Positions 1 through 40,594 of a DNA stretch of 40,594 bases are shown piece by piece (position 1 is the first letter of the stretch; each line of letters begins with the position of its first letter). The notes below the pieces were generated by a model. The model saw only the letters and a program-made list of their open reading frames with translations. It did no database searches and was not told where the DNA came from. The DNA lies in the IMG/VR virus record IMGVR_UViG_3300016464_000391, positions 1 to 40,594 of that record. One strand, 5' to 3'. Source of the DNA: a virus. Its lineage: Duplodnaviria > Caudoviricetes. The position numbers and the translations under genes are program-made.

Positions 1-2
1 AA

Positions 3-170
3 GGTGAAGAACTTGAGCAGGTGTTGACCATGCTAAGACTCATGGGACCAGGCGAAGATTCAAACAACCAACATATATGGACCACGTCGTGGCGTGTAGG
101 CAATATCGAATATAATCTTCACAGCGGTGAAGGTTTTGAAGAATTAGAGGAAGTAGTAGACGATGAGTGA
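3..170 (+). CDS. Hypothetical protein, 5'-truncated by window edge
   Basis: Open frame GEELEQVLTMLRLMGPG...EEVVDDE ending TGA at 168-170 and overlapping the next ATG at 163; not in the ORF track. Confidence 0.55.
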   Translation, partial: GEELEQVLTMLRLMGPGEDSNNQHIWTTSWRVGNIEYNLHSGEGFEELEEVVDDE

Positions 171-459
171 CGGAGGAAAAGGCGATAGCCCAAGACCATT
201 CAGCGTAAGCCAAGAACAATACAGCGCCAATATGGATCGTATTTTTGGCGAGCGAAAACGCTGGGCTTTTGACAAGAACTGCAAGTGCTATCGTTGCATG
301 GGCATGAAAGTCGACGAACACACAGGATGGCCATTGACCATGAGCACATTTATTGTGTGCCCGGATTGTGGAAACAAACGTTGCCCAAAATCAACAGATC
401 ACACACTGGCCTGCACAGGCAGCAACGAACCAGGACAACCAGGCAGCAGATATGAATAA
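163..459 (+). CDS. Small Cys-rich (putative zinc-binding) hypothetical protein
   Basis: CxCxxC and CxxC-x3-C-x4-H-x3-C motifs; GAGG upstream. Confidence 0.65.
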   Translation: MSDGGKGDSPRPFSVSQEQYSANMDRIFGERKRWAFDKNCKCYRCMGMKVDEHTGWPLTMSTFIVCPDCGNKRCPKSTDHTLACTGSNEPGQPGSRYE

Positions 460-640
460 AGTCATACAAGAATTGATGCAACAAGCTGGCACAGATGTCA
501 GCGGCAAATGGATGAGCGTAGATAACGCCGAAAAGTTTGCAATGCTTGTGATTCAAGCGTATAATGAAGAACTAAAACAAGATCGCAGAGAAGTCAAAAG
601 CAGTCTGGGCTATAGCCGCATTGGATTAAGAAACATATGA
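452..640 (+). CDS. Hypothetical protein (MNKVIQELMQ...)
   Basis: ATG at 452 overlaps the end of the previous gene; ATGA overlap with the next ORF. Start trimmed from track ORF 353..640. Confidence 0.55.
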   Translation: MNKVIQELMQQAGTDVSGKWMSVDNAEKFAMLVIQAYNEELKQDRREVKSSLGYSRIGLRNI

Positions 641-822
641 TAGAACACTTTACAAAACAGATTGAAGAAGGTGCAACAGAAATGTTTTTCTACGCACTGG
701 AAAATGCAGATCAAACTCGAGTAGAAATTAAAAGTCACAAGGGAACCATTGACACATTTCCCAATTTGGAATATATTCGTCATTTGAGTGAAGGTGTTCC
801 ATTGTTTAAGGAAACAGCATGA
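637..822 (+). CDS. Hypothetical protein
   Basis: 61-aa ORF coupled by ATGA overlaps on both sides. Confidence 0.55.
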   Translation: MIEHFTKQIEEGATEMFFYALENADQTRVEIKSHKGTIDTFPNLEYIRHLSEGVPLFKETA

Positions 823-1742
823 AAGAACTATGGGTAGAAAAGTATCGTCCAACAACAGTGGACGGATATGTGTTTGTAGATGATGCACAGCGTGAGCAAG
901 TGCAAGCATGGATCCGAGATGGATCAATTCCACATTTGCTCTTAAGCGGGTCACCGGGCACAGGCAAGACCACGCTGGCCAAGATGCTGATCAATGAACT
1001 GGGTGTGGACGAATATGATGTTATGTTTGCCAACGGATCCAAAGAAGGTCGCAAGATTGAGTGGGTGGACAAGCTGATCAGCTTTTGCCAAACCATGCCG
1101 TTTGGCCGGTTCAAGGTTGTGCTAATCGACGAAGCTGACTATTTGAATCCCAACTCTGTGCAGCCGGCCATGCGTAACTTGATGGAAGACTACAGTCAGA
1201 GTGTGCGATTTATTTTGACCTGTAACTACCCCAACAAGATCATCCCGCCCTTGCACAGTCGTTGTCAAGGATTTCACATTACCAAAACAGATCAAACAGA
1301 GTTCACTGCCCGAGTGGCCACTGTGCTGGTCACAGAAGGTGTGGAGTTTGATTTGGACACACTAGACAGCTATGTCAAAGCAACATATCCAGATCTGCGT
1401 AAGTGTTTGAATCTTGTGCAACTCAACAGCCAAAGCGGTAAACTGGCTGCTCCCAGCGAATCAGATCGTAGCACCAGAGACTGGAAGCTAGACTGTGTGG
1501 ACTTGTTCAAGCATGGTCGTGTTCAAGAAGCTCGCAAGCTACTGTGTTCCAGTGCCAGTCCCGAAGAAGCCGAAGAAGTGTTTCGCTGGATGTATGACAA
1601 TGTAGAATTGTTTGGTAAATCCACAGAACAACAAGATCAAGCCATTGTGATCATTCGCAACGGACTGGTCAACAATACCATGGTTGCGGATCCTGAAATT
1701 AACTTGAGTGCCACGCTAATTGAACTCTCACAGCTCTCTTGA
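819..1742 (+). CDS. Sliding-clamp loader AAA+ ATPase subunit (T4 gp44 / RFC small subunit-like)
   Basis: N-terminal WVEKYRP, Walker A GSPGTGKT, Walker B IDEAD, SRC motif (LHSRC). Confidence 0.95.
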   Translation: MKELWVEKYRPTTVDGYVFVDDAQREQVQAWIRDGSIPHLLLSGSPGTGKTTLAKMLINELGVDEYDVMFANGSKEGRKIEWVDKLISFCQTMPFGRFKVVLIDEADYLNPNSVQPAMRNLMEDYSQSVRFILTCNYPNKIIPPLHSRCQGFHITKTDQTEFTARVATVLVTEGVEFDLDTLDSYVKATYPDLRKCLNLVQLNSQSGKLAAPSESDRSTRDWKLDCVDLFKHGRVQEARKLLCSSASPEEAEEVFRWMYDNVELFGKSTEQQDQAIVIIRNGLVNNTMVADPEINLSATLIELSQLS

Positions 1743-2835
1743 ACCTGCAGTTGACCCATCTAATAGGATAACATTTCTATTAGACTGGGAACTCACAATG
1801 AAGTGTAATCTTGATTGTGATTACTGCACTGTTGGGATTTATGGCGGACATGATAATACCCAGCGCCATCCGCAGGTGGCTGAATGTTCGAAGTCAATTG
1901 ACTTTATGTACCAGTATGCAGATGCCATGATGCAAAAACGTCGTAGTAGTTTGCGTCATGTTGTACTCAATGTGTATGGTGGTGAAGCTCTGAATCATCC
2001 CAACATTGTGGAGATATTGGAAGAAGCCAGATCAAAACACAAGGCATATCAAGACAAGTGGTCACTAAGAATAACCACAACCACCAATGCAATAGTTCCG
2101 GCCGCTAAGTTTAGCAAGATCATTGATCTAGTAGACGAATTTACTGTAAGCTGGCATACCAACAATACCAGTAAACAAAAACAGCAATTTCGAGAAAATA
2201 CGTTGGCAGCACAACAAAAAGGCAAGGCAGTTAAATGTGTTGTTTTGATGCATCCTGAGACAGAATTGTTTGCAGACGCTCAAGATCAAATTCAATGGTG
2301 CGAAACCAACGGTATTAAATTTTTACCAAGGCAACTGGATCACGATGTTGAATATACCGAATACAATTATCAGGAGCAGCAGGTGGTATGGTTTAAGAAA
2401 CTTTACCGGGCAAAAGAGCACAATACAAACACAGAATTTGTACCTGTAGTTGATTCTCAAGGCAACAATGATCTAGCAGATACCGGTCGTGCATGTTGCG
2501 GTGGTAGACAATTGTGTGCCAACGAAAATCACCGAGAGAGATTGTTCTTTGTAAGTAATAAATTCCCCAACTGGTATTGCAGTGTTGATAAGTTTTTCTT
2601 GTATGTCAAACAGGTCAATGGTGAAGTTTACGTTAACAAAGACTGCAAGATGAACCACAAAGGTGAAGTCGGTCCTATTGGACATTTGTCTCAATCCCAA
2701 CTAATCCTTGACAGTTTAACACAACCAATGCCAGTTATCCAATGTAAAAAGTACAAATGTGAATGCGGACTGTGTGCTCCTAAAGCACAAACATTAGATC
2801 AATACAATCAAATGATGGAAAAATACCTAGTATGA
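1720..2835 (+). CDS. Radical SAM protein with extra C-terminal Cys clusters
   Basis: CxxxCxxC (CNLDCDYC), GGE motif (YGGEAL), TTN strand, C-terminal C..C..CxxxxCxCxxC; exact start uncertain (TTG). Confidence 0.85.
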   Translation: MNSHSSLEPAVDPSNRITFLLDWELTMKCNLDCDYCTVGIYGGHDNTQRHPQVAECSKSIDFMYQYADAMMQKRRSSLRHVVLNVYGGEALNHPNIVEILEEARSKHKAYQDKWSLRITTTTNAIVPAAKFSKIIDLVDEFTVSWHTNNTSKQKQQFRENTLAAQQKGKAVKCVVLMHPETELFADAQDQIQWCETNGIKFLPRQLDHDVEYTEYNYQEQQVVWFKKLYRAKEHNTNTEFVPVVDSQGNNDLADTGRACCGGRQLCANENHRERLFFVSNKFPNWYCSVDKFFLYVKQVNGEVYVNKDCKMNHKGEVGPIGHLSQSQLILDSLTQPMPVIQCKKYKCECGLCAPKAQTLDQYNQMMEKYLV

Positions 2836-3143
2836 GATACCTAATTATTACCTATTACAAAAAAGCCAATGGCCAAACTGACGAAGCCACAGCAGTTGCT
2901 CGTAATCTAAAGGCCCGAGACATTCAAACTGCCACAGTTATCTTGGACTTTAAAAAGTGCGAGGTTGTCAAGGCAAGCATGGGCGGTGTCAACGTGCCCA
3001 AAAACTTTGACAACATTGTTGCTTACTACATGCAACACTACGAAAATATCATCACAAGATTGTTCAACGAAAATGGTTACGAAGTTAACCTGGAAAAAAC
3101 CGATGAAAACAAAACACAACCCCAAGAAACTAATCCTAGTTGA
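2832..3143 (+). CDS. Hypothetical protein
   Basis: ATGA overlap with the radical SAM stop; 103 aa. Confidence 0.65.
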   Translation: MRYLIITYYKKANGQTDEATAVARNLKARDIQTATVILDFKKCEVVKASMGGVNVPKNFDNIVAYYMQHYENIITRLFNENGYEVNLEKTDENKTQPQETNPS

Positions 3144-3708
3144 TGCCGACGGCGTACTGCTTAACTGGGAGTATGCCTTTGCCATATGGATGGAAGAACA
3201 TGGCTTTGCCAAAGTGGAAGGCGCTCAATTTATCTACGACATTGGTCAACGCTACGGCATTGATCCGGCACAGGGCAAAAAACTAATTCGCATGTTCAAT
3301 GAGTCAGCTGCCATTGGATTTTTACCCCCACATCGAGATGCCATGTACTATGTCAAACGACTGCATGAAGAGCATGGCTATGTGTTTCACTGTATTACTA
3401 GTCTAAGCAAAGATATCAACGCACAACGCCTGCGTGAAATGAATCTGTCAAAATTGTTTGGATCTACTGCATTTGAGAAGGTTGTGTGCTTGGACACAGG
3501 TGCAGATAAGAACTACGCACTGGAAGAGTATGCAGACTCTGGCTGCTGGTGGGTAGAAGACAAACCGGAAAACGCTGAAGTTGGACTGGACCTTGGTCTT
3601 CGAAGTGTGCTCATGGAGCATGGACATAATATGTATCATACCAACGAGCGAATTCCGGTTGTAAAAACGTGGCGTGAACTTTACGAACTGATCACTCAAT
3701 CAGCATAA
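3103..3708 (+). CDS. HAD-superfamily phosphatase, 5'(3')-deoxyribonucleotidase-like
   Basis: Motif I DxDGVL (VDADGVLLNW) and motif IV WVEDKPEN; start placed at ATG 3103 rather than track 2965. Confidence 0.8.
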   Translation: MKTKHNPKKLILVDADGVLLNWEYAFAIWMEEHGFAKVEGAQFIYDIGQRYGIDPAQGKKLIRMFNESAAIGFLPPHRDAMYYVKRLHEEHGYVFHCITSLSKDINAQRLREMNLSKLFGSTAFEKVVCLDTGADKNYALEEYADSGCWWVEDKPENAEVGLDLGLRSVLMEHGHNMYHTNERIPVVKTWRELYELITQSA

Positions 3709-4442
3709 AGCTTCAATACCGAGCCAATTATTCGGTGACGTTGGACATCTCGATTGTCCAATCCACACACAGCAATACCATTAACACCTCCTTTCTTCAA
3801 CCTTTCGCAGAGGTCCATCAAGCCATTATTGTCGCCTTGGCGATCGGCTTGCTCCACGTCTCCGGTGATAATGATCTTGCTGTTAGATCCAATTCTTGTC
3901 ATTAGCATTTTTACTTGTGCTGGCGTGGCATTTTGCATTTCGTCAGCGATAATCCATGCGTTCTTGAACGTGCGCCCACGCATGAATGCCAGTGGTGCTA
4001 TCTCTATTACTTGATCTTCAATCATTGCTAGGATTTCTTGCGGTCTATAATGTTCACGCATGACATCCAACAAGGGTCTTGTCCAAGGTTCCATTTTGGC
4101 AACTAGGTTGCCCGGGAGAAAGCCATGCTGTTCTCCTTCCACGCCTACCGCGGGGCGTGTCATAACAATGCGGTCAATCACTCCTTCTCTTAGGGCTTTT
4201 ACAGCGGCCAACATGGCCAGATAAGTTTTACCTGTGCCTGCGGGTCCTGCTGTGACTACTATGTGCTGTTCTGCATCTTGTAGAGCCAATACCAAACGTT
4301 CCTGATTCCTTGTGCGAGGAATCAAGTCTATGGGTCTCTGAGAGACTTTTCTTGTTTGGAATTGTAAGACGTTGTCTAGTTCTACTGGCATGCGACGGCT
4401 CTGTTGCTGTTGTTGTGCTTTTAAAGCGCGGTTTCTACTCAA
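3696..4442 (-). CDS. phoH: PhoH-family ATPase
   Basis: GPAGTGKT, GFLPG, RGRTF, DEMQN, TGDxxQxD motifs; GGAG SD before the TTG start. Confidence 0.95.
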   Translation of the reverse strand: MSRNRALKAQQQQQSRRMPVELDNVLQFQTRKVSQRPIDLIPRTRNQERLVLALQDAEQHIVVTAGPAGTGKTYLAMLAAVKALREGVIDRIVMTRPAVGVEGEQHGFLPGNLVAKMEPWTRPLLDVMREHYRPQEILAMIEDQVIEIAPLAFMRGRTFKNAWIIADEMQNATPAQVKMLMTRIGSNSKIIITGDVEQADRQGDNNGLMDLCERLKKGGVNGIAVCGLDNRDVQRHRIIGSVLKLYAD

Positions 4443-4488
4443 GTGCTAACTCCATTTCTTGTAGATTGACAGTTGCCTCTGTCAAGAG

Positions 4489-4495
4489 TATTTAG
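4489..4495 (-). promoter_or_regulatory. Putative late promoter (CTAAATA) for phoH
   Basis: Reverse complement of TATTTAG, about 47 nt upstream of the phoH start; same motif as found before many + strand genes. Confidence 0.45.
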
Positions 4496-4562
4496 AGTCG
4501 TTGATCAAAATATTCTATGGGTGTTGATTTTTGATTTCTGCGGACTAAGTATTAGGCTCCGT

Positions 4563-4568
4563 TAAATA
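4563..4568 (+). promoter_or_regulatory. Putative T4-type late promoter TAAATA
   Basis: 4 nt before ATG 4573, no SD; resembles the T4 late -10 element TATAAATA. Confidence 0.5.
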
Positions 4569-4572
4569 TAAT

Positions 4573-5253
4573 ATGAAACATTTATGGGTTAACGGCGACA
4601 GTCATACCGCAGGCGCACATGCACACGATGACATTGTGGATACGTTTGCCAAGCAATTGGCTGATCATTACAACATAGGTCATACCAATATTGCAGTAGC
4701 AGGTGGCAGCAATCAGCGCATAATCAGAACTACCATAGAGGCGTTGCCCAACCTTGATCCCAAGGACACATTTATTCTAATAGGCTGGAGTAGTTGGGAA
4801 AGAACTGAGTGGTACTTTGACAATCAGTGGCATGATATATGTGCCGATCCGGGCTACAATGTACCGGAGTTTATAAAACAACGCTGGCAAGAAAACAACG
4901 AGTATTTTCAAAAACACTTTGTTGACAAAACTGCCGAGCAAGAAATATGGCGTTGCGCCAAAGAACAGGAACATGCTATATGGACATTCCATAAATTGTT
5001 AGATAACTTGGGTTATAAATTTTTATTTTTCCTGGGTTGTGAGTATCCTTTTTTCCGTCAAGAACAAGGAAGTGCTAGTTCAGCATTGCCCTGGTTGCCC
5101 GGGACCTGGGCACATGATCCTTATACTGAATCTGGGTTTAGTCATTACAGCAAACAACAAGGATTTGTGCGTGACGATATGTGGCACTATGGCCAGTCTG
5201 CACATGATGCATGGGCACAATATCTACTTCCTTATCTTGAATCAAGATTGTAA
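4573..5253 (+). CDS. SGNH/GDSL-hydrolase-like protein
   Basis: N-terminal NGDSHTAG (block I), NIAVAGGSN (block II), C-terminal DxxH (DMWH). Confidence 0.65.
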   Translation: MKHLWVNGDSHTAGAHAHDDIVDTFAKQLADHYNIGHTNIAVAGGSNQRIIRTTIEALPNLDPKDTFILIGWSSWERTEWYFDNQWHDICADPGYNVPEFIKQRWQENNEYFQKHFVDKTAEQEIWRCAKEQEHAIWTFHKLLDNLGYKFLFFLGCEYPFFRQEQGSASSALPWLPGTWAHDPYTESGFSHYSKQQGFVRDDMWHYGQSAHDAWAQYLLPYLESRL

Positions 5254-5260
5254 ACGACGC

Positions 5261-5266
5261 TAAATA
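5261..5266 (+). promoter_or_regulatory. Putative late promoter TAAATA
   Basis: 5 nt before ATG 5272, no SD. Confidence 0.5.
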
Positions 5267-5271
5267 TATCC

Positions 5272-5850
5272 ATGGGACTCAGAGACGCAGAATTATTCAA
5301 AGACCACTCAGACTACTGGCAAGTGGCCAAAAACATTCAAGACATTTACTTGAGCGAAGGCAGCTTGCTGACCTTGCTGGATTTTGAACGTGTGTTAGAC
5401 GAACTAGACGTTTATGCATTCAAGAACTGGGAAATTGGTGAGTTAGTGACTGGACCAGAAATTGGCAAATACAAAGTCAGTGCTACATTTATGTGGCCCG
5501 AAAAGCTCATGCCCGATCCCAGAGGCGCACGACGACTGCTGCCATTTGACTGCGAAGTGCTTTACAAAAAAGTGCGCATGAAAATCCCTGTTAAGATCAA
5601 CGATCCTTCGGACTATGCTCCAGGCACACACAAAGCACGTATTGTGGAAAAGCCTGTGTGGCTGGTGGAAATCACCATACCCAAAGCTCTCATGAGCGAC
5701 ATCCGCACAGGATCTGTAGAACTGGAAGATCAAGACATTGACCTAGCAGACTTAGATGATGCATACGAGCAGGATCTAGACAAAGAAGAGTTTAAACAAG
5801 ATGAGCAACAACAGCAACAACCCCAAGCTCCTGCCGTTCCCGCTATTTGA
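5272..5850 (+). CDS. Hypothetical phage protein with acidic/Gln-rich tail
   Basis: 192-aa ORF behind TAAATA; no recognisable motif. Confidence 0.75.
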   Translation: MGLRDAELFKDHSDYWQVAKNIQDIYLSEGSLLTLLDFERVLDELDVYAFKNWEIGELVTGPEIGKYKVSATFMWPEKLMPDPRGARRLLPFDCEVLYKKVRMKIPVKINDPSDYAPGTHKARIVEKPVWLVEITIPKALMSDIRTGSVELEDQDIDLADLDDAYEQDLDKEEFKQDEQQQQQPQAPAVPAI

Positions 5851-6370
5851 GAGCCTGGAATACAAGGACCTAGACGGGCTGATGAAGCCCACTATTCACG
5901 TGGACGAATTCAGCTCAAAAATGGGCGACGATGATGATATCATTACCTTGAGCTTTTTTGTGCGTGATAATCAAGCTGCCAAGGACTTGATGAACTGGTT
6001 TGAAAAGGGCTATGACTTTGTGTTGGACGCTGACAAATCACCAGGTGAAATCAAACCCAATCGTTATCTAGTGTATGTGGAAATGCGCAGACGCAGCACA
6101 GCTGGCGGCAACGTAGAACTGTTGCTGGACGATCTAGGCACACTGACAGAGTTTAAAAAAGACGACTGGACCATGCACTATCGTGACCAAGAGTATCCAT
6201 TCAGCCGCGATCAATTTGACAGTGTTGTTCCATTGAGCCCAAAAGAATATCGCAAGCGTTTTGAGTCAGAAATGAACGAAATGCGTGTGGCAGCAGGCTT
6301 GCCCACTAAACAGATCTACGAGCGTGACAACGCTATCAAAGCAATTCAAAGCGCAGCAGGAATTATCTAA
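5801..6370 (+). CDS. Hypothetical phage protein
   Basis: 189-aa ORF; TAATG overlap with the next gene. Confidence 0.75.
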   Translation: MSNNSNNPKLLPFPLFESLEYKDLDGLMKPTIHVDEFSSKMGDDDDIITLSFFVRDNQAAKDLMNWFEKGYDFVLDADKSPGEIKPNRYLVYVEMRRRSTAGGNVELLLDDLGTLTEFKKDDWTMHYRDQEYPFSRDQFDSVVPLSPKEYRKRFESEMNEMRVAAGLPTKQIYERDNAIKAIQSAAGII

Positions 6371-7188
6371 TGCGAGCTCAAGAGTTTGTCACTGAAAAGT
6401 GGAGCACCAAATACAAGCGCAGTATTGATTGCTCACACCCAAAAGGGTTTAGCCAACGTGCTCATTGTGCCGGACGCCGAAAGAATGAAGATCTAGTAGA
6501 GTTTGCAATTGACAAGCCCAGTGACGGCGACGGACGTAGCAAACTAATTGGTTCTATCATGCGCTTGCTTCAAGCAGGCAACAGAGTGGATTTTTTTGTA
6601 CCCGGCATACGTGGACATGTTGTAGGTTCAGGTGGCAACGGGGATTGGCTAACTCTAAAGCGTTGGAAAAAGCCCTACAGCAAAGTCAATTACTCGTTGG
6701 CATTAGATGCCAGCGACGACAATCGTTTTGCTCTAAAAATGATCAACCCTGATTATTATCAAGTTGTTGAAAAAGATCAATTAAACGAATTTGCACCCGG
6801 TGCAGATGACAACAGAGAAAATGATCCTGAAGATGTGTTGTTCCGCTTTGCTAAAATGTGGTATTCCGCACCGGATGTGGCCACACAGCAGCGAGTAGAA
6901 CAAGCACTGGCCAAAATCGGCTGGGAAATCGGCGAGCTGGAATCGGAAGAAGGCGGTGCGTTTGTTATGCGTATCGGCGACGAAGATGGCGATAGCTATA
7001 TTGGCTGGAGTGAAGAACAGCTAGCTGATCAATTAAACGAACTCACATTCAAAGGTTCGCCTTGCACCAAGGACTGCTCGGGACATCGTGCAGGCTACGA
7101 GTGGAGCCGTAGAAAAGGCGGCGTAGACGCTGCTAGCTGGAGTCGCAGCTTCAACAACGGTGCTGCATTATTTAAAAATGGCTACTAA
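6370..7188 (+). CDS. Putative virion-internal modular protein with capsid-targeting-like N-terminus
   Basis: Starts MRAQEFVTE (cf. T4 internal-protein CTS MKTYQEFIAE); segments separated by KNE/LVE, QLNE and QLNE. Confidence 0.65.
   Translation: MRAQEFVTEKWSTKYKRSIDCSHPKGFSQRAHCAGRRKNEDLVEFAIDKPSDGDGRSKLIGSIMRLLQAGNRVDFFVPGIRGHVVGSGGNGDWLTLKRWKKPYSKVNYSLALDASDDNRFALKMINPDYYQVVEKDQLNEFAPGADDNRENDPEDVLFRFAKMWYSAPDVATQQRVEQALAKIGWEIGELESEEGGAFVMRIGDEDGDSYIGWSEEQLADQLNELTFKGSPCTKDCSGHRAGYEWSRRKGGVDAASWSRSFNNGAALFKNGY
6775..7041 (+). repeat. Exact 15-nt direct repeat GATCAATTAAACGAA (6775-6789 and 7027-7041), period 252 nt, in frame
   Basis: Read directly; both copies encode DQLNE. Confidence 0.9.
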
Positions 7189-7209
7189 AACTCCATAAGT
7201 AATTTCGCA

Positions 7210-7863
7210 ATGAAATTAAAGAGTTTTGGGTGCAGTTTCATTTTTGGAACTGACCTACACGATGACAGCCGCTTGGCTGTCAAAGCAACCCCCAGCAACC
7301 ACACATGGCCTGCACTGTTGGCTAAAAAGAACGGTTGGGATTATACCTGCTATGCTCGCCCGGGCGCAGGCAATTTAGAAATAACAGAACGCTTGCTAAG
7401 TCAGTTAACTGATGTAGAGCCTGCTGTGTATGTCATTGGCTGGACCTGGATTGATAGATTTAGCTACATCGGCGACAATGATTCCTGGTGGAAAAGCCCC
7501 TGGAAAACAGTAATGCCCATTGACTCAGACGCTCCTGCTGAAACATATTACAAACATTATCATAGCGAATTACGGGACAAATTAACTACATTGATCAATG
7601 TTAAGACTGCAATTGATTCTTTAAAGTCGTCAGGAAATCGCTTTATAATGACTTATATGGACGAACTGATGTTTGACACACGATGGAACACCACACCGGC
7701 TATATCCGCACTGCAAGGCTACTGCGAACCCTATATGACTCGTTTTGAAAATCGATCATTTTTAGAATATTCCAAAGAAAAAGGGTTTGAGATTAGTCAA
7801 ACCCTGCATCCCTTAGAAGCGGCACATGAGTCAGCCGCTAAATTAGTTTATAACTTAGTGTAA
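7210..7863 (+). CDS. SGNH-like protein (distant paralog of 4573..5253)
   Basis: FGCSFIFG, ARPGAGN, IGWT..R, C-terminal TLHP...H pattern shared with the 4573 ORF; TAAGTA 8 nt upstream. Confidence 0.6.
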   Translation: MKLKSFGCSFIFGTDLHDDSRLAVKATPSNHTWPALLAKKNGWDYTCYARPGAGNLEITERLLSQLTDVEPAVYVIGWTWIDRFSYIGDNDSWWKSPWKTVMPIDSDAPAETYYKHYHSELRDKLTTLINVKTAIDSLKSSGNRFIMTYMDELMFDTRWNTTPAISALQGYCEPYMTRFENRSFLEYSKEKGFEISQTLHPLEAAHESAAKLVYNLV

Positions 7864-8582
7864 ACAAAATAAAGACGTCCTAATTCAGTGGGCTCTTTTT
7901 TAAATTCATCCAGTCTCAAATTGTATTTTTCTGCAAAATGATTTACAATTTCAAATGTCCAGGGAAAAATATCCACATAAGGGCCTGTCTTGTGCGGCAA
8001 CCCTGGATTGGCCCGTAAGAAAAATTTGCCGCCCTTTTTGAGCAAATCAACACAGTGACTGAATCTTTGTTCAATTTCGTCTTGGCTGTTGAAATTGATT
8101 GAGCCCAGGGCAATGATCACATCGTGTGATTCGGGCTTTACTCGGTAATCTAAAATATCCACTTCATAGTCAGCAGCATCATTGTAAGGATCAATGCCAA
8201 TGATGTTGTTGATACGCCCTTTAAAAGGATGATATCCACAGCCCACGTCCAAGACCTTTTCGGGATTTAATTTATTGACTTCTTCCACTAAAGCCCAGCC
8301 CGAGTGATCATACTCGCCTGTGCGTGGGCGCCATATTTCAGCAAAGAATCTATGTGTATAGCGCTCACTTAGATCTGTCACAATTTCCTTTAGGGTGCCG
8401 CGATACTCGCAAGGCAGTGCAAGCTCTGCTTCCACAGCATCTTTGAACTTTGAGTAACGTGCAGGCGTCCAGGGCAGTTGATCTACCACTGTGTCAGCGT
8501 TGATTGTTAAGTTCTGATACTTGGGTAATTTAAATGCTTCTTGCAAATTTTTTGTTAGTAATGCAAAAATTTTAGTGTTCAT
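7848..8582 (-). CDS. Class I SAM-dependent methyltransferase with small N-terminal helical domain
   Basis: Motif I VLDVGCG, GIDP, DVIIALGS, LKKGGKF; start trimmed to ATG 8582 (MNTKIF). Confidence 0.85.
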   Translation of the reverse strand: MNTKIFALLTKNLQEAFKLPKYQNLTINADTVVDQLPWTPARYSKFKDAVEAELALPCEYRGTLKEIVTDLSERYTHRFFAEIWRPRTGEYDHSGWALVEEVNKLNPEKVLDVGCGYHPFKGRINNIIGIDPYNDAADYEVDILDYRVKPESHDVIIALGSINFNSQDEIEQRFSHCVDLLKKGGKFFLRANPGLPHKTGPYVDIFPWTFEIVNHFAEKYNLRLDEFKKEPTELGRLYFVYTKL

Positions 8583-8655
8583 GATAAAAATTTTTCCTTT
8601 TGATAAAATTTTGATATATACTTCAGAATTTCTAATACTATTTAAGGAGAACAAC

Positions 8656-9621
8656 ATGTATAGAAAAATTTTTGCTGCGGCAGCAGCACTAGCGATGTCA
8701 GGAGCTATGGCATTTACCCCACCTAAAGTGGTCAACGTAACCGTGGGCTATGCCCCGGGGTCGGGCAACGAAACCAGCTTCCGCGGCGTTGCTGCCATTG
8801 TGGAACGAGCCAATCCCAACATCAACTTTGTGGTGACCAATCGTCCCGGTGCAGACGAAGTAGTAGCACTGAATCAGTTTATGAAACTGCCCGGTGACGG
8901 CGCTAACTTGTATATCACCAGCCAGCAAGGTGTGTTTACCACCATTGAGCAGTGGTACCCGGACCAAATCAAGTTTAATCCACTGGACATGGAATTGGTC
9001 ACAACCATTGCCAAATCACCCTTGGCAGTGATTGCCAATGTAAACTCGCCCACAAACACTCCCCAAGAGCTGTTGGCCCGACTAAAGAACACCGACCGGC
9101 CCATTACGTTTGGCTTAGGCGCTGGCGCACACAAGCTGGTGTTTGAATACTTAATGGACAAGGGTCAAGGCAATGCTCAGCAAGTGCGAGCCATTATGTA
9201 TCGTGGCCCTGCACAAGCAGCACAAGACGTGGCAGGAAATCAAGTTGAATTTGGCATCATGCCCACTGCTGTTGCTTACGGGCTTTACAAAGCAGGCAAA
9301 ATCAAATACATTGCTCTAGCAAGTGAATTCAAAATGACAGCTTTGCCCGACGTTCCATTGTGGAAAGACTCGGGCATGCCGGGCTTGAATATCTACGGCG
9401 CTTGGATGATTGCACTTCCGCCTGGCACGCCACGAGAAGTAGTTAAGTATTATCAAGACTTGTTTGTGCCTGCTATTCGCAGCGCCGAAGCAAAGTCATT
9501 TTTTGATCAAAATCTAATGTTTGCCGTGCCTGCAGAACAAAGTCCCGAAGGTGCTAGAAAGTTTATCATGAACATTCGCGAACAGTGGATTCCTTATGTA
9601 AAGAAAATGAAATTGGATTAA
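8656..9621 (+). CDS. Bug/TctC-family tripartite tricarboxylate transporter substrate-binding protein
   Basis: Signal peptide; VGYAPGSG, VTNRPGA, YRGPAQAAQDVAGNQV, LPDVP, PPGTP motifs; AAGGAG SD before ATG 8656. Confidence 0.9.
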   Translation: MYRKIFAAAAALAMSGAMAFTPPKVVNVTVGYAPGSGNETSFRGVAAIVERANPNINFVVTNRPGADEVVALNQFMKLPGDGANLYITSQQGVFTTIEQWYPDQIKFNPLDMELVTTIAKSPLAVIANVNSPTNTPQELLARLKNTDRPITFGLGAGAHKLVFEYLMDKGQGNAQQVRAIMYRGPAQAAQDVAGNQVEFGIMPTAVAYGLYKAGKIKYIALASEFKMTALPDVPLWKDSGMPGLNIYGAWMIALPPGTPREVVKYYQDLFVPAIRSAEAKSFFDQNLMFAVPAEQSPEGARKFIMNIREQWIPYVKKMKLD

Positions 9622-10245
9622 ATGAAATATATCTTTGTAGCCGGTGCTCCCGGCTCTAAATGGAGCAGTGTTGTAAAAAACATTTATTATTCGCCCTCAA
9701 TTGATCGCTCAGATTATTGCGACGAGTGGACTTATTATCACGATGCTTCAGGACGCAGAGAATTAATGCACTTGGGTGCTTATTTCGACCCAGGCATGGA
9801 ATCACATTTACCGGAGAATTTCAATGAACTCACCAGAGCAGAACTGGAAGCTATATTTGATGCACCCTTTGACAAAGATTCAAGCGGCGTTCGCATTATT
9901 AAAAGTCACATTTTTAGTAACCATATCGACTTTTTACGACAGTGCTTTCCTGAAATACCTATTGTATTGGTTTATCGTGCTGATGACGCTTGCCTTGGTT
10001 GGTGGGTAAAGTGCGGACATTTTGATATAACATATCCCCTGTATCATTCTTACTACAAAGATTTAAAAGAAATGGCTCGAATAATAAAAGAACAAAATAC
10101 CGGTATTGTGAATGCAACACTGGCGTATCCTGCACAGACGCCATATGACAATCGGGAATTGTGCAAGTTATTAAACATTGACACACCTCCAGATGAATAT
10201 CAGCAGGTGTATGAATTCGCAGACATAAAGGTAGTAGTGATATGA
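9622..10245 (+). CDS. Sulfotransferase-like P-loop protein
   Basis: N-terminal IFVAGAPGSKWS (5'-PSB-like loop), IIKSH, and FPE.PIVLVYR (3'-PB-like). Confidence 0.55.
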   Translation: MKYIFVAGAPGSKWSSVVKNIYYSPSIDRSDYCDEWTYYHDASGRRELMHLGAYFDPGMESHLPENFNELTRAELEAIFDAPFDKDSSGVRIIKSHIFSNHIDFLRQCFPEIPIVLVYRADDACLGWWVKCGHFDITYPLYHSYYKDLKEMARIIKEQNTGIVNATLAYPAQTPYDNRELCKLLNIDTPPDEYQQVYEFADIKVVVI

Positions 10246-10889
10246 AATCAAATTGGGACACAGCACGAGCAAGATCGAGCTATCATTTCAATCCCGGGAA
10301 GAAAGACAACCCCATGGATGTTGTACAGTATCTAGGACATATCACACCCACCTGGACTGAGGATGTTGCTGCCATTGTGCGCAACGCACGACCTGCTACC
10401 TGGGCCACACGCGGCTACAAAGGCGAAGGCATAGAAGCACCGCCCGATGAATTGGCAGCAGAAGAATATGATTTAACTGCACATGGCATGAGCAAAGACC
10501 TGTCAATTACGCATTTGAACTGGCAGTTGCCTGCTAGTTTACAAAATATCGCCAATGCTTTTGGCCTGGACAAATGCATGGCCCGCATACACGTTCAACT
10601 GCCCGGGGAATTGTGGAATCTGCACATTGATAAATTGCAGAAATGGGCACCCGAAGATCCTGACTCGGTCATGCGCATAATGATTCAGCTCACTGACTGG
10701 CAACCGGGGCAGTTTTGGGAATATGGCAATTATCATTACAATCAGTGGCGTGCAGGAGATGTCACAACATTTGACTGGCAGAATATTCCACATGCCACAG
10801 CCAACGCAGGCTATGATGCCAGAGTCACGCTGCAATTAACAGGCCTACGCACAAAACAAACCGATGAGTATCTTGCCACGCTAAATTAA
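10242..10889 (+). CDS. 2OG-Fe(II) oxygenase / cupin (Asp/Asn beta-hydroxylase-like)
   Basis: HxD (LHID) and distal His (WRAGD...PHATAN), followed by R.TLQ. Confidence 0.75.
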   Translation: MKSNWDTARARSSYHFNPGKKDNPMDVVQYLGHITPTWTEDVAAIVRNARPATWATRGYKGEGIEAPPDELAAEEYDLTAHGMSKDLSITHLNWQLPASLQNIANAFGLDKCMARIHVQLPGELWNLHIDKLQKWAPEDPDSVMRIMIQLTDWQPGQFWEYGNYHYNQWRAGDVTTFDWQNIPHATANAGYDARVTLQLTGLRTKQTDEYLATLN

Positions 10890-10893
10890 TAGC

Positions 10894-11514
10894 ATGAAAA
10901 CACTTTTAATATTAACAGGCCCGCAGGGCGCAGGAAATCATTTATGGTCAAAGATATTTGCCCTGCATCCTCGTGTGCTGGGCTGGCGTGCGTTATTGTC
11001 AGATTACTGGATTGGCCACGATGAAGAACCTTGGGCTGAATATTGGCTTGATCCTGCCCGGCTAAAAAACGCACCCTGGGGTGTGAGTGATTGGCATGTT
11101 ACTTCAATTTCTGTGCCGTATATGAATAATGGCACCGCTACAGTGCCTGATTTCAAGGCCTTTGTGCAGGGTGTGCAGAACCTAGGTCACAGAGTTAAAA
11201 TAGCTGTGATCGGGCGGGATCAAAATATATTAAAATATCAGCAAAGTCGTGTGCGTGGTACAGTGACTTATGAACAAGCTCGCGAACAATATTCCAATTT
11301 TGCCATGCCCACTTATTTGAGCTATGAATTGCTGCATCTGTATGGTGCCAATTATTTGCAAAAGATCGAAAAAGAATTGGAATTTCCCATTGCATGGGCC
11401 GATCCTGCACTGGAACAAATACTAAAAGAGGACACCAACTCAAAGTATTTTCAACCAGTAGACACACAGCCACTGGATGCTGTTATACATCACGCTTCAA
11501 GGAAAAAGAAATGA
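10894..11514 (+). CDS. Second sulfotransferase-like P-loop protein
   Basis: ILTGPQGAGNHL, VIGRD, LSYE motifs. Confidence 0.55.
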   Translation: MKTLLILTGPQGAGNHLWSKIFALHPRVLGWRALLSDYWIGHDEEPWAEYWLDPARLKNAPWGVSDWHVTSISVPYMNNGTATVPDFKAFVQGVQNLGHRVKIAVIGRDQNILKYQQSRVRGTVTYEQAREQYSNFAMPTYLSYELLHLYGANYLQKIEKELEFPIAWADPALEQILKEDTNSKYFQPVDTQPLDAVIHHASRKKK

Positions 11515-12308
11515 AACAAGCAAAACGCATTTTAATCATGGGCCTGCCCGGCGCAGGAAAAACCTATTTGGCTCAACGTCTCAGAGACAGATTGCAAGCT
11601 CACGGTCAAACAGTGGGATGGTTAAACGCCGACGAAGTGCGCCGTCATTATAATGACTGGGACTTCAGTGAAGCTGGACGTATTCGTCAAAGCCTGCGTA
11701 TGCGTGACCTAGCAGATGAATCAAACACTGATTACTGTATTGTGGACTTTGTTGCGCCCTTGGTAGAAATGCGCAACAATTTCAAAGCAGACTGGACCAT
11801 TTGGATGGACACCATTGCCGAAGGTCGTTACGCAGACACAAACAAAATGTTTGTGGAACCTGAAGTGTATGATTTCCGTATTACGGAACAGGACGGGGAT
11901 AAATGGGCAGACTTTGTTGCAGAACACATTGTAGACGATCGTCGTCGTCCGGTGTTTGACTGGAAAAAAGAAACTGTGCAAATGCTGGGTCGCTGGCAAC
12001 CCTGGCACGAAGGGCATCGCTGGTTGTTTGAGCGATTACTTGCTCGCACAGGGCAGGTCATTATTCAAGTGCGTGATGTGCAGGGCTGGCAAGGATCAAA
12101 TCCTTTTGCTATAGAGCAAGTAAAAAGATTTATTCGCAGAGATCTAGATCCTCTTTATCAAGGACAATATGAAATTCAAGTTGTGCCCAACATTGTGCAT
12201 ATCGGATGGGGGCGTGGCGTGGGCTACACAGCAGGCGAAGAAACGCCCGATGCTGAAACAGCAGAAATTTCAGCTACAAAAATAAGAAAAGAAATGGGTC
12301 TTGAGTGA
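11511..12308 (+). CDS. Adenylylsulfate (APS) kinase-like domain fused to an HxGH nucleotidyltransferase domain
   Basis: GLPGAGKT, LNADEVR, DFSEAGR (CysC-like); C-terminal GRWQPWHEGH ... ISATKIR; ATG at 11511 (ATGA overlap). Confidence 0.8.
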   Translation: MKQAKRILIMGLPGAGKTYLAQRLRDRLQAHGQTVGWLNADEVRRHYNDWDFSEAGRIRQSLRMRDLADESNTDYCIVDFVAPLVEMRNNFKADWTIWMDTIAEGRYADTNKMFVEPEVYDFRITEQDGDKWADFVAEHIVDDRRRPVFDWKKETVQMLGRWQPWHEGHRWLFERLLARTGQVIIQVRDVQGWQGSNPFAIEQVKRFIRRDLDPLYQGQYEIQVVPNIVHIGWGRGVGYTAGEETPDAETAEISATKIRKEMGLE

Positions 12309-12508
12309 CAGAAACAACTGCTCGCAGCGTGGTCAAAACCATTAGTTGGCGTGTCACAGGTTCGGGAGCCACGTTTGCGATCAGTTATGCAGTGTTGGGC
12401 GATATCACAGTGAGCGGCACCATTGCTGTGATACAATTAACATTTAATACTATTCTTTATTTTGTTCACGAGCGTGTGTGGAATTGGATTAGCTGGGGAC
12501 GGCGCTAA
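12305..12508 (+). CDS. DUF2061-like small membrane protein
   Basis: RSVVKTISWR ... YFVHERVW pattern; two hydrophobic segments. Confidence 0.8.
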   Translation: MTETTARSVVKTISWRVTGSGATFAISYAVLGDITVSGTIAVIQLTFNTILYFVHERVWNWISWGRR

Positions 12509-12527
12509 ATACCTATTACAGGAGCGC
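12502..12527 (+). promoter_or_regulatory. Late promoter TAAATA (12506-12511) inside a hairpin covering the endolysin SD
   Basis: GCGCT(12502-06) pairs with AGCGC(12523-27); CCT(12512-14) pairs with AGG(12520-22); SD AGGAG at 12520-24. Confidence 0.5.
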
Positions 12528-12529
12528 AC

Positions 12530-13144
12530 ATGCAAATCACAAAAGAACAATTACAAAGCTGCATTGGTAAAAATCCCTATTTGGATTATTGGGTTCATGC
12601 CCTAAATGAAATTCTTCCAGAATATGAAATTGACACACCACAACGTGTGGCAGCATTCATTGCACAAACAGCACACGAATCCGGCAACTATGTTTTCTTA
12701 AAAGAAAACTTAAACTACAAAGCAGCTAGTTTAAGAAAAGTATTCGGCAAGTATTTCCCCACAGACGAATTAGCGGCACAATATGCCAACAAAGGCGAAA
12801 TGATTGCCAACAGAGTGTATGCTAACCGTATGGGCAACGGTGACGAAGCATCTGGCGACGGGTATCGCTACTGCGGTCGCGGCTTAATTCAATTAACAGG
12901 CAAATCAAATTATCAAGCATTTGCTGATAGTATCGAAACTCCTGTAGAAGAAGTAAGTGAATACCTAGGAACATTTGAAGGTGCTGTGCAATCAGCTTGC
13001 TGGTTCTGGGAATCAAATAACTTAAACCAATGGGCAGACAAAGGCGACATCCTTACATTAACTAAACGCATTAACGGCGGCACAATTGGCCTAGAAGATC
13101 GTATCAAGCACTACAATCACGCCCTGCACGTATTTGGAGCATAA
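12530..13144 (+). CDS. Endolysin, glycoside hydrolase family 19
   Basis: AAFIAQTAHES, ENLNY, GRGLIQLTG..NY, TKRINGG motifs. Confidence 0.93.
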   Translation: MQITKEQLQSCIGKNPYLDYWVHALNEILPEYEIDTPQRVAAFIAQTAHESGNYVFLKENLNYKAASLRKVFGKYFPTDELAAQYANKGEMIANRVYANRMGNGDEASGDGYRYCGRGLIQLTGKSNYQAFADSIETPVEEVSEYLGTFEGAVQSACWFWESNNLNQWADKGDILTLTKRINGGTIGLEDRIKHYNHALHVFGA

Positions 13145-13148
13145 TTGA

Positions 13149-13610
13149 ATGTGGCTACTGCATTTCTTTTCTGACGGTTTCATTGCTTTCATAGTTCATG
13201 CTGTGCTGGTCACAGGCATTGTGGGCTGTGTGTTGACCTTTGCAGTGTTGAACCGTGTGCTGCGTTTGTGGCCCATGCTGGCGCCGTACTATCGTGCTGC
13301 ACAGGCCATCAGCGTTGTGTTCTTGGTCAGCGGCATTTATCTAGAAGGCGGCTACTCAACAGAGCTGGCCTGGCGCGAACGTGTGCGTGAAATGCAAGCA
13401 CGAGTGGCCCAGGCTGAACAACAGTCAAAAGAAGCCAATGCAGCCCTGGACCAAAAAGGTCAAGAAAAGACAAAAATAATTCGCGAAAAAGGTCAGATAA
13501 TTAAACAGTATGTGGACCGTGAAGTCACACGCTATGATAACTCCTGTGTTATTCCCGAACCTGTGGTACGAGCCCACAACGCCGCTGCAAAGAATGAGGC
13601 CGTGAAATGA
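13149..13610 (+). CDS. Inner-membrane spanin (Rz-like)
   Basis: N-terminal TM segments, coiled-coil periplasmic region, C-terminal Cys (SCVIP); directly after the endolysin. Confidence 0.7.
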   Translation: MWLLHFFSDGFIAFIVHAVLVTGIVGCVLTFAVLNRVLRLWPMLAPYYRAAQAISVVFLVSGIYLEGGYSTELAWRERVREMQARVAQAEQQSKEANAALDQKGQEKTKIIREKGQIIKQYVDREVTRYDNSCVIPEPVVRAHNAAAKNEAVK

Positions 13611-13954
13611 GATACAGAGAAATACTAGAAGCCTGCTGGGACGGTTATCGTCGTGTGCCCGGCACAAAGGTCAACACTCCTGGTAGCTGTGAAAAAATCA
13701 GCGAAGCAGAGCTGGAAGAAGATCTGCGCAAGTGGTTCCGAGAAAAGTGGGTACGGTTTGGTCCTGACGGAAAGATTCGCGGCGCCTGCGCCAGAGGTTC
13801 AGACAAAGAAGGCAAGCCCAAGTGTTTGCCACAAAGCAAAGCACATAGTCTAGGTAAAAAAGGTCGTAAATACGCTGCGGCCAAAAAGCGCAGAGAAGAC
13901 CCCAATCCAGAAAGAAAAGGAGCGGCCATCAACGTGGCCACTAAAAAGAAATGA
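13607..13954 (+). CDS. Small basic modular protein with CTS-like start
   Basis: MRYREILE / ACWDGY...ISE / ELEE / DLRKWF...; very Lys/Arg rich. Confidence 0.7.
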   Translation: MRYREILEACWDGYRRVPGTKVNTPGSCEKISEAELEEDLRKWFREKWVRFGPDGKIRGACARGSDKEGKPKCLPQSKAHSLGKKGRKYAAAKKRREDPNPERKGAAINVATKKK

Positions 13955-14442
13955 GATATCAAGAATTCGACAAACCAGCAAAGTGCTCTGAGTGCGGTGG
14001 TCCTTCATTTAGTAATTTAGTGTTGGCAGAAAAACAAGACGCTTGCTATCACAAAGTAAAAAGTCGCTACAAGGTATGGCCGTCGGCCTATGCGTCTGGC
14101 GCACTGGTGCAGTGTCGTAAAAAAGGTGCTGCCAACTGGGGCAACAAGTCAAAGAACGAAAGCGTGGCGGAGGGCCTGGATCGATTATATCCATTTGAAC
14201 GCACGGTGATAGATTATATGCAGGACAACAGTTGGCTCAGTGCTGAACGTGCCTACTTCCGTTACCTGGCTTTACAAAAGAAAAAACAAACAAACCCCCA
14301 TCGTTGGGCAGAAGAAATTCAGCATTTCATTGATTTGTATAACAAGTACAAAGGGCCACAAGGTGTGGCGGAAAGCAGAGACATGTGCAATGTGTGCGGC
14401 CAAACTCCTTGCAACTGCACACACATTTCAAAGGATCGTTAA
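13951..14442 (+). CDS. Modular protein with CTS-like start and an internal VAE-flanked cassette
   Basis: MRYQEF..., LAE / KQDACYHKVK..., SVAE / 63-aa insert / GVAE, C-terminal CxxC-x4-CxC. Confidence 0.7.
   Translation: MRYQEFDKPAKCSECGGPSFSNLVLAEKQDACYHKVKSRYKVWPSAYASGALVQCRKKGAANWGNKSKNESVAEGLDRLYPFERTVIDYMQDNSWLSAERAYFRYLALQKKKQTNPHRWAEEIQHFIDLYNKYKGPQGVAESRDMCNVCGQTPCNCTHISKDR
14161..14376 (+). repeat. Direct repeat GTGGCGGA (14164 and 14365), period 201 nt; motif recurs near 27035, 34862 and 35573
   Basis: AGCGTGGCGGAGGGC, GGTGTGGCGGAAAGC, AGTGTGGCGGAAGAT, GGTGTAGCGGAAGGC, AGTGTGGCAGAAGAA; all read [S/G]VAE in frame. Confidence 0.75.
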
Positions 14443-14754
14443 ATGACCCAAGACAACCGTGAACAAGGACATCGCAGCACTGTGATCACTATAGGCATTA
14501 TTTTAATGTTTGTGTTGGCCATGTGTGCTGGTTGTTCTACAGTTGTTCCTGTCACTGCAAAATTTCCTGAGCCACCACGCCTGGCGCAGGGCACTTGCCC
14601 ACAACTACAAACAGTGCCCGACGGTGTGAAACTCAGTGAATTGACCAACACTGTGACAGCAAACTACGGCACCTACTACGAGTGCGCCGTTCGAGTAGAT
14701 CAATGGCAGGAATGGTATGGGATACAGAAAAAGATATTTGAAAGTGTGAAATGA
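14443..14754 (+). CDS. Outer-membrane spanin lipoprotein (Rz1-like)
   Basis: Hydrophobic signal, lipobox CAGC, Pro-rich FPEPP..CP segment, C-terminal NY..YYEC. Confidence 0.75.
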   Translation: MTQDNREQGHRSTVITIGIILMFVLAMCAGCSTVVPVTAKFPEPPRLAQGTCPQLQTVPDGVKLSELTNTVTANYGTYYECAVRVDQWQEWYGIQKKIFESVK

Positions 14755-15623
14755 GAGCCGGTGAATTCATCTCAGAAAGTCTCAGCCGTGTGGCCTATCA
14801 TTACACTGGATTAGCTGCGGCAAATAAGATTTTGCAAAGTGGTGAATTTCAGCTGAGTTCTGCGCCAGGCTCAATAGAACAACAGTATGCTCCTCCTGGC
14901 AAGCCTTACTTTTTAAGCACCACAAGAACTTTAACCGGTGGTTATCACCAAGGTTCGAAATGGCGTGGTGTGATATTCAACTTGGATGGCAACTGGTTCA
15001 ATCAACGTTACAAGAGTGGACCCATAGACTACTGGGGCAATCGAGGTTCAGGCATGCGAGATTCAGAAGCAGAAGATCGTGTATACAGTGCAGAGCCCAC
15101 TATTCCCACGGGTGGGGTAACTGCTGTGCATGTGTTTGTGGCTGGTGACCAACCTGATGATGAAAACCTACAGGCCAATCGTGCTGTGGCACGTCAAGTG
15201 CTGATTGCTGCCAAGACTCGGAGTATCCCTGCTTATTATTATGACAATCACGATGCCTGGCTGCGTCAAGACACACGGCGCACAGCATCGGTCGCACAGT
15301 TAACCGGAAAGAAATCCAACAGTTATTATCGTGGCATGCGACGTAGAACTTACATGCACAACTGGTTGGAGTTAATGGGCGCAACAGCACAGAATCAATT
15401 GTCAAAAGATGCAGATAAAACTCGCTACAATTTAAACTATGACTATGATCGAGACGCAGCAGCCAAGAGCCTAGAAGTAGACATGGCCAATGCTAGAAAG
15501 CCCGACTCGGGACCCGAACGCGATGCAGCAGTAAAAATCATACGCTACATGAATCAGCATAAATTAAACACAATAAGACAATTTGTAGATCATATTGCTG
15601 CTAAATGGAAAAACATTCAATAA
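14751..15623 (+). CDS. Putative ADP-ribosyltransferase-fold protein with CTS-like start
   Basis: MRAGEFISE, then AYHYT (strand 1), FLSTT (S-T-T strand) and EAEDR (ExE) in ART order. Confidence 0.5.
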   Translation: MRAGEFISESLSRVAYHYTGLAAANKILQSGEFQLSSAPGSIEQQYAPPGKPYFLSTTRTLTGGYHQGSKWRGVIFNLDGNWFNQRYKSGPIDYWGNRGSGMRDSEAEDRVYSAEPTIPTGGVTAVHVFVAGDQPDDENLQANRAVARQVLIAAKTRSIPAYYYDNHDAWLRQDTRRTASVAQLTGKKSNSYYRGMRRRTYMHNWLELMGATAQNQLSKDADKTRYNLNYDYDRDAAAKSLEVDMANARKPDSGPERDAAVKIIRYMNQHKLNTIRQFVDHIAAKWKNIQ

Positions 15624-16606
15624 TCAACAGTCACAATTCATGGAGTCAACTTGAAGAAGTTTGGCTTGGTGATGTATACCCTGAATCATGGTACGATCAT
15701 TTGGAACCCGAAATACGTGATGTATTTCAAAAAATAACACAAATCACAAAACAAGATCTTGTAATCATACAGCAAACTCTCGAAAGCCTGGGCGTTGTCG
15801 TGCGCAGACCCCAATACGGCAACATAGATAATTTTGTTGACAGTCATGGGATATTAAAGAAGCCAGAGATTTGCCCACGTGATACCTTTTTGGTTGTTGG
15901 AGATAAACTACTCACGCCGTATGGATTAAACTATGCCTGGGCGCATGTTATATCAGAATACCTGGGTACAGGTAGTAATATAATACAATCTACCAATCAT
16001 GTGATCAATGGAGCAAACGTTGTGCGGGTGGGCAAGGATATTATTATCGATACTGATATATTCGATATTTCAGAAATTGATTTAGACATGACACCTTTCA
16101 ACGATTATCGAGTCAGCTGGGTGAAGAATGGCGGGCACATGGACGGATGTTTTGCGATACTCAAGCCCGGACTATTGATTGCCAATCGTTATTTTGATGG
16201 CTACGATCAAACATTTCCGGGATGGGAAAGAATATTTCTAAACGAGTCCACTTACACACAACATATTAAATTTCCTCCCCCGGGCGGCGAATACAATGGC
16301 AAGTTCTACGCTGAAGATGTGACATTTAATCGTGCATTTAATGATCATGTTATCAAGCATGCACAGGACTGGGTAGGCAACTACACAGAAACTTACTTTG
16401 AATTAAACTGCTTGGTAATAAATGAATCAACTGTGATGATGCTAGGGTACAATGCTGCCCTGGAAAAAACATTAAATTCACACGGTATTAATGTGCATTG
16501 GGTACCTTTTCGTTGCCGTGCATTCTGGGACGGGGGTATGCATTGCATCACAACAGACATTCGAAGACAGAGCACCATAGTAGATTATTTTCCTGAACGT
16601 GGTTAA
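15605..16606 (+). CDS. Amidinotransferase (pentein superfamily; glycine/inosamine amidinotransferase-like)
   Basis: NSW..LEEV..G, CPRD, GHMDG, C-terminal GGMHCITTDIRR catalytic Cys motif. Confidence 0.88.
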   Translation: MEKHSIINSHNSWSQLEEVWLGDVYPESWYDHLEPEIRDVFQKITQITKQDLVIIQQTLESLGVVVRRPQYGNIDNFVDSHGILKKPEICPRDTFLVVGDKLLTPYGLNYAWAHVISEYLGTGSNIIQSTNHVINGANVVRVGKDIIIDTDIFDISEIDLDMTPFNDYRVSWVKNGGHMDGCFAILKPGLLIANRYFDGYDQTFPGWERIFLNESTYTQHIKFPPPGGEYNGKFYAEDVTFNRAFNDHVIKHAQDWVGNYTETYFELNCLVINESTVMMLGYNAALEKTLNSHGINVHWVPFRCRAFWDGGMHCITTDIRRQSTIVDYFPERG

Positions 16607-16613
16607 ATAACAT

Positions 16614-16730
16614 ATGGAACACACTGATTCTCGCGATCAACATCGCATACAAATATGGACACAACACGAAATGATTAGTGCTGTATTTGCAGGCATTGTG
16701 ATAGGCCTGGCCATAGGATTATGTTTTTAA
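16614..16730 (+). CDS. 38-aa single-TM peptide
   Basis: MEHTDS...ISAVFAGIVIGLAIGLCF; TAAATA 4 nt upstream; below the track cutoff. Confidence 0.45.
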   Translation: MEHTDSRDQHRIQIWTQHEMISAVFAGIVIGLAIGLCF

Positions 16731-16741
16731 GGAAAATAATA

Positions 16742-17284
16742 ATGACAGAAGCTCAACAACCAAAACCCCTTTCACGTTCAGAACGTGAAGCACAGATCAA
16801 AGACAAAGCAGGCCTAGTAATTGTGGTCATGGCCTTGTTCATGGCAGTGACCACTTACTTTGCAAACTCGCACTCGGGCGCTGTGATGAAAAACATGCTC
16901 AAAGCCACTGATACCTATGCTTTTTATCAATCAAAATCAATCAAGCAAAGCATTGCCGAAGGACAGTTGGAGGAAGCTAAAAAAGCCGGCGACCGAACAA
17001 GAATTGAAAAGCTACAGGCCAAGATTGACCGCTATGAATCAGAACCTGCCACAGGCGAAGGCAAACGCGAATTGTTGATCAAGGCTCGTGGATATGAACA
17101 AGCACGAGATGATGCTGCTCGCCACTCACCGTGGTTGACATTTGCGTCAATGGCGTTCCAGTTGGCCATTGTGTTATTATCAGCTAGTATTATTGCTGTA
17201 AACAACAAGATGTATCAAGTCAGTCTTGGTGTATCTGTAATTGGTGTTGTGTTGCTGAGTCAAGGCATTTGGCTTTGGTTCTAA
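16742..17284 (+). CDS. DUF4337-like membrane protein
   Basis: TM segment, D..AFYQSKSIKQ, coiled coil, QLAIVLLSAS and two C-terminal TMs; AAGGA SD before ATG 16742. Confidence 0.7.
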   Translation: MTEAQQPKPLSRSEREAQIKDKAGLVIVVMALFMAVTTYFANSHSGAVMKNMLKATDTYAFYQSKSIKQSIAEGQLEEAKKAGDRTRIEKLQAKIDRYESEPATGEGKRELLIKARGYEQARDDAARHSPWLTFASMAFQLAIVLLSASIIAVNNKMYQVSLGVSVIGVVLLSQGIWLWF

Positions 17285-17285
17285 C

Positions 17286-17307
17286 TTAACCACACGGTTA
17301 ATTTTTT
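17286..17307 (+). terminator. Possible intrinsic terminator
   Basis: TTAACC-ACAC-GGTTAA followed by a T run immediately after stop 17284; weak AT-rich stem. Confidence 0.4.
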
Positions 17308-17370
17308 CAAAGAGCCCTGTAAATAATAGCAGGGCTTTCTCTTGAGTGAGATCCAATAATAAGAAGAACT

Positions 17371-18153
17371 ATGGATCCAATGACGCTGTTTGCCCTTGCC
17401 AACGGTGCCGTGAGTGCTGTCAAAGCTGGCTGCAAACTTTATAGAGATATCAAGGGCGCTGCCGGTGAGGTCAAGGATGTTATTAAAGACATGGATGAGC
17501 AGTTTAAAAAGCTGCATCCTCCAGAAAAACCTGCGACTGTGGAACAGCGAAATGCTTTTATCAAACAAAAGAATGAAGTCATTGAGCTAAACAAAAAAGC
17601 CAATGCTGGGCAACACACTGGCATTTACACCGAGATTGGCGAAAAGCTGGGCGAATATTACGACAACTATTACAAGTGCGTGGCCATATTTGACGAAGAA
17701 GAACGACGTGCCAAAAACGAAGTCTACACCGGCGACGCCAGCCTGGGCAAACGTGCCCTACAACGTGTGCTGATGCGCAAACAGTTAGAAGAAATGGGCC
17801 GGGATCTACGTGAAGTCATGGTGTATCAAAGCCCTCCCGAACTGGGTGCGCTGTACACTGAAGTGGACGAAATGATGAAACAAATGGGCAAAGAACAGTC
17901 AGTGTTGATTGCCCGCAGCATGCGCCAAGAAGCTGCCAGACTTGCTCGCAGAAAAAATCTCATGAATAGATATTTCGTCGAAGGTGTGGCAGCAGTGATA
18001 GCTATTTTTGCATTTGGATCGTTTATAGGGGGCATGGCCTGGGTAGTAGAGGACCGAATCGAAAAATACCCACATTTAGGCACAGGTTGGATACCCAAAT
18101 CAGAAGAACAACGCAGAAGGGAGGCCGAGCCCAAGGTCTGGACGGGAAGATGA
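17371..18153 (+). CDS. Hypothetical coiled-coil membrane protein
   Basis: MDP.TL start, helical body, one C-terminal TM. Confidence 0.75.
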   Translation: MDPMTLFALANGAVSAVKAGCKLYRDIKGAAGEVKDVIKDMDEQFKKLHPPEKPATVEQRNAFIKQKNEVIELNKKANAGQHTGIYTEIGEKLGEYYDNYYKCVAIFDEEERRAKNEVYTGDASLGKRALQRVLMRKQLEEMGRDLREVMVYQSPPELGALYTEVDEMMKQMGKEQSVLIARSMRQEAARLARRKNLMNRYFVEGVAAVIAIFAFGSFIGGMAWVVEDRIEKYPHLGTGWIPKSEEQRRREAEPKVWTGR

Positions 18154-18299
18154 AAAAACAAGATTTTATTGGTGAATTGATTGAATACGGAACTGGCACA
18201 GCCATAACAATTTTAGTGGTGCTTGGCGCAGCAGCAGCCATGATAGTTTTCTTGGCTATAGTAATATTTGTAGCATTTTTAGACCGGCTGTTGCACTAA
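18150..18299 (+). CDS. Small hydrophobic membrane protein
   Basis: ATGA overlap at 18150; long hydrophobic stretch. Confidence 0.55.
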   Translation: MKKQDFIGELIEYGTGTAITILVVLGAAAAMIVFLAIVIFVAFLDRLLH

Positions 18300-18331
18300 A
18301 TATTCAATAACAATAACTATAAGGAGCCTGT

Positions 18332-18847
18332 ATGGCAGAAGAAGTCAAAAGCGAAAGCGAAAAGAAAAAAGAAGATTGGATGAACTCAAAATGGCGTCCA
18401 ATGATGGGTTGGATGTATATGGTAGTGTGCTTTATGGACATGGTGATATTTCCAATTTTATGGAGCCTATTACAAACTCTACAACACATGCAGCTCACAC
18501 AGTGGAATCCATTGACATTGCAAGGCGCAGGTTTGTTCCACATTGCCATGGGTGCTGTGTTAGGTATCGCTGCTTACGGTCGCACACAGGAAAAATTAGG
18601 AGGAGCCAACAATGGCGGATTACAAGTCTCTCAACCATCAACACCTAGCGTATCTACGCCAGTGGTCAACACCAGTTATAGCAGCCCAAGTGCAGCACCT
18701 AGTGCGCCAGGATTTGGATCAAGCCCAAACACAGCGAGCAGCGGAGCTGCAAGCAGCTTTGGAAGCGCACCTCCGGCGTTCGGGGCAGTGACCACCAGTG
18801 CCTCGGGTAAACCTGGCCCGGCACAACCTGATCATCCAGAAATTTAA
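18332..18847 (+). CDS. Probable holin (3TM / GTA-holin-like) with Ser/Pro-rich tail
   Basis: WRP..GW motif, TM segments, LG...GRT.EK motif; TAAATA and AAGGAG upstream. Confidence 0.65.
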   Translation: MAEEVKSESEKKKEDWMNSKWRPMMGWMYMVVCFMDMVIFPILWSLLQTLQHMQLTQWNPLTLQGAGLFHIAMGAVLGIAAYGRTQEKLGGANNGGLQVSQPSTPSVSTPVVNTSYSSPSAAPSAPGFGSSPNTASSGAASSFGSAPPAFGAVTTSASGKPGPAQPDHPEI

Positions 18848-18857
18848 AGGAAACATT

Positions 18858-19097
18858 ATGAAAAAAATTTTAGCATTATTATCATTAACTGTCGCTACCA
18901 GCACATTTGCCATCGACAATCATGCCGCTGCTGATGCTGCCAAGGCAGATGCACCTAAAACCAAACAAGTTTGTAAAGATGTGCTAGGCAAAGACAATCA
19001 ACCTGTGAAAAACAAAGATGGATCGGTTAAACAGCAATGTAAAACGATAAAGGTCCATAAGAAACACGAAGGCACTGAGATTCCTCCAAAGAAATAA
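18858..19097 (+). CDS. Small secreted protein
   Basis: MKK signal peptide ending TFA; two Cys; AAGGA SD. Confidence 0.7.
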   Translation: MKKILALLSLTVATSTFAIDNHAAADAAKADAPKTKQVCKDVLGKDNQPVKNKDGSVKQQCKTIKVHKKHEGTEIPPKK

Positions 19098-19114
19098 ATA
19101 TTTGTTTGAAAAAT

Positions 19115-19139
19115 AAAAAGGCTCTTCGGAGCCTTTTTT
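19115..19139 (+). terminator. Intrinsic terminator with C(UUCG)G tetraloop
   Basis: AAAAAGGCTC-TTCG-GAGCCTTTTTT; T4-style UUCG hairpin, potentially bidirectional. Confidence 0.9.
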
Positions 19140-19174
19140 GTCAGCAAGAACACAGGCTAAGGCGTTAATATAGC

Positions 19175-19492
19175 ATGCGTTTTTTATTGGCACTGATCAT
19201 TTCCGTTTCTTTCTTTTCGGCACAGGCAGCAGAACCCGTGGCTAGACACGGCCCTGTGATCAAAAAGGCCAAATTGCTACGCAGTAATCCGCATCGTTTC
19301 ACTGCCATCAGAATCATGGGCCAGAATCCTTGGATGGTTGTCGACGACGAGGACATTCTTCCTCAGCGGAGATATCGTTTCAAACTAGAGTCAGACTCCG
19401 AAGATGTCAGTGAGCATGTGCGTTTTAGACTGTGGCTGGCTCGTCAATTGGCCATGAAAAAATTTGCAGAAGTCCACGGTAATTTAGTATAA
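19175..19492 (+). CDS. Hypothetical secreted protein
   Basis: Signal peptide ending AQA. Confidence 0.6.
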   Translation: MRFLLALIISVSFFSAQAAEPVARHGPVIKKAKLLRSNPHRFTAIRIMGQNPWMVVDDEDILPQRRYRFKLESDSEDVSEHVRFRLWLARQLAMKKFAEVHGNLV

Positions 19493-19501
19493 TTACTAGC
19501 T

Positions 19502-20293
19502 GTGAAGGACTACTATTCTATCCTAGGCGTGGCCAAGACTGCCACAGCCGACGAAATCAAAAAGGCATACAGACGACTGGCCAGTCAGCATCATCCTGAC
19601 AAGGGCGGGGACACGGCTCGATTCCAGGAAGTCGAAGAAGCCTATCGTATACTAAGCGATCCTCAGAGTCGTGCAGCACATGACAATCCACAACCACAGG
19701 GGTTCCCGGGGGGATTTAATTTCCGCAGTCAGCCGTTTGACTTTGACAACATATTCAATATGTTTGGGCAACAGTTTCATCCTGGCCAAGGTCGCCCTAG
19801 AGCCACGCAGGCTCGAATGAGTCTTTGGATACAGTTAGCGGATGTTGCCGCAGGTGGAACACGGACTGTGAGCGTGGGAACCGCTGCTGGCAGTCAAATG
19901 ATCGAAATTGAAATACCCCAAGGCATTGAAGATGGGGCATCTGTCATGTATCCTGGTATGGCTCCGGGTGGGGTGGATCTAGCAGTGACATTTAGGATAC
20001 ATCCAAATCCGCGTTGGCAGCGTGATGGGTTCAATCTCTATACTGATCAAAAGGTTTCTGTTTGGACCCTGATCACCGGGGGAGACATTGTGGTACGAGA
20101 CATATTGAATCGCGAGCTAGAAGTGCATATCCCCCCAATGACACAACCTGGGCAGATACTGCGTTGTAGAGGCCGAGGCCTGCCAGATCGTGCCAACAAT
20201 CCCGGAGACATGATGATCCGAATTCAAGCCGAAATACCCCGAGACATACCCCAAGATCTATTAGCACTGATTCGGCAACAAACCGGTCGCTAA
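19502..20293 (+). CDS. dnaJ: DnaJ-family co-chaperone (class II / CbpA-like, no Zn finger)
   Basis: J domain (DYYSILGV, HPD), G/F-rich linker, DnaJ C-terminal domain (GRGLP, GD). Confidence 0.92.
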   Translation: MKDYYSILGVAKTATADEIKKAYRRLASQHHPDKGGDTARFQEVEEAYRILSDPQSRAAHDNPQPQGFPGGFNFRSQPFDFDNIFNMFGQQFHPGQGRPRATQARMSLWIQLADVAAGGTRTVSVGTAAGSQMIEIEIPQGIEDGASVMYPGMAPGGVDLAVTFRIHPNPRWQRDGFNLYTDQKVSVWTLITGGDIVVRDILNRELEVHIPPMTQPGQILRCRGRGLPDRANNPGDMMIRIQAEIPRDIPQDLLALIRQQTGR

Positions 20294-20342
20294 ATATTTC
20301 TGGGTAGCGTATAATAGATAACACAACTTTTACACTGGAAAT

Positions 20343-22607
20343 ATGCAAAACAATCCCGAAATTGAACAAATTGTAGACTTGGCAGTAAAGGCCGCACAGT
20401 CCCGAGACCACGAATACATGCTCACAGAACATCTGTTGCTGGCCATGTTGCATCATCCCCCGTTTAGAAAATGTCTAGATAAATTTGGCGTCGATACTCA
20501 ACTGTTTGATCAAGAGCTCAGTGCTTATCTGGACAGTCTTGTGAACTTGGTTAAACCTGTGGCCACTGCTCCCAAGAAAACAGTTGCTATAGAACGTGTG
20601 TTCAATCGTGCTCTAACACAGGTGGCATTTACCGGACGAAAAACGCTGACCACCATTGATCTGTATCTGGCTATCATGGCAGAAAACAACAGTCATGCTC
20701 ATTACTTTTTGTTAAAGTATGGAGTAAAGAAAACAGAATTTATTGAATTCTGGCAGCGCAATTATGCACATGCTGAAGCACAAAAAATTTCCCCTGACCA
20801 AGCCACTGAAATTTTAGATGAATATTGCGTGAATCTAACTCGCAGTGCTAAAGAAAATCGTCTTGAGCCGATGATTGGTCGTAGTAAAGAACTGGAAGAA
20901 ATGATCACTGTGCTAGCCCGTCGCTTCAAAGCCAACGTGCTCATGGTAGGCGATCCTGGTGTGGGTAAGACTGCTATTATCGAAGGCCTGGCACAAGAAG
21001 TTGCTCGAAACAATGTGCCTGAGTTCTTGAAAGATCATGAAGTATGGTCATTGGAGATTGGTAGCTTGCTGGCCGGATCCAAGTATCGCGGCGAGTTTGA
21101 AGAAAAGTTCCGTGCTGTGATTGGCGCACTGGAAGCCAAGAAGAACTGTATCTTGTTCATTGACGAAGCACATACCATGCAAGGTGCAGGCGCTGGATCA
21201 AATTCCAGCTTGGACTTTGCCAACATGCTGAAACCTGCTATTACTAAAGGCAATTTGAAAGTTGTGGCATCAACCACTTGGGAAGAATACTATGAGAGCT
21301 TTGAAAAAGATCGTGCCCTTATGCGTAGGTTCCATCGTGTGGCCATTGATGAACCAAATGATTCAACCACAGAACAAATCCTCATTGGCCTTTCACCTAG
21401 GCTGGAGCAATTTCACAATGTTCTCATCGAAACTGAGGCCATCACGGCAGCAGTGGAGTTATCAGGTCGTTATATCCATGATCGAAAGAATCCTGACAAG
21501 TCAATTGATCTTGTCGACGGTGCATGTGCTCGTCAACGGATCAAGGACAAAGGTAATGTGCTAATTACCCGGGCCTTGATTGAAGAACAAATCAGCAAGA
21601 TCATGGGTATCCCCCTGGACAAACTACAAAACGAACGCAATGCAAACATTGTGGATCTTGAGAGCAATATTAAACAAAGGCTCTACGGGCAAGACTCTGC
21701 TGTGGACACTGTGTTGGAACGTGTTTATATCAACTTCTCGGGCATTGGCAACGAAAAGAAACCCATTGCCAGCTTCTTGTTCCTGGGCCCAACGGGCACT
21801 GGTAAAACAGAACTGGCCAAGTTGCTGGCGGAGCACCTGGATATGAAACTGTTGCGTTATGATATGAGTGAGTATCAAGAACGCCACACCGTGAGCAGTT
21901 TGATTGGTGCTCCGCCCGGCTATGTGGGCTTTGAAGATGGCAATGTGGGTGGCGGTAAGTTGATCTCAGATCTTACCAAGAACCCCTATGCTGTTATGTT
22001 GTTTGACGAAGTTGAAAAAGCACACCCTGATGTCATAAACATCTTTCTACAAATGCTGGACGAAGGGCGTATTACATCGGCCAATGGCAAGACTGTGAGC
22101 TGTAAGAACACCATCATTATCATGACGTCTAACCTGGGTGCTAGAGACAGCGAGAGACTCAACATTGGGTTTGGTTCCCAGGAGAAAAAAGGCGAAGATG
22201 AAAAGGCTCTGAAAGAGTTCTTCCGTCCAGAACTGCGAAATCGTATTGACAAGATTTGTAAGTTTGACAAGTTAGATCAGCTGGCTATCAAGAAGATTGT
22301 TGTGAAGTTTGTGGACGAACTACAAACCAGTTTGAATTCCAAGAACATCAAGCTCACACTGAGTGAGCCTGTAATTGATTATTTGGCAGACCGGGGCTAT
22401 GATCCGCTGATGGGTGCCAGACCACTGAGTCGAAAAATCGATGAACTGCTGCGTGTGCCCTTGTCAAAGAAGATCCTGTTCGAAGGCTTGAAAGACACTG
22501 GTATTTCTGCAGACTTGGTTGATGATCAAATTGTGTTTGCGATCAAGCCTGCGATCACAGAACTCAGTAAAAATTCAAGCGTTGACATTGGCGGCGCAGA
22601 TGCTTAA
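20343..22607 (+). CDS. clpA: ATP-dependent Clp protease ATP-binding subunit, ClpA-like
   Basis: Clp N domain (EHLLLA), two AAA+ modules (GDPGVGKT, GPTGTGKT), no long M domain, IGF loop, GARPL. Confidence 0.93.
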   Translation: MQNNPEIEQIVDLAVKAAQSRDHEYMLTEHLLLAMLHHPPFRKCLDKFGVDTQLFDQELSAYLDSLVNLVKPVATAPKKTVAIERVFNRALTQVAFTGRKTLTTIDLYLAIMAENNSHAHYFLLKYGVKKTEFIEFWQRNYAHAEAQKISPDQATEILDEYCVNLTRSAKENRLEPMIGRSKELEEMITVLARRFKANVLMVGDPGVGKTAIIEGLAQEVARNNVPEFLKDHEVWSLEIGSLLAGSKYRGEFEEKFRAVIGALEAKKNCILFIDEAHTMQGAGAGSNSSLDFANMLKPAITKGNLKVVASTTWEEYYESFEKDRALMRRFHRVAIDEPNDSTTEQILIGLSPRLEQFHNVLIETEAITAAVELSGRYIHDRKNPDKSIDLVDGACARQRIKDKGNVLITRALIEEQISKIMGIPLDKLQNERNANIVDLESNIKQRLYGQDSAVDTVLERVYINFSGIGNEKKPIASFLFLGPTGTGKTELAKLLAEHLDMKLLRYDMSEYQERHTVSSLIGAPPGYVGFEDGNVGGGKLISDLTKNPYAVMLFDEVEKAHPDVINIFLQMLDEGRITSANGKTVSCKNTIIIMTSNLGARDSERLNIGFGSQEKKGEDEKALKEFFRPELRNRIDKICKFDKLDQLAIKKIVVKFVDELQTSLNSKNIKLTLSEPVIDYLADRGYDPLMGARPLSRKIDELLRVPLSKKILFEGLKDTGISADLVDDQIVFAIKPAITELSKNSSVDIGGADA

Positions 22608-23247
22608 ATTTGACTCTGTCAGCAGAGATCGACGGTTCTACGATCTCTACGAATATGGCATCTGTGTGGCCCTGCCCGAAGCTGGAGTGTTGAGAGCAAA
22701 AACACAGACAGAACTGGTCAAGGCCATTGGCTATAGAAATCAAGCACGATTTAACTGGAGTCAAAAAGAGCAAATAGCCGGTGAGGTATTGCAAAATTTG
22801 CTGTTGGCTTTTGATGAAATTGATCGTGTGCGAGATCAGATCAAGCTAGTGGTCAGCTACAACATCATGTATATCTACAGCAATGATGTTGCGGTGTTGC
22901 AACATCTGGCTGCATTGCCCTATGTAAACTTCTGTAATGCAGTGCAGTCTGTGATCGACCGTCCCAGGGACGTGATTCTAAAAACCAACCCCAAGTTTGG
23001 TTATCGCAGTTATTTTCGAGAGCGCATGCTGGAAGAGCATGACAGGGACAACTTGATAAACTTTTTGGACAGTAGAACAGACGCTTTTGGCGTTACTGCC
23101 ACGCTGAGACAATACCTTACTAGAAATAGATATCATTGGGTGCAGAGACATCATTTTGTAGAACACAACGACCCCAAAGATATCACTATGTTGAGTCTTG
23201 TGGTGCCGGGATTAATTCGTAAAACTGTGCCTGTGCAGGCTAAATAA
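22600..23247 (+). CDS. Hypothetical protein
   Basis: ATG 22600 overlapping the clpA end; start trimmed from track 22519. Confidence 0.65.
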   Translation: MLKFDSVSRDRRFYDLYEYGICVALPEAGVLRAKTQTELVKAIGYRNQARFNWSQKEQIAGEVLQNLLLAFDEIDRVRDQIKLVVSYNIMYIYSNDVAVLQHLAALPYVNFCNAVQSVIDRPRDVILKTNPKFGYRSYFRERMLEEHDRDNLINFLDSRTDAFGVTATLRQYLTRNRYHWVQRHHFVEHNDPKDITMLSLVVPGLIRKTVPVQAK

Positions 23248-23253
23248 TTTACT

Positions 23254-23421
23254 ATGGCAAAAATACACGAAGAAGTAGTTGTGATCAAACTATCAAAATT
23301 GGTCAAAGACAAGGACGAAGATCCTGGAGTTGTTGCTAGCAACGACATTTGCGAAGCCTTGCAATCAGTGGCCGAAGAGCTGCTGGGATCAGGTGTTGTT
23401 GTGGAAGTTGAACGAGCATAA
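23254..23421 (+). CDS. 55-aa hypothetical protein (MAKIHEEVVVIKLSKLVKD...)
   Basis: TAAATA at 23241-46, 7 nt upstream; TAATG overlap with the next ORF; below the track cutoff. Confidence 0.7.
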   Translation: MAKIHEEVVVIKLSKLVKDKDEDPGVVASNDICEALQSVAEELLGSGVVVEVERA

Positions 23422-23780
23422 TGACCACAGAAATCATCCTTGGACTCACAGTCAACGGAGTTCCTTCGGGCAACTACGACGGTTCTAGTACTGACTTTGA
23501 CAGTGACGGTGTCAAGGGTGTGGGCTACTATCGCGGGCAGGGCTCGATACAAACTGTGTATCAACGCATCACTGGATTCCAGGGTGTAATCACTATTCAA
23601 GCTACCTTGGATCAAACCTGGGAAGCAGCACAGTGGGTGGATGTAAACACATTCGGCGATGCATCTACTATTGTATCGGGCGTGTATCCTGTTAGTTTAA
23701 CTGGTAACTATACTTGGGTAAGAGCAAGAATAACTGACTTCACTGCCGGAACTATTGATTCTATTACTATTTTATATTAA
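23421..23780 (+). CDS. Hypothetical beta-rich protein, possibly virion structural
   Basis: Thr/Gly/Val-rich, W/Y-containing strands; coupled on both sides. Confidence 0.7.
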   Translation: MTTEIILGLTVNGVPSGNYDGSSTDFDSDGVKGVGYYRGQGSIQTVYQRITGFQGVITIQATLDQTWEAAQWVDVNTFGDASTIVSGVYPVSLTGNYTWVRARITDFTAGTIDSITILY

Positions 23781-24220
23781 TGACTTACGAATTTATTATT
23801 AATGCCGTGGTTGACACAACGGATGCATCGGCGCCATTGGGAATCGAAATGTGGGTCGACGATGTACTAATACACAATATTGCCCATGTGCAACAAGCCA
23901 CCTCGTTATCGGCCGCAGTTGCCGACGAAGATGGCAAGGAACATGAACTAAAGTTTGTGTTGAAAAACAAGTTGCCCGAACATACCAAAATTGACGAAGC
24001 TGGCAACATTGTCAAAGACGTATTGATCACAATCAATGATTTGGAATTTGACGGTATCAAATTGGGGCATGTGTTTAATACTCATGCTACGTATAGTCAC
24101 AACTACAACAACACCGCTGCTGATATAGTTGAGCCATTTAATGGTGTTGCAGGATGCAATGGTACAATAAGTTTAAAATTCACTACCCCTGCGTATCTCT
24201 GGCTGTTAGAAAACATGTAA
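23780..24220 (+). CDS. Hypothetical protein
   Basis: TAATG overlap; 146 aa. Confidence 0.7.
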   Translation: MTYEFIINAVVDTTDASAPLGIEMWVDDVLIHNIAHVQQATSLSAAVADEDGKEHELKFVLKNKLPEHTKIDEAGNIVKDVLITINDLEFDGIKLGHVFNTHATYSHNYNNTAADIVEPFNGVAGCNGTISLKFTTPAYLWLLENM

Positions 24221-24234
24221 ACTAAATACTTGCT

Positions 24235-25233
24235 ATGAAGCAAGTTGTCATCATGCCCGGCGGGTTTCACCCATTTCATGCGGGCCATTACGCATTATAC
24301 AAACAGGCACAAGATGCATTTCCCGGTGCAGACGTTTACGTTGCTGCAACCAACGACACATCAACTCGTCCATTTCCCTTTGCGTTAAAAGAAAAACTTG
24401 CCAAACTAGCTGGTGTCAATCCTGGCAAATTTATACAAGTTAAATCACCATTCCGTGCAATGGAAATTGTTGGGAACATGGATCCCGCAGACACACAGTT
24501 AATCTTTGTTCGCTCTACCAAAGACGCAGACAAACCACCACAAGCAGGTGGAGTTAAAAAAGATGGACAACCTGCGTATCTACAGCTATTAAAAGGGCAG
24601 TCAGAACTTGCCCCAATGGCACAACATGCTTACATGGCTTACTTGCCCACAGTGGAGTTTGGCCCTGGCATGACGTCTGCTACAGAGATTCGCACAGCTT
24701 GGCCTACACTAAACGAAAAACGCAAGACAGCTCTTGTAATGAGCTTGTATCCTAAGACGCAAAAGAATCCCGCACTTGCTGCCAACGTTGTTAAAATGTT
24801 GGACACAGCAATTGGCGGGGAAGAACTAAACGAGTTTGCACCTGGTGGCAATTCTGCTTCAAGCTATTACGCTGTTACTGCAAACTTTGTCAATGAGTTT
24901 GCTCAGCAAAAACAAGAAGAACTACAGGATCTAATAGATGCTGGATGGACCAAGCAAGACTTGGAACAAGCCGGCACACTAGCAGGTCAAGCAGCAGACA
25001 TAGCACACTTTAAAAAAGTCCGCGATGCTTTCTTAAAAGGACTAAAACCAGGATTTGACCGATACCTTCGCGGTGACACACAGATGAAAGATCAATTGGG
25101 TGCATACTGGCTGGACAATGATTTACCGTTGAACCAAGACTGGGAATCAATCTACAGCGAACCCTGGGGCGACGATAGCGAATTTAACGAAGGTATAGCA
25201 GAAGACTACATTTCAGAAAAAATCAGCCGCTGA
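24235..25233 (+). CDS. HxGH (cytidylyltransferase-like) nucleotidyltransferase with an appended LNE/FAPG module
   Basis: PGGFHPFHAGH and SATEIR motifs, then EELNE/FAPGG...FNEGIAE/DYISE; TAAATA 6 nt upstream. Confidence 0.8.
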   Translation: MKQVVIMPGGFHPFHAGHYALYKQAQDAFPGADVYVAATNDTSTRPFPFALKEKLAKLAGVNPGKFIQVKSPFRAMEIVGNMDPADTQLIFVRSTKDADKPPQAGGVKKDGQPAYLQLLKGQSELAPMAQHAYMAYLPTVEFGPGMTSATEIRTAWPTLNEKRKTALVMSLYPKTQKNPALAANVVKMLDTAIGGEELNEFAPGGNSASSYYAVTANFVNEFAQQKQEELQDLIDAGWTKQDLEQAGTLAGQAADIAHFKKVRDAFLKGLKPGFDRYLRGDTQMKDQLGAYWLDNDLPLNQDWESIYSEPWGDDSEFNEGIAEDYISEKISR

Positions 25234-25238
25234 CAAAC

Positions 25239-25271
25239 TCCTCTTAAATATTTCACTACTTTTTAAGAGGA
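25239..25271 (+). promoter_or_regulatory. 10-bp hairpin sequestering the SD of the 25276 gene, overlapping late promoter TAAATA (25245-25250)
   Basis: TCCTCTTAAA (25239-48) is the exact reverse complement of TTTAAGAGGA (25262-71). Confidence 0.7.
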
Positions 25272-25275
25272 AACA

Positions 25276-26187
25276 ATGTCCGAAGCACCTATTTCACAAT
25301 CACCACAACCTGGTCAACAACAAATTCAAGTCAATGTAGATTATCTACGCACCACTCGTGTGCATATTTGCATGCCATGCTACGGAGGCATGCTGACAGA
25401 AAGCACCTTTATGAGTTTCATCAAATGGTCCAACACTGCACGTCAGTTGGGCATTGAGTGGACCATGGAAACAATGACCAACGAGAGTTTGATCACTCGT
25501 GCCAGAAATACCCTAACAGCCAAGTTTCTTACAAATCCCGACTCAACTCACTTGTTCTTTGTGGACGCAGACATTGGCTGGGAGCCATGGCACTTGCTGG
25601 TGCTGTTGAACCGTGATGTTGATGTGATCGGTGGGTTGTATCCAATGAAGAGTTTGCCAATCAAATGGTGTGTCAACGGGTTCGAAGGTGCAGAAGAAGG
25701 CCCAGATGGTCTGCAAGAAGTTACCAAAACTGGCACAGGTTTCTTGCTGATCAAGAAGCATGTGTTTGAAAAGCTGAACTCACACCCCAATGTCAAATCA
25801 TTCAAGAACGACATTGGCTTGCCAGCTGAGCTGGACCCATTCATGAAAACCTACTTTGACACAGGCGTGCGTGAGAATCGTTACTACTCTGAAGACTGGG
25901 CGTTCTGTGAAAACTGGCGTGACATTGGCGGCAAAGTCTGGGTGGACAAGCGTGTGCTGTTGCGCCACACTGGTACCTATGTGTTTGACTATGCAGCGCA
26001 GGAACAAGTCTACAAGGAACTGCATGCCATGGCCACAGCTGGCGCACCAGTTGCGCCAGTGGATCAAAATGCACAGGCCACCACACAATACACACCGCCT
26101 GCACAGGTTGTTGCCATGTCGGGGGCACCAGCAACGGCACCCAAGCCTGTGAAAGGCCGGAGTCTCAAGAAAGAAGCCACAGCATAA
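25276..26187 (+). CDS. GT-A fold glycosyltransferase-like protein
   Basis: SLITRARN, FVDADIGW (DxD), GTGFLLIK, SEDWAFC, distal H; Pro/Ala-rich tail. Confidence 0.8.
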   Translation: MSEAPISQSPQPGQQQIQVNVDYLRTTRVHICMPCYGGMLTESTFMSFIKWSNTARQLGIEWTMETMTNESLITRARNTLTAKFLTNPDSTHLFFVDADIGWEPWHLLVLLNRDVDVIGGLYPMKSLPIKWCVNGFEGAEEGPDGLQEVTKTGTGFLLIKKHVFEKLNSHPNVKSFKNDIGLPAELDPFMKTYFDTGVRENRYYSEDWAFCENWRDIGGKVWVDKRVLLRHTGTYVFDYAAQEQVYKELHAMATAGAPVAPVDQNAQATTQYTPPAQVVAMSGAPATAPKPVKGRSLKKEATA

Positions 26188-26188
26188 T

Positions 26189-26213
26189 AAAGGCCCGCAA
26201 GGGCTTTTATTTT
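26189..26213 (+). terminator. Intrinsic terminator with GNRA loop
   Basis: AAAGGCCC-GCAA-GGGCTTTT followed by ATTTT, just after stop 26187. Confidence 0.8.
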
Positions 26214-26240
26214 GACTTTGAAGTCTAAGTCCTGTAAAAT
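26212..26240 (+). promoter_or_regulatory. Sigma70-like promoter, followed by TAAATA at 26251-56
   Basis: TTGACT-17 nt-TAAAAT upstream of the 1627-aa gene. Confidence 0.55.
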
Positions 26241-26281
26241 ACATAGACAATAAATACAATTTGATATTCTGAAATAGCCTT

Positions 26282-29200
26282 ATGAACATACTGGAACTTG
26301 ACTCTTATAACCTTGCTGACGCTGTGAAATTCAATGATCAGCTGAACCCACGCATTTGGCAAGGTCAAAACATGCGTCCCGAAGTGCGTGAAAAGCTGCT
26401 GGCGATTGCTGCTGACTTCAAAGAGTTCTTGGGCTTGTCAGATCTAGAAGTCAAAGACATCACAGTAAGTGGTTCAAATGCTGCTTACACATATACCCCA
26501 CAGTCGGATATTGACCTGCACCTAGTGGTTGATATTCCACGTGCTGATTCTGACGAAGTCTATCGTGAGTTGTTTGATGCCAAGAAGTATCAATACAACG
26601 ACATGCACAACATCAAAATTGGCGGCTACGACGTTGAACTCTATGTAGAAAACGCCAACAAGCCTCCAGTGAGCCAAGGTGTGTTTTCAGTGATGAACGA
26701 TGACTGGATCAACATTCCACGCCAAAGAAAAGCCACAGTAGACGACGATGCTGTTCGCAGCAAATATGAAGATATCAAACACAGAATTGATGCTGCTATA
26801 GACAGCAATGACATTGAAAAAGTCAACACACTGGCCAAAAAAATCAAAGCCTATCGCCAGGCTGGTCTTGATGCACACGGCGAGCTGGGGCCTGAAAATC
26901 TTGCCTACAAAATGTTGCGCAATCAAGGCTATATCGAAAAACTCTACAAGGCACGTGCCGATGCCAAAGATCGCGAACTCAGTTTGGCTGAACAAAATCG
27001 TGAGAAGAAGCCTGTTGTTTATGGATTCAAAAGTGTGGCGGAAGATGTTTCCAACACACCCGACGGTGTAAGTCCCAGCACCAAGATGTTCTTGAGTGAA
27101 AAGGATGTGCCCAATCATACTGAAATTATTTTTGACTTCATGCGTTTTGTAGTGCATGAATTAGAATTGCACAATGTTCCCAAACTAAAGATACGCAAAG
27201 ATCCACAGTGGAGTGTGATCAACAAGAGTTTTGGTCGCTACAGAGATGACCTAGGACAAATTGATTTGGCCACAGGCAATAGACATATCATGGATGTGTT
27301 GCGTACCTTGGCACACGAACTACAACATCGCAAACAAGACGAGCGTGAGCACATGCCACCCAATGCTGGAGAAACTGGCTCGCCCTACGAGAATGAAGCT
27401 CATGCGGTAGCCGGCGTGCTGATGCGTAAGTATGCTGACCTGCATCCTGAATACTTTGAAGATGTTCCTGTAAACGAAGCATCTGGTTATATTCCTACCC
27501 GAGCACAGGCCAAGGATCCACGTTTCAAGATGGCATTAACTGTTGATGTGCGTCCAGGTCAGACTGGCTGGGAAGCCAACAAGATGGCACTGAAAACCAA
27601 TAGCCAAGGCAAGCCTGCATTGTTGATCAAGTCGGCGAACATGATTGGTGAAGCAGCTAAATCCAAGAGCTATGGTTATGGCTCCACGCCACTGAGTCAA
27701 GTACCCGGCGAGCAAGAAGATGACCTAGGCAATCAAGAAGCCACAGGTCCTGAGTTTCCTCCCCAAATGCCAGCAGGTACAACCAAAATTGATGTCAGTG
27801 ATTTAACAGATTGGTATCGTCTGGGAATGGATATCTCAGACTTAGATGATGCCGATCCCGCAGACTACAACCAAGGTCCTCCACAGACAGTTATTGTGTT
27901 CCCTAGCGACGAAGCTGAACAAGGTTATCTCAAGCAGTTTAAACGCCTTGGATTGAAAACACACGACTTAGATCCCGATGTCGAAGGTGGCGAAGATGTC
28001 AAGGGCAAGCACTTGCACAAGGCCTTGGCCGAGGAATTACAATCATTCAAAGAACAAGACTTGTTTGAAATCAAAATGACCGGAAAGAACTTGGCCAAAC
28101 TAGCCAGCGACATCAAAGGTGTCAAAGTTGGCTTAGAGTTTGAAATGATTGTGCCCGATGCTACAGTTGAGGATGATGGCGACATGGAGCCTGACTACGA
28201 TCAAGATGAACGTGTGCGAGACATCGATGACGCCGTGGAGTTTTTTGATGACGGAGACTACAATGGTCGTGCAGACTTACGCAGACTCCGCGACGCCATG
28301 CAAGAAGCATACTGGGAATGGAAGTCAGAAAAACTTGATTATGATTGGTATAACGGCGACGGCTTTGACTATTTTAGAGAGTGGTTAGAAGGCAATGACC
28401 CGTTTGACGAAGAAGACGCCGAACAAGAAGCTCGCAATGAATTACAAGCACAGTATGGTGATGAACTCAGCGGCGAAGAATTTGACCAAATGCTGAATGC
28501 TTTGATTGATGAAAAGCGTGACGCCTATGTTCAAGAACAGTGGGATGATCAAAGTGGAAACTTTGATGATGCTAGACAAGAATATGAAGACGACCACAGA
28601 TACGACTATGACGAAAGCGACTGGCTTCGTGATCAAGGTATTACCTATGCGTCCGATGTTGAAAGCAATTTTGGCTATGTGACCTGGCCTTATTACAGAA
28701 GCAACAGCAGCGATGAAGAAGCTGACATTGAGCGTATTGCCCTAGAGTTTATGAATGACTCCGGCTTGCCTTATGACTCAGTGGCTGTGAGTTCTAGCTA
28801 CCACGGCAACTACAAAAAATGGGTAGGCAATGGCTGGGTTTCAGTTGGATCTGAAAAACCCGACGATTGCTTCTCAATTGAGCCCGACGGCAGTTTGGAT
28901 GGCAATAGCTCCAGTGATGTTGGCCTAGAATTTGTTAGCCCGCCTATTCCATTGGAACAAGTTGGCGATGTAATGGCCAAGGTTCAGCAGTGGGCAGCAG
29001 CCAATGGCGTCTATACTGGCAAGAACAACAAAACATCTATTCACACCAATATTTCAATTCCAGGATATTCAATTGAAAACTTAGATTACTTGAAAGCAGC
29101 ATTGTTGTTAGGTGACGAGTATGTGTTGCGTCAATTTGATCGCATTGGCAACACCTATGCCAAACCTGCCATTGAAAAAGTCAAGCAGATAGTAAATCAA

Positions 29201-31165
29201 AAGCCAGAAAAGGCACAAGAGCTGTTGGACAAGATGAAGTCGCAGCTCAACGCCGCTGCATCAAAATTGATCCACTCGGGAATTACAGACAAATTTACCA
29301 GTATCAACACCAAGGGCAATAGAATTGAATTCCGCTCACCCGGCGGCGACTATCTCAGCGACATTGCAGACAATCCCAAGAAAATGCAAGACACAATCAA
29401 TCGTATGGTTGTGGCCATGGATGCTGCCATGGATCCCAACAAGTATAAAGAAGAGTATCAAAAGAAACTCTACAAAGTCTTGACTAGTCAAACATTTGGC
29501 CGTGAAGCAAAAACTGGTGCCAAGCAGGAACCAAAGAAAGATACCGACGACTTGCTAAACATCTTTAGTCGTTACGCTGCAGGTGAATTGCCCAAAGCAG
29601 CACTAAAGAGTTTTGTTCGCCAAGCACAGACTGAGCGTAAACTTGCCAAAGGCGACATGGGCGGCGAAAAGTTCTGGTGGAATGTAAAATACAATGACCA
29701 ACGCATGGAAGTTGTTGCTACTAATAAGAAAGAAGCCAAAGAAGTTGCTGCCAAAGAGTGGGGACTGACCGCTGCACAAGCAGATACAATTACCAGCAAT
29801 GCTATTACTGTGTTGCGTCCCTATGATGATTCACCAATCAAAGCACAAGTGGGAGAACCCCAGCCAGTGGGCCCTAACCACAACTGGGCCATTAGACGTC
29901 GTGGCAGCGGAGAAATTGTTAGAACATTCTACGCAGATGATTATATGACTGCTCACCGTGTTCTCCAACAATACAAACTTGACCACAACATCACTGACGA
30001 CAGTTTGACCTACGGTCCTTACAATCGCGAGGATCAGCAGCCAGCACAACAACCACAAGCTCCGCAATACGAATTGTATAATCATGTCACAGATCAAGTG
30101 ATTGACACTTTCCCTGCACAAAACGATGAACAGGCACGAACACGATTACGAGACTATATCAACTACGGTGAAGGTCAATCTGCCCCTGGAGACTTTGCTG
30201 TTCGCCGTGCTCCTGTTCCTGGATCTACACTAGACCTACAACGCCAACGAGCAGCACAACAATCACAACAATCTGAGTATGCAATGTATCGTATCAGTGA
30301 TGGCCGTGATGTGTTGGCACCAGCTGGTAATCCTATTGTATTCCGTGCCGATAGTCCCGAAGACGCTGAAAGCAAGATTGCACGTTATGCCGCAGACTTT
30401 AACTTAGGTGCTCCTGAGTTGTTTGCTGTTCGTGCTGTGTTGAATGTTCCACAAGCACAACAATCTGCACAACCGAATCAAGGCAACTGGGGCATCTGGA
30501 TCAACGAACTCGGGAGATTTGCTAACCAGCCCGGCACATACGCAAGAGGTGCCGATGTACCATTGTATAGATTCCCAAGTCAGGCGGCTGCTGAATCTTG
30601 GTTAGAACAACAACGTGCTGAGCGTGTTGGCCTGCGAAGAGACATTGAAGTTCGTGAAATTGAACCCACAAGAACACCAGTAGCAGATATCGATCTGTTC
30701 CCTGACATGGACACAGACTTGGCTCGCGCTCGGGCTGCTGATGCAGCCCGAACTGAATACATAATCTTTAACATGAACGACCGCAGCCAACTCACAGGAT
30801 TTAGAGCGGCCAATCAAGCAGAGGCTGAAAGAGAAGCAGAATCTATCCTGCGAGATTTAAACTTAGATCCTGATCAGTATGATGTTCGCGAAAGAAATGC
30901 AAGACCAATAGGTTCACAAGGCGGAATCATCAACACTGCCAACGAACCCACCACAGGCAGTGAAGTAGGTCAGACATACAATCCGTCAGGCACAGGATCG
31001 TTTACTGGACAGTGGTTGGTGTTAGATCCAAACAACAGAGTAATTTATAGATTTGGTGGTGTAGGCAATTCACAAAGTGATGCCAACCGTATTGCCATGG
31101 CGTGGTTGCAACAGAATCCTCGCCAAATGGTAGATGGTGTCACTGTAGCACCGGAGATGGGCTAA
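26282..31165 (+). CDS. 1627-aa multidomain protein: Pol-beta-type nucleotidyltransferase, HExxH metallopeptidase-like domain, amidoligase (glutamine synthetase-fold) domain and C-terminal repeats
   Basis: GS...SDIDLH..VELY; LAHELQH...E; VGLEFE, IEPDGSL, LEFVSP, SIHTNIS, IEFRSPG; junctions at SVAE, LSE, VNE, LFE. Confidence 0.8.
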   Translation: MNILELDSYNLADAVKFNDQLNPRIWQGQNMRPEVREKLLAIAADFKEFLGLSDLEVKDITVSGSNAAYTYTPQSDIDLHLVVDIPRADSDEVYRELFDAKKYQYNDMHNIKIGGYDVELYVENANKPPVSQGVFSVMNDDWINIPRQRKATVDDDAVRSKYEDIKHRIDAAIDSNDIEKVNTLAKKIKAYRQAGLDAHGELGPENLAYKMLRNQGYIEKLYKARADAKDRELSLAEQNREKKPVVYGFKSVAEDVSNTPDGVSPSTKMFLSEKDVPNHTEIIFDFMRFVVHELELHNVPKLKIRKDPQWSVINKSFGRYRDDLGQIDLATGNRHIMDVLRTLAHELQHRKQDEREHMPPNAGETGSPYENEAHAVAGVLMRKYADLHPEYFEDVPVNEASGYIPTRAQAKDPRFKMALTVDVRPGQTGWEANKMALKTNSQGKPALLIKSANMIGEAAKSKSYGYGSTPLSQVPGEQEDDLGNQEATGPEFPPQMPAGTTKIDVSDLTDWYRLGMDISDLDDADPADYNQGPPQTVIVFPSDEAEQGYLKQFKRLGLKTHDLDPDVEGGEDVKGKHLHKALAEELQSFKEQDLFEIKMTGKNLAKLASDIKGVKVGLEFEMIVPDATVEDDGDMEPDYDQDERVRDIDDAVEFFDDGDYNGRADLRRLRDAMQEAYWEWKSEKLDYDWYNGDGFDYFREWLEGNDPFDEEDAEQEARNELQAQYGDELSGEEFDQMLNALIDEKRDAYVQEQWDDQSGNFDDARQEYEDDHRYDYDESDWLRDQGITYASDVESNFGYVTWPYYRSNSSDEEADIERIALEFMNDSGLPYDSVAVSSSYHGNYKKWVGNGWVSVGSEKPDDCFSIEPDGSLDGNSSSDVGLEFVSPPIPLEQVGDVMAKVQQWAAANGVYTGKNNKTSIHTNISIPGYSIENLDYLKAALLLGDEYVLRQFDRIGNTYAKPAIEKVKQIVNQKPEKAQELLDKMKSQLNAAASKLIHSGITDKFTSINTKGNRIEFRSPGGDYLSDIADNPKKMQDTINRMVVAMDAAMDPNKYKEEYQKKLYKVLTSQTFGREAKTGAKQEPKKDTDDLLNIFSRYAAGELPKAALKSFVRQAQTERKLAKGDMGGEKFWWNVKYNDQRMEVVATNKKEAKEVAAKEWGLTAAQADTITSNAITVLRPYDDSPIKAQVGEPQPVGPNHNWAIRRRGSGEIVRTFYADDYMTAHRVLQQYKLDHNITDDSLTYGPYNREDQQPAQQPQAPQYELYNHVTDQVIDTFPAQNDEQARTRLRDYINYGEGQSAPGDFAVRRAPVPGSTLDLQRQRAAQQSQQSEYAMYRISDGRDVLAPAGNPIVFRADSPEDAESKIARYAADFNLGAPELFAVRAVLNVPQAQQSAQPNQGNWGIWINELGRFANQPGTYARGADVPLYRFPSQAAAESWLEQQRAERVGLRRDIEVREIEPTRTPVADIDLFPDMDTDLARARAADAARTEYIIFNMNDRSQLTGFRAANQAEAEREAESILRDLNLDPDQYDVRERNARPIGSQGGIINTANEPTTGSEVGQTYNPSGTGSFTGQWLVLDPNNRVIYRFGGVGNSQSDANRIAMAWLQQNPRQMVDGVTVAPEMG

Positions 31166-31716
31166 TGCGAGCACAAGAGTTTATAAAAGAATCTGTAGAT
31201 GCTGACCAAGTGCTTGACTATGTAAAACGCACACATGCTCCTGATGAATTTGACATTGAATATTCTATTACTGATCATCCTCGGTGGGAGTTGAAGAACA
31301 TTCCCTTATCACAATTGAAACTGGATCCCGATGGTGAAGAGCGTGATCCTTACAACCGTGTGAACTGGGTTGATTATGATGTTGTCGACGAGTTGATGCC
31401 CAAGATTGCATCGGTATTAAAGGCCAAGCCCATTGTGGTTGACTCGCAAGGTTGGATCATCGACGGCAATCATCGTGCCACTGCCGCGGCAGAAGCAGGC
31501 CTAAAATCTGTGCCTGCGTATGTGCCTGCCAACGTAAATGAAAACTTCGCAGATGGCAAAGTCCGGGGCAAAAGCCGTCCAGGGCGTGTGAAACGTGCAG
31601 GTGCAAGTTGTGCAGGATCTGTCACAGACCTACGTGCCAAGGCTCGCAAATACGGTGGCGAGCGGGGCAAGATGTACCATTGGTGTGCTAATATGAAGGG
31701 CGGTAAGAAAAAATGA
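31165..31716 (+). CDS. CTS-like start, ParB/Srx-like domain and basic C-terminal peptide
   Basis: MRAQEFIKE; PIVV...IIDGNHR..AA; VNE / NFADGK...; ATG 31165 in a TAATG overlap. Confidence 0.75.
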   Translation: MRAQEFIKESVDADQVLDYVKRTHAPDEFDIEYSITDHPRWELKNIPLSQLKLDPDGEERDPYNRVNWVDYDVVDELMPKIASVLKAKPIVVDSQGWIIDGNHRATAAAEAGLKSVPAYVPANVNENFADGKVRGKSRPGRVKRAGASCAGSVTDLRAKARKYGGERGKMYHWCANMKGGKKK

Positions 31717-32117
31717 GAAACTTTATTAACTTAATCGAAGCTATGGAAAAGGGCTGTCCGCCTGCTACACAAAGCATTGAGCTTAACTTGAAAAATCGTC
31801 AAAAAGCCATTGACGAATATCACTATGGGCCACTAAACCCCAATGAGCCCAATGAAGAATACTGGGCCGAGCTAGCTGACAAATGGAACACCGATGATAT
31901 CGAATCAGTAAAACAAAACCGCTGCGGCAACTGTGCTGCCTTTGACATCTCAGAAGACATGCTAGACTGTATTGCCCGTGGCATTGGCGAAGAGCCAGGA
32001 TCAGATCCACATGACACCATTGACGCTGGTCAATTGGGCTACTGCAAGTTTTTGAAATTCAAATGTGCAGCCAAACGCACCTGCGACGCTTGGGTAGAAG
32101 GTGGCCCTGTGCGATGA
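31713..32117 (+). CDS. Cys-rich hypothetical protein with CTS-like start
   Basis: MRNFINLIE; CGNC...GYC...C...CDAW. Confidence 0.7.
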   Translation: MRNFINLIEAMEKGCPPATQSIELNLKNRQKAIDEYHYGPLNPNEPNEEYWAELADKWNTDDIESVKQNRCGNCAAFDISEDMLDCIARGIGEEPGSDPHDTIDAGQLGYCKFLKFKCAAKRTCDAWVEGGPVR

Positions 32118-32308
32118 AATCTCGAGAAGTAGTTCCAAAAACAAAGAGTCTGCTGTGGACTGCTTCTGTGCGTATTCAGCACCCAAACTACGTGGGCAGA
32201 ATTGACGTCACAGTCACAGCCAATAACGCCAATCAAGCACGTCAATTGATGAAAGCACAGTATGGCGTTGAAGACTGGCATATAGGCAGCATACGACAGG
32301 TCAAATAA
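32114..32308 (+). CDS. Hypothetical protein
   Basis: ATGA overlap at 32114; V.VTANNANQARQL resembles the repeats in the 1627-aa protein. Confidence 0.65.
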   Translation: MKSREVVPKTKSLLWTASVRIQHPNYVGRIDVTVTANNANQARQLMKAQYGVEDWHIGSIRQVK

Positions 32309-32348
32309 CCAATCCATCGCTGGGCGATTGTAATAGCTAAATATATCT

Positions 32349-32642
32349 ATGACCCGGCATTTCATTAGAGTTTTGTTTGATGTTCATTGCGATTGGCAAG
32401 GGCCCGCCCCTGATTATCGTGTGTTTGTCAACGACGAGCTGTTCACTGAACGCACATTCAACTTCACTGATGCTTACTTAGAAGAAATGCTGCAAATTGA
32501 AGCCCCCGAAGGCAATTACAAAATACACTGCGAGATTGTGCCGCCGGCATTTGCTCATTTACGTGTGGAAAACATGAGAGTGGACTATGGCCCTGGATCA
32601 ATCAAGGGCAACACATTAAGGATCAGAAATGAGATGGCGTGA
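32349..32642 (+). CDS. Hypothetical protein
   Basis: TAAATA at 32338-43, 5 nt before the ATG. Confidence 0.7.
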   Translation: MTRHFIRVLFDVHCDWQGPAPDYRVFVNDELFTERTFNFTDAYLEEMLQIEAPEGNYKIHCEIVPPAFAHLRVENMRVDYGPGSIKGNTLRIRNEMA

Positions 32643-32835
32643 AATTGTAGAATCAACAGGAGTAACCTGTGCAGGTAATATGGCAGTAGTAACGCAGCCT
32701 ATGGGCATGATCTCAAGATCAGGCGGGAACTTGATGTCAGGTAAATATACAACGGACCCTACGCCTAACACGCCAAGGGAATATAAAAGGAATAAAAATG
32801 CTCGCGGACAGTTTAAAAACTCTATTGGCAACTGA
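32629..32835 (+). CDS. Small protein with CTS-like start
   Basis: MRWREIVE / STG...; overlaps both neighbours. Confidence 0.55.
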   Translation: MRWREIVESTGVTCAGNMAVVTQPMGMISRSGGNLMSGKYTTDPTPNTPREYKRNKNARGQFKNSIGN

Positions 32836-33241
32836 ATATGCTTTTGTAATCAAAGCACAATTTTTTCACTGGAACGTAGAAGGCCCTGACTTTGCTCAGT
32901 TGCACGAATTCTTTGGCGAGCTGTATAAAGAAGTCTACGATAATAGTATTGACAAGACAGCAGAATATATCCGCACACTGGATGATTATGCGCCCGGTAG
33001 TTTTGAACGTTTCTTAGAACTATCCGCTATTACAGGACAGACCAAAGTGCCCCGAGCACGACTCATGATTGAAGAGTTACTGGCCAACAACATGCAAATG
33101 ATTGACTTGCTGAATGAAACCTTTGCTGTGGCTGAACAAGAAAACCAACAAGGTATTGCTAACTTTATAGCAGAACGCATCGATGCTCATGGCAAACATG
33201 GCTGGATGCTGAGAAGTTTCTTGAAAGACCAGAGAGCATAA
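32798..33241 (+). CDS. dps: Dps-family DNA-protecting ferritin-like protein
   Basis: FHWNVEG..F..LH..F..LY, D..AE.IR, C-terminal H.K..WML. Confidence 0.93.
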   Translation: MLADSLKTLLATEYAFVIKAQFFHWNVEGPDFAQLHEFFGELYKEVYDNSIDKTAEYIRTLDDYAPGSFERFLELSAITGQTKVPRARLMIEELLANNMQMIDLLNETFAVAEQENQQGIANFIAERIDAHGKHGWMLRSFLKDQRA

Positions 33242-33242
33242 T

Positions 33243-34115
33243 ATGAGTGATTCAATGCATGACATCGTCAAACGACTGGCCATCCTGGAAGGGCGTATTA
33301 CACCTGCAGAACCGCAGGGTAGTCAAAACCCACAGCAAAAGTCAGTGCATCAACTGCCTGCGCTGTTCAAGCCCGGCAAGGGCGGCCCTATATTAGGCGG
33401 CAATCCCAACAAGCCTGCTGTGACCAAAGGCTATTTTGTTGGTGCTGAGTCTGAAGAGCGGGACGAAGAGGCCCTAGAAGAAGCACAGGCCAACGAAGAA
33501 AAGTTGTTGGACAAAGTCAAGAAAAGTTTTATTGACTACTTGGATTCAGTAGAAGATACTGTTGCTAAAAAGAAGGATCGAGATATTGGGGACCGTCCTG
33601 CTGCTCGAGACATTGGTAAAAAAGCCAAGGATCGTGATTTGATGTCCAATGCCGACGAACTCGAAGAAGAACAACTTGATGAGTTTTTACCAGCACTGGG
33701 CGCTATTGCTGGAAGAGCACTAGTTAGTGCAGAAGCCGGAGCACTAACTCGCGGATTAGCTGGCGCAGCTGGTCATGCTGTAGGGTCGGCTGCACAAGAT
33801 GCATTGGCTGCATCTGATGACGAAATCAATGAGGATCCCACACAGTCCGAACCCGCACCAGATACACCAGCAGCACAGATACAAGAACCCACTTATGCTG
33901 CTCAACCCAGTGCGCCGATCAAAACAATTACACTAGAAGATGGTCGCATCTGTGAAATTCACGGCGATGAACACACAGGATTTGAAATTCGTCACGGCAA
34001 TAGAAAGTTGCCCAGTCGCTTTAGAAATTTAGACCATGCCACTATGGCCATGGAAATGTACCAAGCACGTTGCAAAACACAAGATCTGTCCGCAGACTAC
34101 GTTGACGAAGCCTAA
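33243..34115 (+). CDS. Acidic modular protein, probably virion-internal
   Basis: Repeated ILE/LEE/LDE/INE junctions; ends DYVDEA. Confidence 0.7.
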   Translation: MSDSMHDIVKRLAILEGRITPAEPQGSQNPQQKSVHQLPALFKPGKGGPILGGNPNKPAVTKGYFVGAESEERDEEALEEAQANEEKLLDKVKKSFIDYLDSVEDTVAKKKDRDIGDRPAARDIGKKAKDRDLMSNADELEEEQLDEFLPALGAIAGRALVSAEAGALTRGLAGAAGHAVGSAAQDALAASDDEINEDPTQSEPAPDTPAAQIQEPTYAAQPSAPIKTITLEDGRICEIHGDEHTGFEIRHGNRKLPSRFRNLDHATMAMEMYQARCKTQDLSADYVDEA

Positions 34116-34129
34116 GAAAGAATTTACAC

Positions 34130-37048
34130 ATGCTATTCACACAACTATTTGAATCAGACTTCGATGGCAAAAAGCCATTGTCCGAAACACATGACGACTA
34201 CGAAGATTGCAGCTATTGCAGCGGCACAGGCGAAGGTCGGTATGAAGGTCAAAGTTGCTCACACTGCGGTGGGTCAGGTGTGGAACCTGCGGAACAAGAC
34301 GATGATGATTTTGACATGCCCGATGATGACTATGTAGATTCAGGTGATGAAGAAAGCTACTATGAAAAGAGTTTGCGCAGCAGAGGTCTAGGCGAAGGCC
34401 AAGGCGACTTCGAAAAAGCACTAGATACACTAAGCGGAAGTTATAGTGGATGGTATCCCGACGAACAGCAATCCGACCCAGATGTCAAAACTTATTGGTA
34501 TGATGACGGCGAAGGCGGTTATTATGCCAGCGGCAATATTGAACAAAATCTACGCACCGGAGAGATCACAGTTGACTTTGAAGATAAAGATGGATACCAC
34601 GGCGGAGATGTTCAAGGCACATTTGCCAACATGGGCGCAGCCATGCGAGCATTACGAGGTGGTCCCGGAAGTCACGGCGGCCGGGCACCTAACTACGACA
34701 GATTGGCACAACGCACACAGTATGGCCCAGATGACTTGCGTAAGACAGACCGAACTGGTCGCAAGGGCACAGTAAGCGGCGGATTTGCCAATGCTCGCAA
34801 AGCATCAATACAACACAGTTTAGGAAAACACGGCCCCAAGGGCGTGTTGCCAGAGTCGGGTGTAGCGGAAGGCATCTTTGGTTCTAAACAAAGCCCTGCA
34901 TTGCCAGTGGTCAATAAAATTGCCAGTGTGGCCAGCAAACTCAATGCACAGAATGTTGATGCTGGTCGTCAGATTATTCAAAGCCATGCTGCTGAACTAG
35001 AACGTATGTTGAATCCACAAGCCAAGACTGGTGTTGATGTGATTGAGCAAGACATAGCAGAAGCAGGTGCAAATACAAAAAGTTTCAGATCAGGTTATAG
35101 CAAGCGCAAAGATACAAAGCCGTTGAGTCCAGAAGAGCAAGCTGCCAAAGACAAAGCCAAATCTGACAAGTGGTTAGAAAAAGAACGTGCCAAGATGGCT
35201 GCTAAAAAAAGTATGGCGAAAAACTTAGACGAATTTGCCCCAGGTCGGTCAGGCGACAGCGGCAACTATTTTCAAGAGTTGGCCAGAGCTTGGTATAACG
35301 GAGTTTATGATTCAGGTAGCTTACAAAAAGGTATCAAAACCAATCAAGACATTGAACGTTTGTTGCAACGTGGTGTTGTGGCACCAGATGGAAAAACACG
35401 CAAATACAACATTGACTACAACTCAGACTTTGATGGTGTGATTATATTCAGTGATGACTATTATGAGCACGGTGACGAAAATGATGCCGGTCAAGACATA
35501 GATATTCGAACCGGTCAAGTCTGGGGACCATATGACTACATGGTGTTTAGTCACGACGAACTCAGTGAAAGTGTGGCAGAAGAAGTAAAACTACCTTATC
35601 CAGTGCGTTCAGAAAAACTGGGTCGTGCCAACATGGAACTGTTGATTCGTGCCTACAACGAGCCCACCGGCCCGAGAACTACACTGAGTTTTGGCAATCG
35701 TATTCTTGAACTAGATCGCGACGACGTTGAAGCCATTGCACAATACTACGACAATGTGTTAAGAGACGACAATGCACGTTGGAATTTTATCACAGGTATC
35801 ATGAGTGACCCCGACGGGTTAACAGATACACTGGTCAAGCTAGGTCGAAGAAAAACTCAAGCTGTTCGTCAGCCAGGTTTGTTTCAAGAAGCAGATAAAA
35901 AAAAAGAAGATGATATTGAACCGCAGGTAAAAGATGTAGCTCTACAACGAGCTATAACTCGCGCCAAGGCTGATTTTCCCACAGCTGGCACAGGCATTGA
36001 GGCTCTAGCCAAAGATTTCATGCGCAGTCAAGATCAAGACCAAAAATCGTTTGATCAAATCCGTCAGGCAGAGCGCCAGCAAAGCCAAATATTAAACCAA
36101 ATTAACAAAATTGATCAAGAACAAGAAAAAGAAATCAAAGATCTTGAGTCACAAAATTCAGGCTTGGCCAGTCGGTTACAACAATTGCAATCAGTGAACA
36201 GTCGACTTGAAAAGAAGTTGGCTGCAATGAGTGGACGCAAGGCCAAGACTAAAGACGTAGAACCTATGCCAGTGTCGTTTGCATCATCTGGCACCCCAGA
36301 GCCAGTGGTCAAAGGCCAGCCACAGAAGAAAAAACCTGCTAAAGCTGCCAAGAGCAAGGCTTCTAAGATTACTAAACCTTCTGCACCTGCACAAATCGCT
36401 CGAACAGAACCAACCCAACCAAGTGCTATATCAAGCATGACAAGGCAATTGACAACACAGCACCCAGATGTTTTAGAACCAGCGGCAGATTTTGTTAGAG
36501 GTGCGGCACCGAGATTTAGCACAGTTGGAGCACAAGATGTTGTTCCAAGAACTCCTAGACAAGTTTCATCACAAGCTGCCCAAGATATTTCAAAAGGTCG
36601 TATGGCAGACATGACAGGATCTGCACCTGCTTACACATCTGCAGATACTGATGAATTACGAAAAATACAGCAAGATCAAATGGCTATGAGAGAAGATAAC
36701 AAAGAATCTAAACCTGAGCGACCTGAAGCAGATTATGGCGATGAATATCAGGCCATGGTCCAGCGTGTGGGACAAAAGGCCAAACAAGGTCCACGCAAAA
36801 CTGTGTGGGATCCTGTAAAGAGAGTGTATAAAACTGTGCCAGTGAATCCAGTCAAAGAACAAGAGCCAGGAAATCGTGCCGGATACAATGCTATCAAAAG
36901 CGTAAACGACTGGGCAGAAAAATTGCGAACCATGCAAGAGCTACAAAAAGATGTTAAACTCATGGCAGATCCAGAAGCCCGAACCGCAGTCCAGCAACGC
37001 ATAGGCGAATTGTTAAAGTTTGGTATTCAGCAAGGCTATACAAAGTGA
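34130..37048 (+). CDS. 972-aa modular protein with CTS-like start, DnaJ-type Zn finger and coiled coil
   Basis: MLFTQLFE; CSYCSGTG...CSHCGGSG; junctions LGE, GVAE, IAE, LDE/FAPG, SVAE, FQE, MRE, VKE. Confidence 0.8.
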   Translation: MLFTQLFESDFDGKKPLSETHDDYEDCSYCSGTGEGRYEGQSCSHCGGSGVEPAEQDDDDFDMPDDDYVDSGDEESYYEKSLRSRGLGEGQGDFEKALDTLSGSYSGWYPDEQQSDPDVKTYWYDDGEGGYYASGNIEQNLRTGEITVDFEDKDGYHGGDVQGTFANMGAAMRALRGGPGSHGGRAPNYDRLAQRTQYGPDDLRKTDRTGRKGTVSGGFANARKASIQHSLGKHGPKGVLPESGVAEGIFGSKQSPALPVVNKIASVASKLNAQNVDAGRQIIQSHAAELERMLNPQAKTGVDVIEQDIAEAGANTKSFRSGYSKRKDTKPLSPEEQAAKDKAKSDKWLEKERAKMAAKKSMAKNLDEFAPGRSGDSGNYFQELARAWYNGVYDSGSLQKGIKTNQDIERLLQRGVVAPDGKTRKYNIDYNSDFDGVIIFSDDYYEHGDENDAGQDIDIRTGQVWGPYDYMVFSHDELSESVAEEVKLPYPVRSEKLGRANMELLIRAYNEPTGPRTTLSFGNRILELDRDDVEAIAQYYDNVLRDDNARWNFITGIMSDPDGLTDTLVKLGRRKTQAVRQPGLFQEADKKKEDDIEPQVKDVALQRAITRAKADFPTAGTGIEALAKDFMRSQDQDQKSFDQIRQAERQQSQILNQINKIDQEQEKEIKDLESQNSGLASRLQQLQSVNSRLEKKLAAMSGRKAKTKDVEPMPVSFASSGTPEPVVKGQPQKKKPAKAAKSKASKITKPSAPAQIARTEPTQPSAISSMTRQLTTQHPDVLEPAADFVRGAAPRFSTVGAQDVVPRTPRQVSSQAAQDISKGRMADMTGSAPAYTSADTDELRKIQQDQMAMREDNKESKPERPEADYGDEYQAMVQRVGQKAKQGPRKTVWDPVKRVYKTVPVNPVKEQEPGNRAGYNAIKSVNDWAEKLRTMQELQKDVKLMADPEARTAVQQRIGELLKFGIQQGYTK

Positions 37049-37623
37049 TACTCAACGAACTTTATGCACTGGAAGAGTCAAGTGGATACAGTCTTCAAGG
37101 CAGTTTCACACATGACTTGACTACAAGTAAAGTTTGGCTCATACAAGAATTAGCACGGATCAAACCTACGATCACTACATTGTATATTTTGGGTTCATGG
37201 TATGGTAATCTAGCACTTTATATGACCCTCGATCCAGAAGTAAAAGTTAAAAAATTTATCAACGTAGAAACTGATCAAAGCATGCTGGATCAAAGCAAAC
37301 GCATGTTGGATCATGTGGGTGCTCGCAATATTGAATACATGTTCAAAGACGCTAATGACTTGGACTATCGTCAATTGGGAATGGATGGTGCAGTGATCAA
37401 TACCAGTTTGACTGACATAGACGGTGAAGATTGGTTTCGTAACATACCCGATGGCACATTGGTAGTAATGCAGGCCAGAGATCACGATCCCGGCTATCAA
37501 TACCACAGCACTGATGACATACTCCAAAAGTTTCCGTTGAGTCAGGTCATGTATCAAGGCAAATTAAAATTAAAAGATCCTGAAACACATTATCATAGAT
37601 TCATGGTAATAGGACGCAGATGA
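37045..37623 (+). CDS. Class I SAM-dependent methyltransferase-like protein with CTS-like start
   Basis: MILNELYALEE; ILGSWYG (motif I variant), NVETD, DAN, VINTS. Confidence 0.65.
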   Translation: MILNELYALEESSGYSLQGSFTHDLTTSKVWLIQELARIKPTITTLYILGSWYGNLALYMTLDPEVKVKKFINVETDQSMLDQSKRMLDHVGARNIEYMFKDANDLDYRQLGMDGAVINTSLTDIDGEDWFRNIPDGTLVVMQARDHDPGYQYHSTDDILQKFPLSQVMYQGKLKLKDPETHYHRFMVIGRR

Positions 37624-38330
37624 TTGAACTATTGTATTTGCTGATTACCACACATATAACTATCGTGTGTGTCACTGTGTTCTTGCATAGAGGACAAGCA
37701 CATCGAGGCATAGAGTTTCATCCTGTGCTGAGTCATTTCATGCGATTTTGGTTATGGCTGACCACAGGTATGCAAACCAAGCAATGGGTAGCTATACATC
37801 GGAAACACCATAGATACAGCGATCAACCGGGAGATCCGCATAGTCCACATGTATTTGGAATATGGCGAGTATTAACACAAGGAGCACTATTATATCATGC
37901 AGCATCAAAAGATAAAGATATGGTTGATACATATGGTGTTGGCACTCCTTCTGATTGGATGGAGCACAACATATACACACCTCACAGTAGACTTGGCATT
38001 GGCATTCTCTTTGTGTTCAACTGCTGGTTATTCGGTTGGGTTGGTGCCTTGATATGGGGCATACAAATGATCTGGATTCCTTTTTGGGCCGCAGGAGTTA
38101 TCAACGGATTGGCACACTGGTGGGGGTATAGAAATGGATCGACATCTGATCACAGCCGTAATATTGTTCCTTGGGGAATTGTTGTGGGAGGCGAAGAACT
38201 ACATAACAACCATCATCTCCGCCCTGCCAATACTAAATTAAGCCAACGTTGGTTTGAATTTGATATTGGTTGGATGTATATAAATGTGTTTAAGTGGCTT
38301 GGCCTGCTTAAACTAAAGAACACACCTTAG
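37620..38330 (+). CDS. Membrane fatty-acid (delta-9 acyl-CoA-type) desaturase
   Basis: Three His boxes HRGQAH, HRKHH, HNNHH; DPHSP; GEELHNNHH; FDIGW. Confidence 0.93.
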   Translation: MIELLYLLITTHITIVCVTVFLHRGQAHRGIEFHPVLSHFMRFWLWLTTGMQTKQWVAIHRKHHRYSDQPGDPHSPHVFGIWRVLTQGALLYHAASKDKDMVDTYGVGTPSDWMEHNIYTPHSRLGIGILFVFNCWLFGWVGALIWGIQMIWIPFWAAGVINGLAHWWGYRNGSTSDHSRNIVPWGIVVGGEELHNNHHLRPANTKLSQRWFEFDIGWMYINVFKWLGLLKLKNTP

Positions 38331-38394
38331 GGCCGTGTCGGCGGCTGCTGCCGAACAAACAGGATTCGCTACCCTTTAGTTTGTTGAAGTGAGC
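38322..38394. ncRNA. Candidate structured RNA element with three adjacent stems
   Basis: ACAC/GTGT, TCGGCGG/CTGCCGA, AACAAAC-AGG/CCT-GTTTGTT; GC-rich relative to its flanks; family and strand not identified. Confidence 0.4.
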
Positions 38395-38403
38395 CAAATA
38401 CAT

Positions 38404-38432
38404 TTGACATCTCCTAACGCACAGTGTATACT
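38404..38432 (+). promoter_or_regulatory. Near-consensus sigma70 promoter
   Basis: TTGACA-17 nt-TATACT, followed by AGGAG SD and ATG 38454. Confidence 0.85.
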
Positions 38433-38453
38433 TGTGTTTTAGGAGATTTCTTT

Positions 38454-38714
38454 ATGTCAACAAAAACTTTCAACGGCGATCAAAAGATCAAACTTACCCA
38501 AATCATCAATGAAGGCATGCAAGTCATGCACGAAATTGACACGCTACAAGGTGGACTCAACGACACTATCAAAGCCGTTGCAGAAGAATTGGAAGTCAAA
38601 CCTGCTATTCTTAAAAAGGCCATCAAGCTGGCACACAAGGCCGAGTTTGGCAAAGAAAAGCAAGACCACGAAACTTTGGAAACTATTTTAGAAACCGTTG
38701 GTAAAACTCTGTAA
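38454..38714 (+). CDS. Small helical dsDNA-binding protein, T4 DsbA-like
   Basis: 86 aa; pattern L...I.E...I......D....EEL.V..........HK resembles T4 DsbA/GapR; AGGAG SD. Confidence 0.65.
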   Translation: MSTKTFNGDQKIKLTQIINEGMQVMHEIDTLQGGLNDTIKAVAEELEVKPAILKKAIKLAHKAEFGKEKQDHETLETILETVGKTL

Positions 38715-38723
38715 AGGTCAAAA

Positions 38724-39317
38724 ATGGCATTAGTCCCCATGGTGCTGGAACAAACCAGCAAAGGCGAACGCAGTTATGATATCTACAGTCGCTTGCTTCG
38801 AGATAGAGTTATCCTGCTGGAAGGCGAAGTGCATGATCAAATGGCCAACTTGATTGTGGCTCAACTGCTGTTCTTGGAAAGCGAAGAGCCTAACAAAGAT
38901 ATCTATATGTATATCAACTCGCCCGGTGGCTCTGTGACAGCAGGCATGGCAATTTATGATACCATGCAATTCATTCGCCCAGACATTCAAACCATTGTAA
39001 TGGGGCAGGCTTGCAGTATGGGCTCATTGTTGGCCCAAGCTGGTGCAGCCGGCAAACGCATGATGTTGCCCAATGCACGACACATGATTCACCAACCAAG
39101 TGGCGGCGCTCGTGGCATGCAATCAGATATTGAAATCTCTTACAAAGAAATCACTTATTTGAAAAAGCGATTGACTGAGATCTACGTTCAGCACAATTCA
39201 GCAGGCAAAACCTACGAGGACTTTGAACGGGACATGGATCGCGACAAATTTATGTCAGCCGAAGAAGCATTAAATTATGGACTCGTCGACAAAGTGATAA
39301 CTAAACGTGAAGTTTAA
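38724..39317 (+). CDS. clpP: ATP-dependent Clp protease proteolytic subunit
   Basis: [18 protein letters not shown], catalytic Ser (ACSMGS), His (MIHQP) and Asp (DRD). Confidence 0.97.
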
Positions 39318-39330
39318 AATTCACCGCCTC

Positions 39331-39376
39331 GCCCACGACACGGGCATGTATCACGGCTTACCGGCCATAAACGGAG
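39331..39376 (+). promoter_or_regulatory. Hairpin(s) directly upstream of the DNA polymerase SD; possible translational operator
   Basis: GCCC-ACGACAC-GGGC (39331-45), weaker GGC/GCC (39355-66), GGAG at 39373-76. Confidence 0.35.
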
Positions 39377-39380
39377 TTAA

Positions 39381-40594
39381 ATGAGTTACGTAGACGCACT
39401 ATTTGATCGTGAACACGATCGCATTCATGTTGTAGAACGCAAAAACGGCGTTCGCACATATCAAGAGTTTCCAGCAAACTACATCTTCTATTACGACGAT
39501 CCTCGTGGTAAGTTTCAAAGTATCTATGGCAATCCAGTAAGCCGATTTAGCACAAGAAACAACAAAGAGTTTCGCAAAGAAATCCGTATTCAAAGCGGCA
39601 AGCAACTTTATGAATCGGATATCAACCCTATCTTTAGATGCTTGGAAGAAAACTACAAGGGCGCAGACGCCCCAAAACTACACACAGCGTTTTTCGACAT
39701 TGAGGTCGACTTTGATCCCGAAAAGGGTTATAGCCGACCCGAAGATCCGTTTAACAAGATCACTGCAATCTCTGTTTACTTAGACTGGTTAGAGCAACTG
39801 GTCACGTTGGCCATTCCTCCCAAACACATGAGCATGGAAACAGCTCAAGAAATTGCTTCGGAGTTTGAAAACTGCTTGCTTTTTGAGCACGAAGAAGACA
39901 TGCTCAAAACTTTCCTAGATCTTATCGATGATGCTGATGCACTATCTGGTTGGAACTCAGAAGGTTTTGATATTCCATACACAGTTATGCGTACTACTCG
40001 TGTGTTAAGCAAAGACGACACACGCAGATTCTGCTTGTGGGGGCAACTGCCCAAGCAACGTATGTTCGAACGCTTTGGTGCAGAGAATATAACATTTGAC
40101 TTGATCGGTCGTGTGCATATGGACTATATGCAACTGTATCGCAAATACACATACGAAGAGCGTCATTCATATAGTTTAGATGCTATTGGTGAATACGAGC
40201 TGGATGAACGCAAGGTTGCGTTTGAAGGCACGTTGGATCAACTATACAATCAAAACTTTAAAACGTTTATTGACTACAACCGACAAGATACTATGTTGTT
40301 GGCACGCCTAGACAAGAAATTGAAGTTTTTGGATCTAGCAAATACACTGGCTCACGAAAACACAGTGTTGCTTCAGACTACCATGGGCGCTGTGGCAGTG
40401 ACTGAGCAGGCCATCATTAACGAAGCCCACGAACGTGGCATGGTAGTTCCTAACCGTAAAGAAAGACTCACCGATGAAGACACGCAAGCCGCAGGTGCCT
40501 ATGTTGCTTATCCCAAAAAAGGCATCCACGAATACATTGGCTCCATTGACATTAACTCGCTCTATCCCTCGGCGATCCGTGCTCTTAACATGGG
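39381..40594 (+). CDS. Family B DNA polymerase (T4 gp43-like), 3'-truncated by window end
   Basis: Translated by hand: ExoI FFDIEVD, ExoII GWNSEGFDIPY, ExoIII YNRQD, polymerase motif A SIDINSLYPS; absent from the track because it has no stop in the window. Confidence 0.95.
   Translation, partial: MSYVDALFDREHDRIHVVERKNGVRTYQEFPANYIFYYDDPRGKFQSIYGNPVSRFSTRNNKEFRKEIRIQSGKQLYESDINPIFRCLEENYKGADAPKLHTAFFDIEVDFDPEKGYSRPEDPFNKITAISVYLDWLEQLVTLAIPPKHMSMETAQEIASEFENCLLFEHEEDMLKTFLDLIDDADALSGWNSEGFDIPYTVMRTTRVLSKDDTRRFCLWGQLPKQRMFERFGAENITFDLIGRVHMDYMQLYRKYTYEERHSYSLDAIGEYELDERKVAFEGTLDQLYNQNFKTFIDYNRQDTMLLARLDKKLKFLDLANTLAHENTVLLQTTMGAVAVTEQAIINEAHERGMVVPNRKERLTDEDTQAAGAYVAYPKKGIHEYIGSIDINSLYPSAIRALNM

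Follow-up and report, generated by a model that had tools for sequence, protein, structure and literature searches.

Evidence for in-frame exchange of modules at glutamate joints, candidate head-protease sites, in carrier genes of T4-like jumbo phages

Carrier genes in a fragment of an uncultured jumbo phage

The window, that is, the whole stretch of 40,594 nucleotides analysed here (G000), is a 40.6-kb virus fragment with nearly all of its genes on the plus strand, and it is part of an uncultured, T4-like freshwater jumbo phage. Read runs that contain it come from freshwater or aquatic metagenomes, with no RNA runs among those listed, and no tRNAs were found in the window. Two window genes match virion proteins in PHROG and have cultured homologs in Atu_ph07 and PA5oct-like jumbo phages, and related records reach sizes of 300–374 kb. 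The head operon of record G004 is of T4 type, with portal, protease, scaffold and capsid genes, of which the portal and scaffold were named from position and likeness; its capsid protein matches T4 gp23 with an E of 2e-39 and the capsids of PA5oct/Paride-like phages at 65%. Host-like genes at 819–4442, 19502–22607, 32798–33241 and 37620–39317 are, from their sequence motifs, presumably clamp-loader-like, radical SAM, PhoH, DnaJ, ClpA, desaturase-like and ClpP genes, and a ferritin/Dps gene is found among the host-like genes by Pfam. The order of PhoH, DnaJ and ClpA is common to the window and PA5oct, in which two virion genes are also kept; the corresponding place in PA5oct has no gene annotated as a carrier of the type described below, and a search for a cultured phage with such carriers found none.

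Compared with their orthologs, eight window genes are, on the sequence evidence, mosaics in which some modules are kept and others replaced (Table 1). Gene 37045–37623, at the end of the range given in the earlier note, is colinear in relatives. Assembly chimerism was ruled out, as one contig from another study covers positions 6200–7928 with 0 differences; the mosaic is therefore no assembly artefact.

Table 1. Carrier genes, modules and joints in the window
Feature	Positions	Strand	Remark
Carrier gene, 272 aa; four modules (aa 10–44, 45–140, 141–224, 225–272) after targeting-like MRAQEFVTE	6370..7188	+	
Capsid-targeting-like leader with V-T-E end	6370..6396	+	Resembles T4 IPII/IPIII MKTYQEFIAE
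15-bp direct repeat, copy 1, DQLNE	6775..6789	+	
Acidic FAPG module, 84 aa, mobile between carrier genes	6790..7041	+	
15-bp direct repeat, copy 2, DQLNE	7027..7041	+	DNA identity to L001 and L008 resumes at 7027
Carrier gene, 115 aa: MRYREILE leader, 30-aa module, basic 77-aa module after LEE (13712–13720)	13607..13954	+	
Carrier gene, 163 aa, four modules	13951..14442	+	
VAE-family joint, partial repeat copy	14164..14172	+	
67-aa module flanked by two GTGGCGGA copies	14173..14373	+	
Full family repeat CAAGGTGTGGCGGAA, encodes QGVAE	14359..14373	+	
Single-domain gene with targeting-like leader MRAGEFISE and no internal joint	14751..15623	+	No family match
Cytidylyltransferase-like N-terminal domain and acidic FAPG-start module after LNE (24826–24834)	24235..25233	+	
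Polyvalent-type protein, 1627 aa, with nucleotidyltransferase-like domain	26282..31165	+	
Carrier gene: MRAQEFIKE leader, ParB-like module (ParB hits), basic 57-aa module after VNE (31534–31542)	31165..31716	+	
Conserved 290-aa gene with optional ~50-aa module between LDE (33675) and INE (33825)	33243..34115	+	
Carrier, 972 aa: MLFTQLFE leader, ~6 variable modules, conserved coiled-coil-like C-terminal part	34130..37048	+	

The joints of gene 34130 are LGE, GVAE (34859–34870), IAE, LDE/FAPG (35225) and SVAE (35570–35581), and those between the short modules of gene 26282 are LAE, SVAE (27035), LSE, VNE (27470) and IGE; beyond IGE, gene 26282 continues with a large domain and a repeat region that lacks bounding E motifs. 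FAPG follows LNE at 6781 and 24826 and LDE at 35225. The N-terminal domain of gene 24235 matches PF01467 at E 0.001, below the cut-off, and genes 24235 and 26282 have a weak T4-like leader or none.

Several further features of these genes were noted. Carriers 13607 and 13951 sit between Rz-like (13149) and Rz1-like (14443) spanin genes in a lysis cluster at 12530–14754 (PHROG), and in L081–L083 modules of these two carriers are found ~20 kb away, in another gene. The large domain of gene 26282 (28070–29500) has counterparts in L102 and L107 that match Amidoligase_2, the window copy itself scoring below threshold. Residues 1080–1627 of the same protein (29500–31165) form an array of short related domains with Gln/Pro-rich linkers between them, which differs among relatives without E motifs and represents a second, different kind of in-gene variation.

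Repeats at the joints and exchange of modules among relatives

The earlier note had pointed to repetition of DNA, and not just of peptide, at several joints. Its GATCAATTAAACGAA pair is present as described, at 6775 and 7027, 252 bp apart and in frame (DQLNE) within gene 6370–7188; 100 shuffles gave 0 occurrences, and the chance of two DQLNE peptides sharing every codon is 0.02. For the GTGGCGGA family, said to occur five times, exact copies number only three (14164, 14365 and 27035), and five are reached by counting the one-mismatch variants at 34862 and 35573; shuffled sequences hold 0.73 exact copies on average, and 6 of 100 reach three. All five copies read V-A-E in frame within carrier genes, as had been claimed, and the 15-base family core is matched exactly only at 14359–14373, the other copies being 2–4 bases off. 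Across 40 window genes, Ala in VAE tripeptides is encoded by GCG in 4 of 8 cases versus 61 of 965 for all Ala codons (P 0.0009). As a rule for every joint, however, the DNA repeat fails: most window joints (LNE, LDE, VNE, LSE) share the peptide only. Codon use at LNE, LDE, LTE, VTE and LSE in related loci is near background, and a generic repeat finder run on the window did not rank the joints.

For the carriers, comparison with relatives did not reveal the colinearity that the earlier note had named as the contrary outcome; orthologs of the carriers are non-colinear, with modules gained, lost or replaced. Among 80 loci fetched via the gene neighbouring gene 6370, four contain its ortholog (L001, L002, L003 and L008), and all four keep the first and last modules and differ in the middle at Glu motifs. 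The ortholog of gene 24235 in L150 has other modules, those of gene 31165 in L085–L087 have a Nudix module instead of the ParB-like module, those of gene 33243 in L087 and L088 lack a stretch of ~50 aa, and those of gene 34130 range from 588 to 1442 aa with only subsets of modules in common. Moreover, the same module was found in different carriers, as predicted: the 84-aa FAPG module occurs in three carrier genes, its stretch at exactly 6773–7025 of the window having 84% DNA identity to part of the 34130-type gene of L085, and further copies lying in a 24235-type gene (L150) and in a third carrier (L152). As a separate observation, the place of gene 6370 holds no carrier in most of the 80 loci and different carrier genes in L047, L062, L064, L074 and L078, so that whole carriers also come and go.

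The positions of the breakpoints were compared with the motifs in nine window genes. Of 62 match-end clusters, 25 lie within 5 aa of [LIVM]xE versus 9.3 expected (0 of 100000 simulations), which upholds the predicted placement at motifs; the other 37 lie farther off, and the repeat region of gene 26282 accounts for 12 of these. The C-terminal third of this gene is variable without E motifs, 2 of its 14 match ends being at one. In gene 24235, 29 match ends fall at aa 194, six residues upstream of the LNE site. As the motif is common (~2% of residues), many [LIVM]xE occurrences lie inside domains.

A second comparison started from the modules. For eight window modules, with starts set at the Glu sites of the window, 82 unrelated contexts were found upstream, and [LIVM]xE closes 72 of them, against a background of 1.9% per residue; 16 of the 72 are VAE, partly from motif-selected loci, and the count leaves out five modules with one context each and one with none. 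The basic module of gene 13607 has 14 unrelated upstream sequences, 13 of them ending in [LIVM]xE, and for the basic module of gene 31165 this holds for 18 of 18 unrelated contexts; in seven of the contexts of the eight modules, a leader is directly upstream. Because the [LIVM]xE contexts use 20-odd spellings, the constraint acts on the peptide.

Public contigs, compared over 6200–15700 only (variants in 24100–37700 come from the fetched loci alone), contributed four in-frame deletion or fusion alleles; these contigs belong to related phages at ≥85% likeness and not necessarily to this strain. One allele joins 14168 to 14378 in frame, without the 67-aa module between the two GTGGCGGA copies, and was seen in two runs from two studies; the other in-frame joints connect 6495 to 6787, a leader to 13717, and 6398 to 13733. 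For the module that the DQLNE repeats enclose, an empty allele was searched for and not found, and insertion with target duplication is therefore unsupported; the one close homolog found of the module upstream of the DQLNE copies runs on into another module. We conclude from these alignments that [LIVM]-x-E sites are where genes and phages acquire modules, lose them and pass them to one another, and that modules are very probably shuffled in frame at the joints among related phages.

The QGVAE joint as a DNA repeat and a crossover interval

QGVAE occurs 69 times in 2650 unique ORFs of loci retrieved by protein queries; 52 copies are spelled CAAGGTGTGGCGGAA, and the Ala codon is GCG in 94% of cases versus 7.5% overall in these ORFs. 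In loci fetched by anchor genes, 60 of 97 distinct GVAE contexts have one 12-base spelling versus 0.6% expected, in agreement with the earlier note, which had asked for the DNA motif to be set against codon usage; in other xVAE, GCG is found in 21 of 257. Where both flanks are unrelated, GVAE retains its single spelling in 43 of 69 cases, and each of 14 other motifs tested does so in 2–4 of 12–24. Each of the 88 repeat matches that fall within ORFs is read in the sense direction and in the coding frame, all 34 spacings between repeat copies are multiples of 3, and the QGVAE frame is the longest open one at 153 of 166 sites, the remainder looking like chance hits. A scan of viral contigs yielded 133 repeat loci from 6 of 64 parts, or ~1500 estimated in total. 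Near-exact copies number only 2–5 per genome, and the window has one perfect copy.

Partners and edges were studied in a set of 209 in-frame sites, which was not used for codon bias because most of its sites were selected by the exact 15-mer. Among modules seen at least twice, 26 of 27 on the left and 27 of 28 on the right have two or more partners, and in 39 and 24 allele pairs DNA identity falls from ~0.9 to ~0.3 no more than three bases from where the repeat ends. Allele pairs at QGVAE sites are 80–95% identical and never 100%, by which an assembly chimera at these sites was ruled out. As judged from the alignments, silent positions are fixed at the QGVAE joint, and the joint delimits the stretch in which crossover takes place. 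A second motif often comes within six residues after the repeat (QGVAE, then GSLNE-like), as in L230, L250, L252, L270, L279 and L287, so that two candidate cut sites stand in tandem. A host origin of the repeat was also considered and ruled out: ~570 repeat stretches are estimated in 596 Gb of cellular genomes versus ~280 by chance (uniform-base arithmetic), a frequency of about chance level, and all 80 cellular matches are single copy among the matches listed.

The near-invariant spelling over many phages and the sharp edges of identity could be explained by a dedicated, sequence-specific recombinase of an unrecognised family, encoded by phage or host, for which the repeat would be the attachment core; the placement of 18 near matches in five genomes agrees with this, as each genome has all of its matches within one region and on a single strand. 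However, for the enzyme families searched, PF00589 (tyrosine recombinase) was matched by 0 of 5 near-complete relatives, as against 14 of 14 controls, and resolvase, reverse transcriptase and Cas1 were each found in 0 of 5 related large records (controls positive). The term integron-like, used in the earlier note, is unsupported because no integrase, resolvase, reverse transcriptase or Cas1 is found in the five related genomes. Furthermore, the repeat is direct and non-palindromic, without inverted arms as read from its logo; modules also move at joints with other DNA repeats or with none; and the motif is no repeat of cellular genomes. We consider a dedicated recombinase unlikely.

Selection alone offers another account, in which scattered illegitimate crossovers occur, in-frame joints with a cut site survive, and the fixed spelling has a role in translation or is a founder relic; the role could be a ribosome pause at the internal Shine-Dalgarno-like AAGGTG followed by a rare Ala codon. 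That most window joints are breakpoints without a DNA repeat fits this account, as do the presence in the repeat of AAGGTG and of the rare GCG codon. Yet the identity of otherwise unrelated alleles starts and stops at the same repeat on both sides, as a crossover inside the repeat predicts; a pause signal would be expected elsewhere too, and no other joint has a fixed spelling. Selection alone is accordingly improbable as the whole explanation.

Homologous recombination of the phages themselves would link these observations. In 124 carrier-like genes, site pairs with at least 12 identical bases comprise 48 GVAE-GVAE pairs versus 16 others, some of them tandem duplicates, and from these numbers the GVAE repeat is the dominant, though not the sole, exchange route. 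A RecA-like gene is present in 4 of 5 related records. Homology of 15–20 bp is short for RecA-type pairing. In T4-type phages, genes between repeats are excised and circularised, and recombination there needs <50 bp of homology (PMC2839356). The same process of excision and circularisation probably operates here within reading frames, and the identical DQLNE pair fits a circular module integrated through a single crossover. It is likely that RecA/UvsX-type pairing acts on 15–20 bp of homology such as CAAGGTGTGGCGGAA, perhaps via excised circles resembling those of PeSL cassettes; with frequent exchange, one repeat spelling would spread. Joints that have no DNA repeat would then reflect rarer crossovers, filtered by selection for the frame and an intact cut site.

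Leaders, candidate cutting, cargo and known systems

The carrier starts MRAQEFVTE, MRAQEFIKE, MRAGEFISE and MRYREILE are like MKTYQEFIAE of T4 IPII/IPIII and one residue shorter, a likeness only; targeting-like starts were found in 135 of 2650 ORFs of related loci. In T4, gp21 cuts after L/I-X-E (PMC9026906), and a leader of 10 residues is enough for the head to take up IPIII as well as foreign proteins (PMC9026906, PMC3012670). An S77 (gp21-type) protease is present in 5 of 9 related records and in 4 of 5 of those at least 90% complete; the gene is absent from the window and from the closest relative (62% complete), and one 99% complete relative gave no match. Core proteins of related records are rich in L/I/V-x-E, and a candidate site in the capsid protein lies, in the alignment, ~10 residues downstream from where mature T4 gp23 begins. 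Val at P3 of the V-x-E joints lies outside the L/I stated for T4; a related enzyme, that of SPN3US, is described with A-X-E specificity (PMC10052503). By analogy, the joints are probably cut sites of the head protease, and carriers would be packaged via their leaders.

The modules could also be shuffled with the joints serving as plain acidic linkers, the proteins remaining uncut and forming no head cargo, like ordinary polyvalent proteins. Carriers 24235 and 26282, which have no clear T4-like leader, would suit this possibility, and SPN3US is reported to leave 42 head proteins uncut (PMC10052503). Against it stand the invariant Glu and the hydrophobic residue two before it in unrelated contexts, as well as the modules placed directly after T4-like leaders, neither of which has another obvious cause; plain linkers appear very improbable. 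More probably, the leader would direct packaging, and cutting after Glu would free the modules as separate internal proteins.

As to cargo, 56 carriers were scanned (53 of the 69 GVAE-bearing ORFs and three others), and 30 have a Pfam match and 26 have none; the matches include Nudix, GNAT, dCMP deaminase, amidoligase, Tpt1-like, LysM and several DUFs. Modules in the window are of two kinds, short basic ones (net +5 to +17) and acidic ones (to −18). The FAPG module has a predicted compact fold of two helices and three strands (pLDDT 82), for which no structural match was found at E 0.001, all atlas hits being <0.8. T4 IPI is an anti-defence protein. For some modules a role as injected effectors is plausible from their sequences; the odds that some freed modules reach the host and act there in counter-defence or takeover seem to us about even, and many of the short basic ones may merely neutralise DNA within the head.

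Overall, the best explanation (probability roughly 0.68) is that modules are exchanged in frame at Glu joints by phage homologous recombination and that the joints are gp21-type cut sites. A short sequence that gives the frame, the homology for crossover and probably the cut site would enable a carrier to take up new cargo without its own promoter, ribosome site or leader, a concrete route for building and rebuilding polyvalent virion proteins. It would also supply a rule for splitting 'hypothetical proteins' into mature pieces, since ~170 distinct modules abut the repeat in the 209 sites, and the modules adjoining the repeat constitute a ready screening list for anti-defence activity. A further-reaching reading is that a widespread aquatic jumbo phage clade possesses an in-frame cassette system whose repeat is both a specific recombination target and a head-protease site, such that captured DNA becomes a packaged, cut and injected protein; this seems unlikely, and if true it would amount to a library in which uncharacterised effectors of anti-defence and takeover number in the hundreds.

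The separate parts of this arrangement are known, namely, leader loading with cutting at Glu, shuffling at repeats, multidomain virion proteins and swapping at a boundary, and their combination was not found in the literature searched. In particular, a coding repeat that is both a crossover core and a likely protease site was not found in open full-text literature; subscription papers and supplements (e.g. the alignments of PMC5512222) may describe such proteins. Among the closest known systems are T4 IPI–III and Alt (PMC9026906, PMC3012670), with which the carriers share a short N-terminal leader with a hydrophobic-x-Glu end, an S77 protease (here in 5 of 9 related records) and a conserved leader before highly variable cargo. 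However, T4 internal proteins, as described there, have one cargo per leader, whereas here several modules with internal motifs are chained per frame, and modules exchange at one of these motifs that is fixed as a DNA repeat.

PeSL cassettes of RB49 and phi1 (PMC2839356) resemble the present system in that repeats flank optional units, that recombination adds or removes units between repeat copies, and that neither has a known dedicated recombinase. PeSLs, by contrast, are ~100-bp intergenic promoter-terminator elements with a stem-loop repeat that move whole genes, and mini-circles were demonstrated for them (PMC2839356); the repeats here are 15–20 bp, sense-coding, intragenic and frame-keeping, and exchange is known from assembled contigs alone. 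An integron has attC-type inverted sites between whole genes, unlike the direct, intracoding repeat, and neither the reverse transcriptase nor the Cas1 of DGR- or CRISPR-like systems was found in the related records.

Polyvalent proteins (PMC5512222) are likewise large and variable, combine many domains and are presumed to undergo packaging and processing, and carriers, with several unrelated conflict-type domains per variable polypeptide, contain domain types of these proteins (PMC5512222, PMC7824862), including GNAT, Nudix, nucleotidyltransferase and ADP-ribosyltransferase-like domains. An embedded zincin-like peptidase is regarded as the main enzyme that processes them, and a repeated junction or DNA repeat is undescribed in the available parts of PMC5512222. 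Gene 26282 contains what looks like an HExxH-type motif, without a family match, and the other carriers have no such motif. The DPxGL boundary of Rhs polymorphic toxins is also a self-cleavage site. In these toxins, which have orphan C-terminal modules, homologous recombination exchanges variable modules where a conserved peptide marks the boundary (PMC3967940), as it probably does here. Rhs proteins, as reported there, are bacterial and exchange one terminal module through 522 bp of homology, together with immunity genes, whereas the carriers are phage proteins with internal arrays of modules that adjoin a repeat of ~15 bp.
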